Shown here one piece after another: positions 1 through 64,000 of a DNA stretch of 64,000 nt. The first letter of the stretch is position 1; each line of letters opens with the position of its first letter. The translations under genes were made by a program, and so were the position numbers. The notes under the pieces were generated by a model that was not told the DNA's origin, did not search any database, and worked only from the letters and a program-made list of their open reading frames with translations. The stretch lies in the sequence record MZ475897.1. One strand, given 5' to 3'.

Positions 1-1500
1 ATGGAAATGTTTTCGCTTGGCCTTGAGATCAGGGCCATCCGAACTATAACTAATCCGAATATCAAAGAAGCGTACAGGACGGCCATGATGGGCCGTCTTG
101 GCGTTTCCCATTTCAGTTCGGAGATCACTCGCAAAGCATTCCGCCGCATCACCAAGCTGGTGGAAGTTAAAAGCGAAATAATTGAATGGGACGACTTGCT
201 GGAAGACCCGAACTTGGCAGAAGAGTTCAGGGATAGTCTGCGCGAAGCAGATGAGAAGCCAGCAAAGAGCATGAAGGGATTCGACCGCGTCTACGACAAT
301 CTGGAGAAGTATCGTCAACGCCGTGACATTATGAACATCGGTAAGATGATTGCGAAAGATTTCGGTGAAGCGGATGCCGAAGAGTTCAACGAGCAAGAGT
401 ACATGCAAGGCCTGGCTGATAAGCTGGGCCAAGCGCAACGCGGCACTCGTTCGACCGAGAAAGTGCATACGTTCGGTGGTAAGAAAAGCAACGCTATCAA
501 ACTGGCGAAGCAAGTTATCCTGAACCCGAAAGAGGTGATGTACAAGACAGGCTTCAAGAACTACGACAAACGAAATGGCGGTTGGCCTACAACGGGTGTC
601 GTACTCTTAGCAGGTTCTACCTCTGGTGGTAAGTCTGTAATCTCGATGAACATCGCCGATGCAATGGCAAAGATTAATGGCATCCACTGTTTGAAGGTCA
701 CCCTTGAGATGACTGCCGAGCAGGAAATGAAGCGTATGCTGTCCATGATCAGCGGCATTGAGTTCAACAAAATCAAGCAGGGCAAGTTATCGAAGCGTGA
801 GCAGAAGCAGTTGATTGAAGCTGCGAAGCAATACGACAAGATCATGACCAAGTCTAAGGGACGTAACTCATTCACGTCTCCTGAGCGCGGCATGTCTATT
901 GATGACGTCCTATATATGTCTATCCCGTACGGCGTTCACGTAACCTTCATCGACTACGTTGGTCTGTTAGAAGGTGTGGACAATGACAACCAGTGGCGTG
1001 AACTATCCACGATTGTTCGTAAAGCGAAAGTACACGCGAACGCAACAGGCCAGCTTGTTGTTATCCTGTGTCAGCTTGATGACCAGTCTGGTCGTATTCG
1101 TTACTCTGGTGGTATGCGTGAGCACGCCGACGTTGTATGGTCATGGAACTACTCTGACCCTGAGATTCGTGAAGGTCACGTTATCCCGATGCAGGTAATG
1201 AAAGCGCGTGATGGTGAGCTGTTTGAAATGGCAATCGCCGAAGCGTTCCACCTGATGCGTGTGTCTGACGCAGAAGAAGGTGCTGAGATTCCTCAACGTG
1301 CTACAACGTCAGATGATGTTGGTGGATCTCCTGCAAAAGGTAATTTCAAGAAGAAAGGTAAGGGTAAAGACAAGATCGAAATCAAGAAGTCTCGACGTGC
1401 AGCAGCAGCGTTCCTATCAAGCGGCAGCGACGACGATGACGACGATGAAGATCTGCCGAAGAAGAAAAAGAAACGCAAGCAATATGACGTTGCTGCGTAA
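1..1500 (+). CDS. DnaB-like replicative helicase
   Basis: Walker A GSTSGGKS, Walker B TFIDYVG, DnaB-type LCQL and RYSGGMREHADVV motifs; long charged C-terminal tail. ATG is at base 1, so the true start could lie upstream. Confidence 0.85.
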   Translation: MEMFSLGLEIRAIRTITNPNIKEAYRTAMMGRLGVSHFSSEITRKAFRRITKLVEVKSEIIEWDDLLEDPNLAEEFRDSLREADEKPAKSMKGFDRVYDNLEKYRQRRDIMNIGKMIAKDFGEADAEEFNEQEYMQGLADKLGQAQRGTRSTEKVHTFGGKKSNAIKLAKQVILNPKEVMYKTGFKNYDKRNGGWPTTGVVLLAGSTSGGKSVISMNIADAMAKINGIHCLKVTLEMTAEQEMKRMLSMISGIEFNKIKQGKLSKREQKQLIEAAKQYDKIMTKSKGRNSFTSPERGMSIDDVLYMSIPYGVHVTFIDYVGLLEGVDNDNQWRELSTIVRKAKVHANATGQLVVILCQLDDQSGRIRYSGGMREHADVVWSWNYSDPEIREGHVIPMQVMKARDGELFEMAIAEAFHLMRVSDAEEGAEIPQRATTSDDVGGSPAKGNFKKKGKGKDKIEIKKSRRAAAAFLSSGSDDDDDDEDLPKKKKKRKQYDVAA

Positions 1501-1511
1501 AGGAACTGACC

Positions 1512-1760
1512 ATGAGTGATATTCAGCTACAGGAATTCACGCAAGAAATTCGTGATGACCTGTCGAAAGACTTTGTGTATCACATCCGTACCAAGGACGG
1601 TACGGAGCACACTGGTATGTGGCCCAACTATGCAGGCTTTCATTGTCTCAATCCAAATGAAGGCAAGCGCATTAGTATGGATGATGTTACGCACATCAGT
1701 GAGCAAATGACCTTCGACGATCACTCGGACAAATACGTCTTCAATCGTGAAAAAGTTTGA
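1512..1760 (+). CDS. hypothetical protein
   Basis: 82 aa ORF with AAGGA RBS, co-oriented with neighbours. Confidence 0.6.
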   Translation: MSDIQLQEFTQEIRDDLSKDFVYHIRTKDGTEHTGMWPNYAGFHCLNPNEGKRISMDDVTHISEQMTFDDHSDKYVFNREKV

Positions 1761-2544
1761 GGGTCCATACGGGCTAGTTGAGTCCGATAACCTTGTCCCA
1801 CGTTGGACGTACCCTATTATGCATGGTAGAGTTCGTCAGGTAGAAGCGTGGGAACTTGATACGCTACCAAACGTTTCCACAGAAGTGCGCATGGTAAACG
1901 ATATTCATGCAATTCACAGCACCCCCGTAGAGGATTATGATGACACAATCGACCTCGAAGCAGAAGCCGAAACGTATTCAAAAACTGAATCCCGACTTCT
2001 TATCAAACCTAAGCTCAATGAAATCAGAGCCCGTAAAAACCAAAGTAACACTGGTCCAGAGAACGTCTTCTCTGTAGCTCCTGAAGTTCTTGACCGTACG
2101 CTGGACAGCATTGATCAGCACAGCGAATCCTTCCGTGATTACCTGTTGCATCAAGTGTTCAGTCCAATCTTAGGCTTTGATATAGCGGCGGGTGAAGTCG
2201 AAGCAATTGCGCGTGATTGTCTCAAGACCCCTCTTGAGATCGACAGTGAACTCGTTCCTTATCTCGAACGAATCGGACTTGCTAATATCATAGGAGTGAT
2301 GTTGGGCAAATCTGAGTCTGTACCAGAAATCGTGCGTGCAGACGTACTCAAAGACTGGCTGATTAAGTCATTCGATGATATTCGTTTAGACAATAAAACG
2401 AAAGCTAACGGTACGAAGCTGCGTGATCAAATACGCCGCCTGATGCACGGTAACGACGAGCTGGTTGCTCAAGGTGCTGGCATTGGTTCTACCCGAGGTT
2501 ATTCGGAAGCGAGGAAGCAACAGAAAGAAAATGGCAAAGCCTAA
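1747..2544 (+). CDS. hypothetical protein upstream of terminase
   Basis: 265 aa ORF overlapping both neighbours; no motif recognised. Confidence 0.6.
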   Translation: MKKFEGPYGLVESDNLVPRWTYPIMHGRVRQVEAWELDTLPNVSTEVRMVNDIHAIHSTPVEDYDDTIDLEAEAETYSKTESRLLIKPKLNEIRARKNQSNTGPENVFSVAPEVLDRTLDSIDQHSESFRDYLLHQVFSPILGFDIAAGEVEAIARDCLKTPLEIDSELVPYLERIGLANIIGVMLGKSESVPEIVRADVLKDWLIKSFDDIRLDNKTKANGTKLRDQIRRLMHGNDELVAQGAGIGSTRGYSEARKQQKENGKA

Positions 2545-5365
2545 GAAGGGTCCAGCCTTCCAACTTCGTCCCAAGCGCATAGCTGCATTCGATGCACTGC
2601 TTGGTGATGATTTTGAGGAGGCTTCATCTGAGGCGGAAGGGTTAGACTTCCTCTCAGAAAATAGCGCTAATGCCATAGACTTCCTTGAGAAAGGGGAAGT
2701 GAACGTAGTTGACTTGGTGGAGAGTGCGCTAGAGCAGCGTACCCTCGTACCACGCGACTTGAAGTTCGATGATAGCTCAATGCCGAAAGCAAAGAACTTC
2801 TTGGACTGGTGTACTAATCCAAAGTTCCTTAAAGCTGAGCCGTATCTTGAGCAGGCCATGATCGGTCTGCGTTTGTTCGGTGAGATCTGCGTAAGATGTT
2901 CGCCTAACCTACAATGGATGTATACAGAGAATCATGAGCCGCAGGAGGGTACTGCCGCTATCGGGAAGCATTTGCATCTTCTCCATAACGGTGTGTGTCC
3001 TCACTGCGGCGCTCGTCGTTCTGATATGATTCGTAACAAGGAGATTAACTTCTACAACGAGCTGGCAGTGAATGCCGGTCAGCGTTGTGTGATTGCATCT
3101 ACGCCTGTAGCGACGAACAACGGTATCATGCCTATCGGTCACATGATGATCGGTCATGACACGCCAGGCTTCCACAAGCCTCGTCGCAATTTCAGTGCGC
3201 ACAACGGACGTGAGATCAAAAAGGTTAGTCAAGTCTATGTGTCAAGCGAGAGTCCTACCAAGGTCATTACACTCGCTAACGGCATTTGGATTGAAGCAAC
3301 ACACGATCACCCTATTCGTACAGAGACGGGCTTTAAGAAGACCGATAAACTCGTGCGTGGTGAACGTGTTGAAGTAGCTGTCGGCACGAACACGTGGGGC
3401 AAGATACAGCGTCCTACGACTATCTACGAAGCTGGATTGTCTACGCGTGAAGATGCGTTGCGATACATTGCAGACAGATCGATTCCGTTCGGTGAAAGCA
3501 AGCTACAGTACGTCTCAGAAGACGTTGACGCGATTCAGATGGTATGGTCTATTCTGCTTAACGCGGGATTTGTGCCGAGCGTGCTACATGGTGGAGAGGG
3601 TTATAGCGTTCTTTACTCTCTGACCGATGAGCCTCAGCGTTGTTCTAAGCACATCGAGATCATGTTCGTTGAAGAGGGTACGCCGCAGATAACATACGAC
3701 TTGCAGATGGAAGGTCTGCCTCAGTTCGTAGCGTCCGGCCTCGTACACCACAACAGCGGTAAGTCAGTTGTTGTTGCAATGATCTCTACCTATCTGACGC
3801 ACAGACTGCTTATGTCGCAGTCGCCTACGGGAATCTTGAGCATCGACAGCACAACCGTATTGCACGGTACGTTCGTTGCTCTTACCCAGAAGCAAGCGGC
3901 AGATACACTGTGGACTCCCTACTTCAACTACATCATGGGCAGTCCCTGGTTCCAAGCATACCATGACCTGATTCGTAAACACGAACGGCGCTATGGTATA
4001 GAAGTGATGAAGATTCGTGACACGTTCATATTGTACGGTCACCGTAGCTTTGTTATTTATCCTGCAGGTCCTGATGGACGTATTCTTCGTGGTCGAACCC
4101 GTGTACTAGCGGTAATCGATGAAGTGGCGTATTTCGACAACGACGCCCAATCGAAGAAAATCAAAGTCAGTGCTAATGCCGTGTACGGCGCTCTCGACCG
4201 CTCGCTCGCCACTGTGCGTGCTAAGGAGAAGCGGCAAGTCGAAGCCGGATATGATGAGGCGTTTACGGGTTACTTCTGCAACATTAGTAGCCCGGTACAT
4301 GCACGCGATAAGATCAATGAACTGATGCGCATGGCAGTTGACTCGAAAACGTTGCTGGGCATTCATGCTCCTACGTGGAAGATGAACCCAGACATGCCGC
4401 GTGACTCAGAGTTCTTGCTCGAAGCGTTCCGTCGTGACCCTGTTGGTGCGGCGCGTGACTACGGTGCAGAAGCTCCGTTGTCTGCTAACCCGTTCATCAC
4501 TCAGCCTATCTTTATCGAACAGGCGATACGTGATAAGGGTCGTTCGCTGTGCAGCTACACGCATCATATTCTACGTCACAAAGATGGCCAGAGACAGCGT
4601 TATGGTAGTCTCGTTAAAGCAGTTGAGACAAACAAGAACAGCATCCTCGCAATCGATGCAGGCTATTCAAACAACAGCTTCTCGCTGGTGACTGGTAGCC
4701 GTGACGAAGCAGGGATCATCTCGGTAGACTGCGTTGTGGAGATTATTCCTAAGCCAGGCATACCTCTCAACTACACGATGATATTCGATGAACTGCTTGT
4801 GCCTCTGTGTCGCCTGCGTAACGTTCGCGTAATGCTTGCCGACCAATGGCAGTCCCTCAAGCTGCTGCAGGATGCGAAGATCAAATGTCCTTCAATCGAA
4901 GCTGCCGACAAGTACAGTCTCAAGTATGAGGACATGTGGACAGTTAAGACGATGTTTGAATCTCAGCCGTCGCGTATCAGCCTGCCTCGTATGGGCTTTG
5001 CGAAGACCATTCAGGAAACGTTGCAGTATAACGGTGACGAGTACCCACACTGCTTTGAGAACAAGCCTACGGAGCACTTGGTGATGCAGCTACAGACGGT
5101 GCAAGACACAGGCCGAGGCGTTATCAAGAACACAGGTGCAACAGATGACTTGTGGCGTGCTATGGCTCTCATGGTATACGGCTTTGAGTGTGGTGAATAT
5201 GAGGAGTTCTTGTCCACTCCTGCGAAAATCAGCGTTAACCGTGACCCGAATCGTCTGGGTCGTGTTGCTGGTCGTCTTAACAAAGGCGTTGCAGGGTCTA
5301 GTGGTAAGACAGCTCCTACTCGCGTTCTTGGTAGCGCTGCGACTCGTATGATTGGTCGCAAATAA
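2531..5365 (+). CDS. terminase large subunit, intein-containing
   Basis: After intein removal Walker A reads AGQR/SGKS; Walker B VLAVIDEVAYF; RNase H-like nuclease ILAIDAG...TDDLWRA; start moved to ATG 2531. Confidence 0.85.
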   Translation: MAKPKKGPAFQLRPKRIAAFDALLGDDFEEASSEAEGLDFLSENSANAIDFLEKGEVNVVDLVESALEQRTLVPRDLKFDDSSMPKAKNFLDWCTNPKFLKAEPYLEQAMIGLRLFGEICVRCSPNLQWMYTENHEPQEGTAAIGKHLHLLHNGVCPHCGARRSDMIRNKEINFYNELAVNAGQRCVIASTPVATNNGIMPIGHMMIGHDTPGFHKPRRNFSAHNGREIKKVSQVYVSSESPTKVITLANGIWIEATHDHPIRTETGFKKTDKLVRGERVEVAVGTNTWGKIQRPTTIYEAGLSTREDALRYIADRSIPFGESKLQYVSEDVDAIQMVWSILLNAGFVPSVLHGGEGYSVLYSLTDEPQRCSKHIEIMFVEEGTPQITYDLQMEGLPQFVASGLVHHNSGKSVVVAMISTYLTHRLLMSQSPTGILSIDSTTVLHGTFVALTQKQAADTLWTPYFNYIMGSPWFQAYHDLIRKHERRYGIEVMKIRDTFILYGHRSFVIYPAGPDGRILRGRTRVLAVIDEVAYFDNDAQSKKIKVSANAVYGALDRSLATVRAKEKRQVEAGYDEAFTGYFCNISSPVHARDKINELMRMAVDSKTLLGIHAPTWKMNPDMPRDSEFLLEAFRRDPVGAARDYGAEAPLSANPFITQPIFIEQAIRDKGRSLCSYTHHILRHKDGQRQRYGSLVKAVETNKNSILAIDAGYSNNSFSLVTGSRDEAGIISVDCVVEIIPKPGIPLNYTMIFDELLVPLCRLRNVRVMLADQWQSLKLLQDAKIKCPSIEAADKYSLKYEDMWTVKTMFESQPSRISLPRMGFAKTIQETLQYNGDEYPHCFENKPTEHLVMQLQTVQDTGRGVIKNTGATDDLWRAMALMVYGFECGEYEEFLSTPAKISVNRDPNRLGRVAGRLNKGVAGSSGKTAPTRVLGSAATRMIGRK
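3086..3754 (+). mobile_element. intein (223 aa) in the terminase Walker A motif
   Basis: Begins CVIASTPV, block B ATHDHP, ends LVHHN followed by Ser+1; no intact LAGLIDADG pair visible. Confidence 0.85.
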
Positions 5366-5369
5366 AAGC

Positions 5370-5375
5370 TAATTT
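5370..5375 (+). promoter_or_regulatory. TAATTT motif, candidate late promoter element
   Basis: Same hexamer lies about 23-33 nt before several starts (12562, 31208 on +; 47784, 50931, 57760 on -). Confidence 0.35.
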
Positions 5376-5404
5376 AACCAAGAAAGCCACTTGAGGAAAA
5401 GATC

Positions 5405-5623
5405 ATGGAAAACAAGTTTTACAACCCACTGACAGCCGCCGAGACTGTAAAGTCACAGTCAAGCACGGATAAGGCAGAAAGTACGAGCGGTGCGTTTCAA
5501 GTTGAAAACCCGAACGTCTGTCCTAAGTGCGCATCGTCTACTGTCCCCACTCAGTTACTTGACGGGGAACAGGTGATGTTCTGCACATCCTGCCGTGTGA
5601 GTCTCGCCATTCCATTGAAGTGA
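5405..5623 (+). CDS. small zinc-ribbon protein
   Basis: CPKC...CTSC motif, GAGG RBS. Confidence 0.6.
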   Translation: MENKFYNPLTAAETVKSQSSTDKAESTSGAFQVENPNVCPKCASSTVPTQLLDGEQVMFCTSCRVSLAIPLK

Positions 5624-5630
5624 GGTTATA

Positions 5631-7556
5631 ATGGGCATTCGTGTCGGACGCCAGTACGCTGGCTCTCCACCTGAGGAGGCCAAGAAAAAGAAACAGTCTA
5701 CTCTTGGCTCCGCATCCCTCCCCCGAGCAGTAGGCGAAGCTATCCGCAGTGAGAGTTCGAAGCGTCACACAGAGTTTCTATCTCAGTCTGCTGGTGGCGC
5801 AGGAATGGCTGCTGGTAATATGCAGATTGGTACCGTACCGCTAGACATTGACTTAGAGCCAATGATGGAAGGTATGGACTATGATGCTGATGACCGACAG
5901 CTATTCAACGTCTACCGCGATATGTATCACTTCGACCCAATCTGCGGCTCTTACGTGGACTTGTTCTCAACGCTGCCGTTCTCTGATGTGAGTTTCAGTG
6001 GCGCGAAGGACAGTGTGCTTGAGCCGTATTACGAAGTGAACGAACGTCTGTCACTGACGTCCAGTATGCCGAACATCTGTACCGACATTCAGGTTACTGG
6101 CGCATTCATTGGCAGCATGATCTACAACAAAGACCGTAAGAAATTCATCGACCTGATGACGCACCGTTACGACAATATCGACGTGACACCGCTTCCGTTT
6201 ATCAGTCAGGACCCGATGTTTGACTTGCGTATTCCTCAGTACGTGAAGCAAGCCTTCAACAAAGAAGGTAAGCGAATCGATGCGCTCAAGAAAGAGCTGG
6301 GGCCTGGCTTTGTTGAAAAGCTGATGAACGATCAAACGATGGAGCTTGACCCTATTGGGACAATCTATATCCCTCGCAAGACGTTCACTTTCGGTGAAGG
6401 TATCTCTGTATTCCGTCGTGTGTTGCCTATCTGGCTAATTGAGAAGAACCTGTATCGCGGTACGTTGATTGAATCTGGTCGTCGTCAACGCGGTATTCTT
6501 CATGCTCAGTTGGGTGATGGCGATCAGTGGGAACCTTCGCAGGAAGAAATGGATTTCATGACAGACCTGTTGCTGTCTGCTGATAGTGACCCTATCGGTA
6601 GTATCATCACAACTCGTCTGGGCGTCAACATTAGTGAGTTCCGCCAAGGCGGTGACTTCTGGAAGATTACCGATATCTGGGACCAGACTGCTACGTTTAA
6701 GATGCGTGCAATGGGTATCAGTGAGGCATTCCTGAGTGGTGAAGCCAACTATGATTCCGGCGCTGCTGGCCTGACTATCTTTGTCGAGGCGATGCGTGCT
6801 TTCCGTGATCATCTGACGCGTAAGGTCTACTATGAGAAAGTCTTCCCGCTTATCAGTATGATGAATGGCCTTGCTGTTCAGCGTAACGGTAAGATCGTTA
6901 AGAAGAACAATCTCATGGACGGCGGTCTGACCGAAGTTATGCACAGACTGAATGACGGCTCTAAGCTGTTTATCCCGAACGTGCATTGGTCTAAGCAGCT
7001 TCGTCCTGATGTTGACCAAGCGATGATGGAAAACTTGCGTGCTATGACTGAGCTGGGTGTTCCAGTTCCGTTACGTGCAATCGCATCTGCTGGTGGCTAC
7101 AACTTCGACCAGATTCTGATGGACCAAGATGAAGACCTCGCTATGCGCCGTAAGCTGATGGCTTATAAGAAGCGTATGGCAGAAGTTGATTCTGAGTTCA
7201 AAGCACCAGAAGAAGGCGCGGAAGGTGGCGATAGCTTTAGTTCTGTTTCTAACGATCTCAAGCGCCGTCGTCGTCACATTGCAGGTATCGGTTTGTCCTC
7301 AGCTGTGCTTGGCGGTGAACGCCGTAAAGGCCTGCTGGGCCGTGATTTCGGTGAGCAGTCAGAAGTCTTCGAGTTCACCAAAACCGGCAAGAAGAAACAC
7401 ATCATCGGTCAGGCTCGTGCTAACCATAAAGCGAACGATGCTATTTGGAAAGCAGCACGCAACTATGAAGCCAACAAAACGATGCCTCTTGATAACGGTA
7501 AAGTGTCCTTTGAGCCTACCGCGCAAGAGCTTCGCGCTATGTCGAGACTTCGCTAA
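5631..7556 (+). CDS. probable portal protein
   Basis: 641 aa, follows the terminase; portal-like segments (YRDMYHFDPICGSYVD, MGISEAFLSGEANY). Mainly position and size. Confidence 0.6.
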   Translation: MGIRVGRQYAGSPPEEAKKKKQSTLGSASLPRAVGEAIRSESSKRHTEFLSQSAGGAGMAAGNMQIGTVPLDIDLEPMMEGMDYDADDRQLFNVYRDMYHFDPICGSYVDLFSTLPFSDVSFSGAKDSVLEPYYEVNERLSLTSSMPNICTDIQVTGAFIGSMIYNKDRKKFIDLMTHRYDNIDVTPLPFISQDPMFDLRIPQYVKQAFNKEGKRIDALKKELGPGFVEKLMNDQTMELDPIGTIYIPRKTFTFGEGISVFRRVLPIWLIEKNLYRGTLIESGRRQRGILHAQLGDGDQWEPSQEEMDFMTDLLLSADSDPIGSIITTRLGVNISEFRQGGDFWKITDIWDQTATFKMRAMGISEAFLSGEANYDSGAAGLTIFVEAMRAFRDHLTRKVYYEKVFPLISMMNGLAVQRNGKIVKKNNLMDGGLTEVMHRLNDGSKLFIPNVHWSKQLRPDVDQAMMENLRAMTELGVPVPLRAIASAGGYNFDQILMDQDEDLAMRRKLMAYKKRMAEVDSEFKAPEEGAEGGDSFSSVSNDLKRRRRHIAGIGLSSAVLGGERRKGLLGRDFGEQSEVFEFTKTGKKKHIIGQARANHKANDAIWKAARNYEANKTMPLDNGKVSFEPTAQELRAMSRLR

Positions 7557-7882
7557 TGTATCGCTTCCAGACTTGTCCCATTGAAGGTACGAAGGAGCTG
7601 GTGGTATATCGCCACCCTTCGTTCTCCAACTACGGTCTGGCCTTAAAGGTAAATCGCACTGGTGAGCAAAACGCTGTTCAGTGCGATATTGTCTCAGGCA
7701 ACATTGATGGCGTCTCTCGTCTGGATGCCATTACAGACCATACTGCTCCACTTGATGTACAGCTATGGGCTTTTACCTGTATGCACATCTTGCGGGAATC
7801 TGTAAATATCGAGAGCATTAATCTTGATACGCTGTTTAGCAATAATGGCGGTATCGTATACTATGGTACTTCAGGAGAATAA
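7556..7882 (+). CDS. hypothetical protein
   Basis: 108 aa ORF coupled to the portal stop. Confidence 0.6.
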   Translation: MYRFQTCPIEGTKELVVYRHPSFSNYGLALKVNRTGEQNAVQCDIVSGNIDGVSRLDAITDHTAPLDVQLWAFTCMHILRESVNIESINLDTLFSNNGGIVYYGTSGE

Positions 7883-7884
7883 TC

Positions 7885-8271
7885 GTGAGCGGAATGTTTC
7901 CTCATCATGTAATTGAACAAAAGAAAGGCTTCGTGTTTATCGTTACTCCGATTGAGGACGATCCAGACAGTCTCGAAGCTGCGGAAGAAGTGCGTGCCGT
8001 ACTCGAAGAGTCTTGGCCTACTGCACCTTCTGAGTTGACCGTGGACGACGTTCGCGATCCTGAAGAAGCTGAGTTAATCTTGGCTGACATTCTGGAGGTT
8101 CTGGGCGAAGCAGAATCTGAGTACGCGAACAAAGTCCTGATCAACAGCGTAATTGTTGTCGGCGCTCTGGCCATCGTTAACGTCCTGCTGCTGGACGAAG
8201 AAGTCAATTCCGAAGAAGAGGAAGAAGACGATGACGCTGATCAGTCTGCGGACGAAGAAGAGTTCGAATAA
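7885..8271 (+). CDS. highly acidic hypothetical protein
   Basis: GTG start after AGGAG; D/E-rich C-terminus. Confidence 0.6.
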   Translation: MSGMFPHHVIEQKKGFVFIVTPIEDDPDSLEAAEEVRAVLEESWPTAPSELTVDDVRDPEEAELILADILEVLGEAESEYANKVLINSVIVVGALAIVNVLLLDEEVNSEEEEEDDDADQSADEEEFE

Positions 8272-8280
8272 CGTAGACCG

Positions 8281-8300
8281 TGAGGACCTTCGGGTCCTCA
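8281..8300 (+). promoter_or_regulatory. UUCG hairpin covering an RBS and start codon
   Basis: TGAGGACC-TTCG-GGTCCTCA, perfect 8-bp stem, no U tract, contains GAGGA and the A of ATG 8300. Confidence 0.55.
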
Positions 8301-8434
8301 TGAATCTAACAGACAAGCATCCCGTACTTGCCGCCAAGTATCTCACTAATCAGACCCCTGTGTATGCGCGTGCGTTACTTGATGAACTCAACAACGAGGA
8401 AGTATCTGACCTCTACTATCAAATGGTAGCATGA
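8300..8434 (+). CDS. small hypothetical protein (44 aa)
   Basis: MNLTDKHPVL...; ATGA overlap with the next gene. Confidence 0.45.
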   Translation: MNLTDKHPVLAAKYLTNQTPVYARALLDELNNEEVSDLYYQMVA

Positions 8435-8913
8435 TGGACAAAACAGAGAGCGCAAGCTCCAATAGCGAAAGGCACCGAATCTATTTCAGGCAGCCGCAAC
8501 GAGTACCTCCCTTCGATACAGCTTTTGTTCGTGCGTCAGACACCACGAGCCTCAAGCTGCTTCTCTCGGCTGCTCCTGAACATTGTCAGATCATATTGTT
8601 TACGGACGGCACCGGCACTGCTTATGCCATGAAACGCCTCTTTAAGCGCAAATTCCTTTTGAACTCTCAAGCTCTACAACTCGATCTGCCTACGATAACA
8701 CTCACGGGTCAGGTCGTTTATCAGTTCGTTCGCGGCGGCTCTGTGCGCGACAAACTGAGTCGTTACTTCTGTGCTGGACCAAGCTATCTGCATGAGCTGG
8801 CACAAACGTCCGTTGAATCAGACGTTCTCGATATGTTCTGTTTGGGCTTAGACTTCCATACGGTATTGCGTGCGAGGGAGCGTGGCCGTTCTATTGTCTT
8901 TACGGAGGAATAA
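8431..8913 (+). CDS. hypothetical protein
   Basis: 160 aa coupled ORF. Confidence 0.55.
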   Translation: MMDKTESASSNSERHRIYFRQPQRVPPFDTAFVRASDTTSLKLLLSAAPEHCQIILFTDGTGTAYAMKRLFKRKFLLNSQALQLDLPTITLTGQVVYQFVRGGSVRDKLSRYFCAGPSYLHELAQTSVESDVLDMFCLGLDFHTVLRARERGRSIVFTEE

Positions 8914-9941
8914 TGGGAAGAACGTTTGCGTCAGTGACTCGCCACTCACCTGTCGCTCAAATACCTAAGATGGAAATCAAATACGGTAAGAAGCCTATGC
9001 TTCACGTAGTTGATGCATCTAACTGGATGTGTCGTGCTTACTTTGCCACACGCGATAAGCCTGTATATGCATCAGACGGTACACCCATCTACGGCCTGCG
9101 CCAGTTTCTGTACATGGTTCAGGATCTGATTGATATAGCAGCCAAAGACCCTAACGGTTGCTACATTGCTTTCTGCTTCGACCCAAGCTCAAACGAAACG
9201 TGGCGTTATCGTGCTCTGCAAAACTGGGCAGCAACCAAGAAGAAGAAATTCATCAGAGGTGTGTTCAAGAAAAGCAGCGACTATAAAGGCAACCGAGACC
9301 GCTCTCAAACAGCCGAGCTTGGTGTGCAGATGATTCTAGCGCGGCAGATTCTTGAACTTGCAGGCTTCTATGTGGGCCTGAAAAAGCCATACGAGTGCGA
9401 CGACCTTGTAGGAACTATCTGCCATAGATTCAAGCGCAAGTATCTGATCAAACTCTACTCACGCGATAAGGACTATGTACAGCTTGTTGATCACAAGAAC
9501 GTTGAACTCATTATGCAGGCGCAGTCTAACGCAAAAGAACGCCGCTTCGATTTCAAAACAGCGAAAGGCTTCTTCGGTGTTCCTGCCGACCGTGTTATCG
9601 ATATGCTCGCGCTGTGCGGTGATGGTGTCGATAACGTTCCAGGTATTCCTGGTATTGGTGAGAAGACTGCTATTGAACATATTCATCGCCACGGTGGTGC
9701 TATTGAACTTCGTGACGCTCTGCTTAATGGCAAAGTGAAATCGAATGCAGGCTGGGCTAAAGCATTGCGCTCAGAGATTCCTTCGATGGACCTTGAACTC
9801 CAGATGGAACTTGTCACTATCTGCCGCAACGTGCCGGGCATGCCTCGCACTATCGATGCGTTTGCTAATCGCACGCCTGATGTTAAAGCGCTCAAAGCAG
9901 TTAAGAAGCGTCTGGGCCTGACTAAACTATTACACGTATAG
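8913..9941 (+). CDS. 5'-3' exonuclease / flap endonuclease (PolI N-terminal or T4 RNase H-like)
   Basis: VVDASNWMCRAY, YECDDLVGT, SRDKDYVQL, H3TH motif LCGDGVDNVPGIPGIGEKTA. Confidence 0.92.
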   Translation: MGRTFASVTRHSPVAQIPKMEIKYGKKPMLHVVDASNWMCRAYFATRDKPVYASDGTPIYGLRQFLYMVQDLIDIAAKDPNGCYIAFCFDPSSNETWRYRALQNWAATKKKKFIRGVFKKSSDYKGNRDRSQTAELGVQMILARQILELAGFYVGLKKPYECDDLVGTICHRFKRKYLIKLYSRDKDYVQLVDHKNVELIMQAQSNAKERRFDFKTAKGFFGVPADRVIDMLALCGDGVDNVPGIPGIGEKTAIEHIHRHGGAIELRDALLNGKVKSNAGWAKALRSEIPSMDLELQMELVTICRNVPGMPRTIDAFANRTPDVKALKAVKKRLGLTKLLHV

Positions 9942-9948
9942 GAATGAT

Positions 9949-10494
9949 ATGAAACATCCTCAGCGCGTTGCTCATTTAGAGCATTGGTTGGATGCGGGTC
10001 GCGCCGCTTTCACCATGGGTGTGCGTACACCAAATAAAGATGGCGTGGAACTGCTTGCTATTTTCCGTGCTGTGTCTCGTGGTACAAAAGACCAATGTGC
10101 TGCATCAATCGCAAAGCAAACGGCAGAACTGATTGAAGACATTGAACGCGATGTGCCTGCCTTCAAAGTCATTCGTCGTCGCTTCCGCAAAGAGTTTTAT
10201 CCAGACTACAACATACCTGCAGAAGTCGAGCTGTATGTTGCGCTTCTGGCAGAGACGTTCGGTGACATTGTGCAGACCATGACGTACCTGCATCTTCGTC
10301 GCTGTGTCGATACTAAGGACCTGTTGCTTAACTGGCTGCCAAATGGGTATCCAGCTAAAGACGCTATGGGTCTCCTGTGGAACTTACAGAAAGTGCCTAC
10401 CGAGAACGAGTTCATGTTCACCGGAAATGCGGTAGATTGCATACAATCTGTAAATGACCTATACAACAAAATGTATAAGACAGGAGACAAGTAA
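9949..10494 (+). CDS. hypothetical protein
   Basis: 181 aa ORF with AGGA RBS. Confidence 0.6.
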   Translation: MKHPQRVAHLEHWLDAGRAAFTMGVRTPNKDGVELLAIFRAVSRGTKDQCAASIAKQTAELIEDIERDVPAFKVIRRRFRKEFYPDYNIPAEVELYVALLAETFGDIVQTMTYLHLRRCVDTKDLLLNWLPNGYPAKDAMGLLWNLQKVPTENEFMFTGNAVDCIQSVNDLYNKMYKTGDK

Positions 10495-11081
10495 TGGATT
10501 TATCTTCTATCGGCTATGCAAACAAACCATTTCGCGTTATCCCTGTTACTTCTGGTAATATCGTAACTGATTTCATTGCCGGAAAGTTTCAGGTGATTGG
10601 CGTTGAGTGTAATGCTCGTGGTGCGTACGGCTCGCCGATTCAACAAAGCATTGCACGCCGCTTCCCTGACGTGTTGCAGAAGATGAACGCGCTCGACTAC
10701 GACCACCAGAACTTCATGGGCAGCACGTTGATGCATCCTGTGCAGACTCAGCATCGTCGTCGTTTGTTTGTCGCTAACATGTTCCTTGCACGCGGCTTTG
10801 GGTTAGGCCAGAATCGCACTCAAAGTGAAGGTCCGATTAATCGTTTCAGTGAGCGACACTTGACGCAAGCCTTCGACAGTCTTGTTGATAGCTGTGCATC
10901 ACTCAACATTAGTCTGGACCGCCAGATTGCTGTGCAGCGTTTCTACGGCGGTCTTGGTGGGGTATCTTGGGAAGAAGTATGTGAAGTGCTGGACGCTATT
11001 TGCGCCAAGCATAAATTCAACATGCTGGCTTATCTGCCTAAGAACTATAACTCTAACTTTGTGCGGGGTTCTGCGCAATAA
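10494..11081 (+). CDS. macro domain-like protein (divergent)
   Basis: GNIV...ECNARGAYGSPIQQSIARRFP...IAVQRFYGGLGGVSWEEV follows the phage macro pattern (CNxxGxMGxGIA; PxIGxGLGGxxW). Confidence 0.7.
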   Translation: MDLSSIGYANKPFRVIPVTSGNIVTDFIAGKFQVIGVECNARGAYGSPIQQSIARRFPDVLQKMNALDYDHQNFMGSTLMHPVQTQHRRRLFVANMFLARGFGLGQNRTQSEGPINRFSERHLTQAFDSLVDSCASLNISLDRQIAVQRFYGGLGGVSWEEVCEVLDAICAKHKFNMLAYLPKNYNSNFVRGSAQ

Positions 11082-11093
11082 CTCTGGGGTGTA

Positions 11094-11429
11094 TTGATGA
11101 ATACAATACGCGGTTTTGATTGGCTTTTTTATGAGGATGGCACCGACAGTGGCCAACACTCTGTTTTAAATATCGTCTGTGAACCACAGACTAAATCAAT
11201 GCAGGTAGAAGTTCGAAAGGGATGCGCCGCACCTGTAATTCAAGCAATTCAGGAAAATGAAATCCTGTATGCTCAGACTGATGAAGGACTTTATCGAGTT
11301 CGTTATCGTTGTTCGTTTAAGCATCTTGCAGCGAACGCATTTCCTCCAGAGATGACAGTGATCAAGTTGAAGTTGCTTGCACTCGACTTTCTTCCGGGCG
11401 TTACTACGCACGATAAACCTTTGGACTAA
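11094..11429 (+). CDS. hypothetical protein
   Basis: 111 aa ORF. Confidence 0.5.
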   Translation: MMNTIRGFDWLFYEDGTDSGQHSVLNIVCEPQTKSMQVEVRKGCAAPVIQAIQENEILYAQTDEGLYRVRYRCSFKHLAANAFPPEMTVIKLKLLALDFLPGVTTHDKPLD

Positions 11430-11434
11430 CCGCC

Positions 11435-12157
11435 ATGATTACAGCGAAACACATTGAAAGCCGTTTAAGAACAATAGACTATACCAAGCCTAATCCTGAT
11501 CGGGAAATGCTTGTGGCGCTTGTGTCTGATGGACGTTCTCGTATTTTGAAGACAGCACAGATCGATGGTCTGTGCCCACTGTCTGATAAGTATTTTGAGT
11601 TCTGCCTCAGCCAGGTCGGCTCTTTCTGCACGGCAGGTTACAACGCTGTGGAGATTGCAATGTCTATCGGTGTTCAGCCTATCTATGTCGCAGCGCACAT
11701 CCATCTGTATGGCTGCGATTGGGCACACAGACTTTTAGGCCTGAAACGATTTGCTGCGCTTGCCCGTGGTCCACATACTGTGTGGTCATCAGGTGAAGCG
11801 TGGTTCGCTTTGGGTGAATGCCAGCGTCGCTCTAAGCTGCACTATGGCACTTCAAGCGGGCAGGAAGCACTGCGCAAAGCAATCCAAAAAGCAGAGATGC
11901 CTTATGTGCTTGCTGCCGCTGTCACACATCCCCATCGTCTCATGAGCATTCTCCGTCCGCGTGATGGTCTGTTGTATCGTGACCCACGTATCGAGAAGAC
12001 GCTGAAACAACGTGAGAAAGCCGCTGCTGATGCAAAGGCGGAAGGCCGTTCTGTGCTAACGACTGAGAAGCGTAGCGAGTACGGCGACATGGGCAAGTTG
12101 TTTAACGGTCATCTGTCTCGTGCTGACAAGACAGGTAACCCTCGCGTAACTGAATAA
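11435..12157 (+). CDS. hypothetical protein
   Basis: 240 aa ORF. Confidence 0.6.
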   Translation: MITAKHIESRLRTIDYTKPNPDREMLVALVSDGRSRILKTAQIDGLCPLSDKYFEFCLSQVGSFCTAGYNAVEIAMSIGVQPIYVAAHIHLYGCDWAHRLLGLKRFAALARGPHTVWSSGEAWFALGECQRRSKLHYGTSSGQEALRKAIQKAEMPYVLAAAVTHPHRLMSILRPRDGLLYRDPRIEKTLKQREKAAADAKAEGRSVLTTEKRSEYGDMGKLFNGHLSRADKTGNPRVTE

Positions 12158-12168
12158 GGAAACTTATC

Positions 12169-12549
12169 GTGGACAAGAATGAAATCACGCTGTTGATTGA
12201 TAGCCTGAACGGAAATCGCAATTTCCCAATCGATCCGGAAGCTGCAATAGGCATGACCCTTGAACAGTTCATCAAAACCAATGGGAACTTTGTGTTTCTC
12301 ATGAATGATGCGCTCGTCCGTGACATGGTAAGCAAGCAGCATGAGTACGATCCAAACTTCGTACCGGCTACTACTCTCGACGAGATCAACAACGGTCTTA
12401 TGGGAACTTTCCACGGTGTCAATGTGTACAGCACTTGGGTGTATCGTGCTCCTGGTGATCTGCCTGCGGACGCGAAGCCTCGTTTCGGTATGTATCGCGC
12501 CGACCTAAAACAAATCTTCCCGTTGACTAAACATTTTATCGTAAAGTAA
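12169..12549 (+). CDS. hypothetical protein resembling a major-capsid P-domain segment
   Basis: FLMN...FVPATTLDEINNGLMGTFHGVNVYST resembles the capsid GxxGxxxGxxI motif; recognised by eye only. Confidence 0.35.
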   Translation: MDKNEITLLIDSLNGNRNFPIDPEAAIGMTLEQFIKTNGNFVFLMNDALVRDMVSKQHEYDPNFVPATTLDEINNGLMGTFHGVNVYSTWVYRAPGDLPADAKPRFGMYRADLKQIFPLTKHFIVK

Positions 12550-12600
12550 AACTGTTTACGGTAATTTCTGAAGGTCAATCAGAATAACGGAATCCTCATC

Positions 12601-13371
12601 ATGAGCAATATCGATACCACAATGCCTGAAGGCAAATGGGAGTTCAACGAGTCGGTTGCTTGCGTGTTTGATAACATGCTGCAAAACTCCATCCCATCTT
12701 ATGGCCGTATGCGTGACCTGACGTACCGTCTGGGTCGTCGCTTCGTAACTCCCGGTTCAGCTATCGTTGATCTCGGTGCTTCACTTGGCCGAGCTATCGA
12801 ACCGTTTGCAAAAGAGTTCGGCAAGTATGACTACCATCATGCTGCTGACGCGCCGGGCGAAGACTACGAAACAGGCAATCACTATAGCCTGTATGAAGTA
12901 GCTCCTGCTATGCGCGAACGTCTGGTGCAGAATGAAGTGCTCAACTCAGTGAATGCCAAACTGGAAAGTGAATCGCTGGTAGATACTGACACGTTTATGT
13001 TCGACGGTCAGGTGCATTGCTCGTTGATTCTGAGTGTGCTGACTCTCCAGTTCACGCCGATTGAACATCGTCAACACATTCTGGAAAACGTGTACAACTC
13101 ACTGCAACCAGGCGGCGCATTCATCCTCGTTGAGAAGGTGTTAGGTGATAACAACTATCTCGACAAAATGCTGGTGGGCACCTACTACCAGATGAAAGGC
13201 GGTAACGGTTACAGCGCCGAGTCGATTGCGACTAAACGTAAGTCATTGGAAGGCGTACTCGTTCCTGTTAAAGCAGCGTGGAACGAAGAACTGTTGCGTA
13301 AAGCAGGCTTCGGTCAGGTGGAGAGTTTCTACCGCGACCTGAACTTCGCAGGATGGATTGCTATTAAGTAA
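12601..13371 (+). CDS. cmoA: carboxy-S-adenosyl-L-methionine synthase, CmoA family
   Basis: WEFNESVACVFDNMLQNSIPSY, DLGASLG, LTLQF, LQPGGAFILVEK, NGYS..SIATKRKSLE (Arg matching E. coli R199), LRKAGF, NFAG: colinear with E. coli CmoA. Confidence 0.9.
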   Translation: MSNIDTTMPEGKWEFNESVACVFDNMLQNSIPSYGRMRDLTYRLGRRFVTPGSAIVDLGASLGRAIEPFAKEFGKYDYHHAADAPGEDYETGNHYSLYEVAPAMRERLVQNEVLNSVNAKLESESLVDTDTFMFDGQVHCSLILSVLTLQFTPIEHRQHILENVYNSLQPGGAFILVEKVLGDNNYLDKMLVGTYYQMKGGNGYSAESIATKRKSLEGVLVPVKAAWNEELLRKAGFGQVESFYRDLNFAGWIAIK

Positions 13372-13380
13372 GGAAATACT

Positions 13381-14643
13381 ATGAAAGTAAACGGGCGTAT
13401 CTTAGCTATCGTCCCACACAAGACAATGCAAGACCGTACCAAGTCTGGTGTGGGTTCGTACATTGATGGGCTAGAGGCATACGGCTTCTGCGACTTTATC
13501 ACGGACGGAGAGAACAGCTCCGTTACGAAAAGTCAGTGGTTCACTTACGGTGACACTACTCTCAGTGACGGTTATAAGATAGGGCATATCCAGAGCGAGT
13601 TGCTGATTGCACTTGAGCGCCTCCCATACCGTGCGATTATTTGCAGCACGTATGAGGCGATTGAAGCCTGTGTGTCTCTGGGACTGCCAAAGATTATGCC
13701 CGTTTACTATCGCACGCACAACAGCTTTTTGCTCACACAAGATCTCAAGGGTCTTGGTGCAGAGAAGATCCATCGTGCGTTGTTGCAAGCACGCGTCACA
13801 GGGCTGCGCATACTTGCTAACTGTGATTCGACTGCGATCAATCTTACTGAGCGCTATAAGACGCCAGTACACGTTGCCTACAACTCGTTCTCGGTGCCTG
13901 ACTACAACCCACCAGCGCGGCGTGTTCCACAGTTGTTGATTATCTGTCGCTATGAGAAGGTCAAGCGCACGTTGTTTGCTGCGCGTATTGCTGCTGCATC
14001 AGGATTACCCGTTCGTGTTATGACAGGCAGTGATCGTCAAGCACGCAATTGGGAGAAAGAGCTGGCTGAGGCGGGTGTCAAAGAATACACTGTCGTCAGC
14101 GGCCTTAGCGGTAAACAGAAACTCGAATTTATAGGCGCTTGCACAGTAGCCCTTTCTACTGCGAGCGTTGAATCTTTTGCTAACGGTGTGCGTGAGTCTA
14201 TCCCCTACTGTCCTACCTTTATCGTGCAAACATCCAAGTACGATTGGGCTAAGGACTATACGCGCTTCTGTACTGCCGACAAGCATGTTCATATCAGAAC
14301 TGTTGATCGCGTATCAGACCAAGCCGTAGCTGAAATCGGAAGTGAGATAGCGCGAGTTGCTACCACACGTTATCTGACAGGGCCGCAGCGTAAGCAGCTA
14401 CTGACTGCTTGGGCAAAGCAAGTTGATCGTGGTTGGTCCGACTTTGTTCAGAAGGCTGTTGTTGACGATGACGGCAAGCCGCTGCGCACCGAGCTGTATC
14501 AAGAACTGATCGACAAATCAGAAATCGATTGGTCACAAACGCCCACGCTAATGCGTACTGTAAATGCGTTACATAAATGCCACGCTCGTTTGGGCCTGAC
14601 ATTTGATGGCACTAAAATCAAATATAAGAGGAAGCGCAAATGA
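13381..14643 (+). CDS. GT-B fold glycosyltransferase (GT4-like)
   Basis: N-terminal SGVGSY loop, CRYEKVKR donor-binding motif, E-x7-E motif ESFANGVRE. Confidence 0.75.
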   Translation: MKVNGRILAIVPHKTMQDRTKSGVGSYIDGLEAYGFCDFITDGENSSVTKSQWFTYGDTTLSDGYKIGHIQSELLIALERLPYRAIICSTYEAIEACVSLGLPKIMPVYYRTHNSFLLTQDLKGLGAEKIHRALLQARVTGLRILANCDSTAINLTERYKTPVHVAYNSFSVPDYNPPARRVPQLLIICRYEKVKRTLFAARIAAASGLPVRVMTGSDRQARNWEKELAEAGVKEYTVVSGLSGKQKLEFIGACTVALSTASVESFANGVRESIPYCPTFIVQTSKYDWAKDYTRFCTADKHVHIRTVDRVSDQAVAEIGSEIARVATTRYLTGPQRKQLLTAWAKQVDRGWSDFVQKAVVDDDGKPLRTELYQELIDKSEIDWSQTPTLMRTVNALHKCHARLGLTFDGTKIKYKRKRK

Positions 14644-15716
14644 GTGTTATCGGTGATATTTATAACATACCACAACCTTTCGCAATGTATGTCGGGAATT
14701 GTGAGACGCGTGCTCAAGCCAAAGTTGCTGCTGGTACAATCGAGTGGGCGCCAGAGAAAGTGTGCTGCACCGTAGATGATGGTAACAATCTGTTCCCCAA
14801 CGTACCTTCAATCAACCCTGCTGACGTGCATAAGACAGATGCAGAAACTTTAGTGATTGGCTGTGCACCTTTCGGCGGCCGCATTGACGAGCACATGGAC
14901 AAAGCTATTCGTAGCGCTATCTATCGTGGACGCAACATTGCTGCTGCTATGCATACGCGCCTGGCGGATAACCCCGAATACGTTGAGCTGGCCGATCGCT
15001 ACAACGTCAAGCTGTATGACTTCCGTCATCGTCCTGATGCGTACCCACTCGGTACTGGTGAGAAGCGTAGCGGTCTGCGTCTGTTAACTGTCGGTACTGA
15101 TAGCTCCTGCGGCAAGAAGTTTACCACGCTGTCTCTGTATCGTGAACTAAAGCGCATCCACGCAGACACTGTGTTTTGCTCTACTGGTCAAACAGGCTTC
15201 CTGATTAGCGGTTGCGGTATCAACAACGACACGATTGTTGCTGACTTCCTTGCTGGTGCTGCTGAATCCCTTTCGCCTGCAGGTCCTGCTGATCGTATCT
15301 ATCTGATTGAAGGCCAGGGCGCTATCACGCATCCAGCCTACACAGGCGGTAGCATGAGCTTGATTGCTGGCTCTCAGCCTGATCATCTCATCCTGTGCCA
15401 CGCATGGAACCGCCAGAATCAGTTGGGCGTTAAGCGTAAGCCTGACCTTGATTTTGAGATGCGTGCTAACATTGAAGCGGCGCGTATTCACGGTCTCAAC
15501 CCGACCTACATCGGTATCAGCATTAACTTCTCTGAGTGTGATTTGACACAGGATGAGCAAGATAAAATCCTGTACCAACTCGCATCAACGTATGAGATTC
15601 CCGTGTTCGACCCATCACAGGACACTTCTGTGCTGCGTGACCTCGCTCGTATGTTAGCAACTAAAGCCAAAGCAAGGAGCCTCGATGGCCAAGCATCCAC
15701 TGCGCAAGCTGTTTGA
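14640..15716 (+). CDS. DUF1611 family P-loop protein (DgcN-like N-acetyltransferase)
   Basis: VGTDSSCGKKFT, STGQTG, DFLAGAAE, IEGQGAITHPAY, GSQPDHLILCH. Confidence 0.88.
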   Translation: MSVIGDIYNIPQPFAMYVGNCETRAQAKVAAGTIEWAPEKVCCTVDDGNNLFPNVPSINPADVHKTDAETLVIGCAPFGGRIDEHMDKAIRSAIYRGRNIAAAMHTRLADNPEYVELADRYNVKLYDFRHRPDAYPLGTGEKRSGLRLLTVGTDSSCGKKFTTLSLYRELKRIHADTVFCSTGQTGFLISGCGINNDTIVADFLAGAAESLSPAGPADRIYLIEGQGAITHPAYTGGSMSLIAGSQPDHLILCHAWNRQNQLGVKRKPDLDFEMRANIEAARIHGLNPTYIGISINFSECDLTQDEQDKILYQLASTYEIPVFDPSQDTSVLRDLARMLATKAKARSLDGQASTAQAV

Positions 15717-16560
15717 ACAGCATGTGAAAAAAGAAGTGAAAGCAGACAAGGTAGCTGTGCTGCTTTCATCTGGCCTCGATGGTTTAGTCAGTGCGTTAGC
15801 TGCACACGACCTGGGTAAGAAGGTACATGCCTTCACATTCCAAATGGGTGACAACCCTAGCTTCGACAGTCGCCACGCACAGATCGTTGCACAAAAGATG
15901 GGATGGGAGTTCACTCTCGTTAAAGTTCCCACCAGCGTGTCTGCTATCGCGTTAGCGTGGCGCGTGCTGCACTCCAAGTATCGCTGCATCAAGAAGCGTG
16001 ACTATGAATGTGCGTACCCTATGGTCTATTGCTACAAGGCAATCAAAGACGCTGGGTATAAGTATGTGTTAAGCGGGCTGGTGGCCGATGGCTACTTCCT
16101 GTATAACCGTAACACGCACATTCAGAAAATCAGCGGCCCGCACTCTGACGCTCAGAAGTATCATGAGTTCCGTACTCAATACTTTAGTCCGTGGCTTAAA
16201 CACGGTAAGAAGTCTCTGGGCGTTGACGGGTACAACCCGAGCGGTATGTTGCAGCATGAAATGTTGTGCGATAACTTCGGCCTGATTCACGTTAACCCGT
16301 GGATGCAGAACAAGGTGTTTGACTACTTCATCAAATACACTTGGCAGGAGCTGAATCAGCCTAAGCAGAAGATGCCACTAACCGAAGCGTGGGCAGAACA
16401 CATTGCTCTTGTTGGTCATCGCCCACACAGGGGCTATCAGACAGAAGCCAAAGTGCCTGAATACTTTGAGCATCTGATCGATAACCCTGAGATTAACTTT
16501 AACGGGCGCAAGCGCATCATGGACGTGGCACGCGACTGGTCCAAACGAGAGCCTGAATAA
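15685..16560 (+). CDS. asparagine synthetase C-domain-like ATP-dependent amide ligase
   Basis: PP-loop VAVLLSSGLDG, VLSGLVADGYF (compare SGxGADExF), NPW...VFDY; no N-terminal glutaminase domain. Confidence 0.72.
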   Translation: MAKHPLRKLFEQHVKKEVKADKVAVLLSSGLDGLVSALAAHDLGKKVHAFTFQMGDNPSFDSRHAQIVAQKMGWEFTLVKVPTSVSAIALAWRVLHSKYRCIKKRDYECAYPMVYCYKAIKDAGYKYVLSGLVADGYFLYNRNTHIQKISGPHSDAQKYHEFRTQYFSPWLKHGKKSLGVDGYNPSGMLQHEMLCDNFGLIHVNPWMQNKVFDYFIKYTWQELNQPKQKMPLTEAWAEHIALVGHRPHRGYQTEAKVPEYFEHLIDNPEINFNGRKRIMDVARDWSKREPE

Positions 16561-16815
16561 ATGCATCCTGTTATCACAGACTTTCTTGGTCCTATCGTTA
16601 AGCGGCTGGGCTTATTCACTGCTATATTCGGTTTTGTCGGCGTGCTGCTGTCTGTGATCGCAGTGCTTGTGTGCCGCCCAGAAGTCCTTCAATACGAATA
16701 CGATACTGTAAATAGACTTCGTACTGAGGGTATTGTATTCTTGGGTAAAGGCGTTCTTATTTACATCGTAGGCGAGATACTTGAAGGCACGTTCAAGTGG
16801 AGAAAAGATGATTAA
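16561..16815 (+). CDS. putative membrane protein
   Basis: Two hydrophobic segments. Confidence 0.55.
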   Translation: MHPVITDFLGPIVKRLGLFTAIFGFVGVLLSVIAVLVCRPEVLQYEYDTVNRLRTEGIVFLGKGVLIYIVGEILEGTFKWRKDD

Positions 16816-17071
16816 CAAATTCGTGATGAAGAAGACTCCGACCATTGAAGCCTGTCAGTGGAATGGAGAGAACAAGGAAGAGATTGAAGCCTTCCTTGGC
16901 AATAACGGATTCGTTGTTGGGCGTTACGTGCAGATTGGTGTTCTGGATAAATACCAGAAGCCAACTATTGCTAACGTAAGCGTAGGCAACTATGTGATCA
17001 AGCGCGATGATGGTAAGTTCGACGCCATTACTGCGCAAGATCTGTTTGAGAATTATGTATTAGCAGATTGA
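16808..17071 (+). CDS. conserved phage hypothetical protein
   Basis: KKTPTIEACQWNG...GNYVIK pattern common in phage proteins; start moved to ATG 16808. Confidence 0.6.
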   Translation: MINKFVMKKTPTIEACQWNGENKEEIEAFLGNNGFVVGRYVQIGVLDKYQKPTIANVSVGNYVIKRDDGKFDAITAQDLFENYVLAD

Positions 17072-17078
17072 GGCCATA

Positions 17079-17531
17079 ATGAATCTGTTTTCTATTTTAA
17101 AACAGCAAGTGAAGAAATCCCTGACGACCGAAGCAACGCTTGAGCCAGAAGTGCGCAAACACTTTGACTGGCGTTTCAGTGTTGACGTCAAAGGTCTGAT
17201 GTACATTGTAGGCAAGACTGGTGCTAACACCTGCTTCTATCTTGAGCCAGGTCACGTTGAGCCTACTGCCTGCTATCCTGATGAACTACTTGCGAAGATT
17301 GATAGCTGGGGCGCTGCTAAGTATGTGTCCTACGCTGTCTACTTCAAGAAGTTCTCAAGCCCTGTAGCTGAGAACATCAAGACGCTTGAGCAAGCCAAGA
17401 CAGGCAAGCCTAAAGCGTTTAAGAAAGGCTACTTTATCTGTGGCGTAACACCGAAAGGTAAGCGCGTCAAACTGTGTCGTCTGCACAACAGCCTGAGCGG
17501 TATGCAGTGGGTTGATGTAGATCAGAAGTAA
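17079..17531 (+). CDS. hypothetical protein
   Basis: 150 aa ORF with GAGG RBS. Confidence 0.6.
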   Translation: MNLFSILKQQVKKSLTTEATLEPEVRKHFDWRFSVDVKGLMYIVGKTGANTCFYLEPGHVEPTACYPDELLAKIDSWGAAKYVSYAVYFKKFSSPVAENIKTLEQAKTGKPKAFKKGYFICGVTPKGKRVKLCRLHNSLSGMQWVDVDQK

Positions 17532-17545
17532 AACAAGGAGCATAT

Positions 17546-17866
17546 ATGATTAGCGACATTGACATTGGCCATTATTATTGTTCTGCGAGCGGTATACCGT
17601 TTCGCGTAAAAGAACGTGCAGCACACGGACAAGATTGTTCTCTGTCGATGATCGTATTTGAGAACGTGGAAGCAACTAAGGATTACCCTGTTGGTCAAAC
17701 TTGGGTGCTTCCAGAATCTCTGTTCGTGAAACAGTATTCCGAATTTACGGAAGGAAAGTATCATGAACGAAACAACGCTCTTAGAGCATCTGAAATCAAG
17801 ACACTGGCAACCAGAGAAGCATTTCGGGTGGCTTTCGCCGAAGACCCTGACAGTGCCACTGTATAG
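17546..17866 (+). CDS. DUF1653-like protein
   Basis: GHYY..SG.PFRV..RA.H...MIVFE...TWVLP..LF pattern. Confidence 0.55.
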   Translation: MISDIDIGHYYCSASGIPFRVKERAAHGQDCSLSMIVFENVEATKDYPVGQTWVLPESLFVKQYSEFTEGKYHERNNALRASEIKTLATREAFRVAFAEDPDSATV

Positions 17867-18279
17867 CTTTGACCGACAGATGAGAGGAGTTCAAGTTTAT
17901 ACGCCTAGCGCACCGAAGAAAGACCCGAACCCTAAAGCGTGTCGTTACTTCACTCGCGTGTTCGGTGGCAAACAGTTGGTGTGGGGAACGGAAATTAGAC
18001 CTATACGGGCCGACCGTTTTCTTAACTGAGTCTGTGTTCAAAGCGTGTGCGCTACATCGTCTCGGTCTCAATGCGTGGTCTGTTTTAGGCTCGAACGTGA
18101 GTGACTATTTATACCACCAGCTCAGTCTTCTTAATCTGCACTTTGTTTGTCTAGGTGATGCGGATAAAGCTGGTGAGGAGTTCAGTCAGACGTTTGGTCG
18201 TGGTGCTGTTAGTGCCGACTTGGACGAGATGACTGATGAGCAGTTACTCGATTTAACTCTACCACTATTAAGGAAATAG
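17763..18279 (+). pseudogene. frameshifted Toprim (primase-like) gene
   Basis: ORF 17763-18029 (LTVPLYS...YFT...VWGTE) continues in the +1 frame as LDLYGPTVFLTESVFKA...GDADKAG; shift at GGAAATT near 17990-17996. Confidence 0.65.
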
Positions 18280-18280
18280 G

Positions 18281-18709
18281 ATGGAACATAAAGTTGTCGT
18301 GCGTATTCTCGGACCTGTTGGCAGCGGTAAGTCTTCTGTTTACGCCAAGCTCGTTAAAGGTCTGACTGATACTGGCGCTATCATCAAACACGCAGATGAG
18401 CAAGCGTGGAATATGCTGAATAACAGCGGTGAGGTAACTTCGGCCGACACGGTTCTCGATGAGTTTCGCACCGAAGTTACCTTCGAAGAAGTTGTGATTC
18501 GTGACGACTATACCAAGTCTAAGAATCAGATCATGCAGTTCTTCGCGTACTCGCATCTGCCGCCTAACTTGCAAGCGATCAGTAAACCGATTGCGTTGCT
18601 CGCTCAGGAGATGGACCAGAATCTGCCTGATGGTGCTGAGAAAGCCGCTGGTCTGCGTAAGCTGCTTGAAGCGAAAGACTGTCTGGTTCGTGCGCTGGTA
18701 GCCAAGTAA
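18281..18709 (+). CDS. hypothetical protein with N-terminal P-loop
   Basis: GPVGSGKS plus the common phage domain QFFAYSHLP...RKLLEAKD. Confidence 0.6.
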   Translation: MEHKVVVRILGPVGSGKSSVYAKLVKGLTDTGAIIKHADEQAWNMLNNSGEVTSADTVLDEFRTEVTFEEVVIRDDYTKSKNQIMQFFAYSHLPPNLQAISKPIALLAQEMDQNLPDGAEKAAGLRKLLEAKDCLVRALVAK

Positions 18710-18723
18710 TTCGGAGAGCAAAC

Positions 18724-19113
18724 ATGCCTACTTTTATTCGCCCTCCATCATTACTCAAGTCAGTGCCTACGTCATCAACTGTGGAAGCAACTGACATTTT
18801 CGCATCACTCGCACCTATCAACAACGTAATTAACCTAAGTGCCGTTCAAGCTCTGCGCCGTGAGCAAATCGGTGCTGGTCATGTTGAACAGTTCTCTGAG
18901 GCTATTGGTCTGCATCCAGAAGACCCTGCTCCTGAAAATGATCTTGTTAGCGTTCCAGCGATCACTTTCGCCTTTGAAGGAGATGCGTGTGAGACCTGGT
19001 ATTTCTGCGGACCTGAACGTACCTTAGCCGAATGGGCTGTAGTGCGCGATGCAGTTGAACAATCTTTTGTTGATAATTCATACCATCACGATATGAACCT
19101 CGAAATCAACTAA
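18724..19113 (+). CDS. hypothetical protein
   Basis: 129 aa ORF with GGAG RBS. Confidence 0.6.
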   Translation: MPTFIRPPSLLKSVPTSSTVEATDIFASLAPINNVINLSAVQALRREQIGAGHVEQFSEAIGLHPEDPAPENDLVSVPAITFAFEGDACETWYFCGPERTLAEWAVVRDAVEQSFVDNSYHHDMNLEIN

Positions 19114-19119
19114 CAACAC

Positions 19120-19145
19120 AAAGGGTGGCTTCGGCTGCCCTTTTT
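19120..19145 (+). terminator. Rho-independent terminator
   Basis: AAAGGGTGGC-TTCG-GCTGCCCTTTTT. Confidence 0.85.
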
Positions 19146-19149
19146 CGAT

Positions 19150-19158
19150 CTGTAAATA
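19150..19158 (+). promoter_or_regulatory. CTGTAAATA motif, candidate phage promoter
   Basis: One of 13 + strand copies of CTGTAAA(T) found, most 30-100 nt before a start codon. Confidence 0.55.
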
Positions 19159-19187
19159 ACTCGTATAACATCTAACGAGAAACTACC

Positions 19188-19589
19188 ATGAGACCTGAAA
19201 ACATTTCACGCACCTATCGCGTCGGTCAGTCTGACCTGGAGAAAGCACACAATGTCTGCGGAGAGAACAATGTAACACTCTCAGATGTGGTGCGCAGATA
19301 CATCGAAAGAATCGTACTGACTGAGGGTGAGTTCCTTATGAACGAGCGTAAGCACGTACCTGAGTCCCAACTGAATGTACGCCTGCCCTTTTATATTGCG
19401 CACTCCTTTGCATCTGTGTGTAAGTCTCGCGGTACGTTAGCCTCTAAAACCATTCTCAACTTTGTCAAGAATATTGCTCTTTCCGGGACTATCCCTGAGG
19501 AGTTAAAGTATGCTTCTGACGCAGAGTTGCGTGCCTATATTACCTCAGAGCGCTCTCGCCTCGATGCACTGGAAGCAAAACTCAAATGA
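19188..19589 (+). CDS. tandem ribbon-helix-helix-like DNA-binding protein
   Basis: Two RHH-like units (RTYRV...TLSDVVRRYI; QLNVRL...LASKTILNFV). Confidence 0.5.
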   Translation: MRPENISRTYRVGQSDLEKAHNVCGENNVTLSDVVRRYIERIVLTEGEFLMNERKHVPESQLNVRLPFYIAHSFASVCKSRGTLASKTILNFVKNIALSGTIPEELKYASDAELRAYITSERSRLDALEAKLK

Positions 19590-20425
19590 TTCTAACTAGT
19601 CCCATTCGCTATCAGGGTAACAAACGCACTCTGATGCCTCTTATTCTCGAACATGCGCCTGTGAAGGATTGCGTTCGCATGATAGACGCATTCGGTGGTA
19701 GTGGTACTGTTGCGCTCAACATGCCTCACAAGTTTCGCATCTACAATGAACTGAGCACGCCTGTGTTTGAGATCGTCCAGCTGCTTGCGCATCAAGACCC
19801 GAAGAAAACATTGGGTCAGATTAAGCGTATCGTCAAGCGTTTTTGTCTAACCAATAGCAGCCAAGACAACTACGACATGTTCCGTGCGTATGTGCAGAAG
19901 AAGCCAAGTCCGTTGTTCCATTACATCGCACACAGGCACGCACGCTCTAACATGCTGCGCTTCAACCAGAAAGGTATCTACAACGTGCCCTTCGGTGAGC
20001 GTGGCCTGATTGGCAAGTTCGATCAGCTTGAACAGGAGCTGGTGCAGTTCCACGAGCGTATGCAGAACACGCACATCACCAACATGCGCTATAACCTGTT
20101 GCTCAAGTCTGTGTCAAAGCATATCGGACCGAACACGTTCATTTACTTTGACCCTCCATATCTTGCTAGTGGTGCAATGCAGTACGGCAAGTGGACTGAG
20201 CACAACGAGCGCAACCTGTTGTCCGTGCTTGAATATCTGAATCGTCAAGGCTGCCCGTGGATGTTGAGCAACGTTCTCCAACATCGTCATCACACTAACG
20301 ACCTGCTCAAGCGCTGGCTAAAGAAACACGCAACGACTGTCATCTATCCTGACAAGTCTTATTCAATGGCCAACTCTCATTCCGATAGTCACAGCACTAT
20401 CGAGATTCTGGCAATGAACTACTGA
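19586..20425 (+). CDS. dam: DNA adenine methyltransferase, D12/Dam class
   Basis: SPIRYQGNK, DAFGGSG, RFNQKG.YNVPFG, YFDPPY. Confidence 0.9.
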   Translation: MILTSPIRYQGNKRTLMPLILEHAPVKDCVRMIDAFGGSGTVALNMPHKFRIYNELSTPVFEIVQLLAHQDPKKTLGQIKRIVKRFCLTNSSQDNYDMFRAYVQKKPSPLFHYIAHRHARSNMLRFNQKGIYNVPFGERGLIGKFDQLEQELVQFHERMQNTHITNMRYNLLLKSVSKHIGPNTFIYFDPPYLASGAMQYGKWTEHNERNLLSVLEYLNRQGCPWMLSNVLQHRHHTNDLLKRWLKKHATTVIYPDKSYSMANSHSDSHSTIEILAMNY

Positions 20426-20432
20426 GGTACAA

Positions 20433-20819
20433 ATGGTCAAACAGTATTGTGCCGATAAGTACGAGGGGGATCTTGAGGGTCACCCTGTTGTGCTGCTGCT
20501 ATCGTTTAAGATAGGTGGCCCTACGCCTATGCGAATCTCAGGACGTGACCTGTATCGCTATCTGGGCATAAGCAAGAACTACAGTAGCTGGGTAAACGAC
20601 TCTATTGCTGACTGTGGTCTTGTCGAGAACTCGGACTATGTGATTGAGTGGTTCAAGTCAGATGCGAATGGGCATTCGATAGAACACAAATTCACACAGC
20701 ACGCCGCCATTGAGATTGCAATGCGCGGACGGAGTGTATTGTCTAAACGTATTCGTCGATCTGTGTGTCGTCGAGATGGCTTCATTCGATTTGTAGGAGA
20801 ACATAATGAACAAGATTGA
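20433..20819 (+). CDS. AntA/AntB antirepressor-like protein
   Basis: ISGRDLYRYLG...YSSW......GLVENSDY...AAIEIAM. Confidence 0.7.
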   Translation: MVKQYCADKYEGDLEGHPVVLLLSFKIGGPTPMRISGRDLYRYLGISKNYSSWVNDSIADCGLVENSDYVIEWFKSDANGHSIEHKFTQHAAIEIAMRGRSVLSKRIRRSVCRRDGFIRFVGEHNEQD

Positions 20820-21270
20820 AGAACTGCGCAGCCGTCTTGCTGCTGCATTGGGCTTTCGTGTTAAGTCTCTGAACGGGGCTGACCACTACGTTGACGGCGA
20901 TGATGTTCTCGGCCTAGTCGAGCATTGGCTGCCAGATGAGCCTCAGCACATCCTTGCGGTTATTGAGCGTTATGGTCTGAAAGTCGAACGTATGGTCAAA
21001 GAAGGCACTCGCCCTCGACCTGGTGACGAGCCTGTGTTCGTTTTCTGCGTGAGATCAAAGACTCTGGTATACCGCAGCCTATCTGAGAGTAATCTCGCAC
21101 GCAGTAGTCTGCCTTACGTATCAGGCAACACCCTGACTGAGGCTGTTCTCCTGTGGGCTGTGTTGCGTGCGGAGCGCATTGTTGCATATAAGGCCGACCC
21201 ACTAATGTCTAGCGCCTACAACTTCGACAGACTGGAAGAGCTGGTATACATAACGCGGTTTGGAGAATAG
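20806..21270 (+). CDS. hypothetical protein
   Basis: 154 aa coupled ORF. Confidence 0.55.
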   Translation: MNKIEELRSRLAAALGFRVKSLNGADHYVDGDDVLGLVEHWLPDEPQHILAVIERYGLKVERMVKEGTRPRPGDEPVFVFCVRSKTLVYRSLSESNLARSSLPYVSGNTLTEAVLLWAVLRAERIVAYKADPLMSSAYNFDRLEELVYITRFGE

Positions 21271-21574
21271 TATGGATGCACCCGAAGGTACTAACTTAAA
21301 GCTGTGGTCTATTGCGAAGCGTATGGACCGAGTGCTTGAACATGTGGCAAGAGAAGCATGGTTCGTGTCTGGCGATCCAAAAGACACCTGCGGCGCTGTT
21401 GCGTGGGCGGGCAACTTTGATGATGAGTCTTTGATCGCGCATATTGAAATGCGTGCTGCCCAGATTGAAGAACGCCGTCGATACACAACACGTATCAGAC
21501 AGGGCTCTACTGCCTATACGGTAGCGTTAGAGAATCATGCAGACGCTATCTATGCTAAGTATGGTCGAACATGA
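21260..21574 (+). CDS. hypothetical protein
   Basis: 104 aa coupled ORF; start uncertain. Confidence 0.5.
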   Translation: MENSMDAPEGTNLKLWSIAKRMDRVLEHVAREAWFVSGDPKDTCGAVAWAGNFDDESLIAHIEMRAAQIEERRRYTTRIRQGSTAYTVALENHADAIYAKYGRT

Positions 21575-21879
21575 TGGACATACTGAACGTCCTTGATACA
21601 CGCATCATTCAATACGAAGATCTTGTCTATGCGTTAGGCCGTAAGTATCGCACGTCTCAAGGTCAATGGGGTGCGCTTGCCCCTTTCTCTCATGCAGGTC
21701 AAGCCCGTAAGATATTCATTTCACGAACCCGTGCAGCCTATAAGAGTCTGCGTACATGGGCACAGGAGCCTATGAACATTGAAGTGGCTTACTATGAGAT
21801 TCGCATATTGCTCAAGCATCCTATCGCGCAAGAAATAGAGCATCTGTCTGAATCTGTAAAGAAACCTAAAGCCATCTAA
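21571..21879 (+). CDS. hypothetical protein
   Basis: 102 aa coupled ORF. Confidence 0.55.
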   Translation: MMDILNVLDTRIIQYEDLVYALGRKYRTSQGQWGALAPFSHAGQARKIFISRTRAAYKSLRTWAQEPMNIEVAYYEIRILLKHPIAQEIEHLSESVKKPKAI

Positions 21880-21890
21880 TTGAGGTCAGT

Positions 21891-22613
21891 ATGGAATACA
21901 CCTTAGAAGAACAACTCAAAGCCTTGTCTCAAATTCGTATCGATCAGATTCAGGCCTTTGATCATATCGCTCGTCTGGTGCTGAGAAGCATGGACCCAGT
22001 AGCTCACACAGAACAATGGCGGTCTCATGTATGTGAAGCTATGGGTCTCGATTATTCATTGTGGCCATACTACAATGAACTGTCCAACTTCATGGTGAGT
22101 GGTATGCCTCCGTGCTTGGTTATGTTGCAGATAGCATGTACAACGTTTGTGGGTGCTGACGTGCGGGAGACAATAGCTCGCTTCTCCTCAGTTGATGCAG
22201 AGACTGCGCTCAATGCCATGGAGTTTGGCAACAAGTGGCGTGCAGACAATCAGCGAATCATCTACACAATGAAAGCCATTGATGATCTGCTTGTTTTGTA
22301 TTCGTCGCTTGTGTCAGATGAAGATGCAGAGGCGGACGAAAGTCGTTGTATAGGATATCCTGGTATGCCTAACATGCATCCGTATCTGAACATGATCTTC
22401 CAGTTGATTGAAGATCATAATATGGTAATTGATGGCCGTTGGCGCACACCTGCTGAGTGGTTCAATCAACCTAAGCGCGACTTTGCGCTGATGTACCCGC
22501 CGAATCTTTCTGAACAGCATAACGCTATCATTAAAACGGAAGTTGGTACTATCTATCTCACCAAAGCGCCAAAGCGCGGTGATACCAACTCTAATCATTT
22601 ACGCTCCGTCTGA
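21891..22613 (+). CDS. hypothetical protein
   Basis: 240 aa ORF with GAGG RBS. Confidence 0.6.
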   Translation: MEYTLEEQLKALSQIRIDQIQAFDHIARLVLRSMDPVAHTEQWRSHVCEAMGLDYSLWPYYNELSNFMVSGMPPCLVMLQIACTTFVGADVRETIARFSSVDAETALNAMEFGNKWRADNQRIIYTMKAIDDLLVLYSSLVSDEDAEADESRCIGYPGMPNMHPYLNMIFQLIEDHNMVIDGRWRTPAEWFNQPKRDFALMYPPNLSEQHNAIIKTEVGTIYLTKAPKRGDTNSNHLRSV

Positions 22614-22620
22614 GGTCAGT

Positions 22621-23364
22621 ATGGAACACGAAGAAAACATTGCAGATCGTCCTGACGTTATCGTCAACAGTTTTCAGTTCAACGATGCCAACACGAAGCT
22701 GCTGGCGTATGCGCTTAATCTCCATCGCTTAGGCGCAAAGATTGGTCCTGAGTTTTGGTCACAACACATCATTAGCGATGTTGTAGAACAGTCCGATGAC
22801 GGCTTCGACAAACTTGCAGGCGTAGACGAACCTACTCGCCCTATTACGTCTTCTGATTTGCTTATGCATCAACTGACTGTTGTAGGTCCTGTTATCACTC
22901 GCCGTGACTTCTGCCTGTTCGACAGCCTTGAGAAGTGCCGGAAGGATGCTGCTATTGTTCTGGAAGCTCTAGGCAGAGGTCTGCTGCATGTGCATGGCTC
23001 AATGATTGAGATCTGGGCAATCACCTCAGGCAGTCCTGTTAAAGTGTTGACTGAAAAGCAGATGACAAGCCTGGGTCGTGCTACGCTGCGTTATCTCACC
23101 AGTAGCGCTAAGCTGGACGAACAGGACGAGCGGGTGTCTGTAGCTACGGTACATGCCGACTCTGAGCCTGTGCTGATTCATGTGCCTACAACGCCAATCG
23201 ATCAGTACGTGTTTAGCGGCAGTTGGACGCATGTGTCTCATCTCGGTCCTCGTGCTGATAAGCTGCGTCTGTGGTATTACAACCACCAGCTCACGCGCTT
23301 CCGTATGCAGCAACTGCTGAACATCTTCCTCACGCTCGATTTCCCCGAAAAGTTTAAGGCTTGA
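22621..23364 (+). CDS. hypothetical protein
   Basis: Start moved to ATG 22621 after GAGG. Confidence 0.6.
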   Translation: MEHEENIADRPDVIVNSFQFNDANTKLLAYALNLHRLGAKIGPEFWSQHIISDVVEQSDDGFDKLAGVDEPTRPITSSDLLMHQLTVVGPVITRRDFCLFDSLEKCRKDAAIVLEALGRGLLHVHGSMIEIWAITSGSPVKVLTEKQMTSLGRATLRYLTSSAKLDEQDERVSVATVHADSEPVLIHVPTTPIDQYVFSGSWTHVSHLGPRADKLRLWYYNHQLTRFRMQQLLNIFLTLDFPEKFKA

Positions 23365-23711
23365 TTATGTCCATTGCGCTCGTTGTAGAAATGAATCATG
23401 TGGAACAGATTGACACTGGTTACGAGAACAGTCCTATCTTTCGCATTCAGTACATCGCAGACAAATCGGTAGCTCCTGCTGATTATATCCGCGAAAAGCT
23501 CGTGCCGAAAGCATTCCCGTTCGGTGTGGACAAAGCAGTAGTGCAAGGCCATGACTATATGGTGCTTACTGCTATCATCGACGGTACTGAGCACGATGTT
23601 TGTCCTGGGGATCTGCTCGTCTATCACGTTGGTGGTCGTGTGACGTATATCGCAGGCGCCACCAAAGACTGTCTCGTAATCAACGGAGACGGAACAATTG
23701 TCATCAGTTAA
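23361..23711 (+). CDS. hypothetical protein
   Basis: 116 aa coupled ORF. Confidence 0.5.
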   Translation: MIMSIALVVEMNHVEQIDTGYENSPIFRIQYIADKSVAPADYIREKLVPKAFPFGVDKAVVQGHDYMVLTAIIDGTEHDVCPGDLLVYHVGGRVTYIAGATKDCLVINGDGTIVIS

Positions 23712-24096
23712 TCAGTTACGTGATCAATTGACCGAAGCTGAATACGCAGAACTTGAGCGCACGACAGCACGGTCAATCATGGAACAAGTGTGGGCACTAC
23801 GCGGCTGGACGGTTAAGCTCGACTGGTGCAACTATATGTGCGACGACGTTGATTGGTTATTCCATGGTAATGAACGTAAAGCACCGGTTGATCACGCTAT
23901 GCCGAATTCTGGTGTTGGCACTAGCATTGAGCAGCATCGCCTTAATGTCGTGTTTACTCCTACTGAGGTTAGCGTTACGAACTCACTGGTAGACAGCCCT
24001 GTCACGGGCACTGGTATGTCACTGCGCTGTGCTTACTGCGCGTGGCTTTTAGCAATCGAAAAACAAAAGGCTGCCAATGCGCTGCAATCTGACTGA
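23698..24096 (+). CDS. hypothetical protein
   Basis: 132 aa coupled ORF. Confidence 0.5.
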   Translation: MSSVNQLRDQLTEAEYAELERTTARSIMEQVWALRGWTVKLDWCNYMCDDVDWLFHGNERKAPVDHAMPNSGVGTSIEQHRLNVVFTPTEVSVTNSLVDSPVTGTGMSLRCAYCAWLLAIEKQKAANALQSD

Positions 24097-24592
24097 ACTG
24101 CCTATCAAACTCGATCAGGCTGAAAACATTATGGGCAGCGTGTTTGCGCTTGCTGCTGGCTCTAAGTCCAAACGCCGTGCTACTGCTGCAATGCTCATCC
24201 ATTTCCATGAAGGCTACCCTACGATCATCAGTAGTGGTGTCAATGGTACTGTGCCTGGTGAAAGCAACGTGTGTGAGAATGAAGACCTCACTCTGACGTT
24301 TGCTCACGTCACCCACGCAGAAGCTAACTGCCTCAATCGCATGGACGAATACAGTCTGTGGCCAGAAGAAGAGGACATCCTGTTTTGTACTGACAGCCCA
24401 TGTCCTGATTGTTTGCAGCAACTCGAATCTGCTGGTGTGCAGACCATCGTTTATGCGCGTGAATACAGACTCACAGAGCACCTGGATAAGTCTGCTATTC
24501 GCATGTATTGTCTCGATATTGAGAACGTGAGGGCGTCTTTGCTGAAATCTGTAAATCGTATAGACGAAGTGATTGCAACCACACCTACTTAA
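24077..24592 (+). CDS. dCMP deaminase
   Basis: SGVNGT, HAEANC and SPCPDC zinc-deaminase motifs. Confidence 0.88.
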   Translation: MRCNLTELPIKLDQAENIMGSVFALAAGSKSKRRATAAMLIHFHEGYPTIISSGVNGTVPGESNVCENEDLTLTFAHVTHAEANCLNRMDEYSLWPEEEDILFCTDSPCPDCLQQLESAGVQTIVYAREYRLTEHLDKSAIRMYCLDIENVRASLLKSVNRIDEVIATTPT

Positions 24593-24609
24593 ATACCATA
24601 AGGATTGTC

Positions 24610-25290
24610 ATGATGGACAAGAATCTGACTATTGAGTTTTTTGCGCCCCGCATTGAAGGAAAGACAGTGCATGTTGGACCTAAGCCTATCGATGCACCTT
24701 CCTGGGAAGAGCGGATGGCTACTGTGTCTGGTGAGCCTACTGCACAGATGCGCCAGCGTGCGTTTGACCGCATGGATAAGGAATTCAAATTCACTATTCA
24801 AGACATTGCAGATTCTTTGGACTGTCGTGACAATCCTTCCAGTCCTACAGGTCGTATTCAAGACCCGTATCGTCCGCGTCTGCACAATATCAATCTTCGC
24901 CCTGAACAGGCCGCAGTGCTGCGTGAAGTAATGAGTCCTCCTCGCCACATGGGTGGCCTGCCTGTTGAGTTAATGCAGGGAACTGAGTCTTCTCTTAATG
25001 CCCGCGCTCTCTTTGAGCATACCAAAGAGCATTTTCGTAAGGAAGGACCTATCGTTACGATTGATAGTATCCCTGTTGAGTTCACACAGAAAGGTGATGA
25101 CAGTATCGTCATTGCAGAAGATAAGATCGGTCAACAGGCGTGGGGGCGCACGCTTCGTATCGACTATGAATCACGTTCTGACTGGTCGATGAATCGCACC
25201 AACCGAGCTGCAACGCCTGCTAAAAGCCGCAGCAAACTTCGCGCAAAGGGTCGTGCTCAAAAGCAAGCACGCAAGCGCCAAAGAGGATAA
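24610..25290 (+). CDS. hypothetical protein
   Basis: 226 aa ORF with AGGA RBS and basic C-terminus. Confidence 0.6.
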   Translation: MMDKNLTIEFFAPRIEGKTVHVGPKPIDAPSWEERMATVSGEPTAQMRQRAFDRMDKEFKFTIQDIADSLDCRDNPSSPTGRIQDPYRPRLHNINLRPEQAAVLREVMSPPRHMGGLPVELMQGTESSLNARALFEHTKEHFRKEGPIVTIDSIPVEFTQKGDDSIVIAEDKIGQQAWGRTLRIDYESRSDWSMNRTNRAATPAKSRSKLRAKGRAQKQARKRQRG

Positions 25291-25295
25291 CAATA

Positions 25296-25793
25296 ATGAG
25301 CGACATTAATCAATTACGCCGCAACTGGTTACAGTCTATGGACGTGCCTGAAGAGCTGGTGGACAAAGTATGCGGCACAGACATTGAACAGCAAGACCTG
25401 TTTGAAAGTCTAAGCGCACAGCAACAACGCAAAGTAACGATCGGCCTTGCGCTGCTCCATCTGCAAGTGCCTGATGAAATTCGTTTCGATTTGCTCACCA
25501 ATCATCTGGACGAGACTGAACGTTTGGTCAAAGAGCAATTCGAAGAACTGGCAGCACGTCTCGTTAATCAAGTGACGCAGACGGGTTCACCGGAGAAGCA
25601 ATCAATGACAGGCGGTGTTCGTTTAGCAATGCTGATGAACATCCTTGGCTTTGATGATACCACGCTACACGGTATCATGTCGAACCCCAGCTTGATGCGT
25701 CAGGCGGGCCTTGTTGCTATGACTGGCCTTCAAGATATGGGACAGAAAATACAGCAACTTTACGACGGAAATAAAAGCAATGAGCCAAAATGA
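25296..25793 (+). CDS. hypothetical protein
   Basis: 165 aa ORF. Confidence 0.6.
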   Translation: MSDINQLRRNWLQSMDVPEELVDKVCGTDIEQQDLFESLSAQQQRKVTIGLALLHLQVPDEIRFDLLTNHLDETERLVKEQFEELAARLVNQVTQTGSPEKQSMTGGVRLAMLMNILGFDDTTLHGIMSNPSLMRQAGLVAMTGLQDMGQKIQQLYDGNKSNEPK

Positions 25794-25917
25794 ATTAGAC
25801 GATTTCGACATTCCTGATCTGGACGAAGCCGAACAACGCGCAGAAGCTAAGCGTGATGGTGGCGGGGAAGTTGTCGAAGCATCTGATGAATGTGAAGGCG
25901 GCGCCTGCAAAATCTAA
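25780..25917 (+). CDS. 45-aa peptide resembling the NrdA C-terminal redox tail
   Basis: MSQNELDDFDIPDLDEAEQRAEAKRDGGGEVVEASDECEGGACKI; absent from the ORF track; followed by a terminator. Confidence 0.65.
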   Translation: MSQNELDDFDIPDLDEAEQRAEAKRDGGGEVVEASDECEGGACKI

Positions 25918-25920
25918 TTC

Positions 25921-25947
25921 ATGGGGCCTCGTGCCCCATTTCTGTTT
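25921..25947 (+). terminator. Rho-independent terminator
   Basis: ATGGGGC-CTCGT-GCCCCAT then TTCTGTTT. Confidence 0.6.
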
Positions 25948-25961
25948 CTCGGAGAGATGCT

Positions 25962-26417
25962 ATGTCTATTTTATATTCCAACCTTACGCCCAATGAGCGT
26001 GACAATTTTCGTGCGCATATTCACCAGTGGTATCAGTTGAGCACCCAGAAGTCTGCATATCTCGATCTGATGGATCGTGTTGATGAAATTCTCGGCAATA
26101 TTGTCATGGAGTTTGCCAACATGCAGGTTGCGGACACTACTCAGATTCGCATCGACCTTGCGCTGGAAGAGTGGGCTGCTAAATATCCTAGATGCATTGC
26201 GTTTCGTGACCGTTCTGCCTTCTGGGTGAAAGTCTCATTCAAAGAGTGGTTGAATAACACAACCCTGTATGTGGAGCGTTCTCATTCGTTGCGTGATCTG
26301 AGTGCAGGTACTTGTTATGGCGTTGATGTGGTAGACACTCACGATTGGCCAGATAGTATCTTGGTCAAGACCTACCAAGATATAGAACAACATAAAATTC
26401 GACGAGGTGCTCGCTGA
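25962..26417 (+). CDS. hypothetical protein
   Basis: 151 aa ORF with GGAG RBS. Confidence 0.6.
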   Translation: MSILYSNLTPNERDNFRAHIHQWYQLSTQKSAYLDLMDRVDEILGNIVMEFANMQVADTTQIRIDLALEEWAAKYPRCIAFRDRSAFWVKVSFKEWLNNTTLYVERSHSLRDLSAGTCYGVDVVDTHDWPDSILVKTYQDIEQHKIRRGAR

Positions 26418-26947
26418 TGGAGATCGGCTATCGCTGTGTCAACTGTCGCCACGTCTATCAAGACATTATCGGCAAGTGTGATTGCAACAACGACAAGTTC
26501 GTGTTCAAGCGCGTTGCGATCATTGATGTTCCTGACGAGGAAGAAAAGATTCCTCAACTGAATGAGCTGCATCATTCGCGCGGCCCTCGTTTCGTCAACT
26601 ACCGCAATGGCAGTTCTTGGAATGGCGTGTACGAGTATCAAGGCCTGCATGAGAACGGTCGTCCTCGCGTAGGCATTCTCGGTAATATGGGTAGCAGCTA
26701 CGACCACGTAGAAATGTCTAAACAGTTCGGTGATCGTAATATGCAGGCCAACTGTGTTCTGACTGCCGCTAGCCCCGAGTTGTTGGAAGTTGCCTACATG
26801 TGCTACAACTATTTCAATACGAAGCGCAAGGTGCAGGGCAACAGCCCTAAAACTGAAATGCGTATCAAACTAATCGCGCAGGCTATTCACGCTGCGACTG
26901 ACCTTTCCGTATACAAGGACCCGCAAGATGCTCCAGTATCTAAGTGA
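26417..26947 (+). CDS. hypothetical protein with N-terminal Cys cluster
   Basis: CVNC...CDC. Confidence 0.55.
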   Translation: MEIGYRCVNCRHVYQDIIGKCDCNNDKFVFKRVAIIDVPDEEEKIPQLNELHHSRGPRFVNYRNGSSWNGVYEYQGLHENGRPRVGILGNMGSSYDHVEMSKQFGDRNMQANCVLTAASPELLEVAYMCYNYFNTKRKVQGNSPKTEMRIKLIAQAIHAATDLSVYKDPQDAPVSK

Positions 26948-27569
26948 CCCGCATTTTATGACGCGCCTTCTGTGCGCAGTAATTCTGATTATCGTTGCTT
27001 ATCTGATTTGGCAGAAATTGAAGATCAGACGCGCAGAGAGCATGAACAACTATCGTGCTTCGTTGGCGGTACGTGCAGGTGATTTCAATTTCGGGCGTTG
27101 CTGGCGCCACCGTAGTTCTGGCCGCGATTACGTTATACTGTGGATGACCAACCTGACCGCTAACAAGCAGGGATGGGAAGTTATGGTAACGTACACGAAC
27201 AACCATCGCGATCTGTACACGCGTCCTGTGGCGCAGTTCTACGCTAAGTTCCGTCGTATGCCTGACTCTGATAGTGTGAAAGACCTGTCGCTGTCTGAGC
27301 TGCTTACTCTGGCTACAGCTAACTGTAAGATGCGCGTACCACTTGCGGGTGAGACGTGGGTTCGTGAAACATCGCTGAATCTTAATGGCACTGATGGTTC
27401 GTCAATCACAGAAGCCACAATCACTGACGTGCTGGCGCTCGATACGTCTCGTCCTATTGTCACGTATACTGTAAATGGTAAACACACAGCAATGCTGATG
27501 TATGTTTTCCTCGCTGATTTCAAACTAAAGGAAGTGCAACGTGAGCAACAACCAAAAGTTACCGCCTAA
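26928..27569 (+). CDS. membrane-anchored protein with DUF1653-like domain
   Basis: N-terminal TM segment; WRHRSSGRDY.I...VTY...YTRP..QF. Confidence 0.5.
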   Translation: MLQYLSDPHFMTRLLCAVILIIVAYLIWQKLKIRRAESMNNYRASLAVRAGDFNFGRCWRHRSSGRDYVILWMTNLTANKQGWEVMVTYTNNHRDLYTRPVAQFYAKFRRMPDSDSVKDLSLSELLTLATANCKMRVPLAGETWVRETSLNLNGTDGSSITEATITDVLALDTSRPIVTYTVNGKHTAMLMYVFLADFKLKEVQREQQPKVTA

Positions 27570-27897
27570 CGTTTTCAAATACGTGATGTTCTTGCTGGTC
27601 AAAGACGAGCGCACGAACAAAGATCGCACGCATATCCCTATAATCTTCCCACGTCATATCATGCACAGTGATATGGGTGATGAGATGCGCGGCTATGCGA
27701 TACATAACGGTTACGTGGAGAATCGTTACCACCAGACAATGGAACCTGTTAGCGCAGGCTTTGTTGATCTCAACACTCTGTCGTGCTTCGGCGAATCTGA
27801 GTCTATGGAACTCAAGTCTCGTCCAGAAGAAGACAGCCTAATCCTTCGTGAGTATTTCAAAGATGATGGAAAACTTCCTGAAGTACCTGTGGAGTGA
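27541..27897 (+). CDS. conserved phage hypothetical protein
   Basis: KYVMF...PIIFP...SAGF...GESESM.LKSRP. Confidence 0.55.
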   Translation: MSNNQKLPPNVFKYVMFLLVKDERTNKDRTHIPIIFPRHIMHSDMGDEMRGYAIHNGYVENRYHQTMEPVSAGFVDLNTLSCFGESESMELKSRPEEDSLILREYFKDDGKLPEVPVE

Positions 27898-28201
27898 TGC
27901 GTTCTGGTCCTCTCCTGCTTCTGCGTTCGCACCCACTGTTGTAATCATCTCATGGTTTGTGTTCTGTGAGATTCGTGAGCGCCGTGCATTACGTGCAGCA
28001 CAGCGCGTTGTAGCAAGTGGCTGGGAGCCCGTAGAGCACGCCACGTATCAACACAAATGGCTGCCGTGGGTTAAGTGCTATGTCATGTTCTACACTGTCA
28101 GTCTGAACGATAAGTTCATGCCTGCTGTGTATGTGCTAATAGGCAAGCATAGTTCTGAAATTCCCATGCACAAATTCCATTCTCGTTGGAGTTTAGTATG
28201 A
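27848..28201 (+). CDS. putative membrane protein
   Basis: Hydrophobic N-terminal segment; start probably a few codons later. Confidence 0.45.
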   Translation: MSISKMMENFLKYLWSDAFWSSPASAFAPTVVIISWFVFCEIRERRALRAAQRVVASGWEPVEHATYQHKWLPWVKCYVMFYTVSLNDKFMPAVYVLIGKHSSEIPMHKFHSRWSLV

Positions 28202-28515
28202 CACCCCTCATTATGTTTGATGCACGAACCATTCGCGTGCTCAAGCAAAGTTTCGGTCAGGACAAGCCTTTTGTTGTAGCGGGATTAAACCCAATCGTTG
28301 GCAACAAAGGCGACCGTGTTACTCTCGCTAATGCCTGTAGCGTAGTCGCCATACCTCGTGTGATGGGACTTGAAGTAGGTCAAGTGCTTTACGTAGGCAC
28401 GGATGATGAAGTCTATGCATGGCCTTCTGATATGGTGATGGAATTTGCTTCTGTCTCTGATAACCAAACTCGGGCCATTGCATATGCATTGCGCCCAATA
28501 CTTTCGGATGATTAA
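28198..28515 (+). CDS. hypothetical protein
   Basis: ATGA-coupled to the upstream ORF. Confidence 0.5.
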   Translation: MTPLIMFDARTIRVLKQSFGQDKPFVVAGLNPIVGNKGDRVTLANACSVVAIPRVMGLEVGQVLYVGTDDEVYAWPSDMVMEFASVSDNQTRAIAYALRPILSDD

Positions 28516-28517
28516 AA

Positions 28518-29618
28518 ATGACAGGTCCTCTCGATCTCACTAATCCACAGCACTTCGAACTGTATTCGCTGCACAGCGTTGATGCACAGTATATCAATCT
28601 GTGTGACGCGCTCCTCACTCAGGGTACGCACGAATCTGACCCAGAGCGCACTGCTGATACGTGGCATACGCTGATCGGCATCGGCTTCCAGTTGTCTAAC
28701 ACCAACATCGCTTTCCCTGCGCTGCTGTCTAAGCGTGTCAACGTCCGTGCAGCTATCGATGAATCATGCTGGTTCGCACGCGGTGAAACGAACATCGCAA
28801 CTCTCGGTTCTAAAATCTGGAACGAGTGGGCAGACGAAGAAGGCGAGAACGGTCCTATCTACGGCTTCCAGTATCGCAACTGGCCTGACATTAAAGTGTT
28901 CAACACTGTCGAAGGTATGATTGAGCAGCACATCCCACCAGCAATGATTGAGCGCATCTCGAAAGAGATCAACCGCATGAAGGCGCAGGGCTATATCGAA
29001 ACTGCGTTGCCTGACGGTCGCGTGTTGTACGAAGGCTATATCGATCAGTACGCTGATGCACTGCGTCAAATCATGGCGCGTAGTCGCAGCCGTCGCATTC
29101 GTGTGCAAGCGTTCAACCCTGGTTACGTTGGTATGCAGAGCCTGCCTCCGTGTCATACCGAGTTTGAGTTCAACGTGACCAAAGCCACTGCGTATGAAAT
29201 TGCGCAGATGGAAGCACGCTCAATGCGTCCTGACGACGACTCACTGCATATCGTGGTGACGATGCGCAGCAATGATGCACTTCTCGGGCGCCCCTTCAAC
29301 ATCGTTGGCTACAGCGCCATGCACCAGTTGTTTGCGAAGTGGGCGGGTCTGAACGTTGGTTCGTTTACTCTGAATGTGACCAATATGCACATGTACGATC
29401 ACCACCGCGAAGCGTATGCACAACAGCGTGAGCAGTGGCTGGAACTACAGACGCAGATGCAGACGACAGGCAAACCTGTTGTTTACCCTACCCTCGAAAT
29501 CACTGACGACATTCTGGGCCTGACGCCAGAAGAGCTGCTGGATAACGTCAACGTCGATTGGTTCGAGCTGGTGGACTACTCTCCTAAACCTGCTGTTAAA
29601 GGACGCGTAACCAAATGA
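28518..29618 (+). CDS. thyA: thymidylate synthase family enzyme (dUMP-specific)
   Basis: GPIYGFQYRNW, LPPCH, MRSND, PFN (Asn, the dUMP determinant), HMYDHH. Confidence 0.82.
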   Translation: MTGPLDLTNPQHFELYSLHSVDAQYINLCDALLTQGTHESDPERTADTWHTLIGIGFQLSNTNIAFPALLSKRVNVRAAIDESCWFARGETNIATLGSKIWNEWADEEGENGPIYGFQYRNWPDIKVFNTVEGMIEQHIPPAMIERISKEINRMKAQGYIETALPDGRVLYEGYIDQYADALRQIMARSRSRRIRVQAFNPGYVGMQSLPPCHTEFEFNVTKATAYEIAQMEARSMRPDDDSLHIVVTMRSNDALLGRPFNIVGYSAMHQLFAKWAGLNVGSFTLNVTNMHMYDHHREAYAQQREQWLELQTQMQTTGKPVVYPTLEITDDILGLTPEELLDNVNVDWFELVDYSPKPAVKGRVTK

Positions 29619-30277
29619 TGCTAATCAGCCGCATTGCTGCATTCCTGTATGTTGGGTATGCAGAGTCAGTGGAAGACATTCCACGTTTGCTTGTCGAAAA
29701 AGTTAAGGTGCGCATCGAAGATCCCGATTGGGACCCGTTTGATGACGTTACCGTCGAAGATGCACCGCCTATTCTCGAAATGACAGGCAAGGTCATATAT
29801 CATCTGCCGCTCAACTGCTTCCTGATTGACGGTCGCATGGAGCAGGACGAATCGTCCGAAGATACTCTCAAGATGCAGAAGTATTGTCAGACCAACTTCT
29901 TCAAGCACAAGCAGACGCGTAATGGCCGTGTAGGCATTGCCGTGGACAGCATGATCAGAGAACTGTCTTATGCAGAGGCACAGCACCCTAACTGGCCTAC
30001 TGAGCCTCTGCACGCTGGTGCTATCCTTGCAGAAGAAGCTGGTGAGTGTCTGCGTGATTGCGTGTCATACGATGAAACAGGGCGTGAAGATCTGCTTGCA
30101 TCTATGGCAGAAGAAGCGGTGCAGACAGGCGCTATGGCGATTCGTTTTCTGATCAATGCGCATCGCTCTAAAGAGCGCACGCTGCCTCGCTCTACAGTCC
30201 GTGACCTGCTGTCAGACACATCCATTCCTCTGGCTGAGCGTGTTGCTAAACTTCTTGATGTGGTGGACGCTAAATGA
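29615..30277 (+). CDS. MazG-like all-alpha NTP pyrophosphatase domain protein
   Basis: WPTEPLHAGAILAEEAGE...EEAVQTGAMAIRF (EExGE...EE acidic pattern). Confidence 0.6.
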   Translation: MMLISRIAAFLYVGYAESVEDIPRLLVEKVKVRIEDPDWDPFDDVTVEDAPPILEMTGKVIYHLPLNCFLIDGRMEQDESSEDTLKMQKYCQTNFFKHKQTRNGRVGIAVDSMIRELSYAEAQHPNWPTEPLHAGAILAEEAGECLRDCVSYDETGREDLLASMAEEAVQTGAMAIRFLINAHRSKERTLPRSTVRDLLSDTSIPLAERVAKLLDVVDAK

Positions 30278-31185
30278 AACTACTTGCACTTATTCCAGCT
30301 GCTACCACCAATGTTTTCCGCACGCTGCATTGTGTAGGCACGGCAGAAGAGTTCCCTGTAGGCGAGCATCCTAAGTGGGATGGCTTTGGCTTGAACCTGA
30401 CTAACGTCAAAATCATTCCTGACCTGGCTAAAGACGCCGTGCCTGATTCGTTCTATGTTACTATCGATAGCCACCTCGACTGGTCTGTTGATCTTGACCG
30501 TATCGATACGTTCAGCGCTGATTATCTCATCTGGTGCGGTAAGCATACGCCTTCAATTGAAGCTGTGCTCGAAGCCCACATGATTAAAGGCCAGCTGCCG
30601 AATCTGGTGCAGGACTTCGATGCGTTCGTTGCAGATCTGCAAGAGCGTCTGGACAACATGACCAGCCTCGCTAAAGATCGTATGACCATTTCAGGCAGCA
30701 CGCTGATCGATAGCGACACCACAGCCAAGTATAACCTGTGGGCTATCTATCGTCACTGTCTAATGTTGGACAACAAGATGGTCCTGCTGTACGGTAAGGA
30801 CAATCACATCCATGTGTCCGACACGCACGTATCTGAAAAGGGTATCGGCTGGTGGTTGACCGAGCATAACAAACACATGATGAGCATTGCACAGCAAAAC
30901 GATCTGCTGGCCGCTTACATTACGTTTGAACGCGATAGCTCTGGCTATACGTTTGTTGGTGCTGACGGTACTCAGGTTAAACGTCCTGTCGAAAGCAGCG
31001 AGTTCATGCACATGGCGCATCACGGCCTGTTCCCTAAAGTTGTAGTGCGTGAAGATGAAGACGGACGTAACTTCGAACTGTCGTTTGATTACGCCGAATA
31101 CTTCCCACAAGCGTATCACGATTTTGTCAATCATGCGTGGGCCGGCCGTTCTGATCGTTCACGCGATTTGGTTCGCTTCATCTGA
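30274..31185 (+). CDS. hypothetical protein
   Basis: 303 aa coupled ORF. Confidence 0.6.
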   Translation: MKLLALIPAATTNVFRTLHCVGTAEEFPVGEHPKWDGFGLNLTNVKIIPDLAKDAVPDSFYVTIDSHLDWSVDLDRIDTFSADYLIWCGKHTPSIEAVLEAHMIKGQLPNLVQDFDAFVADLQERLDNMTSLAKDRMTISGSTLIDSDTTAKYNLWAIYRHCLMLDNKMVLLYGKDNHIHVSDTHVSEKGIGWWLTEHNKHMMSIAQQNDLLAAYITFERDSSGYTFVGADGTQVKRPVESSEFMHMAHHGLFPKVVVREDEDGRNFELSFDYAEYFPQAYHDFVNHAWAGRSDRSRDLVRFI

Positions 31186-31236
31186 TCGTCGCGCTGTCTG
31201 CTGTCAGTAATTTGAAGCTACTATAGGAGACAGCGC

Positions 31237-31575
31237 ATGAAATATGATAAGACCAAAGACTACCAACCGTTCAAGTATCTTGAGCCAGACCCAAAGGCCC
31301 CAAGAGTAGGCTTCTACGGTTCGACTGGCCACACTGTCACAAAGGACGTTCTGATAGGGCAGGACGTATGCGAGTTTGAGTTCAAGCCCGAAGAGTTGAA
31401 CAATATGAATCGCGGTACGTTGCTCTTTCGTGCTAAAGATAGTGGCGGAACTATTGTCGTAAAGAAATGCTCTGTGCTTGGATTGAAAATGGTAATTACG
31501 CTAGAGAGAAGGGTGATTCAGTTCGGCAAGGTTCAAGCTGAATGGATGACCACATCCCGACTGTATAACTACTAA
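31237..31575 (+). CDS. hypothetical protein
   Basis: 112 aa ORF with AGGAG RBS. Confidence 0.6.
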   Translation: MKYDKTKDYQPFKYLEPDPKAPRVGFYGSTGHTVTKDVLIGQDVCEFEFKPEELNNMNRGTLLFRAKDSGGTIVVKKCSVLGLKMVITLERRVIQFGKVQAEWMTTSRLYNY

Positions 31576-31617
31576 CTGTAAATACATTGTACAGAAGCAA
31601 CTACAAGAGAAAAGAGA

Positions 31618-32316
31618 ATGGCAAAAATTGCTAAAGCAAAGGAAGGGAAAAAGAAAAGCAACCCTATGTTGATTGACCTGAAAAAGTTCAAGTCAGTTAA
31701 ACAGCTTAAGGGTGCGAAGTACAACCCTCGTTTCATTACAGACAGCCGACTGAGAGCGCTCGAAGGTTCTTTGGGCAGCTTCGGCGATTTGTCTGGCGTG
31801 GTGTTCAACAACAGCGTAGACAGTGGCGTGCTGATCTCAGGCCACCAGCGTCTCAAGTCGATTGAGAAGTGGGACTCGCGCATTGAGATTCAGCAAACGT
31901 CTGACAAGTACGGCACGGTAGCGCTGGGTTATATCCATGCCACCAGCGCCAAAGGTAAAACGATCAGCATCCCACTGCGTATCGTTAACTGGTCAGATAA
32001 GAAAGTGGAGTTTGCTGCTAACATTGCTGCGAACGCCCACGGCGGTGAGTTCGATAACAAAAAGCTCGCGTCTCTTGTTGAGAAGCTGGACCTGACTACA
32101 ATCAAGCCAGCTCTTATCGGGCTTGACCCGTTAGAGATTCGCGGCCTGCAACAGACGCTGAGCAAACAAGCTATCGTCGAGCAGGAAAAGCGTGTTGGTA
32201 AAACAACAGGCAAAATGAACGGCAGCACTGGCGAGTTCAAAGAGTACACGACTGATGAAGTTGGTACTGCGCTGACCTGCACCTGCCCACGTTGTGGCTT
32301 TAAGTTCGAGGGATAA
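31618..32316 (+). CDS. ParB/Srx N-terminal domain protein with C-terminal Zn knuckle
   Basis: YNPR.I......L..SL..FG, LISGHQR, ANIAAN..GGEFD, CTCPRCG. Confidence 0.78.
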   Translation: MAKIAKAKEGKKKSNPMLIDLKKFKSVKQLKGAKYNPRFITDSRLRALEGSLGSFGDLSGVVFNNSVDSGVLISGHQRLKSIEKWDSRIEIQQTSDKYGTVALGYIHATSAKGKTISIPLRIVNWSDKKVEFAANIAANAHGGEFDNKKLASLVEKLDLTTIKPALIGLDPLEIRGLQQTLSKQAIVEQEKRVGKTTGKMNGSTGEFKEYTTDEVGTALTCTCPRCGFKFEG

Positions 32317-32317
32317 C

Positions 32318-34453
32318 ATGATCATCAAGCCGCCTACAATGAAAGAGATTAATAAGCTGCCCAAGCCCTGGTCAGGTATGAGTTTCTTTGCAGGTTGCGG
32401 TGGTTCATCTACCGGTCACAAGATGGCCGGTATTAACATCCTACTGAGCAACGAGTTCGTGGACGCGGCTCGTGAATCGTATGAAGCGAACCATCCAACA
32501 ACCAAAGTGTTGCCCCACGATATTCGTCGTCTTGACCCGAAAAAGCTGCTTAGCTATTGCGGCCTGAGTCAGGGCGAACTGGACTTGCTCGACGGCAGTC
32601 CTCCGTGCTTCACCGAAGACACGTTCATTCATACAGACACTGGTATGAAGTTCATCACTGATATGCGCATCGGTGACTTCGCTATGACCTCTGTTGGTAA
32701 GTATCATCCTGTGTATGACACGATGGTACGTCCGTATGATGGTCAGATGCACAGAATTGAAACGCTGCTTGGTCAGAACAATGCAACGCCTGAACATCCG
32801 TTCTTTGTTCGTCGTCAGAGCGAAGAGGGTGGCGGGTACAGTGAGCCGTTCTGGTGTGACGCTAAAGATGTGCAGGAAGGCGATTTGTTGGGTACGCCTC
32901 GTGTTACGCCTGATATGGGTGAAGCACACACGCATGAGATTATCTCGTCGTTGACTGCACAGCTTGTGCGTTGGATTGCATTGCCTGAGTTCTGGTGGCT
33001 GATTGGTCACTGGTGCAATCGCGGTGCAATCGATAAGATTCGTGGTGTCGATGTTATTCAGTTCACCTCGATGACAGCGATGGAAAACTCGCTGGTGGAA
33101 CAAGCGTTCGACGTGCTCAAGTTAAGCAGCATCAATAGCGCTTCGTCCGACATGGGCGTTCATCGTAAGACCGTTCGTGTTGTTATGGACACAGACCTGT
33201 TGCTGTTCTTGCGTATGTTTATCGCACAGGGCAAGAAGTCTATGTCCCGCCGTCTGCCTGGCATGATCTTCCATCTGGCCAAAGAGCTGAAACAGCAATT
33301 CATTCTCGGCTATCTGGGTCGTGATTACGTCACAGCAATGGGCGTTGGTCATGCGTTAGAGGCTGACTCAAAGCGCTTCCTCGTTGAGATGAATTACCTG
33401 TGCTGCTCTGCGTTCAACCGACCGCTGTTCGATGCAATGTTGTTCACTGACTTGCATTACGGCAGTCCTATGTTACCGCCGAGTCGCTTCATCACCAAAG
33501 AGCACATCGGCTTCCTGTTCTTGCAAGAAGAGGTTAATTTCTTCTTCGAGTTCGAGCCGGAAGACCCGCATCTGTGGGTTGAAGTGATTGAGAACTTTAC
33601 GCACCATGAAACGTGCAACGTCTACAACTTCTCAGTCAGTGTTGATGAGACGTATGTTGCCAACGGTATGGTCGTACATAACTGCAAAGGGTTCTCGACT
33701 GCTGGCGTGAAAGAAGACGGCTGGGGCAAAGAGGTTAAGTACAGCGGCAACAAGTATCAGCAAGTCGATGACCTGTTCGATCAGTATTGCCGTATGCTCA
33801 AGCACATGCAGCCTAAAACGTTCACTGCGGAAAACGTTAGTGGCCTCGTTAAAGGTGCGTCGAAGGGTTACTTCATTGAAATCATGAAGACCTTTGATCA
33901 GCTGGGCTACTATGTGCGAGCGCCGTTGCTTAATGCTGCGTGGCTTGGTGTGCCTCAGTCTCGTGAGCGTATCATCTTTATGGGTGTGCGCAAAGACGTG
34001 GCGAAAGCACTCGGCTATAAAACTGCGTTGACTGCTGTGCCTGATGTAACACCTCAATCAAGCATGGCGTTCCTTGCAGATGCATTGCCGAACATTCGTC
34101 GCTATAAAGGTACGGAGCGTGACATTATCAAGTATCTGCCTGCTGTTAACGGCCCGATGCCTACGATTACCGCTGCTGATGCTATCGCATACGAAACAGC
34201 ACGCTTCTCCTCTGCTGGCTTCATTGAAGACGACAAAGGGCACAGACGCAAGCTGACGATTGACGAACTCAAAGTTGTGTCAGGCATGCCTAGTGATTAC
34301 GTGCTCACAGGTAAGTTTGAAGAACAATGGGAACGTCTCGGTCGTGTGTGCGTACCTGCAATGACGTGTGCTGCGGCAAGCGCGTTGATACGCCATGTGC
34401 TTGAGCCTTACGCGAAGCTGCGTAAAAAGAAACCTGGGGATCGTTTTCGTTAA
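32318..34453 (+). CDS. C5 cytosine DNA methyltransferase homologue, intein-containing; predicted carboxymethyltransferase
   Basis: Motif I FFAGCGG, IV GSPP/CKGFS, VI ENVSGL, VIII QSRER, IX RKLTIDE, X reads LGRVC instead of xGN[AS]V; start ATG 32318. Confidence 0.88.
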   Translation: MIIKPPTMKEINKLPKPWSGMSFFAGCGGSSTGHKMAGINILLSNEFVDAARESYEANHPTTKVLPHDIRRLDPKKLLSYCGLSQGELDLLDGSPPCFTEDTFIHTDTGMKFITDMRIGDFAMTSVGKYHPVYDTMVRPYDGQMHRIETLLGQNNATPEHPFFVRRQSEEGGGYSEPFWCDAKDVQEGDLLGTPRVTPDMGEAHTHEIISSLTAQLVRWIALPEFWWLIGHWCNRGAIDKIRGVDVIQFTSMTAMENSLVEQAFDVLKLSSINSASSDMGVHRKTVRVVMDTDLLLFLRMFIAQGKKSMSRRLPGMIFHLAKELKQQFILGYLGRDYVTAMGVGHALEADSKRFLVEMNYLCCSAFNRPLFDAMLFTDLHYGSPMLPPSRFITKEHIGFLFLQEEVNFFFEFEPEDPHLWVEVIENFTHHETCNVYNFSVSVDETYVANGMVVHNCKGFSTAGVKEDGWGKEVKYSGNKYQQVDDLFDQYCRMLKHMQPKTFTAENVSGLVKGASKGYFIEIMKTFDQLGYYVRAPLLNAAWLGVPQSRERIIFMGVRKDVAKALGYKTALTAVPDVTPQSSMAFLADALPNIRRYKGTERDIIKYLPAVNGPMPTITAADAIAYETARFSSAGFIEDDKGHRRKLTIDELKVVSGMPSDYVLTGKFEEQWERLGRVCVPAMTCAAASALIRHVLEPYAKLRKKKPGDRFR
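32606..33682 (+). mobile_element. intein (359 aa) with degenerate LAGLIDADG region
   Basis: Begins CFTEDT, block B ATPEHPF, ends YVANGMVVHN followed by Cys+1; remnants WWLIGHWCNRG and FILGYLGRD. Confidence 0.9.
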
Positions 34454-34462
34454 GGAGCAGTT

Positions 34463-34546
34463 ATGTTGTGGGTCGGGTTTATTTTAGGTTTTATGCTCGG
34501 CACACTGCTGACGTTGTTGCTGCCTATCCCTTACTTGTCATGGTGA
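34463..34546 (+). CDS. 27-aa hydrophobic peptide
   Basis: AAGGAG RBS; MLWVGFILGFMLGTLLTLLLPIPYLSW; absent from the ORF track. Confidence 0.4.
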   Translation: MLWVGFILGFMLGTLLTLLLPIPYLSW

Positions 34547-34616
34547 CAATCTGTGTATTATCTCCGAAGCATGTCACATTTGAAGGTGGGCATATCGTCC
34601 ACTAGGAGATAGTATT

Positions 34617-34787
34617 ATGACAAACGTAAACACAAACGAAATCGAAACCCCTTGGTACGAAGCAGACGATGAGCAGCTAACCGCAGAGCACATTGCAATC
34701 ATTCAGCAAAAGGCTAATGCTGATGCGATAGCTCGCGGAAAGCCGTTGCCGGATGCGGATGCCCCGAGCTGGATTCGTCTGTTCTAA
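34617..34787 (+). CDS. 56-aa hypothetical protein
   Basis: AGGAG RBS; MTNVNTNEIETPWYE...SWIRLF; absent from the ORF track. Confidence 0.55.
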   Translation: MTNVNTNEIETPWYEADDEQLTAEHIAIIQQKANADAIARGKPLPDADAPSWIRLF

Positions 34788-35124
34788 AATAAACTTGGGA
34801 CAAGGATGTCCTTTGGAGAATGCCATGAACGATCCCGTTGTTCTTTGGTCTATTATCGGTGTGCTGTTGTTTCTGCTTGCGTGCGGTGGTGCGTTCATCT
34901 ATTTCTTGCTGCGCACTGTATCGGAGACAATCTTCCGGAGTCTCTGGGGTGGACACTAGACTGCGTGTGGGTCTAGCCTTCATCATTACAGGGGCACTCA
35001 CATTCATGTCCTGTAGATCACTGGATATGTTATTTGATGACGCCCTACCAATATCTTTAGTGTTCGGCACTCTTGTCGCACTGCATGAGTTTCATTATCT
35101 CATGTCAATGAGGGATTTTGAAAA

Positions 35125-35361
35125 TTGAAAATACCTAAAAAGTGGCGAACGGCTTCGAACTCGTTGGCGCACACTGTTGAGATTATTAACGATAATGCGC
35201 AACTCGTTGTCGTGTATAAAGTGTGGTACGCTAGGCGCAAACGCTGGGAGTATTGTGCTGAGCCTATCGAAGTCGTCTTGTATATCATTAAGGACCTGCA
35301 TTTTGGCGGGTCTCTTGCCGAACTCCGAGCAATTAAAGCCAGTCGAAAAAACAGCAACTGA
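35125..35361 (+). CDS. hypothetical protein
   Basis: TTG start after GAGG. Confidence 0.45.
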   Translation: MKIPKKWRTASNSLAHTVEIINDNAQLVVVYKVWYARRKRWEYCAEPIEVVLYIIKDLHFGGSLAELRAIKASRKNSN

Positions 35362-35480
35362 AATACTACACAGGCAAACCGAATGTGTCTTGGCCCGACC
35401 AAGACGAAACCGCCGAGTAATCGGCACTCATGGTGTGAGACACACAAGTGAACTCACCCTCTACCTAAAAGGTATGTAAT

Positions 35481-36347
35481 ATGACTAAGCAACACACTAA
35501 CTACAGCTCCGCATTCGCTATCAATGAAATGGCCGTGCTGTCTTTTGATAGCTTCGGTTCGGATAAGCTGTACGGCGTTGTATCAGGCGTTATGTTCTAC
35601 GGCCCACAACGTATGTATCGCGTCAGTATATTCGCCAACGACGGTCCTGAGTCGGCGCCTACTGCGTTCCTGCATGAAGGTCGTCCTATCGATGGATTCA
35701 TTGCAGATGACCTGCTGCCTGTAACTGACCAGTACGTCCCTCATATCGGTCATGTTGGTCGCTACGAATCAACTGACCACAAGACGTTTGGTGACTCACC
35801 ATTCACTAGTGGTCAATTGGTTGAAATCAAGATCAAAGATATTGCCGACAGCTTTAACGTGCCTGTTCTCATCACAGGCGTCACTTACGTTGAAGGTAAG
35901 ATCATGTACGATGTGAGCATCGAGCGCGCCTACTACAGTGATGGTCGTGTTAACGGTGGTCGTCTGGTGCGTGATATTCTTACCGGCATTGATGGTATCT
36001 TCATCAAACCTGTTGGTGGCTGGCCAGAAGAAGGCGATGACATTAGTGAGTATGCGCTGGAGATTGGCGTCGAAGACAGCGCTGTGCCTATCTCAAACGA
36101 TATTTTTGACGCGGCGTATGATGCGCATCTCTTAGGCGTTCAGTGTGGTGAGCTGAATAAGCACGCTGCCCGCAATTTCTTAGGCGCTTACATCAACGCT
36201 GAGAATGCGCGTGTGGAAAAGTATCTCGGTGCACGTACGGGTCGCTGGGACACAAGCAAACTGAATGAAAGCTCCAAACCTCGTTCAGTATCAGACATTG
36301 ATACGTCGAAGATCTCCCAAGTTCAGCCTTGGCCGAAAGATGAATAA
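35481..36347 (+). CDS. hypothetical protein with internal duplicated beta domain
   Basis: F...E...L....GVVSGV.F.....MYRVSI and F..GQLV.I....VLITGV.Y.....MYDVSI. Confidence 0.6.
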   Translation: MTKQHTNYSSAFAINEMAVLSFDSFGSDKLYGVVSGVMFYGPQRMYRVSIFANDGPESAPTAFLHEGRPIDGFIADDLLPVTDQYVPHIGHVGRYESTDHKTFGDSPFTSGQLVEIKIKDIADSFNVPVLITGVTYVEGKIMYDVSIERAYYSDGRVNGGRLVRDILTGIDGIFIKPVGGWPEEGDDISEYALEIGVEDSAVPISNDIFDAAYDAHLLGVQCGELNKHAARNFLGAYINAENARVEKYLGARTGRWDTSKLNESSKPRSVSDIDTSKISQVQPWPKDE

Positions 36348-36353
36348 ATGACT

Positions 36354-36379
36354 AAAGGGTGGCTTCGGCTGCCCTTTTT
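36354..36379 (+). terminator. Rho-independent terminator, identical to 19120-19145
   Basis: AAAGGGTGGC-TTCG-GCTGCCCTTTTT. Confidence 0.85.
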
Positions 36380-36414
36380 AGATCTGTAAACAACTTATAC
36401 AAGAGGAGCATACA

Positions 36415-36768
36415 ATGAAAGACTATGTTATGAAGCGCCTTGCGGAAGACAATATCGATCCTGAAAACAAGGATATGATTATGAGCCGCATCCGCGATAT
36501 TATGGGAGGTGTGTTGCGTGCGCAGCCTACCTTGCCTCATATGTTCGGGGCACTGGAACACTCACGCGTACCGTCACTGTTTGATGCAATGGTTGTCTGC
36601 GATCACACGAACAACTCTGAGGAGGATATTGCAAACAACATCCTTAACGTTTCTATTCTCCCTCGCACTCCAGTACAACAAATTTATTTCAACATCGATC
36701 CTGGGAGCAAAGAAGATGCGTCTTTTATTTCAAAGACTGTTAAAGTTTCTAAGTCTGAGCAGCAATAA
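36415..36768 (+). CDS. hypothetical protein
   Basis: GAGGAG RBS. Confidence 0.6.
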   Translation: MKDYVMKRLAEDNIDPENKDMIMSRIRDIMGGVLRAQPTLPHMFGALEHSRVPSLFDAMVVCDHTNNSEEDIANNILNVSILPRTPVQQIYFNIDPGSKEDASFISKTVKVSKSEQQ

Positions 36769-37165
36769 ACCTAAGCAGGTTCATGATCGTGAGCTGCGCA
36801 AGTATCTGGCGCCTAAGCGCGAGCCATTCAACCCAGCTAAAGGCACTCGTATCCCGCCAGTAGTCGACCGTGACTTGGAGTATCGTCGTCGCGTTCTCGC
36901 TACGGGCGGTCAACCGCCTAAAGCTGACCCTTCTTTGCGCTCCAGCCCTCAACGCCGCAGAGACGATGTAGTTCCGTCACGAGTTGTGATGATGGATGTT
37001 AGTACAGGCTTCGGTCCTAGTAAGAAGATCCCATCGCACAGCCAGCGTGATTCTGATTCTTACTGTTCACCACATCATACGCACCACACACCGAGTCATA
37101 CACCGTCTGATAACTATGATGGCGGCTCGAATGATGGTGGCGGTGGAGGAGGTTCTTGTGATTAA
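36716..37165 (+). CDS. hypothetical protein with His/Ser/Gly-rich tail
   Basis: Ends DGGSNDGGGGGGSCD; start moved to ATG 36716. Confidence 0.5.
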   Translation: MRLLFQRLLKFLSLSSNKPKQVHDRELRKYLAPKREPFNPAKGTRIPPVVDRDLEYRRRVLATGGQPPKADPSLRSSPQRRRDDVVPSRVVMMDVSTGFGPSKKIPSHSQRDSDSYCSPHHTHHTPSHTPSDNYDGGSNDGGGGGGSCD

Positions 37166-37484
37166 AGTGTTATTGAACGCGATCGGTCTCCGCCTGATTA
37201 CTAAAGCGAATCGCCGTAAGATAGAACAACACCACTACATGATGCAGGCCTGTACGGATGTGTATGACTGGTGTGGTGCCGAGTTCCCTCAAGCTGCTGA
37301 GGCTGTTGAGCATGTTCGCACACGCGCACTCGGCTATGAAGGACGCTCTGGCCACAATAGCAAAATCATGACCCCGTACGAAGCACATACGGGCATCAGC
37401 AACTGGCGTGAACTTATGCGCAGTAAGTATAAGGATTGGCCGCCCGTTGATTTCCCTCTTGAGTACAAGAAAGACAATGAGTAA
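37158..37484 (+). CDS. hypothetical protein
   Basis: GTG start after GGAGG. Confidence 0.5.
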   Translation: MIKVLLNAIGLRLITKANRRKIEQHHYMMQACTDVYDWCGAEFPQAAEAVEHVRTRALGYEGRSGHNSKIMTPYEAHTGISNWRELMRSKYKDWPPVDFPLEYKKDNE

Positions 37485-37584
37485 AGAAGGCGATAAAGAA
37501 AAGCTGCAAGAGTTCCGAGACGAACTTGAGAGCGACTGCGACGGTGAAGAGGAAGAGGACTTCGATTTCACCGATCATCAATAA
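37477..37584 (+). CDS. 35-aa acidic peptide
   Basis: MSKEGDKEKLQEF...; absent from the ORF track. Confidence 0.4.
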   Translation: MSKEGDKEKLQEFRDELESDCDGEEEEDFDFTDHQ

Positions 37585-37612
37585 TCCGTTTCATCTATAC
37601 CGAGAATAAAAT

Positions 37613-37834
37613 ATGACACACGAAACTCAAGGTATTATCTTACTGACCTGGCTGCTGGTCGGCATCTTTGTTTCACTTGCGAAGACCTTCCGTCTGCTTG
37701 GTGAATCAGACCGCAGCTACAAGAATGCACCCTTCTGGCTGTTCATCTTCAACATGTTCTTCTGTCTTATTGTATGGCCGTTCCCTGTTGTGTTTTGTTC
37801 AGCACACCAGCGACTCCTCAATCGCTTCTGGTAA
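37613..37834 (+). CDS. putative membrane protein
   Basis: Two hydrophobic segments. Confidence 0.55.
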   Translation: MTHETQGIILLTWLLVGIFVSLAKTFRLLGESDRSYKNAPFWLFIFNMFFCLIVWPFPVVFCSAHQRLLNRFW

Positions 37835-37843
37835 GGGACTACT

Positions 37844-38383
37844 GTGGAAAAGAACTCAGATAAGAAAATCATCGTGCTGGACATAGACCGTTTCGCACAA
37901 CTGTTAGCGCTTGCATCAGTCGGTGATCAGGAGCTTTGCGGCCAAACGAATCTGGAAGAGATTATACGCCATGTGCGTAAGTTCAATCCAGTGTTAAAAG
38001 CAGCGCAGGACGAAGAACAGAAGGAAGAACGCGAACGCCGTAAAGCTGCACATCGTGAGCGTGCAAAGGCCAATCGCATTCTGACTAACAGAACGGTGCA
38101 CAGTTGGCCTTATGAGTCTCGGGGCTGCGGTACGTTTGAGCAAGTACACAAGGAAGAGCCTCGTGTTTTCTATTACCTGTATGATCATGAAAAGCTGGCG
38201 TTCCCTGTTCATGTTCTCGGTCCGTCAAGCAATGCCATTGGCCTCCTCTGCGTCTCGTTCCTCACTAAAGATCATATTCATCTCGCAGGCCAATACTTTA
38301 TCCAGATTAATTGCCCTGCTCGAAGCATAGCAGAGAGACTTAAAGATATTCCTGAAGGCTACACGCTCATGGAGGTCGAATGA
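37844..38383 (+). CDS. hypothetical protein
   Basis: GTG start after AAGGGA. Confidence 0.55.
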   Translation: MEKNSDKKIIVLDIDRFAQLLALASVGDQELCGQTNLEEIIRHVRKFNPVLKAAQDEEQKEERERRKAAHRERAKANRILTNRTVHSWPYESRGCGTFEQVHKEEPRVFYYLYDHEKLAFPVHVLGPSSNAIGLLCVSFLTKDHIHLAGQYFIQINCPARSIAERLKDIPEGYTLMEVE

Positions 38384-38625
38384 TCGGCAACATGATCGTC
38401 CTAATTTTGCTAGGCTCTTTCTTGTTTGCATTCTGTGCTTATATAGCCTACAAGTTGGAGAGTAGCCACAAAGAGAAAGCAGATCAAGGTATCTATGCCT
38501 ACCGCATAGCCTTCAATATGAAACGCTATCTGTTAGCGCGGCTGCTGTGGCGAATCTCTAGCGCAGTCTATTGCGTGCTCTTTGCGTTCGCGCTTTGCTA
38601 TCTATATTTCACAGGACAACTATGA
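38380..38625 (+). CDS. putative membrane protein
   Basis: Two hydrophobic segments. Confidence 0.55.
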   Translation: MIGNMIVLILLGSFLFAFCAYIAYKLESSHKEKADQGIYAYRIAFNMKRYLLARLLWRISSAVYCVLFAFALCYLYFTGQL

Positions 38626-39020
38626 AAGCACTATCTATCAGGCAGCCTTGGGCATGGCTCATCGTTCAAGGCCACAAGAAAGTTGAGAACCGTACGTGGG
38701 ATACAAAGAAGCGCGGACGTTTCCTCATTCACGCGAGTTCTAAGCGTCCGTCCGATGATGACATGGCTGCGGCTCAAGCTATCTGTGACAAGCTGAACGT
38801 AACGCTGCCACAAAAGTCTGAGTTCGTGCTCGGTTCCATTGTAGGCTATGCGACACTTATCGGCACAGTGACTGAATCGCGTGACCCGTTCTTCTTTGGT
38901 CCTGTGGGTCACTTGCTCAAAGACTGCCGCGCTGTCGAACCTGTGCAGTTTAAAGGAGCACTCAGTTTCTTTAATACACCGTTCTGTATTGTAGGCGGTA
39001 AGCTAGTTCGCTCACGATGA
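38622..39020 (+). CDS. ASCH domain protein
   Basis: MKALSIRQPWAWLIVQGHKKVENRTW...RG..LIHAS; start moved to ATG 38622. Confidence 0.88.
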   Translation: MKALSIRQPWAWLIVQGHKKVENRTWDTKKRGRFLIHASSKRPSDDDMAAAQAICDKLNVTLPQKSEFVLGSIVGYATLIGTVTESRDPFFFGPVGHLLKDCRAVEPVQFKGALSFFNTPFCIVGGKLVRSR

Positions 39021-39244
39021 GTAGACCTATCTTGCTACATGGTTCTGGTCACTGTGCGTTTGCTCGGCAGTCAGGCATTGACGGTAAACTCGTATACTTT
39101 GTCCGTGACATAAACATCAAAGGGCACTCAGCTTTGATGGTAGGGTCCACAACGGTAGATAACGTTATCTTTCTCTACCAGTACGTTCCTAACGCAGATG
39201 ACGCAGAAGTAATCATAGCTTATAAAAACAAGGGTGGCCATTAG
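39017..39244 (+). CDS. hypothetical protein
   Basis: 75 aa coupled ORF. Confidence 0.5.
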   Translation: MSRPILLHGSGHCAFARQSGIDGKLVYFVRDINIKGHSALMVGSTTVDNVIFLYQYVPNADDAEVIIAYKNKGGH

Positions 39245-39256
39245 GCTGCCCTTTTC
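39230..39256 (+). terminator. Rho-independent terminator (variant of the 19120/36354 stem)
   Basis: AAGGGTGGC-CATTAG-GCTGCCCTTTTC. Confidence 0.7.
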
Positions 39257-39327
39257 TGTTTAATTTGCCCGTGATGAGGGTCCTACACAAGTAGGAAATT
39301 TAACTAGCAACAGCTTAAGGAACTATC

Positions 39328-40332
39328 ATGCAACTAGCATTCCCCAGAAAGAGTGACGACCATGTAAGTCTAATGCGCCGTTCGTTGAATCGTCTATATT
39401 TTTTCGATGATGCCGCACCTAAAGAGAGCATGAAAGCAGGCCACCTTAATTGGTTACAGAACCTGCCTATGTGCAAAGCTATAGGTGTCGGCAGAACTGA
39501 TAATGTTGTGAGCACAGGTCAGCTACAGGGTCAAGGTGATAATAACCGCTGGTATGTTGCTACTGGTGGCTATGTAGGTGCGGCTGATGCCTACAACTTT
39601 ATCAATATGACGTATGCTTCCTTTGGTCAAACGGACGTTGTGTCTGATACAACAACGCCTGTAAGTAACCCTACCACACAAGCAGAAGTCATAGGCTCTA
39701 CGCTGCTTCCTTCAAACAGACTGATGACAGCCTGCCAATATTCAGGCACGATCTATGTAGGCAACAATAGTGGCAGCACTGTCGGTCTAACTGTGTCTGA
39801 GATAACGCGCTGGCCTAGTGGTGGCGTACACTATAATGACACGTACACGCAAAAGCTGCGTTCGTACCGATTCTGGGTGACAAACAACACATTGACCTCA
39901 GTGGCTGGTGTTGATGGTACAGCCAGTTCAGTAGCTGCTAACGGTACGTATCAGGTATCTTCGTCCACCAGCGCTCCGTTCTTTGCGTTTGTGTCAGCGT
40001 ACTACACTCTAGTGAGATTGTCGTATAACGCGAGTGGCGAAGCAAGCGGAGGAGGAGGCACGTTTGATTACAATGGTGTGTACTCGTCGTTCTCTCGCAA
40101 CAGAACTGCGCAGCCTATATATCTGCCACGAACTGCTGCTAAAGCTGCGGTGAATATTACGTGGGCTGGAATATTTGTAAAGTACCAACAAGCTGAATCT
40201 TATTTGCTTCTGGACTCTGCTGATATACTCAACGTAAGTACCACAGAGCCAGGGCAATACGCCCAGATACAGATCGCAGACATTGAACCGCTCTTAGCTC
40301 AATGGTCACCTGCTCGCCAAATCATGTTATAA
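39328..40332 (+). CDS. virion fibre-like protein, paralog of the 57.8-62.1 kb family
   Basis: RRSLNRLYFFDD at the N-terminus; ITWAGI...STTEPGQYAQIQIADI at the C-terminus; T/S/N/G-rich. Confidence 0.55.
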   Translation: MQLAFPRKSDDHVSLMRRSLNRLYFFDDAAPKESMKAGHLNWLQNLPMCKAIGVGRTDNVVSTGQLQGQGDNNRWYVATGGYVGAADAYNFINMTYASFGQTDVVSDTTTPVSNPTTQAEVIGSTLLPSNRLMTACQYSGTIYVGNNSGSTVGLTVSEITRWPSGGVHYNDTYTQKLRSYRFWVTNNTLTSVAGVDGTASSVAANGTYQVSSSTSAPFFAFVSAYYTLVRLSYNASGEASGGGGTFDYNGVYSSFSRNRTAQPIYLPRTAAKAAVNITWAGIFVKYQQAESYLLLDSADILNVSTTEPGQYAQIQIADIEPLLAQWSPARQIML

Positions 40333-40341
40333 GGAGTCGTC

Positions 40342-40761
40342 ATGTTACCTTTTGCCCCTCGGACGTTAGTGGTTAGTATGCGCAATGGCAACAAAGAGTT
40401 TGATGTACGCATCGACCGCGAATCTATGTGGGGCAATAAGTTCTACATGAAGAACGAAAGCAAGGAAGAACGTGCGCGAGTTATCTATGAGTATGGCGTG
40501 TGGTTGTGGACTAAAATCTACAACGGAGACATTACACTAAGTCAGCTAGACGCATTATACGGTAAGCGTCTAGGCTGCTGGTGCTCACCTAAGCCTTGTC
40601 ATGGTGATGAATTGAGAAAAGCCGTAGAATGGGCACACGCTACAATCTGTAAATGGGAACGTATATCACGCACATACGCAAGGAGAAAGAAACATGGGCA
40701 CAGGCAGACCAAGAAAAGAAAAAGCGATGACAGCAGCCGAGCGTTCAAAAAAGCTGCGTAA
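40342..40761 (+). CDS. DUF4326 domain protein
   Basis: DVRIDR.S.WGNKF...LYGKRLGCWCSPKPCHGD.L. Confidence 0.85.
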   Translation: MLPFAPRTLVVSMRNGNKEFDVRIDRESMWGNKFYMKNESKEERARVIYEYGVWLWTKIYNGDITLSQLDALYGKRLGCWCSPKPCHGDELRKAVEWAHATICKWERISRTYARRKKHGHRQTKKRKSDDSSRAFKKAA

Positions 40762-40975
40762 TCGTATGGCCCCTTTGGGCAAGCGAGTTGATATTTATAT
40801 GGACGAGGAGACTCTTAAGGCGATTGACCGTGAAGTAGCTCAACGTCCTGCGCTTGTGGGCATTACGCCCGCTGTTGCACGTAGCCAGTTGCTGCGTGAG
40901 ATTCTTACAGGTCGTGAGTTCCTTGCTGACCTGACTGCATTCGAATACCACAGAGGTCAGACACGCGATGCGTAA
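40694..40975 (+). CDS. small basic DNA-binding-like protein
   Basis: GRPRK..AMTAAERSKKLR...RVDIYM pattern. Confidence 0.5.
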   Translation: MGTGRPRKEKAMTAAERSKKLRNRMAPLGKRVDIYMDEETLKAIDREVAQRPALVGITPAVARSQLLREILTGREFLADLTAFEYHRGQTRDA

Positions 40976-41519
40976 CAAAGAAAAAGTAAGACGCCGTTTC
41001 CTTTCTGCGGGTCGTTCGTTGGACGCTATCAGTTCTCAGGTGTTCACAAGCCCGTACTCGGGATTAGCCTACGGCAGCTTTAGCTTAGCTGTGGGTTCGA
41101 GTTTTGTGCATATTCACGCGCTGGATGAGAGCACTGTCCCAGAGTCTGACGTTCTGTACCTGATGAAAGTCGATGCTGTTATTCGTCACCTCAAGGACTA
41201 CATCGCGTTGTTGACTGATTGGGCTGACGGCCATGCGCGTATGTGGCTGAACCCTGAAGGCTCTGCTGCTACAGGCTGCGTCGCGTACCACCACGATGTA
41301 TCGCACCCAGAGAAGCTCGCCTTCTTTGAGCTATCGTCCTGTAGTCAGACGTTCCGTTTGCAGATGATGACCTTCACGCATAAGGAATACAAGAAGCACA
41401 TTAACCTGCTGTCCAAAATTAAGGACCATCTTATTCGCCATCGCTTTGATATGGATGACTGGATGAAGGCTATTACTGCTGAGTCTGCGCGACTCATGGA
41501 TTCTGTAAATGAACAATAA
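40968..41519 (+). CDS. hypothetical protein
   Basis: 183 aa coupled ORF. Confidence 0.55.
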   Translation: MRNKEKVRRRFLSAGRSLDAISSQVFTSPYSGLAYGSFSLAVGSSFVHIHALDESTVPESDVLYLMKVDAVIRHLKDYIALLTDWADGHARMWLNPEGSAATGCVAYHHDVSHPEKLAFFELSSCSQTFRLQMMTFTHKEYKKHINLLSKIKDHLIRHRFDMDDWMKAITAESARLMDSVNEQ

Positions 41520-41642
41520 CAACGATTGCTGCTGGTGTGCTTTCGGTATGGGTATAGTTCTCGGACTATTTATCGGCCTGTCGATTGCTGCCTTCGCTGT
41601 TAAATACGGCGTCTTCATAAAACTATAGGACAAAAGTACCTC

Positions 41643-42311
41643 ATGCTTACTAACATTGCTCGACTTGCTGCGACTAACGCACACGCAAAACAAACTCGTC
41701 GCTTCACCGGCGAACCGTACATCAACCATCCGCAAGCTGTCGTTCAATTCCTTGAGCGCTTCAACGTGGGTGAACAGATTCTCGCTGCTGCCTGGTGCCA
41801 CGATGTGTTGGAAGATTGTGGCATCTGCTACGAAGCTCTGGAACTTTGCATCGGTACGATTGCGACCGACATCGTGTTCGAAGTAACGAACAAAGAGTTC
41901 CCAGAAGGCACGCCACGCATTGAGAAATATTGGCATAACATCGAACGTCTGGTGAGGGCTTCGCATCAGGCGCAGACGCTCAAGTGCGGTGACATTTACG
42001 ATAACTGCAAAGATGTATATGAGCGTGACCAACACTACGGTGCTAAGTACATCGCAGAGAAGTATTTCCTGATTCGCATATTTGCGCGTGCTCAATCTGA
42101 TGTACGTCAGACCGTTATGCAGATGCTGCATGATCGCTATCTGTCCATGACGCCAGATGATCGCATGTACTGCTTAGAGTATATGGCGCGTCTCGATAAA
42201 GAATGTCCAGCCGACCTGCGTTCTTTGTTTGACCAGGCCCGCAAAGAAGCTGGTATTGAAAGCCTCTGCTGTGGAGAACATGATGGAGCTACCTGCATTC
42301 AAAACGCGTAA
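41643..42311 (+). CDS. HD domain hydrolase, RelA/SpoT hydrolase (Mesh1/SAH)-like
   Basis: AHAKQTR..TGEPYINHP, AAWCHDVLED, KCGDIYDN. Confidence 0.85.
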   Translation: MLTNIARLAATNAHAKQTRRFTGEPYINHPQAVVQFLERFNVGEQILAAAWCHDVLEDCGICYEALELCIGTIATDIVFEVTNKEFPEGTPRIEKYWHNIERLVRASHQAQTLKCGDIYDNCKDVYERDQHYGAKYIAEKYFLIRIFARAQSDVRQTVMQMLHDRYLSMTPDDRMYCLEYMARLDKECPADLRSLFDQARKEAGIESLCCGEHDGATCIQNA

Positions 42312-42657
42312 CGCTCTGGTTGAAAGCCTCACCATTCGTGATAAGCAAGCGTCTGCATTAGTGCGCGTGTACGAAACGAGCTGGTGGGGTTTCTGCAAAC
42401 GTGACCTGTGCGTTGCTATCAACTGTCGTAAGATAACGCGCAAGGAACTCAAGTGGTCTAGCTATGTGCGGTGGTCTGAGGGTTATCAGATTCTGCCTGT
42501 GTGCGAAGACAGCGAAGTCCTTCAGGTAGTAAACAGTGCGCTGAAAGATATGCGCCATCTTGGTTACACCAAGTATGAGCAGCTTCTGGCGTATCGTCTC
42601 CAAATTCACATGAGAAAGCACAATGCCAAAGAAAATTCTCACGCTCATTCACACTGA
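42229..42657 (+). CDS. hypothetical protein
   Basis: ORF track; true start probably MMELP near 42280. Confidence 0.45.
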   Translation: MTRPAKKLVLKASAVENMMELPAFKTRNALVESLTIRDKQASALVRVYETSWWGFCKRDLCVAINCRKITRKELKWSSYVRWSEGYQILPVCEDSEVLQVVNSALKDMRHLGYTKYEQLLAYRLQIHMRKHNAKENSHAHSH

Positions 42658-43012
42658 TGTGGAAGACCAGAAGGCGTATCTGGAAGACCGCTTTCATCGC
42701 AGCATTATGTTCATGCACACGACGACGAACCGCGACCCGTACAAACGTGAATCTAATCCGTGTACGTTCTGCATCTATAAAGTGGAAGGCGCGAATGTGT
42801 TTATCAATCTTCATGGCGACAATAAAATGCCAGAAGAGTTGGCGAGCACTCTCGGTCTGGTCAAAGTAAAAGAGTGGACGCTGATCCGCCGTCAGTCGAA
42901 CGTCTTCTTTGTAGGCCGTAGCTCAGAAGCTATCATCGCAGAGAACGTTGTACCAATGGAAATTCGTGTTGAAGGGGCGCGTGATGCTGAACGATGCTGG
43001 TCCGGACATTGA
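42623..43012 (+). CDS. hypothetical protein
   Basis: 129 aa ORF. Confidence 0.5.
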   Translation: MPKKILTLIHTDVEDQKAYLEDRFHRSIMFMHTTTNRDPYKRESNPCTFCIYKVEGANVFINLHGDNKMPEELASTLGLVKVKEWTLIRRQSNVFFVGRSSEAIIAENVVPMEIRVEGARDAERCWSGH

Positions 43013-43598
43013 GTTCGAAGCAATTGATATTGAGAAGTATTGGCAGGGTCGTGTCTATCTCGAAGCGGGTCGTCTGCAAGACGTAGAGTCCAAGCTGGAG
43101 AACGTGGCGTACACCACAGATACGATTAAGCCCTACATCGAAGCCGCGACTAAGATCGTTGCATCGAAGCGTGAGCTGCACGAGGAAGGCACTGACTTGC
43201 CTCAGGTGGAGTTGGGTGAAGGGCACACGATGAGTCCGTACTTTGTCATTGTGTTCTGTCTGATGTTCGAAGCGGAAGGCGTTATCAATGCGCAGACACG
43301 CAATGCCCTTAAGGGTTTGTCTCAGGCCGAGCGTGATAAAAAGATACGCATTGAGATTGCTGGGCATAGCAGCAAAATCGGTGTGAGTCTTCTCAAAGAG
43401 CTGGAAGCATCTATCTCTGATCGCTTTCATGACCGTCGCCCCGACTTCGCGTTTGCAGAGCTGTCCGAGCCTCGTGAGAAGAAGCCTACGTTTCGTGCTA
43501 ATGCCCATCTCAAGCAAGGTCGTGTTGGCAGACACAGCGGCAATCAGCGATTCAATGCTAAGCCGCAGCGTCAGAACTTTAAAGGTCGTGGTAGATGA
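42948..43598 (+). CDS. hypothetical protein
   Basis: ORF track; start uncertain. Confidence 0.5.
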   Translation: MYQWKFVLKGRVMLNDAGPDIEFEAIDIEKYWQGRVYLEAGRLQDVESKLENVAYTTDTIKPYIEAATKIVASKRELHEEGTDLPQVELGEGHTMSPYFVIVFCLMFEAEGVINAQTRNALKGLSQAERDKKIRIEIAGHSSKIGVSLLKELEASISDRFHDRRPDFAFAELSEPREKKPTFRANAHLKQGRVGRHSGNQRFNAKPQRQNFKGRGR

Positions 43599-43963
43599 GC
43601 AAAATCTTCTATGCTACGGAGTATATTGATAATAAGCCTGTGGCAGTTCATCGCTTTCCTGCTGTTGAGCAAGGTCGAGCACTATCTGATTACCGTTCCT
43701 TGATCTCATTGGGTGCGTTCGATAAGCGTCAGACCGAGCAGTGTCTCAAAGACTGCATGGTGCGTCGATTCTACGTGAAGAACAAACGCGACTATGAGGC
43801 AGACAAGGAGATCTTGCAGAAGTCCTCTGCGCGTCTCAATCTACCTGAGGTAGGGCTAAGCACTGTCGAACACAAAGACGTGTGGGCATTCTATAAAGCT
43901 GTCGGTTATGACTACCGTACTAAAACTCTGGGAGTGAAAGCAGATGACAAGCAACCTGTCTGA
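43595..43963 (+). CDS. hypothetical protein
   Basis: 122 aa coupled ORF. Confidence 0.55.
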   Translation: MSKIFYATEYIDNKPVAVHRFPAVEQGRALSDYRSLISLGAFDKRQTEQCLKDCMVRRFYVKNKRDYEADKEILQKSSARLNLPEVGLSTVEHKDVWAFYKAVGYDYRTKTLGVKADDKQPV

Positions 43964-44681
43964 CATTAAATTCGGTAGTCCATTGCCTGATATGGCGCAG
44001 AAGTTAGGCGAAGAAATCATCAAAGGCCGTATCGCAATCCCCAACACTCTGTGGGATTTGCATATTCAGTCTAATGTGCAGCTTCGTCCTATGACTGAGT
44101 TGGATATGGCTCTGACAAATACGCTGAACGGCTCATGGACTTACGTGCCCAAATACTTGGGTCCAGCGCGAGCAATGCGTCAGGCATATAGCTTAGGCCG
44201 AACTGTGACAAGCGATGAGCCTCGTGCAGGCTATGAATTGCTGTTGAACCAAATGACCCGTCAGGCGGAGCAGCAATTCTTCTACAAGCCGCTGGGTGTG
44301 TTGCGCGATCATCTGCTCATTGACGGTAAAATCCGTATGCCTAAACGCTGGCATGTTGAGATTGGTCCGAAGTTTGCACTGACTGTTGCCTCTTCCTCGT
44401 TTGAGTTGTTCCTCAATCAGGTAGATCACCAGGAAATGCTGCGTACCGTGTATGATATGCTATCGAGTGCGCTGGATAATAACGATCCCGCGAATGCACC
44501 ACACGTGGTGTGCTCTGATAGCTCCCGTGGTCCTACGGAGGTGCATGTGCTATCAGAGCAAGCAACTCCACCAGCAGGGTCTGTCAATATGACCAATATT
44601 TTCAGATTCCTGTTGCACCCAATCGGTCATGATCTGACGCAAGACAGACTTCAGGACTATTTGGAATCTGTAAATAACTGA
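43944..44681 (+). CDS. hypothetical protein
   Basis: 245 aa coupled ORF. Confidence 0.6.
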   Translation: MTSNLSDIKFGSPLPDMAQKLGEEIIKGRIAIPNTLWDLHIQSNVQLRPMTELDMALTNTLNGSWTYVPKYLGPARAMRQAYSLGRTVTSDEPRAGYELLLNQMTRQAEQQFFYKPLGVLRDHLLIDGKIRMPKRWHVEIGPKFALTVASSSFELFLNQVDHQEMLRTVYDMLSSALDNNDPANAPHVVCSDSSRGPTEVHVLSEQATPPAGSVNMTNIFRFLLHPIGHDLTQDRLQDYLESVNN

Positions 44682-44726
44682 TGTAAGCAAGCGCCACTCT
44701 TTTAATCTAATGTTAAGGAATAAGTA

Positions 44727-45392
44727 ATGTCTGAGAAAACTAGCGGTATCGCTAAAGCACCTAAATCTCGCAACGGTGCAATGATCTCCCAAACGTATGC
44801 AGGCGCAGAAGTTGGTTCTGCCCGTGCTCCAGGTATCAGCACTGCTGGCTCTATCGTCAATCGCATCAACAATCTGTCCAATGAAGCGTATTCTTTACGC
44901 GACACTCTGCGTCAGATTGGTGTTATCGTAGAAGTGCCCGCTAAAGGTTCTGCGGGTGAAGCTAAAGCTGCCGCGCCTTCTATGCTGCTGGACGTTATCA
45001 AAACCGAACTGGGCGACGTTGTGCGTTTCACACAGAATGTGGTGAACGAAGCCGTCCATGGTGCTGATTGCGGTCACGAAGACAAAGACTGCGGTGAGGA
45101 AGAAGATAAAGAGAACGAAGGCTCTATCCTCTCTACCGAATATGGCCGCACTATCTTCTACGCCGTTGGTCGCACTACTGATCGTCTGAGCGATATTCGT
45201 CGTCAGGTGGAAACAATCGACCGCACGTTCTTTGGCGATAAGCCGAATGACAACGTTAGCCGTGTGCAGAACAGCTCCGAATCTGTTGTTGCTTCGGTTA
45301 GCGTCCTGATCGACAACCTCGATGACACCATCGTCGCTATCCAGCGTCTGAACGGTGATCTGCGTGCTAACATTCTGGGTGAGAACGTTTAA
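44727..45392 (+). CDS. helical hypothetical protein
   Basis: AAGGA RBS; three amphipathic helical blocks each ending in Gly. Confidence 0.65.
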   Translation: MSEKTSGIAKAPKSRNGAMISQTYAGAEVGSARAPGISTAGSIVNRINNLSNEAYSLRDTLRQIGVIVEVPAKGSAGEAKAAAPSMLLDVIKTELGDVVRFTQNVVNEAVHGADCGHEDKDCGEEEDKENEGSILSTEYGRTIFYAVGRTTDRLSDIRRQVETIDRTFFGDKPNDNVSRVQNSSESVVASVSVLIDNLDDTIVAIQRLNGDLRANILGENV

Positions 45393-45394
45393 TT

Positions 45395-46312
45395 ATGATT
45401 GATTGGTCACAAGTAAACGTGAAGTGGGAAGAGGGCACTAACGGTGTTCACGTTCCCTATGTACTTGAGCGCGGCCCGAAAGGTCGTTTCGTAAAACGCT
45501 ACCTGACTGACGCTGAGCAGAACGAATACAAACGTTCGCATCATAGTGCAAGCGTATCAGCCTCATCTGATCCAGTTAATCTGAGCGCAGGTGAGGCTGG
45601 TCCTGTGGGTCCTGGTCCTTGTCCGCAGGGTCCTGCTAATGCATACGACCCAGCCCCTGAGCCTCTGTACGAAAGCGATGTTGATCTGGGTGCTGCTACA
45701 CGTCTGGCACGGCGTAGCACAACGCTGTTGCTGTCTGTGCAACGTCTATCTGCTGCGCTGTATGACTTCGGTCTGATCTACGATAACTCGTTTGCAGAGA
45801 TTATCAACCGCGCTAAATCGCTTAACCAAAATCAGGAAGCGGACTCAAGTTCGCCTACTCAGGCTGATTACAACGACACTGATTCTAACTTCCTGCGTCT
45901 GGCTGGCTTGTTAAATCACTCGTGGTATATGGATCGCGGCGCTTCTCCTGCGCGTGTTATCGGTAACTATGCTGCACCAACTCTGGTGACGTTGCAGTAT
46001 CTGCTGGGTCTGGCGCTGCCTGATTCTGATTGCTGCATCCGTGCTTCTCACGACGAGCTGATGTTCCGCACCGATGCACAGCAAGTGCCTGCGCTGGCTA
46101 ACGATCTGCTGAACGAATACAACCACATTCAGTCATGCATCACTGCGCTGTGTCAGAACCTGGCGGGCCATGATATTCCACAGTCTGGCGGCGACATGCA
46201 GTACCCACAGAATGCGTCTATCATCGAATACGTCAGCGGCGTTGATGATCTGATTAGCTATCTGGTTGAACGTGTTGATGCCCTGTCTGAGATTATCGAA
46301 GGCACGATGTAA
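45395..46312 (+). CDS. helical hypothetical protein
   Basis: 305 aa; similar helical blocks after a Pro/Gly linker. Confidence 0.65.
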   Translation: MIDWSQVNVKWEEGTNGVHVPYVLERGPKGRFVKRYLTDAEQNEYKRSHHSASVSASSDPVNLSAGEAGPVGPGPCPQGPANAYDPAPEPLYESDVDLGAATRLARRSTTLLLSVQRLSAALYDFGLIYDNSFAEIINRAKSLNQNQEADSSSPTQADYNDTDSNFLRLAGLLNHSWYMDRGASPARVIGNYAAPTLVTLQYLLGLALPDSDCCIRASHDELMFRTDAQQVPALANDLLNEYNHIQSCITALCQNLAGHDIPQSGGDMQYPQNASIIEYVSGVDDLISYLVERVDALSEIIEGTM

Positions 46313-46329
46313 CAACAGTTTGGACAAAT

Positions 46330-46367
46330 AAAAAGGGCGACTCTCAATCACGAGGGCCGCCCTTTTT
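46330..46367. terminator. bidirectional terminator at the strand switch
   Basis: AAAAAGGGCG...CGCCCTTTTT between convergent genes. Confidence 0.8.
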
Positions 46368-46370
46368 CGA

Positions 46371-46838
46371 TCACAACGCCAATCCAATCCCTATCGCTGC
46401 AACAATACGCGTAAACCAAATCTGCATGTTGGCCGACTTCTGGTCTTCTATACGCGCCTTCCTTTCTGCTGCTAAGTCTTCGGAATAACCGTTAGCACGC
46501 ACCTCTTCGGCTTGTGCAAGTCTCAGCAACTTGTTGCGCTCATCAATCGTCAGGTTAAGAGTCTCAAGCAGCTTGTTACGCTCCTCAGTTCTGTCCTTAC
46601 CTGCCTTGTACAGATTTATTAGATCAACCATCCCTTTCTTGTCCAGAGTTGCCAGCTTCTGATCGTCAACTTGCTTGAGCACAATCTGAGGCTTGGCAGG
46701 AACCTTTTCTGATTCCCACTGGACTTTGTTGATCTGCTGAACATCCTGCATGGTAGTCTTTTTCTGAGCATCAATATTACTCAGATTGGACGAACATCCG
46801 CACAGAATAAGGCACAACAGCACAATGATAGTTTTCAT
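46371..46838 (-). CDS. lipoprotein spanin (o-spanin or u-spanin-like)
   Basis: Signal with lipobox ILCG-C, Ser at +2, coiled-coil middle, hydrophobic C-terminus IWFTRIVAAIGIGLAL. Confidence 0.65.
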   Translation of the reverse strand: MKTIIVLLCLILCGCSSNLSNIDAQKKTTMQDVQQINKVQWESEKVPAKPQIVLKQVDDQKLATLDKKGMVDLINLYKAGKDRTEERNKLLETLNLTIDERNKLLRLAQAEEVRANGYSEDLAAERKARIEDQKSANMQIWFTRIVAAIGIGLAL

Positions 46839-47140
46839 AGCTTGTTGTATTTCTCCGCCAGATCATCCATAGAATCGTTTTCAGATGCGGGCTTAGGGTC
46901 AGTCTCAGGCTTCCGTTCGTTCAAGCCCGCCACAGCATCGTTGACAGTCTTGCTGTCTTGGACCTGATTGGCGATAGCTTGTTCTCGCGTATTCTCTGCG
47001 GCTTTCTCTTCACCTGACGTGATTGATTCACTCGCTTTCGGACGACGAAAGAAAAGTGCAGCAACAATCAACACGACTACTGAGGCGAAAATCTTCCAGT
47101 ACTTCTTAAAAATTTCAATAGCCTTCGACATACCAATCAC
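46835..47140 (-). CDS. i-spanin-like protein
   Basis: N-terminal TM segment WKIFASVVVLIVAALFF then a polar domain; 4-nt overlap with the lipoprotein gene. Confidence 0.6.
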   Translation of the reverse strand: MIGMSKAIEIFKKYWKIFASVVVLIVAALFFRRPKASESITSGEEKAAENTREQAIANQVQDSKTVNDAVAGLNERKPETDPKPASENDSMDDLAEKYNKL

Positions 47141-47461
47141 CTATTGGTTGTTATCGTTCTGATCAGTGTTCTGACCGTCAGCATCTTCTTTCTTTGACTT
47201 GGAGATTTGAGTGTTAATCAAGTTCTCTACCGTAAAAGCAAGAGAGAAATAGGTAAGATGATCTGTTTGGCCACTGCGAATCAAACTAATCATCATGCCT
47301 GTAGAGACGCATAGTGCCGCGATACTTGCGACAGGATTGAGCGTCCAGTACTCTTTCCATCCCAAGTGTTCACGTCGCGTCTTAACGATATAGTTCATCA
47401 ACACTCCGCCGATGTATGTGCAGGTGAAGGCGAAAATATCGGTATACGACAAATGCTCCAT
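47141..47461 (-). CDS. putative holin
   Basis: 106 aa, 2-3 hydrophobic segments, charged C-terminus, directly upstream of the spanins. Confidence 0.55.
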   Translation of the reverse strand: MEHLSYTDIFAFTCTYIGGVLMNYIVKTRREHLGWKEYWTLNPVASIAALCVSTGMMISLIRSGQTDHLTYFSLAFTVENLINTQISKSKKEDADGQNTDQNDNNQ

Positions 47462-47481
47462 TGATCAATACTCCGTATCGA

Positions 47482-47511
47482 CAAAAGAAAAGGGAAGCCG
47501 AAGCCTCCCTC
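47482..47511 (-). terminator. Rho-independent terminator
   Basis: On - strand GGGAGGC-TTCG-GCTTCCC-TTTTCTTTT. Confidence 0.8.
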
Positions 47512-47516
47512 ATGTA

Positions 47517-47756
47517 TCACAGCTGATCAGCGGTAATCTGACCTGCTTGATATAGTTCACGTTTGCGTTCTTTCCATGTAGATGATACTTCTGAGAAGAA
47601 CTCTTTCAGACGGTCGTCATCTAGCTCGAACGGCTGATCAACACCATACTTGGTACATAAGGCATTGAACGTGGATTGGTATTCAGATTGCAGCAAGGAC
47701 TTACCAGCACTAACTGACGTATATTCCTTAGCTGCCAAAGCAACTCGAATTTGCAT
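47517..47756 (-). CDS. hypothetical protein
   Basis: GAGGAG RBS. Confidence 0.6.
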   Translation of the reverse strand: MQIRVALAAKEYTSVSAGKSLLQSEYQSTFNALCTKYGVDQPFELDDDRLKEFFSEVSSTWKERKRELYQAGQITADQL

Positions 47757-47791
47757 AACAGGCTCCTCGTATTAGACTCTAGTAAATTAGC

Positions 47792-48397
47792 TTACTTGAA
47801 AGTAATAACGAGGTCGTTGATTACTGTGGCTTTCGACTGATCATTGCCTGTTGTAGCGTTGGCATAGACCTTACCACCAGCAATGCGAAGCTCTGCGCTG
47901 CTGTTCTCGTTACCCACTGAACCCACTGCAATGAAGTCGCAGTAGTATGAAGCGGTAGGCAAGCCTGTTGTCAGATTCAGCGCTAACGAACCACCAGCAA
48001 CAAGCGCGAACCACGTAGGCGTTGCATCCTTCGTGATATAGCTGTTGCGGGTATCGGTGTTAGCAGCAACCAGTTTGGTGTTCATGGCAGCACCGAGAGT
48101 AATCGGTACGTTACTTGCCATAAGCGTTATGCTAGGCTTTAAGCCACCAACGCCACCAACGTAGTCTGCGTTGCGTGCGGTCAGGAACGAAGTCAGGTTC
48201 TGATAAGCTGCGTTCGAGCCTGCGTGCTGCGTAGCGCCGTTCAGAAAAGCATTCATCTCAGCTTTAGTTGGCTGAGTACCTGTGAACAGCAACACTGCCA
48301 CGTTCATTGAAGCATACGCGGTAGGCACAGAGCCAGACACATATGTTGAGATAGCGTTGCGCTGCATTGCGTTTGCTGTAGCTGGTAACATTCTCAT
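47792..48397 (-). CDS. virion fibre-associated protein, small paralog family
   Basis: LFTGTQP...TPTWF...GSVG.ENSSAELRI.GG. Confidence 0.55.
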   Translation of the reverse strand: MRMLPATANAMQRNAISTYVSGSVPTAYASMNVAVLLFTGTQPTKAEMNAFLNGATQHAGSNAAYQNLTSFLTARNADYVGGVGGLKPSITLMASNVPITLGAAMNTKLVAANTDTRNSYITKDATPTWFALVAGGSLALNLTTGLPTASYYCDFIAVGSVGNENSSAELRIAGGKVYANATTGNDQSKATVINDLVITFK

Positions 48398-49299
48398 TAC
48401 ACACTCTCCAGGAAGTTATCAGCGATGCGGAACGACAGGTCAGGCACAGCTTGCTGTGTGAACTTACCTATGTTAGGCACACCCAGCGTCATATCTGTAG
48501 GCACGTCAAGCACCAGACCGTAATAGTCGTCTGCAACGTTACCCAGATAGTTGTTCGCGCCAGAAGGCATAGCAAGCAGCAACGGAACCAACACAACGTG
48601 CGTGAGAGCAGCGCTAACGTATTCACTGGACCGTTCTGCATATAGCGTGAATGACTGATAGGCTGTGGTTGCTGTCTTGCATGTGATGCGAATACGACGA
48701 GTAGTAATGTCCAAACCATCGTTCATGCCTTGAGCAAGCCCTGTGATTGACGTCCACACGTTGTTGCTGTCCAGATAGCTAATATCGAACCATCCGCTAC
48801 TAGGCAACTGTGCAGAGTTAATCATCATACCACGGATATGTAGCGAACGGCCGTAATCGTATTCAACCACATCACCCAACGCCCATGAAGGAGAAACAGG
48901 GCTGGTGAAGTCGAATGCGGCAGAGAGCTGTGCGCACACTTGCTGGGGCGTGTTGTTCGTACCAATAGCAGGCGTGAGGCGCGAATACTCAGGGTAAGTA
49001 GCAAACGTATCAACAGACGCACCAGCAATGAACTGAGTGCGCTTCTGCCCGTAACCGCCGATAGGAAGCATTGAACGACCACGACTGAACTGGCGCGTCA
49101 ACAGGCCATTTGCTTCTGTGCCTTGAGACTGGAACTTATACTCCACAGCACAACGTGAGCTTGCAATCAAGTCCATGAGTGTGCGTGGAATGGATGCGCT
49201 ACTACCGTTACGGAAGAAAGCAGCAAACCCGCTAGAGTTAGCAGCCGTGCCTACTGTCTGTAAGAACTGGTATAGCGCAACTTTTTCAGAGACTAACAT
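48397..49299 (-). CDS. virion fibre protein, large family with discoidin-like insert
   Basis: EYDYG..L.I...W......TRRIRI. Confidence 0.5.
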   Translation of the reverse strand: MLVSEKVALYQFLQTVGTAANSSGFAAFFRNGSSASIPRTLMDLIASSRCAVEYKFQSQGTEANGLLTRQFSRGRSMLPIGGYGQKRTQFIAGASVDTFATYPEYSRLTPAIGTNNTPQQVCAQLSAAFDFTSPVSPSWALGDVVEYDYGRSLHIRGMMINSAQLPSSGWFDISYLDSNNVWTSITGLAQGMNDGLDITTRRIRITCKTATTAYQSFTLYAERSSEYVSAALTHVVLVPLLLAMPSGANNYLGNVADDYYGLVLDVPTDMTLGVPNIGKFTQQAVPDLSFRIADNFLESV

Positions 49300-49308
49300 C
49301 GTGCCTCC

Positions 49309-49839
49309 TTAGAGCTTGATGCGGATGTCAGATGGGCGCACGGCAACGTTAGCAGTTACGGTACCGCCAACGATTTTAAGATCCGCTGCGGAGTTCTCAT
49401 CGCCGACAGTTCCCCAGACCAACGCACTGCACGTAGTAGAGGCAGACCAGTTCGCAAACGCAGATCCTGCTGAGGCCGCTGCGCACAAACGCATCATGAA
49501 CCAAGTAGGCGTACCTGACGTGGCAATCGCAAAGTTGTTAGCCTGTGAACTGAGAGGGATAACAAGCGACAGCGCATCTGGGTCGATAGTCGGTACGATA
49601 GACAGGCACGCTAGGTCACCGAGAAAGTTTGACGCGGTAGCGAAAGGTGCAACCGCAGCAGCCGTCCACGTAGGCAGCTGGCTGGAGCCCAACAGAGCAA
49701 GGATCTGATCGTCTGTAGGCATAGTTCCGTTGAACAGACCTACATGCAGCACGTTGTCCAACATAGTTGAGTTAGGAACAAAACGCAGCAGCAGGTTGAC
49801 CAAACTCTGGTTACTATTAAAAGAAGCAGATACACGCAT
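49309..49839 (-). CDS. virion fibre-associated protein, small paralog family
   Basis: LFNGTMP...GTPTWF...GTVGDENSAADLKIVGG; start moved to 49839. Confidence 0.55.
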   Translation of the reverse strand: MRVSASFNSNQSLVNLLLRFVPNSTMLDNVLHVGLFNGTMPTDDQILALLGSSQLPTWTAAAVAPFATASNFLGDLACLSIVPTIDPDALSLVIPLSSQANNFAIATSGTPTWFMMRLCAAASAGSAFANWSASTTCSALVWGTVGDENSAADLKIVGGTVTANVAVRPSDIRIKL

Positions 49840-50903
49840 TAGTAGTTCTCCAGAGTTACAGGACGCAGGTTGATAACAAGACTCGGGCACAGTTGTTCCT
49901 GTGCAGGAATCACAGTAGCGTCAGGCATAAGAATGTCGTTTGACGCAGAGACTTTCAGATCGTCTGTCACGCTAAGGCCAAAGTGGTTGAAGACGCGTCC
50001 GTAGTTATACCCAGACTGGTTCGACACCGCAGGGATAGCAGTGAATGACGTGGCAAAAGCAAACAAGCATCCCACCATGTGACCGATTTTACTCAGGGTA
50101 CGCGGTGAAGTGCCTGAAACGTAGTCGCCATAGAAGTGCAGAGCAAACTGACCAAAGCCCGTAGACCACTGAGTCGCTACGTTAGCAGCTTTAGTGACTA
50201 AACGGAAACGACGGCCAGTAACAGTTGAAGGTAACTGGAAGTATTTCTCCGAGGCTGCGCTGGCGTTGAACAGGTTAGCTGTTACGCTAGTAACGTCAGT
50301 CCAGCTACTACCATTCTGCACCTGCAGGAAGACCATATACGGAGCAGATGAGACCAAGACGTTGTTGCTGCCTGTAGCGAACGTCAATGACGCCAGAGAG
50401 TTGATAGCAACATCAGCACCAAAATCGTACTCAGCAATCGTCCACGAACCATCTGTGTTCTGCACACGAGGTTGAGGTAGAGAAGCTGTAGCATTCGCAG
50501 GGAATGGCAGAAGGTTAGCGACGGTAGTTGATGCACAGCGGTGTGCCAGAATCGTGAAGAAGATTTGGTCTAACTGTAAGGCAACGTTGGTCAATGAGTT
50601 TTGCGACAGCACGTTCGCATAGTCTGCGCTGTATGTAGGCAGATTCACTTTAGGCAGCACGCGTTTGCCGCGATAGCCTTGCACAGTAGTCCACGCAGGA
50701 GCAGGAGATACCTGGTAAGCCGTCACTGTGTTAGGAGTAGCTGTGAATTGACCGCCACTTGGCGCCGCTGTAAAAGAACGCGCAGACACCATGTTGTTCA
50801 GCACAGTTTGTAGATCATAGTTCAAGGGGTCAGGCATAGCCCCCTCAAGGAATGCGCCGTAGATTTGCTGCGTGGTACTCGAATTAAATGGAGCGAGTTT
50901 CAT
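49839..50903 (-). CDS. virion fibre protein, large family with discoidin-like insert
   Basis: AEYDFG...LQVQNGSSWTD...LPSTVTGRRFRLV; start moved to 50903. Confidence 0.55.
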   Translation of the reverse strand: MKLAPFNSSTTQQIYGAFLEGAMPDPLNYDLQTVLNNMVSARSFTAAPSGGQFTATPNTVTAYQVSPAPAWTTVQGYRGKRVLPKVNLPTYSADYANVLSQNSLTNVALQLDQIFFTILAHRCASTTVANLLPFPANATASLPQPRVQNTDGSWTIAEYDFGADVAINSLASLTFATGSNNVLVSSAPYMVFLQVQNGSSWTDVTSVTANLFNASAASEKYFQLPSTVTGRRFRLVTKAANVATQWSTGFGQFALHFYGDYVSGTSPRTLSKIGHMVGCLFAFATSFTAIPAVSNQSGYNYGRVFNHFGLSVTDDLKVSASNDILMPDATVIPAQEQLCPSLVINLRPVTLENY

Positions 50904-50969
50904 ATTATGCCCTTGTGTTGAAGACACATCAAATTAATGTGTGCGGCACATATAGCACCGCACACAATC

Positions 50970-51500
50970 TTATACCTGGAACGACAGATCGAGGAAGCGA
51001 TATGCCTGACTGGTCTTAATCGTGCCGCCGATGAACTGTAGTTCAGCATCAGAGCCTTCTGCACCAACAGTGCCGATAATCACAGGCCCTGCAAGCAGCG
51101 TACCAGGAGAAGACGTTAGCATGAAGTTAGCCCACGAAGCCACAGCAGCCGCACCAGCAGCGGCAACGATACGAGCTACGAAGTAGGTAGGTGTACCATC
51201 AGCCACGCCAACAAGTGTACGACTACTACCCGCAAGAGGCAGAGAGATTGTACGAGATGAAGGGTTGACAGAAGGTGTAAGGTTATCAATGGCGATAGAG
51301 CCAAGGAAGTTAGCCTGCGTCAAACCTAAACCTGTACCACCCAGCACGTTCCAACCCGAAGTCAGAGACATAGCCATGAGATTTTTCATCTGAGGCTTAG
51401 TGCCTTTAAACAGACCGATATGCAACGTATTTGCAGCAATTGCGGTAGCGGGAAACACTGAGTTCAGTTGAGCCAAAGAAAGGCCACGGTTACTAATCAT
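50970..51500 (-). CDS. virion fibre-associated protein, small paralog family
   Basis: LFKGTKP...GTPTYF...GTVGAEGSDAELQFIGG. Confidence 0.55.
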   Translation of the reverse strand: MISNRGLSLAQLNSVFPATAIAANTLHIGLFKGTKPQMKNLMAMSLTSGWNVLGGTGLGLTQANFLGSIAIDNLTPSVNPSSRTISLPLAGSSRTLVGVADGTPTYFVARIVAAAGAAAVASWANFMLTSSPGTLLAGPVIIGTVGAEGSDAELQFIGGTIKTSQAYRFLDLSFQV

Positions 51501-52573
51501 ACGCCTCTCCCTACGATTGCGTCAGCACGAACTTTGAAAGCAGGTACAGGCACGTCCGTAAACTTATCCAGCGTGTAAGTTGCGTCACGCATGTAAATAT
51601 CCGAAGTCGCGGCTTTCGTCAGGTCATCTGTGATAGTCACGTGGAACATCGCGCAGTAACGGCCAAGCACTGTAGTAATAGCAGCAGGATAGTTGAAAGC
51701 CCACTCAGTGGTAGTAGTATAGCCCGCGGCAGGGATTACATGCAGCATAGTCATGTGCTTGTACTTGCCCAATGTACGTGGCTTGGTAGTGGTATAGTTG
51801 CCAAAGAAATGCAAACCAAACGGATAGTGACCAACAGTAGACCACGGGAAGGTCGGGTTCTTATTCACTACGCGGAACTTCTGCGCTTTAACAGAAGCAG
51901 GAAGAACGTAATGATTCGAACCGTAGTTAGTGGACACACGGGTAGCTGCGTATACGTCCACTGCATCTATCCACTGCCCGTCAACTTGAGCCTGCAAAAT
52001 AGTTTGCTGGGTATTCGTTATCATGTACGTGCTGTTGGTAGAACCACATGTTGTGCCGAGGATGCTCTTGAGTTCAATCTCTGCACCGAAGTCGTACTCA
52101 GCACACAGCCACCAGCCTTCCGCAGTTGTGTTATAGATATTACTTAACACGCGGTTGCCTGATGTAGAGAAGGCAACAATCGTATCAAAGTGATGCGCAA
52201 TCATCGCAGCAGCTACAGCCTCGTTGTAATACTGAGCCTGAATAGAGAAACGCTGATCGATAGGTGCGAAACGAATTTTAGGCACGATACGCTTAGCACC
52301 AGCAGGCACGGCAATAGCTGAGTTACGTGCAACGGTTTCGATCCAAGAAGGAACAAAGTTGTTACCGCTAAACGTTGTATTGCTAATGCTTGGCGTAAAC
52401 TGAGAAGCGATTGGCGATCCAATACGCGCCATGTTAAACAGACGTATAGCAACAGCTTCATTGAATGCGCTGTGAATCCCTTTCTCACCATCGGCAGGAG
52501 CATCAGTATCATAGAGCAGACCAAAATACTGAGCGTTGCCTGACAGCAGAGGGTTGTACGGTAGAATCTCCAT
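51497..52573 (-). CDS. virion fibre protein, large family with discoidin-like insert
   Basis: AEYDFG...LQAQVDGQWID...LPASVKAQKFRVV; close paralog of 49839-50903. Confidence 0.55.
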   Translation of the reverse strand: MEILPYNPLLSGNAQYFGLLYDTDAPADGEKGIHSAFNEAVAIRLFNMARIGSPIASQFTPSISNTTFSGNNFVPSWIETVARNSAIAVPAGAKRIVPKIRFAPIDQRFSIQAQYYNEAVAAAMIAHHFDTIVAFSTSGNRVLSNIYNTTAEGWWLCAEYDFGAEIELKSILGTTCGSTNSTYMITNTQQTILQAQVDGQWIDAVDVYAATRVSTNYGSNHYVLPASVKAQKFRVVNKNPTFPWSTVGHYPFGLHFFGNYTTTKPRTLGKYKHMTMLHVIPAAGYTTTTEWAFNYPAAITTVLGRYCAMFHVTITDDLTKAATSDIYMRDATYTLDKFTDVPVPAFKVRADAIVGRGV

Positions 52574-52580
52574 AATGTCC

Positions 52581-53162
52581 TCAGCTAAAAGTTATGTTAT
52601 TGAGAACGATAGGACCGCTCAGTGTATAGGTACCATCACCGTTGTCAGTCAGAGTCGCACCCATCTGAGTCAGGTCAGCAGGCGTAAGCTCAACAACTGA
52701 GGGTATCGCAGTTGTTGTACCGATGGCGGCAACACCACTAAGGAACAAATACATGCGATTGAACGGTTGCGTGTATGTGATGCGACCCAAGTTCTGAATC
52801 AGAATATCCAACATGCGAGTACCATCACCCTGATTGATGATACGCGCAGCGTTAGAACTGGAATTCACGACTGCGCTCATCGTACAGTTAACGCCAGCAG
52901 CATTCAGCGCTGTGCTCAGAGCATTGATCGTGATGTTCGACGCATACAGCGTATTCCAAATAGAGTCTGGAATGGTATCGCCTGTAGAGAAAAGAATAGC
53001 TGCTCCTACTTCTGTACTGTAAGGAGCGCCGCCACCTTGCACAGCAACAGCATTATAGGGAGTCACTAGTGCTGGCACCCAAGGCGCATCCACTGGAGAA
53101 CTTGAGTTGTTAGAACTCAGAGCATCACCACGCATGTTCATCATGGCTTTAGAAATATACAT
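52581..53162 (-). CDS. virion-associated protein, divergent small family
   Basis: LFSTGDTIP; size and position match the small members. Confidence 0.45.
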   Translation of the reverse strand: MYISKAMMNMRGDALSSNNSSSPVDAPWVPALVTPYNAVAVQGGGAPYSTEVGAAILFSTGDTIPDSIWNTLYASNITINALSTALNAAGVNCTMSAVVNSSSNAARIINQGDGTRMLDILIQNLGRITYTQPFNRMYLFLSGVAAIGTTTAIPSVVELTPADLTQMGATLTDNGDGTYTLSGPIVLNNITFS

Positions 53163-54064
53163 CAGCTACTCCTTGTGGTGAAGCGCAGCTTAGGACAATA
53201 CATGATTGTCTTCTGGTTAGGAATAACGTCGCCCACGATCTTGAATGGACCTGACGTACCGCACGCACCAGCCGCAAACATAATGTCATCAGAGTAGTCA
53301 ATGCTACCATGAGTGAACGTATTGCAGTGAGTGAAAGCAGCCCACGTAGGAGCAGTTGCAGCAGCGCTTGGTGCAGCATCTACGGAACTCAACAGGATGC
53401 GAGGCATGGACGCAGTGGTGCCTGAGTATTTGAAGCGATAGCGCTTAGCCGCACGTGGCGTAGACAGAGCGAGACAAGTAGCCTCACCAGCAACAGCCGT
53501 AGCACTACCTAACGCATATTCAGTCGCACCATCGTCAGACAACGCCACCAGCGTAAAACCATCAGAAACAGTGCCGAGGAATTTGATGTGCGTTACAGTA
53601 ACCGCAGTATCAAACTCAATGTCCGTATTGCTCGAAGCGGAACGTGAATACACGGACGCTACGGACCCAACGCCAAGAGGCAGCGTGATGTTTCTGTCAG
53701 TGAATCCGCTACGCGTAATGCGATTAGGCAGAAGCTGATTAACAGCGAGCGCAGCAGTACCCACAGTGCCGTAATACGAAACGCCTTTAGGTATGTACTG
53801 CGACTGTAGAGCAAGCGCAATAACGTTACCGTTTTCTGTTCCTGTCACAGGATTACGCACGATACCAATCGCTTGGTTGTACATGTCCGCAAGTGACTTC
53901 TGGTTGAAAGCCGCAGCGAAGCCCGCATCAGATGTAGGCAGCTTACCGCTAAATGCAAAGATATTCCAGCCGGCGCCTACGTTCGGGTCATTCAGGACAC
54001 CAGCTACGTTTGAGGCCGACCCAACAACTGCTTGAGCCATTTGGCGAGTATTGATGATTTTCAT
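53162..54064 (-). CDS. virion fibre protein, large family
   Basis: FAFSGKLP...DIEFDTAVTV...AKRYRF...PTWA. Confidence 0.5.
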   Translation of the reverse strand: MKIINTRQMAQAVVGSASNVAGVLNDPNVGAGWNIFAFSGKLPTSDAGFAAAFNQKSLADMYNQAIGIVRNPVTGTENGNVIALALQSQYIPKGVSYYGTVGTAALAVNQLLPNRITRSGFTDRNITLPLGVGSVASVYSRSASSNTDIEFDTAVTVTHIKFLGTVSDGFTLVALSDDGATEYALGSATAVAGEATCLALSTPRAAKRYRFKYSGTTASMPRILLSSVDAAPSAAATAPTWAAFTHCNTFTHGSIDYSDDIMFAAGACGTSGPFKIVGDVIPNQKTIMYCPKLRFTTRSS

Positions 54065-54522
54065 TATCCCACCACCGGTGCAACAGGTTTGTTGGTAACT
54101 TTCGTATCGGACAGATCGAGATTACCTGTCTGCACACGAAACACGATGTTATCAAACAGCACGTCCAGTGTTGCTGTTGTGACGAACTGGCCACACACCA
54201 CAGGCGCGTACTGCACAGGCGCTGGTGGGTTTGAGTTGAACGACTCAGGCATAAACTTAGACTGAGACTGCGTAGCCAGCACAGGTTTAAGCGTCAGAGT
54301 ATCAACAGCCGCAGTACGCTTGCGCTGAATGAGCGACCACACATTCGCACCCAGCGTTAACGAAATGGCGGTAGCGCTAGTACGCGTCAGACTAATAGCA
54401 GACTGGTTTTCGTTGTCGTACTTACGGTTAGGCTGAGAGGAGCTGCTAATCTCTTGCTGTGAAAGCACGAACGTAAAGTCCGCAAACATATCTGGGTCAT
54501 ATGTGACGACAGGAATAAACAT
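54064..54522 (-). CDS. virion-associated protein
   Basis: MFIPVVTYD N-terminus shared with 56587-57234. Confidence 0.45.
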   Translation of the reverse strand: MFIPVVTYDPDMFADFTFVLSQQEISSSSQPNRKYDNENQSAISLTRTSATAISLTLGANVWSLIQRKRTAAVDTLTLKPVLATQSQSKFMPESFNSNPPAPVQYAPVVCGQFVTTATLDVLFDNIVFRVQTGNLDLSDTKVTNKPVAPVVG

Positions 54523-54524
54523 CG

Positions 54525-55619
54525 TTACACTCCTTGGCGAATGCTGTATTTGTCAATGATAGGCGTGTAGGCCGCATTCGCACTTGAACCATAACCGCCT
54601 GTAACGATACTTCCAGTAACATTCGGCTTAACAATCGCATACGTGAAGCTATCCACAACAGTACCGTTGATGGAAATAGTATGGATGTTTGACAGTGCGT
54701 TATACACATACTTGATGTGGACGTTGCTGGTGGTTTTCATCGCGGCATACGCAGCAATAGGACGAACCACTTTAGCAGCAGCCGCACCGCCACCTGAGTT
54801 GTTCCACAACAGGAAGCCTTTCTCGTTCGAACGGTCAAACGATAGCGTCAGTCTGTCAGTTAACGTGGTGCCCATCTTGAGCAGCGTGAACTCAGAGTAG
54901 TCCGTAGTGCTTGACTGACGATAATCAAACTCAATGGTGAATGACTGACTCAGATCGATATTGGACGTGAGAGACATAACGCCTGTCGTGCCTAAATCGA
55001 TACCAGCAGCACCGTCAGCAGGAGCTTTAGCGTTACCACTTACAGTCGCAGTGGCTCCAAGATAGTCAGCAAAGCTGGTGGCGCCAGGCGTCCACAACGA
55101 ACTGTCCAGAGCTACAACCTCTGAACCGCCAAGCCATGTCGCTGTTGTGTTCTCTACCCACATGTTGGTCAGTGGAATAGTGAAGCTGTTGATCGTAATC
55201 TGCGTCTTATATCCCGCTGCATCGTACTTGATGTTCAGGTCAGGATAAAGCAGAGTAACGTCCGTGCCTACAGTCAGACACACAGGCAAGATGCCACCCA
55301 GAATAAGATGAGTAGGCACGCCTTCTGCAACTGCGGTCAACAGGCAATCAGATACGGAAATCTTCTGACGGTCGATAGTGCGAACGCAGTTGGTGCCTTT
55401 AGCCAGCACAGTACAGATACCGCTAGACGCTGCTAGTGCTGCATCAAACGAGTAACCTGCACCAGTCTGTGTCTGATAGTTAAGGCACTTATTAATGTCT
55501 GTCTCAGTGAATCCGTTGTTGAGACGAACGAGATAACAGGACTTATCGTCGGCGGTAGCCTGAGCAAACAGACGAGTAAGCTGAGGTACGGCAGATGCTG
55601 CAAATAAACTGTATTTCAT
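54525..55619 (-). CDS. virion fibre protein with C-terminal LamG/concanavalin-like domain
   Basis: FTIEFDY...HIKYVY...ISINGT...IDKYSIRQG; start moved to 55619. Confidence 0.5.
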   Translation of the reverse strand: MKYSLFAASAVPQLTRLFAQATADDKSCYLVRLNNGFTETDINKCLNYQTQTGAGYSFDAALAASSGICTVLAKGTNCVRTIDRQKISVSDCLLTAVAEGVPTHLILGGILPVCLTVGTDVTLLYPDLNIKYDAAGYKTQITINSFTIPLTNMWVENTTATWLGGSEVVALDSSLWTPGATSFADYLGATATVSGNAKAPADGAAGIDLGTTGVMSLTSNIDLSQSFTIEFDYRQSSTTDYSEFTLLKMGTTLTDRLTLSFDRSNEKGFLLWNNSGGGAAAAKVVRPIAAYAAMKTTSNVHIKYVYNALSNIHTISINGTVVDSFTYAIVKPNVTGSIVTGGYGSSANAAYTPIIDKYSIRQGV

Positions 55620-55620
55620 G

Positions 55621-56577
55621 TTATACCTCAGTAGACAGGCGCATCTGAGCGATAGTAGCGAACTCACCCGGGCCCAATGCGGTAGCCTGTACTTCGATTG
55701 GCTTACCACTACCGATAGCTCCGACTTCGCAAGCGAAATAAGTTGGGATGTAGTTGCCATTTGCCAAAGCACCATAGTTGGTATCTTGAATCACGACGAT
55801 AGCGCTTTGCACAGTCTTGTAACTCGCATTCACACCAACATCAGATGCAGTCACAGGAATAGCGCGGCGGTTAGCTACAGAGTGGACAAGTCTAAAGCGA
55901 TTGCTTGCAGCAGGCACGGTGGCCAGCATGTTACCTTCCTGGTTGGCTGCAATAGACCACGCAACAGCAGTTCCAATAGAACCATCACTGTTGATAGGAG
56001 CAATCGTGCCGCTCGTAATCAGCGACTGATCGTTAACGTCAGACAGCATGGCATTAATCGTTACCACGTTGTCATACGTCAGGTCAGTAGTTGATAAGTG
56101 AATCCCAGGCTGCGCTGCATCGTGAGGGATACCCGCATAGTCCCAAGGACGATAGCCCGCTTGACCAATACCCCACAGTGCTTTGTTGCCTGCATCGATC
56201 GAGGTAGTGTACGCAGTTTGAATCGCAACGTTTACAGCAGCCGAGTAGCCTACAGGAAATGCCTTAGAAGGATAGTGAATCGTTGCCCCGTTCTTTGGTT
56301 CGTACACAGAACCCGAACGCGCTTTCCATCCCTCAGACAAATCAAGCAGTGGCAGCAGGCCTTCTGTTGTTGGACGCAATACTACCTTCGTTGCAGCAAC
56401 TGCGTTGTTGAACAGGTTGCGCATGTCAGTCAAATGCTGGCGGAAGTTGCCTTGATCTGCAATGGTGTTCTCAAAGAAGAACACGTTGGCGATAATACCA
56501 TTGGACGCTGTATTCGCCCAGCCGGAGCCTTGCTGTAGCACAGACAGCGGCAGAATGTTATGTCCTAAGATACGCAT
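55621..56577 (-). CDS. virion fibre protein, large family
   Basis: VFFFEN...DLTYDNVVTI...SNRFRLV. Confidence 0.5.
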   Translation of the reverse strand: MRILGHNILPLSVLQQGSGWANTASNGIIANVFFFENTIADQGNFRQHLTDMRNLFNNAVAATKVVLRPTTEGLLPLLDLSEGWKARSGSVYEPKNGATIHYPSKAFPVGYSAAVNVAIQTAYTTSIDAGNKALWGIGQAGYRPWDYAGIPHDAAQPGIHLSTTDLTYDNVVTINAMLSDVNDQSLITSGTIAPINSDGSIGTAVAWSIAANQEGNMLATVPAASNRFRLVHSVANRRAIPVTASDVGVNASYKTVQSAIVVIQDTNYGALANGNYIPTYFACEVGAIGSGKPIEVQATALGPGEFATIAQMRLSTEV

Positions 56578-56586
56578 CAGAACCTC

Positions 56587-57234
56587 TTAATCATATAAAA
56601 ATACACCAGCACGCAGACGCACTCTATCAATAACTCCAAACGGTCCAGCGACATTTCCATATCTGCCTATAGCCCAAGGCGTATCGCTTACTTTCGGCAT
56701 AGCCTGTACGACTTGAGCAACTTGTTGGCCATTGACAAAGATCGTGTGGGTCTTAGCTGTTGCGTCATAGACATACTTGAAAGGGACCATGCTCAAAGTC
56801 AACAGGCCGCCAAGAACACCAGACTGAGCAATTTGCTTTTCTGCCCATGAGCCGCCCGTGCTATACCAAACGCCTATGCGAATGTTAGAGCCATTCCATT
56901 GGTTCTGCATCAACAGCTCCACCTTGTCTGGGTTAGACTTTAGGTAGGACATGAATATGAACTGTGCTAACACATTCGTATCAGTCTGTGCATAGAGCAA
57001 ATCAAGCGTATATGAGGCAGTCGTATCAAACAGCAGATTACCTGCGGTCTTCACGTTACCACCACAGACAATACCTACATCAGACAGAGACAATGAAGAA
57101 GCAGCAAACTGATTGCCTACATAATCAGTGAACCCGTCTGCGGAGAAGTTGTCACGGTCAAAGGCCACCAGCTCATCGCCTGTGAACCAAGGAGGCACGT
57201 CCGCTATTTCGTATGAAACGACAGGAATATGCAT
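56587..57234 (-). CDS. LamG/concanavalin-like virion protein
   Basis: YTLDL.Y...KYVYD...IFVNGQ...IGRYG...IDRVRLRAG. Confidence 0.5.
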   Translation of the reverse strand: MHIPVVSYEIADVPPWFTGDELVAFDRDNFSADGFTDYVGNQFAASSLSLSDVGIVCGGNVKTAGNLLFDTTASYTLDLLYAQTDTNVLAQFIFMSYLKSNPDKVELLMQNQWNGSNIRIGVWYSTGGSWAEKQIAQSGVLGGLLTLSMVPFKYVYDATAKTHTIFVNGQQVAQVVQAMPKVSDTPWAIGRYGNVAGPFGVIDRVRLRAGVFLYD

Positions 57235-57235
57235 G

Positions 57236-57733
57236 TTAGAACTCCTTAGAGTCTCTGCATACAGTCGCTAAGAACTTACCGTTACGCAAGTTGTCTGAAC
57301 TAAGAATCAGGTCAGCACCCGAACCCGCAGCACCGATAGTCAAGATCAAGAAGCCACCGTAAGGCGTGCTTGCAATGCTCTTGTTGAACACAATCACGTT
57401 GTACTGAGCAAGCAACTCGGTGATTGTTCCAGCAAACGTTCCCTGAAGTGTGGCAGCAAGTTTGAATTTATATTTATTGCCTGAACCGTGAATCCAGCGA
57501 ACAGGATTGTTAGTCACAGACGTTAGGTCAAGCACAGCAGTTGCGCCAATCGCAGCCTGAACGGTAGTACCATCAGCAACTACGATGTTCGCAGGGTCAG
57601 GCACTTTCGCAAAGCAGATTGTTTTCTGCATGTTTGAAAGGCCATACTTCAACGGCGGATCAGCAGCAGGACGTTTGCCTGCGTCTGGGATAACGATGCC
57701 GTTAGCGACCAGCGGGAAAGAAATGATTTCCAT
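57236..57733 (-). CDS. virion fibre-associated protein, small paralog family
   Basis: LTIGAAGSGADLILSS. Confidence 0.5.
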   Translation of the reverse strand: MEIISFPLVANGIVIPDAGKRPAADPPLKYGLSNMQKTICFAKVPDPANIVVADGTTVQAAIGATAVLDLTSVTNNPVRWIHGSGNKYKFKLAATLQGTFAGTITELLAQYNVIVFNKSIASTPYGGFLILTIGAAGSGADLILSSDNLRNGKFLATVCRDSKEF

Positions 57734-57797
57734 TATAGTTCTCCAGTTGTTTCGCGTTTAAATTACTGACTGCATGTGGTAAGTGCGGAACACTATG

Positions 57798-58853
57798 CTA
57801 CAGCGAAACGGTTTTTGTTAGCGCAACGTCTGTGATAGTTGCTACGGATATCTGAGGGATATCGCCAGGCAGCGTAGATGTAGCGTGAGTGAAGTCCGTA
57901 CCTTCGCGCAGCACTTGCACCATACACGGATGCTGTGGGTCAAACGCTATTGGAAGCATAGCCCACGTCAGTTTGGTTGCTGGCGTATCAGCACGCGTAA
58001 CAAGAGGCACAGAATACAGACGATCTGTTTCAACAAAGTTCGTGGTGTTATTCAGCGCACCCTTTGAGTATGATGTGCTGTACGACCAACCACCTCCTGA
58101 GAAATAGCGCGTACCGTACACGTTAGTTCTCCACGAATACAGAACACGCAGGCTTCTAGCAGGCGCAGAACTCAACGTAGTCTGAGCATTGGCTATGAGC
58201 GCACTCTGACCTACAATACCAGACCGCACCGTTACGTTCGTTGCGTCAGAGTAGGTATAGGTATCCATATAGACGTTAGTGATAGAGCTGGAATCACTAG
58301 AAGACCAGTTACCTATTGTGCCTATGTTACCACTGTTAGAGTCAGACATGGGTACAGTCACACCTGTCTGCACTGCACACTTAGGGCTTAGGTTAGCTTC
58401 TGTGATTGTACTGTCAAATACAGGCAACAACATAGAAGCAGATGAAGGAATGCGCTTACCATCAATGTTCGTATTGTCCAGTAAGCTGCCTTGCATTGTA
58501 ACAACAGAACCTTCTGCAAACAAAGTACCGACGCTGTAGTAACGTCTGAATACTTCTTGAGGAGTCCAGACAACGGATTCGGCAGCTGTAGGCAACGTTG
58601 ACCCGTACGTAGGGTTATCTATCATTGTGTGATAGTATCGCATACTACGATAGCCTGCCATGCGCGTACATTGAAAGGTATCGTTTGCTACATACTGAGA
58701 GAACGAACGCGCCAAGTTAATCGTGTTCATTGCAGAGGCTGCGGTAGACTGTGCTGTTGGAGGAACTGTGTCATCCGTGAACAGAAATACCCTTCTTCTA
58801 GCTAGTGCTAGTTTCTTCTCCAACAGCTTAGCCCCACTTGAGGCAAATAACAT
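57798..58853 (-). CDS. virion fibre-like protein, MLFAS family member 1
   Basis: MLFASSG...RRRVFLFTDD. Confidence 0.5.
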   Translation of the reverse strand: MLFASSGAKLLEKKLALARRRVFLFTDDTVPPTAQSTAASAMNTINLARSFSQYVANDTFQCTRMAGYRSMRYYHTMIDNPTYGSTLPTAAESVVWTPQEVFRRYYSVGTLFAEGSVVTMQGSLLDNTNIDGKRIPSSASMLLPVFDSTITEANLSPKCAVQTGVTVPMSDSNSGNIGTIGNWSSSDSSSITNVYMDTYTYSDATNVTVRSGIVGQSALIANAQTTLSSAPARSLRVLYSWRTNVYGTRYFSGGGWSYSTSYSKGALNNTTNFVETDRLYSVPLVTRADTPATKLTWAMLPIAFDPQHPCMVQVLREGTDFTHATSTLPGDIPQISVATITDVALTKTVSL

Positions 58854-58862
58854 AAACTCTCC

Positions 58863-59897
58863 TTAGACAGAGATAACCGATGCAACCCCGGGGACAGCGA
58901 GCGTTTGGAGAAATGATACATCGGGCTCAACGTTTGTCTGTTGCTGTACGTTGTTTTTGAAGTCAGTACCTTTGCGGAAGATCTCACAGCTAATCTTCTC
59001 GCCGTTCCATATAGGACAGCCCAGCCATTCAATGTCGAATGCAGGAGTGTCAGCAGGCGCAGTTGACGCAAAGCCGATCTTAACAACAGGCTTATGTTGA
59101 AGCGGAACGTCTACGTTACCTGGTCTGGAGTACGTCCAGGTATTCACGTTATTGCCTACAAGCGTGTTATAGATATAGTTCTGCACACCGTACACAGAGG
59201 CCATACCCGCAACAGGAGCGGAACCAAACAGTCGTATGATATTACCTATCGAGGAAGAACCAAAGCTGATGTTGCCTTGAGCATATGAGTTATCCTCAGT
59301 TCCGTACGAGGCTCTTGATGCAAAGTACGTGTAGCTCCAACTGTTGTTACTACCACTGCCAGACGAGTTGTATGTGCCAGTCCTATCAGGGAAGTGACCA
59401 CCTACTCCGTAAAGAGACGCGTACTTCTTAGGAATCAGCACGGTCTTTATCGTGCCAACAACAGGCAGATGGCTAGGGTTATACGTGTCATAAGCAGAAG
59501 GTGCAGACAACGACACAGGACCTGCCAGTGGGTTAGCAAACGAATTGTCTGCATTTAGATAGCTCATCACACCGTGCTTGAGAGCGCGTTGTTGGGCAGT
59601 AAGCGTATCTGACATGCTGAATATCGGTGAGTTGTTCACAGTGCGCTCATAGGCATCATGATTCACCTCAGCAGGAAAGAAATACTGACTCGCAATGCCA
59701 CTGCATGAACACCCGAGTAGTTTGTTGTCTGCTACACTATACCCGATAGAGCGAGCTTCTACCATATTCTTTACCCATGCCACAGGGTCAGTGAGTGCAG
59801 CTTCTGGTGTTATTGAACTGTCAAACATGAAGGCACGCTTACGCGCAACAGCCATAAGCGTCTTCTGGATGTTTCCACCTGACGATGCAAAAATCAT
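58863..59897 (-). CDS. virion fibre-like protein, MLFAS family member 2
   Basis: MIFASSG...RKRAFMFDSS. Confidence 0.5.
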   Translation of the reverse strand: MIFASSGGNIQKTLMAVARKRAFMFDSSITPEAALTDPVAWVKNMVEARSIGYSVADNKLLGCSCSGIASQYFFPAEVNHDAYERTVNNSPIFSMSDTLTAQQRALKHGVMSYLNADNSFANPLAGPVSLSAPSAYDTYNPSHLPVVGTIKTVLIPKKYASLYGVGGHFPDRTGTYNSSGSGSNNSWSYTYFASRASYGTEDNSYAQGNISFGSSSIGNIIRLFGSAPVAGMASVYGVQNYIYNTLVGNNVNTWTYSRPGNVDVPLQHKPVVKIGFASTAPADTPAFDIEWLGCPIWNGEKISCEIFRKGTDFKNNVQQQTNVEPDVSFLQTLAVPGVASVISV

Positions 59898-59906
59898 ATT
59901 ATTGCC

Positions 59907-61004
59907 TCATAGCGTAATAGAGGACGGGGCATTGCACCAGTCTTTAACTGCTTGAGCAACTACCAAGTCAGCTTGTTGGGCTACTGTCGTCCCTGTCTGC
60001 TTAATATCGGCGGAATCGTCCTGTGCAATATCGAACATAGCGAGCCTGTACCCACCAACAGTCTCGTAAGCAATGGCACCAACAGTCAGCACACACGCAC
60101 CATCATCAGCCATGCCTGTTACAATGACAGAAGGAACATCGGGAATAGTCATTGCATTCTGATCTGCGTTCGGCGTTAGTCCTTCATTGAATGAGTTGTT
60201 AGTGGTACCTCCACCTATAGGGTACGTGGTGAAGCGCCGCTCCTGCATAGTGATTACCATAGCGCCCGACACCGTGTTGAATGCCTGGGGATCGAATACA
60301 TCTGCCCAATTGCCATTCCCGCCATAAGTCGTATCGTTCGGCAGCATAATATCAATATAGTTTTGCGCCTGATAAGTATTAGGTATAGGGTAGAACACAG
60401 CAGACGAATAGAACTGGTCATAGTAATAGTTAACACCAGATTGACCTGAACTACGAAACGATATTGTCGCGTTATTGAGAAACTTAGGCTGGTACTGCGT
60501 CTTATTCTTCGTACTACGCATACTGGTGACGATGCGCTGCGGATAAAGATACAAGCGAGAGGCCAGCTTTGCTTTATCGTACTGCCCAACAAGAGTAGAG
60601 CCAAGAATGTTGCTCGTCTTGTCTCCGATAGTACCCCTGGGTGCGAGATACTTCACGGTGCAATAGCGGTCAGCTTGTTGGTCTGGCGTGTTGCCGTCTG
60701 AGGAAACGTTATACATGCCATTCCATGAAGCACTATTCGACGCGTTGTTCTGGTTGAATAGCTGAATGTTTGCGCTGTGTGCAGGGTAATAGCGATTGGA
60801 CTTTACACCACTAAGCGCTGTTGATTTAAGAGCGTCTACGGTACCGCAAGTCATCGCACGACATTCAGGCACGGACTGTAATAGATACTGGCGCGCTTGT
60901 CTGATAGTGTCTTTACTGATTGTGCTGTCAAACAGATATAAGGAGGACATTGCACGAGTTCGCACAGCTTTATCTCGTACTCCTCCGACGGAAGCGAATA
61001 GCAT
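59907..61004 (-). CDS. virion fibre-like protein, MLFAS family member 3
   Basis: MLFASVG...SSLYLFDST. Confidence 0.5.
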   Translation of the reverse strand: MLFASVGGVRDKAVRTRAMSSLYLFDSTISKDTIRQARQYLLQSVPECRAMTCGTVDALKSTALSGVKSNRYYPAHSANIQLFNQNNASNSASWNGMYNVSSDGNTPDQQADRYCTVKYLAPRGTIGDKTSNILGSTLVGQYDKAKLASRLYLYPQRIVTSMRSTKNKTQYQPKFLNNATISFRSSGQSGVNYYYDQFYSSAVFYPIPNTYQAQNYIDIMLPNDTTYGGNGNWADVFDPQAFNTVSGAMVITMQERRFTTYPIGGGTTNNSFNEGLTPNADQNAMTIPDVPSVIVTGMADDGACVLTVGAIAYETVGGYRLAMFDIAQDDSADIKQTGTTVAQQADLVVAQAVKDWCNAPSSITL

Positions 61005-61011
61005 AGCTACC

Positions 61012-62067
61012 TCATAGTGTGTAGGACTTCGTTGTTACTAAGGCAGCCAACACCGCACTCGAACAAGTAAAAGCAGGCTGAGTGCCTACCGAAGTGCCTG
61101 TCGTCAGTGTTAGGTCCGAACCAATGTCCATCACCATAAGCTCGCTGGATTGTTCCGTGGCTACAGCGATAGCGCCAAAGCTCAATGCTGCATCTGGGTC
61201 ATCGGCCTGAGTAACATCAATGTAAGGCAGTTCGACGCACACCTCATTGGGTGTACCGTTTCGCCAGTTCTGACCACTGCCATAGCTCGTATACCACGTG
61301 GCGTTAGCGAACCATGTGCGCGTGTAGTTATACTGTGGGTTTATCATGTACAGACCGCCATACTCTGTACGCAGCGCACCTAAAGCAGTAGGCGTACTGT
61401 TTTCATAGTAACCAGCACCAACAGGGAAAGATACACCAGGCATCGTCCAGAATCGAGAAACACCAGAACCCAGAGAGATGAATCCAGGAGTTATGCTCTG
61501 CGTATAATCAAAGTAGTCCGTGCTCGTACCGGTACGTCCTCCCATCGTGCTCTTTGGCCGGAGTTTAACGGACTTGCCGCCAAACAAAGAAAGCCGGGAT
61601 GTAGGCAGCAGATACGTACGGCTCATGCTATCGAATGAAGTAACACCACCGTAACCAGATTGCGTACCGAGCATGTTGCCTGTAGCGACATCAAAAGCAG
61701 CTTTAGTTGCAGGCGAGGCTACCGTAACAAAACGCGCAGCATAGTTCTCAACAGTCTGACCGTCGCTTATGCCATTAGTCAGACGGAAGAACCAACCGTT
61801 GTTACTGGACACAGGACTGAACTGACCGATACGTCCTGTATGCGACAAATAAAACTTATTGTTCTTTATACCGCCTATAGCAGTAGCATCCAGAGTATTA
61901 CCTGTCATTGTGTGCGTGCAGCTACGCGCTTCATGGCACACATTCAGCAAACCTACAGGAGTGCGAACATTCTGTTTGTCTACGGACGTGTCAAACAAAA
62001 ATAGGTGCTGCATAGCGGACTTGCGAATGTTTTCCTGTATAACAGCTCCAGCAGAAACGAATAGCAT
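61012..62067 (-). CDS. virion fibre-like protein, MLFAS family member 4
   Basis: MLFVSAG...QHLFLFDTS; start moved to 62067 after AGGAG. Confidence 0.5.
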   Translation of the reverse strand: MLFVSAGAVIQENIRKSAMQHLFLFDTSVDKQNVRTPVGLLNVCHEARSCTHTMTGNTLDATAIGGIKNNKFYLSHTGRIGQFSPVSSNNGWFFRLTNGISDGQTVENYAARFVTVASPATKAAFDVATGNMLGTQSGYGGVTSFDSMSRTYLLPTSRLSLFGGKSVKLRPKSTMGGRTGTSTDYFDYTQSITPGFISLGSGVSRFWTMPGVSFPVGAGYYENSTPTALGALRTEYGGLYMINPQYNYTRTWFANATWYTSYGSGQNWRNGTPNEVCVELPYIDVTQADDPDAALSFGAIAVATEQSSELMVMDIGSDLTLTTGTSVGTQPAFTCSSAVLAALVTTKSYTL

Positions 62068-62120
62068 ACAAGCTCCTAAAACGAAAGAGGGCAGACACCT
62101 TTCGATGCCCACCCTTTAGA

Positions 62121-62702
62121 TCACACGAGCAGGCGTCCTGCGATAGTGATCGCCACACCGTTAAGCGTAGTATCAGCAGTATCAGGCGCAACGATGCGAA
62201 GCTGATCACCAGATACGAGAATGATTTCCTGATCTTGGTAAGCAGCAAGCGGAGCAAATACGCCAGATTTTGAACCAGCACCGAATGAGACGGTACCAAG
62301 CTGGATAACAGCCGCAGTTGCAGAGTCATACGCGCTGATCTTAAAAGCAGAAGCAGCGGTAGCAGCAACGTCGGCAGTAGCCAGAGAACCTGCAAAGTTT
62401 TTAGTGATAGCTGTTGTGCGCACAGAGAGGAAACGAGAAATCTCCTGGCCACCAGCGTAACGCTTGAGCACGTTCATGCCCAAGTCGTATGGGTTGTATG
62501 ATTGTAGTTGATTAACCCACTTTGCTCGCACTTGGCTATACACGTATAAGCCAGGCTGGTTAGCACCAGACACAGCAGTCAGGTTCCACACGCGGCCGTT
62601 AGTCGGGCTAGCAGGGAAAGTTGGGCCAGAAGAATTGGGATCACCTGGGGCGCGAACAATCTGAGAGTTCACACCTGCAAGCTGTAGACCGTAAGATAAC
62701 AT
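62121..62702 (-). CDS. virion structural protein
   Basis: FPASPTNGRVW motif and beta-rich C-terminus typical of phage appendage proteins. Confidence 0.5.
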   Translation of the reverse strand: MLSYGLQLAGVNSQIVRAPGDPNSSGPTFPASPTNGRVWNLTAVSGANQPGLYVYSQVRAKWVNQLQSYNPYDLGMNVLKRYAGGQEISRFLSVRTTAITKNFAGSLATADVAATAASAFKISAYDSATAAVIQLGTVSFGAGSKSGVFAPLAAYQDQEIILVSGDQLRIVAPDTADTTLNGVAITIAGRLLV

Positions 62703-62713
62703 CAGTATTCTCC

Positions 62714-62935
62714 TTAGGCGATTCGCACTTCACCAGTCACCGCGTACGGGAAGGTAATCTTAACAGTGTCCGAGTCAACGATGACTACATCCAGCGGCAG
62801 CACTTGATGTAACTTACCATCAGGTTGCATAGTGCAAGTAGTCACGGCGACAGGACGCCCGAAGTTGTGCAGAATCGTCCATTCAGAAGCAGGCGTGTCT
62901 TGCTTGAAGCTACGCCCCATCGAATAGTTGAGCAT
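62714..62935 (-). CDS. small structural protein with one W-x-I-x-H-N-x-G domain
   Basis: WTILHNFGRP.V...V...DSDTV.ITF. Confidence 0.55.
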   Translation of the reverse strand: MLNYSMGRSFKQDTPASEWTILHNFGRPVAVTTCTMQPDGKLHQVLPLDVVIVDSDTVKITFPYAVTGEVRIA

Positions 62936-62956
62936 AAGAGCCTCGCGATTGTGGCG

Positions 62957-63553
62957 TTAGTACAGGATTACAGTGCCAGACTCAGGATTGTCGAAGGTAA
63001 TCGTCAACTGGCTGGTGCTGTCATGCACGATAGACTTAGGCTGTACTTCGTTCGCACCTTGATAGATACGCACCGCAGGGTTATAACCGAGATTATGCAC
63101 AACAACCCACGTAGCCAGATTCTCATAAGATGCAGTGAATGCAACGGTAGGAGTAGGCAGACCTGACTCAACGCCAGACAACAGTACAGCAGTACCGGCC
63201 ACGGCAGAAGGGAAGAGGACAACGATGTTGTTAGCATCATCAGCGTGAATTGAAGATGGCTGCACCACGTCACCATTCTCATCGTAGCACTGTACGATAG
63301 GCGTAGCGGTATTCATCTTGTGGTTAATCTCCCAACGAGACGAGGCAGTAGGTTGCGAGTAGCGAACCATAGTCATCTGTTGAGTTAATGGAACCCAGAC
63401 AGGAACATCTTCGATAGACACGCAGAACATCAGACGCTTGTCCATGAAGATAGCCATACCAGGCTTAGGGTTAAGAGGCCAGTCAGTCGCTACGTCAAAC
63501 GCGAAGTTAGCAAGTGAGCCAAACTCTAAATCAAGAGTCCCTAGGACTTTCAT
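62957..63553 (-). CDS. structural protein with two W-x-x-x-H-N-x-G domains
   Basis: WEINHKM..P.V and WVVVHNLG..P.V repeats. Confidence 0.55.
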   Translation of the reverse strand: MKVLGTLDLEFGSLANFAFDVATDWPLNPKPGMAIFMDKRLMFCVSIEDVPVWVPLTQQMTMVRYSQPTASSRWEINHKMNTATPIVQCYDENGDVVQPSSIHADDANNIVVLFPSAVAGTAVLLSGVESGLPTPTVAFTASYENLATWVVVHNLGYNPAVRIYQGANEVQPKSIVHDSTSQLTITFDNPESGTVILY

Positions 63554-63573
63554 AAATCTTTCTCCTGAGAGGT

Positions 63574-63604
63574 AAAAGGGGCAGGCAGAAGCCCACCCCT
63601 TTTG
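63574..63604 (-). terminator. probable terminator
   Basis: AAAAGGGG...CCCCTTTT inverted repeat. Confidence 0.55.
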
Positions 63605-63616
63605 TTTGTGTCGTTA

Positions 63617-64000
63617 TTACTCAGCCGGAGTATAAGCGTTCGCACCAGTAACGAATGCGATTGCCACTTTCTTCTCGGTGGTCAGTTCAACACGCAGCGT
63701 GTTAGCGTCAACAAACACGACCTCATCAGGGATGATCTGATAGCCGGTATCATCAACGACGGTAACGGTACCGTATTTGACGCCTGCATTGTGTGCGAAG
63801 GTGTGAGTGGTATTAGCCACGTCACCGCTTGCAGTTTTGTCGTACTGGTACAGCTTAGCAGCAGAACCGCTTGAGCCAGCAGCAATCGCATCGTCAACAT
63901 ATTTCTTGCTGACAACAGACTCATCAACCAGCGCTTCGGTGCCGGTCAGAGTAAGGGCTTCGACAGCGCCGCCTTCACCAGCGATGAAACCAGCGCTTTT
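63617..64000 (-). CDS. tail-fibre-like protein, 3' part (runs off the window)
   Basis: Frame is open to the window edge: SKKYVDDAI motif then the HNAG domain. Confidence 0.6.
   Translation of the reverse strand, partial: KSAGFIAGEGGAVEALTLTGTEALVDESVVSKKYVDDAIAAGSSGSAAKLYQYDKTASGDVANTTHTFAHNAGVKYGTVTVVDDTGYQIIPDEVVFVDANTLRVELTTEKKVAIAFVTGANAYTPAE

Follow-up and report, generated by a model that had tools for sequence, protein, structure and literature searches.

The two loci considered here raise the question of whether Erwinia jumbo phage pEa_SNUABM_21 (genus Snuvirus) encodes a single pathway for cytosine hypermodification from genes lying far apart, and whether that pathway extends beyond those already described. 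The window, meaning bases 1-64000 of record MZ475897.1, carries all three genes on which the original prediction was built, a cmoA, an amide-ligase-like gene and a gene for a C5 DNA methyltransferase homologue, each on the + strand and at the predicted place (Table 1). A core of this kind, which the prediction attributed to a cyanophage, is indeed published: Synechococcus phage S-B43 has a CmoA-CmoX-CmoY pathway to 5-glycylcarboxymethylcytosine, and LC-MS together with a crystal structure demonstrated the activities of its enzymes (PMC12783734, Nat Commun, December 2025; PDB 8YF3).

Table 1. Features of the two loci (window positions)
Feature	Position	Strand	Basis
Conserved 240-aa protein near cmoA	11435..12157	+	phrog_37218, E 6.7e-77
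CmoA homologue, predicted carboxy-SAM synthase (SAM + prephenate -> Cx-SAM)	12601..13371	+	TIGR00740, 4GEK, SpCmoA
GT-B fold, GT4-like glycosyltransferase (GT), 420 aa, predicted sugar addition to DNA-bound adduct	13381..14643	+	AF2 + Foldseek
DUF1611/DgcN-like protein, Rossmann-like N domain + P-loop domain	14640..15716	+	PF07755, PF17396
CmoY homologue, AsnB-type PP-loop AMP-forming amide ligase without glutaminase domain	15685..16560	+	PF00733, SpCmoY
ParB-like protein, directly upstream of cmoX	31618..32316	+	phrog_620
CmoX N-extein, motifs I-III, ends ...LLDGSPP	32318..32605	+	52-55% identical to SpCmoX residues 22-98
CmoX intein, 359 aa, Cys97-Asn455 (from ATG)	32606..33682	+	Intein_splicing E 4.5e-8, Hint_2
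CmoX C-extein, motifs IV-X, Cys456 = +1 residue, Arg676 in motif X	33683..34453	+	8YF3 match

The product of cmoA (256 aa, pI 5.2) matches the CmoA family TIGR00740 (E 6.6e-39), the CmoA structures 4GEK/1IM8 (E 5e-28; 4GEK 4.9e-28) and phrog_4752 (E 1.9e-77), and CmoA families and structures outscore every other methyltransferase. Its 134 bits lie below the NCBIfam curated equivalog cut-off of 193, it is 28% identical to the tested SpCmoA, and RefSeq labels the homologue a tRNA methyltransferase. The absence of cmoB noted in the prediction held: the 37 other ORFs of 140 aa or longer in the window, screened against Pfam, gave neither Methyltransf_9/CmoB nor a further methyltransferase. The sole other methyltransferase in the window is a Dam-like enzyme at 19586-20425. 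One 126-aa ORF separates cmoA from the gene for the conserved 240-aa protein. Homologues of that gene lie upstream of cmoA in phages AD1, Y3 and pEa_SNUABM_3, and in metagenomic locus L004 the sequence immediately before cmoA resembles it weakly (40% over 58 aa). The 240-aa protein gave no family or PDB match, profile search included, and its place in the pathway is uncertain.

The cmoX reading frame opens at a GTG at 32294 and encodes 711 aa from the ATG. Its product matches PF00145 (C5 DNA methyltransferase; E 6.3e-38), the match being interrupted by an intein, and has SpCmoX (8YF3) as its best PDB match (E 1.8e-54, versus only 1e-16 for HaeIII), the two being about 31-55% identical. The anticipated Asn-to-Arg change in motif X is present: ERLGRVCVP has Arg where HhaI/HaeIII-type enzymes carry Asn, and aligns with ERVGRMVPP of SpCmoX, placing Arg676 at R350; likewise, CKGFSTAG aligns with CSAFSVAG (C98). 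ER.GR is invariant in six CmoX sequences, and the SPP|C, ENV and QxRxR motifs are invariant too. Wild-type SpCmoX uses only Cx-SAM, and its R350N variant is dead (PMC12783734).

The intein splits SPPC just ahead of its catalytic Cys and shows C1, block B (TPEH) and a C-terminal ...ANGMVVHN followed by Cys+1. With the splicing blocks intact, the precursor is predicted from these motifs to splice; as the +1 nucleophile of the intein is the catalytic Cys itself, splicing would re-form SPPC and with it the active site. Conservation of the precursor extends over 51 phage records; a homologous intein occupies the same site in CmoX of metagenomic locus L007, while the L009 allele is intein-free but otherwise near-identical.

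The ParB-like reading frame ends at 32316, next to the cmoX ATG at 32318. Its product matches phrog_620 (ParB-like; E 2.3e-31) and is 42-45% identical to the ParB-like genes adjoining cmoX in PaBG, L007, L009 and L024, and by sequence it gave no PDB match and no Pfam match, PF02195 being absent at an E threshold of 0.01. ParBc has already been noted next to CmoX in many CmoX contigs (PMC12783734), and the protein is a possible partner or activator of CmoX.

The amide-ligase-like gene encodes a 291-aa CmoY homologue with an Asn_synthase PP-loop domain (PF00733, E 1.8e-13) and a pI of 9.3, in which PP-loop residues S28/G30/D32 are invariant. It shares 33% identity with SpCmoY (E 2e-50) and belongs to a distinct clade with an insertion of roughly 9 residues relative to that enzyme; the CmoY of Y3, PaBG and S-B43 is of a different clade, and these phages have no DUF1611 gene.

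Two further genes fill the interval between cmoA and cmoY. The acidic DUF1611 protein matches PF07755 (E 7.5e-47), PF17396 (E 5.5e-18), DgcN in the PDB (7XRJ; E 3.6e-50) and the DgcN model NF041892 (E 2.9e-85), where its 286 bits are below the equivalog cut-off of 480. It shares with DgcN the two-domain architecture and the P-loop GTDxxxGK, which here reads GTDxxCGKK and is invariant; unlike DgcN, it is phage-encoded, and relatives pair it with a PLP alanine-racemase-type gene rather than with DgcA. Among 50,697 phage records, only 34 have DUF1611, all of them Erwinia/Dickeya jumbo phages, and in these it lies just upstream of the cmoY match. From its gene context, the protein probably makes or selects the amino donor, possibly a D-configured one. 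DgcN, to our knowledge the only characterized DUF1611 member, is a D-glutamate N-acetyltransferase that acetylates the alpha-amine; an amine capped in this way could not be ligated, so that the substrate would need a second amine, or the phage enzyme a different reaction.

The GT gave no Pfam, PDB or PHROG match by sequence, and PF00534 matches its relatives weakly. Its AF2 model (pLDDT 89.9) has top Foldseek PDB matches that are all GT-B (SenB, TarM, SdgB, BshA and GtfA; E 1e-11 to 1e-8), and R190/K195 and E264...E272, with EX7E spacing, are conserved. The protein has a pI of 9.3, and in all cases seen its gene lies within the cmo cassette.

Gene order in relatives bears on whether the two loci belong together. 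The neighbourhoods examined comprised six metagenomic ones (loci L004-L009, L022-L025), AD1 and pEa_SNUABM_3. In unrelated metagenomic phages, the two loci of the window form one operon, ParB-CmoX-CmoA-GT-DUF1611-(alanine-racemase-like)-CmoY, with the racemase gene present in L024; PaBG has a contiguous ParB-CmoX-CmoA-x-CmoY, and the cmo genes are contiguous in L024, L007 and L008 too. Among close jumbo-phage relatives, AD1 and Y3 carry the four core genes and JA11 lacks them (PMC6143709 Table 5). That relatives carry the same genes contiguously, and have or lack them jointly, supports reading the two loci as one pathway, as originally proposed. In every examined contig whose CmoY falls in the clade of the window (identity of 58% or more), DUF1611 precedes cmoY, as its direct neighbour or with nothing but a racemase gene in between. 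A racemase gene holds that place in pEa_SNUABM_3, L004, L022 and L024; the 64-kb window has none. In L004, a DAHP synthase gene follows cmoY, which fits the prephenate demand of the pathway. In all lineages, GT, CmoY, CmoX and ParB are basic and CmoA, DUF1611 and racemase acidic to neutral, a weak guide to a DNA-acting role, given that SpCmoY has a pI of 5.8 despite acting on DNA.

The core kit of the window is thus already known from S-B43 (PMC12783734) and cannot count as new, whereas the extra enzymes of the original prediction are real and conserved. Common to the window and S-B43 are the three homologous enzymes, with SPPC and the Arg that binds Cx-SAM, an AsnB-type ligase lacking a glutaminase domain, a ParB-like gene beside cmoX and the lack of cmoB. 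What goes beyond the published kit is the intein at the catalytic Cys, the GT, the DUF1611/DgcN-like gene and the extended operon of relatives; the main text on S-B43 makes no mention of glycosyltransferase, racemase, acetyltransferase, DAHP, DUF1611, intein, jumbo phage or Erwinia (PMC12783734). The CmoY clade of the window differs as well, and genes that form one operon in S-B43 are split here between two loci 15 kb apart. Given these differences, its end product is probably not a plain glycine amide.

Modification through 5-hydroxymethylpyrimidines, as in the glucosylation of hmC in T4 and in the phage thymidine hypermodifications that Lee et al. reportedly described in 2018 (cited in PMC13229309), similarly installs a reactive C5 handle, to which amino acids or sugars are attached after replication by enzymes that include GT-B glycosyltransferases, in some cases aided by ParB-like proteins. 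There, a hydroxymethylase or dioxygenase provides a hydroxyl as the handle, whereas here it would be a carboxylate from Cx-SAM. The thymidylate-synthase homologue of the window has the dUMP-type Asn (PFN), not the Asp of dCMP hydroxymethylases, and no kinase or aGPT-Pplase genes were seen in the window. Phage thymine dioxygenases can be ParB-dependent (PMC13229309, PNAS 2026), and there too a small ParB-like gene, probably co-translated, adjoins a post-replicative base-modifying enzyme. In the window, the neighbour is a C5 carboxymethyltransferase instead of a dioxygenase, and SpCmoX is active alone in vitro (PMC12783734).

Were the pathway to end, as in S-B43, at a simple 5cxmC amide, the GT and DUF1611 protein would be neighbours that serve other ends, for instance by acting on host envelope sugars, phage proteins or host metabolites. 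Their link to DNA is drawn from gene context, GT4 acceptors are mostly not DNA, AD1 has DUF1611 without GT, and DgcN functions in catabolism, with a free amino acid as its substrate. We nonetheless consider this ending rather unlikely, as several unrelated contigs preserve the order GT-DUF1611-CmoY at 25-50% identity, the two genes sit with cmoX/cmoA on one side and cmoY on the other and their reading frames overlap, and DUF1611 is found nowhere else among the phage records and co-varies with the CmoY clade. Alternatively, CmoY might only adenylate 5cxmC, with the DgcN-like protein delivering a D-amino acid as acyl acceptor, an idea prompted by chemistry, since joining an amino acid to 5cxmC through an amide yields an N-(substituted acetyl) amino acid, the type of compound that DgcN makes. 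The strict co-occurrence of this CmoY clade with DUF1611, the 32-nt overlap of their genes, the accompanying racemase and the CmoY insertion would suit such a two-part ligase, but SpCmoY alone suffices for glycine ligation (PMC12783734) and an acidic protein such as DUF1611 would be unusual on DNA, making the arrangement distinctly improbable.

Finally, CmoA might work with host CmoB on tRNA cmo5U34, beside an ordinary or intein-inactivated 5mC enzyme and with no DNA carboxymethylation, as the RefSeq label, the sub-threshold CmoA score and the interrupted methyltransferase gene could suggest. The lack of cmoB in the window, the invariant Arg at the Cx-SAM carboxylate position together with the dead R350N variant, the adjacency of cmoA, cmoX and cmoY in relatives, and the intact splicing blocks in a widely conserved precursor leave this highly improbable.

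The reading that we favour, and hold to be reasonably probable, is an extended CmoA-CmoX-CmoY cytosine hypermodification in which 5cxmC is amidated and then glycosylated, its chemistry being deduced by homology to tested enzymes and, for the DUF1611 and GT steps, from gene context only. CmoA would convert SAM and host prephenate into carboxy-SAM, and the CmoX precursor would excise its intein to restore the active site. Mature CmoX, with Arg676 holding the carboxylate of the cofactor and the ParB-like protein probably assisting or timing the step, would move the carboxymethyl group onto C5 of phage-DNA cytosines, generating 5cxmC, whose carboxylate CmoY would adenylate and join to an amine. 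On the small-molecule side, the DUF1611/DgcN-like protein may provide or select the amino donor or N-acylate it; as relatives insert an alanine/serine-racemase homologue there, this donor could be a D- or diamino acid. The GT would then add a sugar to the DNA-bound adduct, yielding a bulky glyco-aminoacyl-carboxymethylcytosine that may shield the genome from restriction and other nucleases. The added sugar-adding and DgcN-like enzymes thereby suggest a larger, still undescribed DNA decoration.

The jumbo phage pEa_SNUABM_21 of Erwinia amylovora (265 kb; MZ475897.1), whose near-identical relative pEa_SNUABM_7 has been placed in the genus Snuvirus, carries a predicted DNA carboxymethylation core of a recently published kind. 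By megablast, the window covers bases 1-64000 of this phage's genome. In Synechococcus phage S-B43, CmoA makes carboxy-SAM (Cx-SAM), CmoX, an Arg-bearing homologue of C5 methyltransferases, makes 5-carboxymethylcytosine (5cxmC) at GC sites, and the AsnB-like ligase CmoY attaches glycine (Yang et al., Nat Commun, Dec 2025, PMC12783734). The crystal structure of the S-B43 methyltransferase (SpCmoX, 8YF3) has R350 touching the carboxylate, and mining yielded 5,615 CmoX, 4,257 CmoA, 2,251 ligase and 1,660 ParBc genes (PMC12783734). As a natural base, 5cxmC was shown only in December 2025; the glycine amide is its sole known downstream product, and the authors explicitly left open which further amides exist (PMC12783734). 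The original prediction had mentioned a cyanophage core of CmoA, Arg-type methyltransferase and amide ligase, and the S-B43 set proves to be that published precedent.

The CmoA, the amide-ligase-like gene and the C5 DNA methyltransferase homologue that the original prediction had placed in the window are all present, the last interrupted by an intein, and every plausible gene of the cmo region lies on the + strand. Among class I methyltransferases, the best PDB and NCBIfam matches of the window CmoA are to CmoA; its SAM-binding motif VDLGASLG aligns with YDLGCSLG, and the KR of E. coli CmoA (SQKRSMLE) is retained as ATKRKSLE. Its score of 134 bits does not reach the curated equivalog threshold of TIGR00740 (193.3), and the experimentally active S-B43 enzyme, SpCmoA, lies at a similar distance, with 27.9% identity to E. 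coli CmoA. The two phage proteins share 28% identity (E 2e-25). The window CmoY carries a PP-loop synthetase domain of the AsnB type, has no glutaminase domain, and is 33% identical to SpCmoY over 275 aa (E 2e-50), with PP-loop residues S28, G30 and D32 invariant in the comparison.

For the window methyltransferase, SpCmoX (8YF3) is the best solved-structure match, 38 orders of magnitude ahead of HaeIII, and its N- and C-exteins share 55% and 31% identity with SpCmoX. The predicted Asn-to-Arg change in motif X is there: ERLGRVCVP aligns with ERVGRMVPP of SpCmoX, which places the arginine (R676, numbered from the ATG at 32318) at the R350 position, the Cx-SAM carboxylate contact that is Asn in HhaI. 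The catalytic SPPC motif, rebuilt across the intein as DGSPP/C, aligns with SpCmoX S95-C98. The N-extein terminates in LLDGSPP, and the intein begins at C97, has a block B TPEH, and ends in ANGMVVHN (N455), so that its +1 residue is the enzyme's own nucleophile, C456. Splicing would therefore use the catalytic Cys and rebuild SPPCKGFS, and from its sequence the intein is predicted to splice in this way. It matches Pfam Intein_splicing with E 4.5e-8, under the gathering score; a PDB sequence search with it came back empty, its central ~200 aa, searched for a homing endonuclease domain, gave no Pfam or PDB match, and an AF2 model from a 2-sequence alignment was unusable (pLDDT 41).

The intein-bearing precursor is kept whole in 51 phage records, from Erwinia phages, Dickeya phage AD1 and Yersinia phage fHe-Yen9-02, and the CmoX of PaBG, of S-B43 and of the metagenomic locus L024 is without an intein. 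In two samples from one metagenome series (ENA GROS21), the same cmoX occurs in both states: L007 encodes 743 aa with a homologous 384-aa intein at the same SPP/C site, and the intein-free L009 protein (341 aa) matches the L007 CmoX minus those 384 aa. The cmoX intein is polymorphic within one phage population, the signature of a mobile intein.

Features of the window and of related loci, with their main database matches
Coordinates	Feature	Matches
1-1500	DnaB-like helicase, window start	
8913-9941, within 8431-9941	5'-3' exonuclease, most likely the ORF at 8913-9941	analogy with AD1 gp011
11435-12157	basic 240-aa protein	phrog_37218
12601-13371	cmoA	TIGR00740 E 6.6e-39; PDB 4GEK E 4.9e-28; phrog_4752 E 1.9e-77
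13381-14643	predicted glycosyltransferase (GT), 420 aa	
14640-15716	DUF1611 (DgcN-like)	DUF1611_N 65.6 bits and DUF1611 P-loop domain 159.8 bits, both above Pfam gathering score; PDB 7XRJ E 3.6e-50; NF041892 E 2.9e-85
15685-16560	cmoY	PF00733 E 1.8e-13
19188-19589	small protein	weak RelB-antitoxin-like match, E 1.5e-4
19586-20425	Dam-family N6-adenine methyltransferase	TIGR00571 114.1 bits (cut-off 114.85); phrog_56
20433-20819	protein with an AntA/AntB antirepressor domain	PF08346 E 1.5e-12
24077-24592	dCMP deaminase	
28518-29618	thymidylate-synthase homologue, 366 aa	
31618-32316	ParB-like gene	phrog_620 E 2.3e-31
32318-34453	cmoX with intein	PF00145 E 6.3e-38
L004:12162-13025	DAHP synthase	TIGR00034 180 bits (cut-off 173)
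L007:5783-8014	cmoX with intein	
L009:1712-2737	cmoX, intein-free	
L010 (Erwinia phage Y3):4095-4733	2OG-Fe(II) oxygenase	PF13640 E 1.6e-15
L023:10192-11100	RimI-like GNAT acetyltransferase	

The cassette genes recur as a group on independent contigs, their products being 25-60% identical to those of the window. The original prediction had treated the two window loci as one split pathway with extra enzymes beside the core, and had proposed a co-occurrence check across phages; on each point the neighbourhoods agree. In L024, L007/L008 and PaBG the genes of both loci are joined in one cluster, and the extra genes, which in the window are a GT and a DUF1611 gene between cmoA and cmoY, recur in independent contigs. 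Table 5 of the AD1 paper also scores the CmoA, CmoY, CmoX and ParB-like genes alike: AD1 and Y3 have them, and phage JA11 lacks them (PMC6143709). Shared context and joint presence or absence together indicate that the two loci are one system pulled apart in this lineage. The co-occurrence evidence comes from some ten independent neighbourhoods and is no large survey, because the IMG/VR scan gave only the known Erwinia/Dickeya phages and the metagenome scan with the GT alignment one locus.

Gene order around cmo genes in relatives (x, other gene; L numbers, metagenomic loci)
Phage or locus	Order
L024	ParB-CmoX-CmoA-GT-DUF1611-racemase-CmoY
L007/L008	ParB-CmoX(intein)-GT-DUF1611-CmoY-CmoA
L004	CmoA-x-GT-DUF1611-racemase-CmoY-DAHP synthase
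L023/L025	GT-DUF1611-CmoY; in L023 then GNAT
L022	DUF1611-racemase-CmoY
AD1	CmoA-DUF1611-CmoY
pEa_SNUABM_3	CmoA-GT-DUF1611-alanine-racemase-like-CmoY
Y3	CmoA, divergent CmoY, then 2OG-Fe(II) oxygenase; no DUF1611
PaBG	ParB-CmoX-CmoA-x-CmoY

The ORF downstream of cmoA gave no match in sequence searches of Pfam, NCBIfam, PHROGs and the PDB, and is recognised via structure prediction only, as a two-Rossmann GT-B, GT4-like glycosyltransferase. Its AlphaFold model, built from 30 homologues, is confident (pLDDT 89.9), and the top 50 Foldseek matches are GT-B enzymes, including SenB, TarM, SdgB, BshA and GtfA. The family conserves R190 and K195, at the place of the diphosphate-binding Arg/Lys, and an E264-x7-E272 pair (EX7E), and its profile matches SdgB with E 1.9e-7. 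The window protein has no significant Pfam Glycos_transf_1 match. Most relatives tested stay below the threshold, with E 1e-5 to 6e-3, and a single distant one, at 31.7 bits, exceeds the gathering score of 26.4. A role for the GT in a T4-like hmC pathway was ruled out, as no hydroxymethylase was found and the thymidylate-synthase homologue has the dUMP-type Asn. The latter protein, near the dCMP deaminase, exceeds ThyA in length by about 100 aa and has insertions near residues 125-173 and 222-240. It retains LPPCH and PFN, and with this Asn it is not a dCMP hydroxymethylase.

The next ORF is nearest to DgcN, a D-glutamate N-acetyltransferase whose substrate is a D-amino acid. Identity as DgcN proper was rejected (286 bits vs an equivalog cut-off of 480), leaving a DUF1611 family member with an invariant P-loop, GTDxxCGKK. 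A literature search on DgcN/DUF1611 biochemistry found nothing usable. No racemase gene was found in the 64-kb window; the racemase homologues of relatives resemble Alr, DadX and VanT which, taken with the substrate of DgcN, makes a D- or diamino acid a reasonable guess for the amino donor.

By homology to the tested enzymes, CmoA would synthesise Cx-SAM, CmoX would carboxymethylate cytosine at C5, and CmoY would carry out an ATP-dependent amidation; the roles of GT and DUF1611 are drawn from gene context. A joint reading, tentative yet a real possibility, is that Erwinia/Dickeya jumbo phages and some uncultured phages build an undescribed multi-part hypermodification on the 5-carboxymethyl handle: an amide-linked amino acid, maybe D-configured or N-acylated and supplied via the DgcN-like enzyme, joined by a racemase in certain lineages, would then be glycosylated by a dedicated GT4-like DNA glycosyltransferase. 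Lineages would vary this scheme: AD1 would go without the sugar, Y3 would bring in a 2OG oxygenase and L023 a GNAT, and in L004 a phage DAHP synthase would feed prephenate. The intein, sitting at the catalytic Cys, would act as a gate on the activity of CmoX.

That the GT and DUF1611 genes are neighbours unrelated to the pathway is unlikely, if worth keeping in mind. AD1 carries DUF1611 without a GT, which would fit that view; the gene context speaks for membership. Among 50,697 phage records DUF1611 occurs in only 34, all from Erwinia/Dickeya phages and just upstream of the cmoY match there, and no phages outside that group came up when IMG/VR was scanned with the DUF1611 alignment. GT (pI 8.8-9.3), CmoY, the CmoX C-extein and ParB are basic across lineages, and CmoA, DUF1611 (pI 4.9-7.0) and the racemase acidic to neutral, a rule that is not strict, SpCmoY (pI 5.8) being an exception; the conserved pattern is a weak hint that the GT acts on DNA, and DUF1611 and the racemase on a small molecule. 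The CmoY clade paired with DUF1611 is distinct: its Erwinia/Dickeya members share 81-100% identity with one another and 23-33% with CmoY from phages that have no DUF1611. DUF1611 might instead be the amino-acid-binding half of a two-part ligase, which we consider improbable. Very hard to credit is a CmoA serving tRNA modification beside a methyltransferase that is dead or makes 5mC: cmoB, as predicted, is missing from the window (a Pfam screen of 37 further ORFs yielded no CmoB), and GSPP/C, ENV, QxRxR and the ER.GR arginine are invariant in a six-sequence CmoX alignment.

Within the multi-part hypermodification reading, the differing tailoring genes beside cmoY in Y3 and L023 suggest a modular family of 5cxmC derivatives. 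The L004 DAHP synthase, directly 3' of cmoY on a 58-kb contig (Logan SRR26596593), may raise shikimate flux to prephenate for CmoA, and fits the prephenate need raised as open in the 2025 paper (PMC12783734). It passes the aroFGH equivalog cut-off, which ruled out a KDO-8-P synthase feeding the GT as the identity of this PF00793 protein. About the first 46 profile positions are missing; in type I-alpha DAHP synthases, part of the feedback site lies in this N-terminal stretch. The ParB-like protein has a GHQR motif, with no Pfam PF02195 match at E 0.01 and no PDB match, and may have a role comparable to that of the ParB proteins which activate thymine dioxygenases in phages (PMC13229309). A radical SAM protein encoded outside the window (AD1_267/Y3_272) follows the cmo genes in its distribution, occurring in AD1 and Y3 and missing in JA11 (PMC6143709, Table 5), and could be a further pathway member.

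Near cmoA, the basic 240-aa protein is kept in AD1, Y3 and pEa_SNUABM_3, and weakly in L004; a homologue search, family scans and a profile-versus-PDB search gave it no function. Between the cmo loci lies the Dam-family enzyme, the only other methyltransferase in the window, the Pfam screen of 37 further ORFs having added none, and the phage DNA is probably also adenine-methylated. From about 46.4 kb, in the region ~46.3-64 kb, genes turn to the minus strand, and GC skew turns negative at 46-48 kb.

Four elements appear neither in the main text of PMC12783734 nor in the later literature searched: an intein placed at the CmoX catalytic Cys, a GT4-like and a DUF1611 gene that are both conserved, variants with a racemase, a DAHP synthase, a GNAT or an oxygenase, and the presence of the cassette in jumbo phages of Erwinia, Dickeya and Pseudomonas that are easy to grow. 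The window locus and its relatives represent a cassette of seven genes that is conserved and portable. From it, at least two additional chemical steps are predicted, a glycosylation and a DgcN-like step, along with a modular product family across the cultivable phages pEa_SNUABM_21, pEa_SNUABM_3, AD1, Y3 and PaBG, so that LC-MS can test directly how diverse carboxyl-handle DNA chemistry is. DUF1611 would gain its first role outside D-glutamate catabolism, and the cassette is a source of new candidate enzymes for functionalising DNA at chosen sites. In the biocontrol of fire blight with phages, the modification could account for resistance of these phages to host restriction.

Follow-up and report, generated by a model that had tools for sequence, protein, structure and literature searches.

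In this study, we observed that a four-gene cassette of a jumbo Erwinia phage probably belongs to a CmoA/CmoX/CmoY-type system for hypermodifying cytosine in the DNA of the phage itself, in which it would account for the small-molecule and tailoring steps. The cassette lies at positions 12601-16560 of the window, by which we mean the whole stretch of 64,000 nucleotides from record MZ475897.1 that was analysed. In Synechococcus phage S-B43, CmoA, CmoX and CmoY together yield 5-glycylcarboxymethylcytosine (Yang et al., Nat Commun 2025, PMC12783734). A sequence-only reading of the window had placed the quartet in a carboxymethyl-cytosine DNA pathway, and our data agree with it, as the ligase proves homologous to CmoY, a methyltransferase of the CmoX type is encoded as well and the clusters are conserved. 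The same reading took the pathway to be undescribed, which does not hold for the core (CmoA, a C5-carboxymethyltransferase and an AsnB-like amide ligase that takes an amino acid in place of ammonia), as this was published in December 2025 (PMC12783734); the glycosyltransferase, DUF1611 and racemase extensions are missing there and are undescribed. We found no report in the literature of DNA modification in the window phage or any of its relatives. The features considered are as follows:

12601..13371, + strand: CmoA homologue (carboxy-SAM synthase), 256 aa, from TIGR00740, phrog_4752 and homology to SpCmoA of S-B43
13381..14643, + strand: GT-B (GT4-like) glycosyltransferase, ORF2, 420 aa, predicted from an AlphaFold model, Foldseek and conserved motifs
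14640..15716, + strand: DUF1611 / DgcN-like protein, 358 aa, from Pfam, NCBIfam and PDB 7xrj
15685..16560, + strand: CmoY-like ATP-dependent amide ligase, ORF4, 291 aa, from SpCmoY homology and Asn_synthase
17079..17531, + strand: conserved 150-aa protein, candidate extra component, phrog_23597
31618..32316, + strand: ParB-like protein upstream of CmoX, phrog_620 (2.3e-31)
32294..34453, + strand: predicted CmoX-type DNA cytosine-C5 carboxymethyltransferase, intein-split, from Pfam and alignment with SpCmoX
32606..33682, + strand: predicted intein, 359 aa, between the Pro and the catalytic Cys of motif IV

The ORF coordinates agree exactly with the four-gene layout and junction sizes that had been read from the letters: all four genes are co-directional, the first two lie 9 nt apart, and the next two junctions overlap by 4 nt and 32 nt. 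Though these spacing figures stand, the tight coupling does not count as proof of linkage, since it is not above the genome background. According to the RefSeq annotation of SNUABM_7, a 97%-identical phage, 53 of the 76 adjacent gene pairs are separated by a gap of <=10 nt, and 36 of the 76 overlap, with a median gap of 1 nt. As such close packing is usual in the genome, linkage rests on conservation across phages instead. Promoter or terminator signals bounding the quartet were not found.

The CmoA homologue matches the experimentally verified SpCmoA over its full length (28% identity over 238 aa, E 2e-25) and also matches phrog_4752. Its top NCBIfam match is TIGR00740, at 134 bits against a cutoff of 193.3 bits; the proven SpCmoA itself reaches only 115.6 bits, lower than the window protein, so this cutoff leaves out true phage CmoAs. 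RefSeq and PHROG label the protein a tRNA methyltransferase, and cellular CmoA works in tRNA modification (PMC12783734, introduction), which would suit a cassette that modifies RNA by tRNA cmo5U-type chemistry, or yields a free carboxy-SAM-derived metabolite, instead of modifying DNA. We regard this as very improbable, since a CmoB-type partner was not found in any cassette examined, a homologue of C5 DNA methyltransferases that carries the carboxy-SAM-binding arginine occurs alongside the cassette, in several lineages right next to it, and double-stranded DNA is the shown substrate of the homologous S-B43 enzymes.

This methyltransferase homologue, the window CmoX, matches Pfam DNA_methylase (6.3e-38) in two parts that flank Intein_splicing and Hint_2, and its two extein segments are 31-55% identical to SpCmoX. 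The alignment with SpCmoX shows no variation in SPPC, ENV, QxRxR and G-R350. In alignment A3, to which the window protein contributes LGRVCVP, residues S95, P96, P97, C98, G349 and R350 are the same in all sequences. The window CmoX has both features used as criteria in PMC12783734, namely SPPC and an arginine at the position of SpCmoX R350. The intein junctions read SPP/CFTEDT...VVHN/CKGFSTAG, with canonical intein ends (C...HN/C); CmoX activity would need the predicted intein to be spliced out. The homologues are intein-free in L012, L105, L113 and PaBG, and intein-bearing in L010. RefSeq relatives of CmoX begin at the ATG at 32318. In the window genome CmoX is 15.7 kb away from the quartet. 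Its genomic association with CmoA, an AMP-forming ligase and ParBc was nevertheless found, as it adjoins CmoA and the ligase in L010/L011, L105, L113 and PaBG, and ParB-like homologues lie upstream of it in L010, L012 and PaBG; the ParBc-CmoX association is also described in PMC12783734.

The third core enzyme, ORF4, is a full-length homologue of SpCmoY (33% identity, residues 14-286, E 2e-50), which joins glycine to 5-carboxymethylcytosine (5cxmC) in DNA (PMC12783734), and this homology supports the proposed role of the ligase in amidating carboxymethyl-C. Pfam detected the PP-loop domain only (Asn_synthase, 1.8e-13), and the protein aligns to positions 235-394 of the 517-position AsnB model, indicating that the glutaminase domain is absent, as expected of a CmoY-type, AsnB-like synthetase. 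This alignment and the motif SSGLDG (residues 28-33, nt 15766-15783), which departs from the canonical SGGxDS, bear out the earlier description of a glutaminase-less ligase with an altered PP-loop. The alteration is a trait of the clade (SSG[LM]D[GSA], with members showing SSGLDS, SSGMDS and SSGLDA), which also has an insertion of ~20 aa and the motif HRPHRGYQTEA. Its significance is doubtful: the final Ser is kept in some members, and the PaBG ligase has SSGVDS although PaBG carries no DUF1611.

With regard to the glycosyltransferase, ORF2 had zero matches in Pfam, PHROG and NCBIfam, Glycos_transf_1 included, and the homologue P0007 alone gave a weak PF00534 match. Its AlphaFold (AF2) model (pLDDT 81, pTM 0.81) displays the two Rossmann-like domains of a GT-B fold and has 200 PDB matches at E <=0.001; among the matches listed, almost all have the GT-B fold and are mainly glycosyltransferases, including GlgM, the phage HY126 glycosyltransferase, MshA, BshA and SenB (E ~1e-9). 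GT4 enzymes are known for an E-x7-E motif and for R-x4-K as the nucleotide-sugar phosphate-binding pair. Both E264-x7-E272 (nt 14170-14196) and R190-x4-K195 are invariant in 7 of 7 ORF2 homologues, so that the E-x7-E motif is intact, as had been claimed. The family is tiny, with 10 clusters below 1e-30 among 1.8 billion representatives, and every homologue with sufficient flanking sequence adjoins a Cmo-type ligase. Nucleotide-sugar synthesis genes were not seen in the cassette.

A gene-neighbourhood search, which had been suggested as a check, revealed that the glycosyltransferase and DUF1611 are embedded in CmoA/CmoX/CmoY clusters of several diverged phage lineages. Across related phages and contigs from metagenomes, the glycosyltransferase, DUF1611 and sometimes an alanine-racemase-like gene lie between CmoA/CmoX and the ligase. 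Contiguous runs were observed as ParB-CmoX-GT-DUF1611-ligase-CmoA (L010/L011), CmoX-CmoA-GT-DUF1611-racemase-ligase (L105) and CmoX-DUF1611-ligase-CmoA (L113), along with the orders CmoA-84aa-GT-DUF1611-racemase-ligase-DAHP synthase (L006) and CmoA-GT-ligase (L103). The DAHP synthase of a related phage cassette passes the aroFGH cutoff, which fits a demand for prephenate. In 9 lineages (ligase identity 46-100%) the ORF4-type ligase is directly downstream of DUF1611 or DUF1611-racemase, and the cassettes lacking DUF1611 (S-B43, SNUABM_5, PaBG, L103) have ligases of other clades, 24-35% identical. Since all these contexts come from related jumbo phages of a single broad group, the conserved linkage could in part reflect inheritance of the gene order.

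Close relatives differ by swaps of the glycosyltransferase and racemase modules: the glycosyltransferase is absent from the whole Alexandra genome, and SNUABM_3 has an added racemase-like gene. Such a hot spot for gene gain and loss would be expected if the glycosyltransferase, DUF1611 or both were passengers for another target (host envelope or LPS, virion proteins, D-amino-acid metabolism) and the DNA carried a simple S-B43-like amino-acid amide of 5cxmC. Phage GT-B enzymes frequently have non-DNA acceptors, the structural matches of ORF2 are generic (GT-B, TM ~0.5), and a distant relative of the enzyme in Xanthomonas phage BUDD sits amid NAD-salvage genes. We nonetheless consider it improbable that they are passengers, because the inserted genes invariably lie between CmoA/CmoX and the ligase despite varied gene orders and 37-50% protein identity, the glycosyltransferase family is almost restricted to Cmo-type cassettes, and the enzyme is basic with a C-terminal Lys/Arg tail in all lineages. 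DUF1611 likewise, among 50,697 phage records, was found only in Erwinia and Dickeya jumbo phages with the matching ligase clade; its 34 records equal in number those with a ligase >80% identical to ORF4.

The DUF1611 protein consists of a Rossmann-like N domain and a P-loop domain (DUF1611_N 5.5e-18, DUF1611 7.5e-47 in Pfam), with GTDSSCGKK at nt 15093-15119. It matches PDB 7xrj (E 3.6e-50; 1.5e-74 with a profile), its nearest cellular homologues are 33-40% identical, and it scores 286.1 bits against NCBIfam DgcN (NF041892), under the equivalog cutoff of 480. We observed that the enzymes divide by charge: the glycosyltransferase, the ORF4 ligase clade and CmoX are basic (pI 8.7-9.7; ORF2 9.3, glycosyltransferases 8.8-9.5 in 8 of 8 lineages, ORF4 9.3), and acidic to neutral values were obtained in every lineage for CmoA, DUF1611 and the racemase (pI 4.9-7.2; DUF1611 5.7 in the window), though this argument is weak because SpCmoY acts on DNA with a pI of 5.8. 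Charge and co-occurrence fit a DUF1611 protein that supplies or tailors the amine and a glycosyltransferase that acts on DNA. The most likely division of labour has CmoA, DUF1611 and the racemase preparing small-molecule substrates, with CmoX, the ligase and the glycosyltransferase working on DNA.

A distinctly less likely version keeps the pathway unchanged and has DUF1611 act on DNA instead of on a free metabolite, either as an acyl-CoA-dependent N-acyltransferase that would cap a free side-chain amine after ligation, for example that of an attached diamino acid, or as a two-component amide synthetase with the ligase, in which a D-amino acid would be delivered to the 5cxmC-adenylate. Chemically, 5cxmC is acetic acid bearing a substituent, so an amide between it and a D-amino acid amounts to an N-acetyl-D-amino acid with that substituent, the type of product made by DgcN, and the nearest cellular family is named 'N-acetyltransferase DgcN' in NCBIfam. 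An enolase-superfamily (MR_MLE) neighbour at 53 of 77 bacterial-type DUF1611 loci fits the DgcN-DgcA D-glutamate route; a DgcA-type racemase of this superfamily is absent next to DUF1611 from all phage cassettes. The strict pairing of DUF1611 with one ligase clade, with genes overlapping by 4-32 nt, also speaks for such a joint action, and the insertion and altered motifs of that clade could give a docking surface. Against it, DUF1611 is acidic (pI 4.9-7.0) in 10 of 10 lineages, in contrast to the DNA-acting enzymes, and the PP-loop change is not specific to DUF1611-linked ligases, as PaBG exemplifies. The more likely version, in which DUF1611 supplies or tailors the amine, has a difficulty of its own: DgcN-type N-acylation would use up the alpha-amine that the ligase needs, unless the substrate has a second amine, so the DgcN precedent does not fix the role of DUF1611.

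Beyond the quartet, a homologue of the 150-aa protein is located just downstream of the cassette, directly or a few genes on, in every lineage examined, and in PaBG one lies between CmoA and the ligase. It occurs in 53 phage records, which are the Erwinia, Dickeya AD1, PaBG and Yersinia phages with this CmoA, and JA-type Dickeya relatives gave matches to neither protein. Its AF2 model (pLDDT 87) had no fold match in the PDB.

In the preferred reading, with DUF1611 acting on a metabolite, CmoA would convert SAM and prephenate to carboxy-SAM, spliced CmoX would put the carboxymethyl group on C5 of DNA cytosine to give 5cxmC, and the ORF4 ligase would adenylate the 5cxmC carboxylate and then form an amide with an amine; these three steps are proposed from homology to the enzymes assayed in S-B43, with SPPC and the arginine adding to the case for CmoX. 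The amine may be other than plain glycine and supplied or tailored by the DUF1611 protein. It is probably derived from a D-amino acid, because DUF1611 is related to the D-glutamate N-acyltransferase DgcN and an alanine/serine-racemase-like enzyme is present in sister phages. The basic GT-B enzyme may finally move a sugar from a nucleotide-sugar to the side chain on DNA, and these last two steps are suggested by the linkage of the genes, the fold, the conserved motifs and the charge. Such a pathway is predicted to end in a carboxymethylcytosine that is amidated with an amino acid and glycosylated, which would shield the phage DNA from host nucleases.

Several known systems resemble parts of this scheme. 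Mycothiol and bacillithiol biosynthesis combine a GT4 enzyme, an ATP-dependent amide ligase and an acetyl-CoA N-acetyltransferase, the same three enzyme chemistries, and the best structural matches of ORF2 include MshA and BshA. The ligase and acyltransferase families are unrelated, however, with a PP-loop ligase here and a Cys-tRNA-synthetase-like one there, and DUF1611 here and a GNAT acyltransferase there. The predicted substrate is DNA here and a small thiol there; the parallel is an analogy, not membership. The DgcN-DgcA system of D-glutamate catabolism (NF041892; 7xrj) shares the two-domain DUF1611 architecture and the P-loop GTDxxxGKK, though the window protein is below the equivalog cutoff, lacks a DgcA-type neighbour and is partnered with an AsnB-type ligase. 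Phage DNA glycosylation is known from T4, which glucosylates 5hmC, and from RB69/HY126-type phages with arabinosyl-5-hydroxycytosine (PMC13326640). As in these, a phage GT-B enzyme is predicted to put a sugar on the C5 side chain of DNA, and the HY126 glycosyltransferase structure 9iqz is the second-best structural match of ORF2, at 14% identity and with similarity at fold level only; the handle is a carboxymethyl-amide in the window phage and a hydroxyl or hydroxymethyl in theirs. S-B43 shares the carboxymethyl handle on cytosine C5 followed by ATP-dependent amidation; all three of its enzymes have window homologues, and a ParB-like gene adjoins the window CmoX. The window system differs in its intein-bearing, distant CmoX, in the accompanying 150-aa protein, in a ligase of a separate clade (by PP-loop, insertion and HRPHRGYQTEA) that is always found with DUF1611, and in an inserted GT-B enzyme, to which sister phages add a racemase-like gene; PMC12783734 leaves glycosyltransferase, intein, Erwinia and jumbo phage all unmentioned. 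The glycosyltransferase and DUF1611 in the cassette thus predict a more elaborate modified base than the amidated carboxymethylcytosine described so far.

The analyzed stretch is 100% identical to Erwinia phage pEa_SNUABM_21 (MZ475897.1), a jumbo phage of 265 kb, and harbors four consecutive genes that are common to 8 sister phages at 96-98% DNA identity:

12601-13371, + strand: ORF1, CmoA-like
13381-14643, + strand: ORF2, glycosyltransferase (GT)
14640-15716, + strand: ORF3, DUF1611
15685-16560, + strand: ORF4, amide ligase

All four are annotated as 'hypothetical protein' in GenBank, while RefSeq calls ORF1 a 'tRNA methyltransferase'. The sequence-only reading gave the ORFs and the spacing between them (a 9-nt gap, then overlaps of 4 and 32 nt) correctly, and every one of its sequence-level claims about the quartet stands. 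The tight coupling that it noted is nevertheless the norm of this genome, in which 53 of 76 adjacent gene pairs lie no more than 10 nt apart and 36 overlap, and spacing was therefore dropped as evidence of an operon. No promoter or terminator pattern framed the quartet, in a scan that was uninformative (3 promoter-like sites against 8.5 expected). ORF1 matched TIGR00740 (134 bits) and phrog_4752; ORF3 consists of DUF1611_N and DUF1611 domains (7.5e-47), its top NCBIfam model being the N-acetyltransferase DgcN at 286 bits, which is under the cutoff of 480; and ORF4 has only the PP-loop-bearing synthetase domain of asparagine synthetase, with the PP-loop SSGLDG.

With reference to the literature, the core pathway is known from Synechococcus phage S-B43, where CmoA produces carboxy-SAM, CmoX, a C5-methyltransferase homologue recognized by its SPPC motif and an Arg350 contacting the carboxyl group, puts 5-carboxymethylcytosine (5cxmC) into DNA, and the AsnB-like ligase CmoY amidates 5cxmC with glycine (PMC12783734, December 2025). 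Genes for CmoX, CmoA and the ligase were reported by the thousand from phage contigs, often alongside a ParB-domain gene, and the authors pointed to clusters of ligases whose amine substrates are unknown; glycosyltransferases, inteins, Erwinia and jumbo phages are not mentioned (PMC12783734). No further paper on natural 5cxmC came up, and the papers on phages AD1 and PaBG give data on neither DNA modification nor restriction resistance. In our comparison, ORF4 aligned over its full length with the S-B43 CmoY (33% identity, E 2e-50), and ORF1 shared 28% identity with the S-B43 CmoA and scored higher than that assayed enzyme against the CmoA model. A C5-methyltransferase was detected at 32294-34453, directly downstream of a ParB-like gene (phrog_620), and its alignment with the S-B43 CmoX displays invariant SPPC, ENV, QxRxR and Gly-Arg350. 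Judged from these alignments, the whole CmoA/CmoX/CmoY core appears to be encoded by SNUABM_21. The overall direction of the earlier reading was right; it erred only in viewing the core, which is published (PMC12783734), as undescribed and in the importance attached to the altered PP-loop. The JA-type Dickeya relatives, with portal proteins 72-73% identical, gave no matches to CmoA or the ligase, which agrees with a gene comparison published for AD1, Y3 and JA11. A D12-class (Dam-like, DPPY) N6-adenine DNA methyltransferase at 19586-20425, 3 kb downstream of the cassette, represents a separate DNA modification.

The CmoX gene harbors a 359-aa intein (nt 32606-33682) whose insertion point is immediately ahead of the catalytic cysteine (SPP|CFTEDT...VVHN|CKGF), so that carboxymethylation of the DNA should depend on protein splicing. 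An intein occupies the same site in the CmoX of metagenomic locus L010, and the homologues in loci L012, L105 and L113 and in PaBG are free of inteins.

Gene orders varied among the compared phages and metagenomic contigs (L-numbers denote loci).

Gene orders of the cassette across phages and contigs
SNUABM_21, SNUABM_7: GT + DUF1611 + ligase
SNUABM_3: CmoA-GT-DUF1611-racemase-like-ligase
SNUABM_5: CmoA-ligase only
Alexandra, AD1: CmoA-DUF1611-ligase; GT nowhere in genome
Y3: ligase without GT, DUF1611 or racemase
L006: CmoA-84aa-GT-DUF1611-racemase-like-ligase-DAHP synthase
L010/L011 (overlapping contigs): ParB-CmoX(intein)-GT-DUF1611-ligase-CmoA
L103: CmoA-GT-ligase, without DUF1611
L105: CmoX-CmoA-GT-DUF1611-racemase-like-ligase
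L109, L024: GT-DUF1611-ligase
L111: DUF1611-racemase-ligase, without GT
L113: CmoX-DUF1611-ligase-CmoA

Close relatives infecting the same host differ by entire modules, and the linkage of GT and DUF1611 to the Cmo cassette is far beyond chance adjacency, although part of it is inherited gene order, since all contigs come from one broad related jumbo-phage group. The window also encodes a 150-aa protein (17079-17531; phrog_23597) that follows the cassette closely, directly or a few genes downstream, in every lineage examined, and its homologue in Pseudomonas phage PaBG sits between CmoA and the ligase; its 53 phage records belong to the very Erwinia, AD1, PaBG and Yersinia phages in which this CmoA occurs, with no matches in the CmoA-less JA-type Dickeya phages. 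Its AlphaFold2 model was confident (pLDDT 87), yet a PDB fold search gave no match, and this conserved protein is possibly a further undescribed module. In Alexandra (L002:4777-5394), SNUABM_3 (L003:6633-7253) and SNUABM_5 (L004:3737-4387) the gene after the ligase encodes a protein of about 206 aa, with no family match and no homologue in the window, where an 84-aa hydrophobic ORF (16561-16815) takes its place. Two short overlapping ORFs in different frames (88 and 104 aa, 17763-18279) may together represent a primase gene that is split or frameshifted, because their counterparts in relatives carry the annotation of small 'DNA primase' fragments.

ORF2 had no match in Pfam, PHROGs, NCBIfam or PDB sequences. 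Its AlphaFold model, built with 7 homologues (pLDDT 81), displays the GT-B fold, with GT4-type enzymes as top structural matches (GlgM, the phage HY126 glycosyltransferase, MshA, BshA and SenB), and a BFVD fold search gave generic viral GT-B matches only. E264-x7-E272 and R190-x4-K195 are invariant, and the C-terminus ends in a conserved Lys/Arg tail. The family is tiny, with 7 clusters in a database of 5.8 billion proteins and, in a set of 1.8 billion representatives, 10 that score below 1e-30, and homologues with enough flanking sequence were always within a Cmo cluster. The GT is an independent add-on, as it is also paired with a different ligase clade in L103. A distant homologue (22% identity, 447 aa) was noticed in Synechococcus phage BUCT-ZZ01 (L108:5743-7086), directly downstream of a 7-deazaguanine biosynthesis cluster (QueE, QueD, FolE); it is one of a second tier of relatives, 440-460 aa long, which may likewise be DNA-hypermodification glycosyltransferases.

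DUF1611 was detected in 34 of 50,697 phage records and a ligase sharing over 80% identity with ORF4 in an equal number, both sets coming from one Erwinia/Dickeya jumbo-phage group. Scans of IMG/VR with DUF1611, as single sequence and as profile, recovered this phage family only, and 78 of 80 loci from a JGI metagenome scan were bacterial and of DgcN type. The nearest cellular relatives are 33-40% identical, and an enolase-superfamily gene adjoins in 53 of 77 loci, which is the DgcN-DgcA arrangement, taken from the NCBIfam name to serve the N-acylation and racemisation of D-glutamate. A search started from the ligase disclosed about 19 clusters of the ORF4 clade and three further contexts (L109, L111, L113), again with DUF1611 directly upstream; across 9 lineages, at ligase identities of 46-100%, this clade always lies downstream of DUF1611 or of DUF1611 and racemase. 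The clade is marked by the PP-loop pattern SSG[LM]D[GSA], some 20 inserted residues and a HRPHRGYQTEA motif, and the ligases of cassettes without DUF1611 (S-B43, SNUABM_5, PaBG, L103) are only 24-35% identical to it. A PDB sequence search with the ligase found nothing. The idea that SSGLDG signifies lost adenylation and reliance on the DUF1611 P-loop was unsupported, because some clade members retain the terminal Ser and the PaBG ligase, from a cassette without DUF1611, has SSG. In L109, a 224-kb metagenomic phage contig, a 302-aa GNAT-family acetyltransferase (8192-9100) lies two genes downstream of GT-DUF1611-ligase.

Between DUF1611 and the ligase, four phage cassettes, though not that of the window, harbor an alanine/serine-racemase-like PLP enzyme:

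SNUABM_3 (L003), 4824-5759: racemase-like gene
L006, 12322-13287: racemase-like gene
L105, 7213-8190: racemase-like gene
L111, 6099-7001: racemase-like gene

Its presence suggests that a D-amino acid, or a substrate derived from one, enters the modification. In L006 a DAHP synthase (14162-15025; TIGR00034 aroFGH, 180 bits, passing the 173-bit cutoff) directly follows the ligase and would plausibly raise shikimate-pathway flux to prephenate, the CmoA co-substrate.

By homology to the assayed enzymes, the proposed route would begin with carboxy-SAM synthesis, followed by cytosine carboxymethylation and ATP-dependent amidation. Throughout the lineages, pI values are basic (8.7-9.7) for the GT, the ORF4 ligase clade and CmoX, and acidic to neutral (4.9-7.2) for CmoA, DUF1611 and the racemase. 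Together with the cellular DgcN-type loci and the racemase-like genes, this leads us to favour a division of labour in which CmoA, the racemase and DUF1611 would make carboxy-SAM and a tailored amine, and CmoX, the ligase and the GT would act on DNA, with the GT adding a sugar last. The charge argument is weak, as the S-B43 CmoY itself has a pI of 5.8, and the main alternative is that DUF1611 acts on the DNA-borne adduct, or jointly with the ligase. The boldest reading, to which we give rather less than even confidence, is a class of hypermodified base unseen before: 5cxmC would be amidated with a D-amino-acid-derived amine from the DUF1611/DgcN-like enzyme (certain phages using a dedicated racemase as well), after which the dedicated GT-B enzyme would glycosylate it on the DNA.

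If true, no sugar linked via a carboxymethyl-amide handle, no D-amino acid in DNA and no part played by the DUF1611 family in nucleic-acid chemistry would have preceded it; it would also enlarge the known range of DNA chemistries that phages use against restriction, and supply new enzymes with which DNA can be functionalised at specific sites. The cultured, closely related Erwinia/Dickeya phages, with four cassette configurations, form a natural, ready-made deletion series. With 5cxmC, discovered in 2025, it became clear that carboxyl handles on DNA can undergo amidation, and the question was left which further amines and decorations exist; this locus offers a concrete and testable answer, a modular cassette that adds a GT, a DUF1611 enzyme and a racemase to the core pathway. 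Compared with the S-B43 system, the locus is of the published CmoA/CmoX/CmoY kind, extended by the undescribed modules GT and DUF1611 and, in relatives, the racemase.

Follow-up and report, generated by a model that had tools for sequence, protein, structure and literature searches.

A predicted intein-containing CmoX-type DNA cytosine C5-carboxymethyltransferase in the Erwinia jumbo phage pEa_SNUABM_21

The cmoX locus and its features

The gene analyzed here is found in the jumbo phage Erwinia phage pEa_SNUABM_21 (MZ475897.1), in a window, i.e., the whole stretch of DNA that was analyzed, of 64,000 nucleotides. Its open reading frame (ORF), 32294..34453, was assigned to the DNA cytosine C5-methyltransferases (C5-MTases) by the PF00145 (6.3e-38) and TIGR00675 (8.4e-35) models, and is compared throughout with the natural phage DNA C5-carboxymethyltransferases (CmoX), which were published with the crystal structure 8YF3 in December 2025 (PMC12783734). 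The residues are numbered from the mechanical ORF, which starts at the GTG of position 32294 and has 719 aa, and the start codon of the RefSeq relative is the ATG equivalent to position 32318. The features of the gene and its immediate upstream neighbor are as follows:

31618..32316, + strand: ParB-like gene directly upstream of cmoX (PHROG 620, "ParB-like partition protein", 2.3e-31)
32318..34453, + strand: predicted CmoX precursor gene, 711 aa from the ATG at 32318 (ORF list, PF00145 and intein models)
32294..32605, + strand: N-extein, aa 1-104, with motif I, the predicted adenine and ribose contacts of carboxy-SAM (Cx-SAM; F32, E54, F55, D76), and the GSPP of motif IV
32387-32404, + strand: motif I, FAGCGG, aa 32-37, by residue location in the ORF
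32606..33682, + strand: predicted intein, 359 aa, aa 105-463, with Cys1 (CFTEDT), block B TPEHPF, and a C-terminal VVHN followed by the +1 Cys, and with a central homing-endonuclease-like domain
33683..34453, + strand: C-extein, aa 464-719, with the catalytic Cys464 (CKGFSTAG), motifs VI, VIII, IX and X, and the target recognition region
33830-33838, + strand: motif VI, ENV, aa 513-515, a conserved column
33956-33970, + strand: motif VIII, QSRER, aa 555-559, a conserved column
34247-34300, + strand: motif IX, R652..D668, conserved columns
34340..34345, + strand: motif X Gly683-Arg684 (GGT CGT), codons 683 and 684 of the ORF

The arginine of motif X

The initial annotation had pointed to a GGT CGT at 34340-34345, which the sequence confirms, as these codons encode the G683-R684 of the ORF. 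The peptide quoted with it, EQWERLGRVCVP, is also real, but it spans 34322-34357, and the range given for it, 34331-34360, begins three codons inside. Similarly, motifs I, IV, VI, VIII and IX had all been described as intact, which is the case for I, VI, VIII and IX, whereas motif IV would be contiguous only after splicing, given that the intein lies at the catalytic Cys.

In SpCmoX, the enzyme of the Synechococcus phage S-B43, Arg350 replaces the Asn304 of M.HhaI, and the 8YF3 structure, at 1.9 A, has this Arg350 in direct contact with the carboxymethyl group/carboxylate of the bound Cx-SAM, which is the only cofactor that the wild-type enzyme takes (PMC12783734). The idea that an Arg in motif X denotes a carboxymethyltransferase is, then, already published (PMC12783734). 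In an ungapped block of 55 residues (HMMER), R684 falls on the R350 of 8YF3, and the same pairing is found in the MAFFT alignment, so that R684 stands where M.HhaI has Asn304, SpCmoX has Arg350, and M.MpeI has Asn374. On the other hand, the switch to methylation that had been expected of an R-to-N revertant is improbable, because the published R350N mutant of SpCmoX took neither SAM nor Cx-SAM (PMC12783734).

The Arg occupies the R684 column in 117 of the 120 best intein-free homologues, and is also present in the enzymes of the phages Y3, Yoloswag, PaBG, TurkishDelight, Mcat8 and S-B43, which argues against a chance substitution. The SPPC string, which was used as the filter for CmoX candidates in PMC12783734 (5,615 candidates), is found in all 120 of these homologues. 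In the same set, the three homologues with GN in motif X all have PCQ, while PC[A/C/S/K] is found in 115 of the 117 with GR, and the enzyme of phage CL131 has the canonical GN/PCQ pairing. These alignments indicate that the motif X Arg is an ancestral trait of the family, which co-varies with the loss of the PCQ glutamine. Given this, the earlier description of the Arg as a targeted change rather than decay stands only in its second half, as decay is ruled out by the conservation of the residue and the dN/dS values (see below), but the Arg is shared by a large family, in which it is conserved, and is not a local change.

Similarity to SpCmoX

The closest PDB sequence match of both exteins is 8YF3, at 5.8e-33 for the C-extein (M.HaeIII, 3.4e-12) and at 1.3e-19 for the N-extein (M.HaeIII, 1.2e-4), where aa 27-103 align without gaps to residues 20-96 of 8YF3 (E 1.3e-19). 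The same structure is the top Foldseek match of the AF2 model (E 5.7e-16, TMt 0.76), which also matches M.HhaI and M.HaeIII. The exteins were joined in a script for the mapping of columns only, and the database and structure searches took either the pieces or the unaltered precursor.

At the level of individual residues, F32, E54, F55 and D76 of the pocket pair with F25, E47, F48 and D69 of SpCmoX, all identical, and the S102-P104 and C464 of the catalytic loop pair with S95-P97 and C98, in a protein that is ~31% identical to SpCmoX over the C-extein. Membership of the pEa_SNUABM_21 ORF in the CmoX family is thus supported at the sequence level. The contact between the Arg and the Cx-SAM carboxylate, and the natural carboxymethyltransferase that the initial annotation had proposed from it, gain support from this homology (R684 = R350) and from the presence of cmoA and cmoY in the window, and both remain predictions for the phage enzyme.

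The residue that follows the catalytic Cys is a Lys in the pEa_SNUABM_21 enzyme and a Ser in SpCmoX, which means that the two pockets are not identical. This Lys would be in line with a dual use of cofactors, in which a mixture of 5mC and 5cxmC would be set by the Cx-SAM:SAM ratio through CmoA, as would the engineered M.MedI N377K and M.MpeI N374K, which use both cofactors, and some use of SAM is conceivable because these Asn-to-Lys enzymes keep methylation (PMC12015181). Even so, dual use is improbable, given that SpCmoX is reported to be selective for Cx-SAM, and that all of the contact residues named for it are also found in the phage enzyme. The target recognition region also differs in length from that of SpCmoX, so the specificity is not transferable; the segment that separates motif VIII from motif IX is shorter as well as different, and the GC specificity of SpCmoX should therefore not be assumed for the phage enzyme.

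An intein at the catalytic cysteine

Motif IV of the ORF is split, with the GSPP at aa 101-104 being followed by an insert of 359 aa and then by the CKGFSTAG from aa 464, and the "SPPC" string of the precursor borrows Cys105, which is the first residue of the insert. The spliced product would read GSPPCKGFS, the string found in eight intein-free homologues. PaBG, SpCmoX and the 120 homologues lack the insert, and their sequence at the site is GSPPC[K/A/S/C].FS.

The splice-junction residues, C105, T165-P-E-H168 (TPEHPF), H462-N463 and C464, are kept in Y3 and Yoloswag, i.e., in three lineages, the inteins of which are only ~40% identical. The TIGR01443 model matched the insert at 17.2 bits, above its cutoff of 15.6, while PF14890 and PF13403 remained below their gathering thresholds; related inteins are found in thymidylate synthases and in another C5-MTase, with PF14890 and PF14528 matched in the relatives. 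The Foldseek matches of the predicted fold are the TliVMA intein (7qsu, E 1.1e-11, TMt 0.69), PI-SceI and PI-PfuI, with HINT and homing endonuclease domains. No PDB entry was matched when the intein was searched by sequence, and the identification therefore rests on the homologues, the junction residues and the predicted fold, which indicate that the insert is a class 1 intein with a homing-endonuclease domain, whose splicing is predicted. Given that this intein separates the GSPP from the catalytic Cys, CmoX would have to splice in order to work.

The alternative of a dead gene, in which the insert stays unspliced and the precursor survives as an inactive relic or only to carry the intein, might draw on the Pfam scores below the threshold and on the LAGLIDADG-like strings, which look degenerate on inspection by eye. 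It is extremely improbable, in view of the absence of any stop or frameshift in the ~20 intein-bearing clusters, the retention of the splice residues across such divergent inteins, and the strong purifying selection on the exteins (dN/dS ~0.12 in both), which have one difference in 1059 nt among close relatives. The intein is also under purifying selection, with a dN/dS of 0.15-0.24.

The inteins of pEa_SNUABM_21 and pEa_SNUABM_7 have 30 differences in 1077 nt, where the regional mean is 116 in 8001 nt. Recent homing was considered on the basis of this divergence, and was set aside, as the value is only ~2x the regional mean.

In the literature on inteins in phage cytosine methyltransferases, no description of the pEa_SNUABM_21 case was found, and in the PaBG paper the only inteins reported are those of terminases. 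In the main text and the supplements searched of PMC12783734, no mention of Erwinia, Dickeya, PaBG, Yoloswag or an intein was found.

Partner genes in the window

Four other genes of the window lie at some distance from cmoX, and two of them, cmoA and cmoY, would provide the Cx-SAM and the later amidation:

12601..13371, + strand: CmoA-like carboxy-SAM synthase, 256 aa (TIGR00740 6.6e-39, below the equivalog cutoff, 134 vs 193 bits)
13381..14643, + strand: GT-B fold glycosyltransferase-like gene between cmoA and cmoY, 420 aa (predicted fold; possible accessory, putative role)
14640..15716, + strand: DUF1611/DgcN-like gene between cmoA and cmoY (PF07755 7.5e-47 and PF17396; possible accessory, putative role)
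15685..16560, + strand: CmoY-like ATP-dependent amide ligase, 291 aa (PF00733 1.8e-13)

The best PDB matches of the CmoA-like protein are the E. coli CmoA (4gek/4iwn) and YecO (1im8), at 5e-28, followed by generic MTases at 2e-5, and its full-length identity to the assayed SpCmoA is 28%. The CmoY-like ligase has only the PP-loop domain of asparagine synthase, without the glutaminase domain, and is 33% identical to the assayed SpCmoY, also over its full length (E 2e-50). Such AMP-forming amide ligases are frequent, although not obligatory, associates of CmoX, as are ParBc (PF02195) neighbors (PMC12783734). The ParB-like ORF upstream of cmoX matched only the PHROGs, with no Pfam family at E<=0.01, and the same ParB-CmoX adjacency is found in Y3, Yoloswag, PaBG and TurkishDelight.

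The 420-aa ORF, which matched nothing in Pfam, NCBIfam or PHROGs, gave a marginal result in the profile search against the PDB (E 0.011), and its AF2 model (pLDDT 77) had GT-B glycosyltransferases in all of the top 50 Foldseek matches, which is consistent with a GT-B fold; one of its homologues carries PF00534. The DUF1611 gene matched NF041892 (DgcN) at 2.9e-85, below the cutoff.

The CmoX-like and CmoA-like genes are found in the same groups of phages, with 48 Erwinia and two Dickeya records in each search, and both genes are also found in PaBG, S-B43, S-CRM01 and TurkishDelight. A CmoA-like MTase, an asparagine synthase, a ParB-like protein and a C5-MTase have been listed as common to the phages AD1 and Y3, and missing from their sister phage JA11 (PMC6143709, Table 5). 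The DUF1611 gene is found in the phage collection only in 34 records of Erwinia/Dickeya jumbo phages, in which it follows cmoA at a distance of no more than 2 kb wherever the match positions of both are listed, and it abuts the asparagine synthase gene in AD1. Phage Y3 is without both the glycosyltransferase and the DUF1611 genes, and its cmoA abuts the ligase gene.

This distribution bears on the alternative of an ordinary SAM-dependent 5-methylcytosine methyltransferase, in which the Arg of motif X would be tolerated with no effect on the cofactor. Such an enzyme would have the C5-MTase catalytic motifs, all of which are present, and SAM-dependent methylation persists in the engineered Asn-to-Lys enzymes (PMC12015181). 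However, wild-type SpCmoX, which shares this Arg and the residues of the pocket, took Cx-SAM alone, the Arg co-varies with both the loss of the PCQ Gln and the presence of cmoA in the phage genomes, and a Cx-SAM synthase beside a CmoY homologue has no other evident use for the phage, all of which makes an ordinary methyltransferase very improbable.

Comparison with known systems

The pEa_SNUABM_21 system resembles that of SpCmoX in its C5-MTase fold and motifs, the SPPC loop (here the predicted product of splicing), the motif X Arg, the identical Cx-SAM contacts, and the phage-encoded CmoA and asparagine-synthase-like CmoY, and differs from it in the 359-aa intein at the catalytic Cys. The arrangement of the genes is also different, given that cmoA and cmoY lie beside cmoX in S-B43, whereas the pEa_SNUABM_21 pair is 16-19 kb away (19 kb in the case of cmoA), with two extra genes between them and the ParB-like gene upstream of cmoX.

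The engineered M.MpeI N374K and M.MedI N377K share a positive side chain at the position of the motif X Asn, and this side chain pairs with the Cx-SAM carboxylate, which leads to the carboxymethylation of cytosine at C5 (PMC12015181). These enzymes differ in having a Lys rather than an Arg, in being CpG methyltransferases mutated in the laboratory, which keep the PCQ and retain SAM methylation, and in having no CmoA or CmoY partner genes. M.HhaI and M.HaeIII, which form a second group of matches below 8YF3, by sequence as well as by fold, have the same fold and order of motifs, I-X, but their motif X has GN, their motif IV has PCQ, and their cofactor is SAM.

The intein, in turn, shares with PI-SceI, TliVMA and PI-PfuI the Cys1, the block B TxxH, the terminal His-Asn, the +1 Cys, insertion at a catalytic site, and the predicted HINT and endonuclease fold, although it has no detectable sequence similarity to the solved inteins, and its host protein here is a CmoX. 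A further parallel is provided by CmoB, the tRNA U34 carboxymethyltransferase, which uses the Cx-SAM made by CmoA, and in which an Arg has been proposed to recognize the carboxymethyl group (cited in PMC12783734). CmoB differs in having an RNA substrate and in belonging to another methyltransferase family.

Proposed mechanism

Taken with the genomic context, the product of the ORF is probably a DNA cytosine C5-carboxymethyltransferase of the CmoX type, synthesized as a precursor that contains an intein, a prediction that we hold with considerable confidence. The intein would excise itself and join the GSPP to Cys464, which would form the contiguous SPPC catalytic loop and make this one residue both the +1 splice nucleophile and the catalytic thiol. 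The phage CmoA-like enzyme, and possibly also the host CmoA, would convert SAM and prephenate to Cx-SAM, which the spliced enzyme would bind, with Arg684 pairing with the extra carboxylate. The target cytosine would then be flipped out and attacked at C6 by Cys464, and the carboxymethyl group would be transferred to C5, giving rise to 5-carboxymethylcytosine in the phage DNA. The CmoY-like ligase may subsequently amidate the carboxylate with ATP, using either glycine or another amine, and the likely benefit would be that the phage DNA is shielded against restriction by the host. For SpCmoX, both 5cxmC and 5gcxmC have been shown as products (PMC12783734); as regards the splicing, activity, target sequence and final product of the pEa_SNUABM_21 enzyme itself, the above is what we infer from this analysis.

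A more elaborate scheme, which is possible but rather doubtful, is that the 5-carboxymethylcytosine serves as a handle that is built into an undescribed hypermodified base, with the GT-B and DUF1611/DgcN-like genes inside the cmoA-cmoY operon extending or altering the amide adduct beyond the glycine amide, and with the activity of CmoX being also gated by splicing. Gating of this type may follow from the position of the intein at the catalytic cysteine.

Significance

With the predicted CmoX of pEa_SNUABM_21, the CmoA-CmoX-CmoY pathway of cytosine carboxymethylation, known from a cyanophage, would reach a large clade of Erwinia amylovora and Dickeya phages of ~260 kb. Enzymology would gain a second, divergent CmoX, in which a Lys comes after the catalytic Cys and the target recognition region is different, which also bears on the search for carboxymethyltransferases of new sequence specificity, for use in methylation-sequencing chemistry. 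It would also be a clean example from nature of a splice nucleophile and an active-site thiol that are one and the same residue. The two extra genes of the operon hint at a further, possibly new cytosine adduct. Finally, the Erwinia amylovora and Dickeya phages are isolated for biocontrol, and modified DNA would affect their sensitivity to restriction, their sequencing, and their host range.

The probable cmoX gene and its relation to SpCmoX

The window corresponds to positions 1-64000 of pEa_SNUABM_21 (MZ475897.1), a jumbo phage of 265 kb whose host is Erwinia amylovora, at 100% identity and with the same coordinates. Two features are central, with residues numbered from the GTG start:

32294-34453, + strand: cmoX, 719 aa from GTG
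32606-33682, + strand: intein within cmoX, 359 aa (aa 105-463), placed by alignment with interrupted and uninterrupted orthologues

The first codons (32294-32317) overlap the 3' end of the ParB-like gene (31618-32316), and the equivalent of the ATG at 32318 is the annotated start in the RefSeq sister phage pEa_SNUABM_7, which gives 711 aa and lowers each residue number by 8. The product is a homologue of the C5 cytosine methyltransferases (PF00145, 6.3e-38; TIGR00675, 8.4e-35). The Gly-Arg pair read in motif X by the initial annotation was confirmed as GGT CGT at 34340-34345 (codons 683 and 684), and the peptide that it quoted is correct, spanning 34322-34357.

In December 2025, CmoX of Synechococcus phage S-B43 (SpCmoX) was described as a C5 methyltransferase homologue that uses carboxy-SAM (Cx-SAM) to form 5-carboxymethylcytosine, and in its structure (8YF3, 1.9 A) Arg350 occupies the position of Asn304 in M.HhaI, in direct contact with the carboxymethyl group of Cx-SAM, the sole cofactor accepted by the wild-type enzyme (PMC12783734). 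In everything that sequence comparison can test, the window protein agrees with SpCmoX. Among PDB entries, 8YF3 ranks first for both the C-extein (5.8e-33, followed by M.HaeIII at 3.4e-12) and the N-extein (1.3e-19, the second match being at 1.2e-4), and it also ranks first in fold comparison with the precursor model (E 5.7e-16, TMt 0.76). An alignment block of 55 residues without gaps pairs R684 with R350 (ERLGRVCVP versus ERVGRMVPP), and the adenine, ribose and catalytic residues named in the paper are all identical, with F25, E47, F48, D69, S95-P97 and C98 of SpCmoX corresponding to F32, E54, F55, D76, S102-P104 and C464. By this homology, the earlier proposal, made from the sequence only, that the Arg contacts the Cx-SAM carboxylate, making the protein a natural carboxymethyltransferase, would be right. 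The R-to-N revertant proposed to switch to methylation is contradicted by SpCmoX R350N, which accepts neither SAM nor Cx-SAM (PMC12783734).

Covariation of motif X with motif IV

Among the best 120 intein-free homologues, the motif X position is Arg in 117 and Asn in 3, and the residue following the catalytic Cys co-varies with it, being that of the canonical PCQ in 3/3 GN homologues, and Ala, Cys, Ser or Lys in 115/117 GR homologues. The same pairing is found in cultured phages.

Motif IV, motif X and phage cmoA in cultured phages
TurkishDelight: SPPCA, GR; cmoA present, with ParB and an AsnB-like gene
PaBG: SPPCK, GR; cmoA present
Moraxella Mcat8: SPPCS, GR; cmoA absent
Aphanizomenon CL131: SPPCQ, GN; cmoA absent

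Given that the two motifs co-vary, these sequences suggest that the cofactor switch took more than one residue, which fits the published dead R350N (PMC12783734).

Three homologues (P0064, P0074 and P0110), ~40% identical to the C-extein, combine GN in motif X with PCQ in motif IV, and are likely to be ordinary methyltransferases nested among CmoX-like sequences, useful for reconstructing the origin of the cofactor switch. The C5 methyltransferase homologue of Flavobacterium phage Fpv5 (locus L009, 304-1371) has SPPCS in motif IV, and its motif X reads Gly-Met (LIGMSVPP), with Met where the others have Asn or Arg; Flavobacterium phages of this type (32 records) yielded no cmoA-like gene.

An intein at the catalytic cysteine

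The PF00145 match of the cmoX product is split into two stretches, with intein-model matches between them, and the precursor junctions read ...LDLLDGSPP / CFTEDTFIHT...TPEHPF...VANGMVVHN / CKGFSTAG... The precursor was aligned with its orthologues from two Erwinia phages, Y3 (709 aa) and Yoloswag (702 aa), and with two enzymes that lack the insert, from Pseudomonas phage PaBG (335 aa) and from S-B43 (372 aa). In this alignment the insert, which the initial annotation does not mention, falls exactly between GSPP and the motif IV Cys. SPPC runs across this point in 120/120 of the best intein-free homologues, and GSPPCKGFS, the junction expected after splicing, occurs in 8/120. All of the class 1 hallmarks (Cys1, block B TxxH, terminal His-Asn and +1 Cys) are carried by the insert, and are kept across lineages whose inserts are only ~40% identical.

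Searches with the insert only returned ~20 clusters of intein-bearing methyltransferases (699-711 aa) and, more distantly, inteins within thymidylate synthases and another C5 methyltransferase; none of the solved inteins has sequence similarity to it. AlphaFold2 predicts the precursor with a mean pLDDT of 84.5, which drops only at the junctions; after the CmoX structure, the best matches of this model are homing-endonuclease-associated inteins, namely TliVMA (7qsu, TMt 0.69), PI-SceI, PhoVMA and PI-PfuI. Given the position of the insert, exactly before the motif IV Cys, Cys464 would be at once the +1 splice nucleophile and the catalytic thiol of the transferase, and the unspliced precursor is predicted to be incapable of activity. 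No report of an intein at this catalytic cysteine was found in the literature.

A dead gene that does not splice is contradicted by the conservation of both cmoX and the intein, which is present in the Y3, Yoloswag and pEa_SNUABM_7 orthologues (the Erwinia jumbo phages examined). The dN/dS of ~0.12 for the exteins and 0.15-0.24 for the intein, rough values given that dS is saturated for distant pairs, indicates purifying selection on both.

Between the close relatives pEa_SNUABM_21 and pEa_SNUABM_7 (locus L001), the exteins differ at 1/1059 nt and the intein at 30/1077 nt (27 synonymous), the regional mean being 116/8001 nt, which could result from intein exchange or from strong extein constraint. 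The LAGLIDADG-like strings of the intein (FWWLIGHWCNRG and FILGYLGRDY) look degenerate, and its endonuclease may therefore be inactive.

Partner genes

In the S-B43 system, Cx-SAM is provided by the phage CmoA, and CmoY, an asparagine-synthase-like ligase, attaches glycine to the carboxylate thus introduced; the signature "SPPC" plus R350 yielded 5,615 candidates, which are frequently located near CmoA, a ligase and a ParBc-domain protein (PMC12783734). The window has the following candidate counterparts:

12601-13371: CmoA-like (TIGR00740, 6.6e-39, below the equivalog cutoff)
15685-16560: CmoY-like ligase, 291 aa, asparagine-synthase PP-loop domain only
31618-32316: ParB-like, directly upstream of cmoX (PHROGs, 2.3e-31; no Pfam match)

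The PDB proteins closest to the CmoA-like protein, which is 28% identical to the assayed SpCmoA, are CmoA of E. coli and YecO of H. influenzae (~1e-25 to 5e-28); generic methyltransferases follow only at 2e-5. The CmoY-like protein is 33% identical to the assayed SpCmoY over its full length (E 2e-50). The ParB-CmoX pair is also found in Y3, Yoloswag, PaBG and TurkishDelight. Within the phage collection, a search for CmoX-like genes matched jumbo-phage records of 48 Erwinia and 2 Dickeya phages, as did a search for CmoA-like genes; PaBG, S-B43, S-CRM01 and TurkishDelight also have both.

Table 5 of PMC6143709 presents genes common to Dickeya phage AD1 and Erwinia phage Y3 that are missing in the sister phage JA11, a set with methyltransferase AD1_016, an asparagine synthase, a ParB-like "repressor", a cytosine methyltransferase and a radical SAM protein. 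AD1_016 can be recognised as the CmoA-like gene by its position, directly ahead of AD1_017, the DUF1611 gene, and the joint presence or absence in these three phages links the cmoX and cmoA/cmoY loci, which lie 16-19 kb apart. Given this linkage to cmoA, the covariation of motifs IV and X, and the selectivity of SpCmoX for Cx-SAM, a plain SAM-dependent methyltransferase is unlikely. The use of both SAM and Cx-SAM is possible, as engineered Asn-to-Lys enzymes retain methylation activity.

Streptomyces phage TurkishDelight (locus L011, 1038-6066) has a compact cluster of ParB, ParB, CmoX-like (SPPCA, GR), Asn-synthase-like and CmoA-like genes. Its Asn-synthase-like gene carries a glutamine amidotransferase domain, and the locus appears to exemplify the ammonia-using ligase class, for which expression was not achieved in the CmoX paper (PMC12783734).

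Two further genes sit between cmoA and cmoY:

13381-15716: a gene for a 420-aa protein of GT-B fold (predicted fold only), then, before cmoY, a DUF1611/DgcN-like gene (PF07755, 7.5e-47; PDB 7xrj, 3.6e-50)

The 420-aa protein has no family match in Pfam, NCBIfam or PHROGs and only seven homologue clusters, and the best 50 fold matches of its model (pLDDT 77) are all GT-B glycosyltransferases, including one or more from phages. The DUF1611 gene occurs, within the phage collection, only in 34 Erwinia/Dickeya jumbo-phage records, and lies <=2 kb after cmoA wherever both match positions are listed. Phage Y3 is without both genes, the ligase following cmoA directly, whereas AD1-type phages appear to have the DUF1611 gene only. 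The placement of both genes within the cmoA-cmoY operon suggests that they may have the modified base as their substrate.

In this early region, a second gene for DNA modification encodes a Dam-family N6-adenine methyltransferase (19586-20425; PF02086, 2.1e-25; TIGR00571, 8.6e-33, just under the cutoff).

Proposed pathway and significance

In the scheme proposed here, which infers that the window protein splices and is active, and infers its target sequence and its final adduct too, the precursor would splice itself and the phage CmoA would supply Cx-SAM, to which the host CmoA may add, as has precedent in E. coli (PMC12783734). The spliced enzyme would carboxymethylate C5 of the target cytosines, with Arg684 holding the cofactor carboxylate, the CmoY-like ligase would then amidate the carboxymethyl product, and the two extra genes might elaborate it further.

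Enzymes of this kind, the part played by their Arg and the pathway itself have already been published (PMC12783734). The window protein is a further CmoX member, in a phage clade beyond those named in that paper, given that neither PMC12783734 nor its searched supplements mention the Erwinia/Dickeya jumbo phages. Two features of the window are additional to what that paper describes: the intein next to the catalytic Cys, and the glycosyltransferase/DUF1611 cassette within the cmoA-cmoY operon, which may provide an accessory step in cytosine hypermodification.
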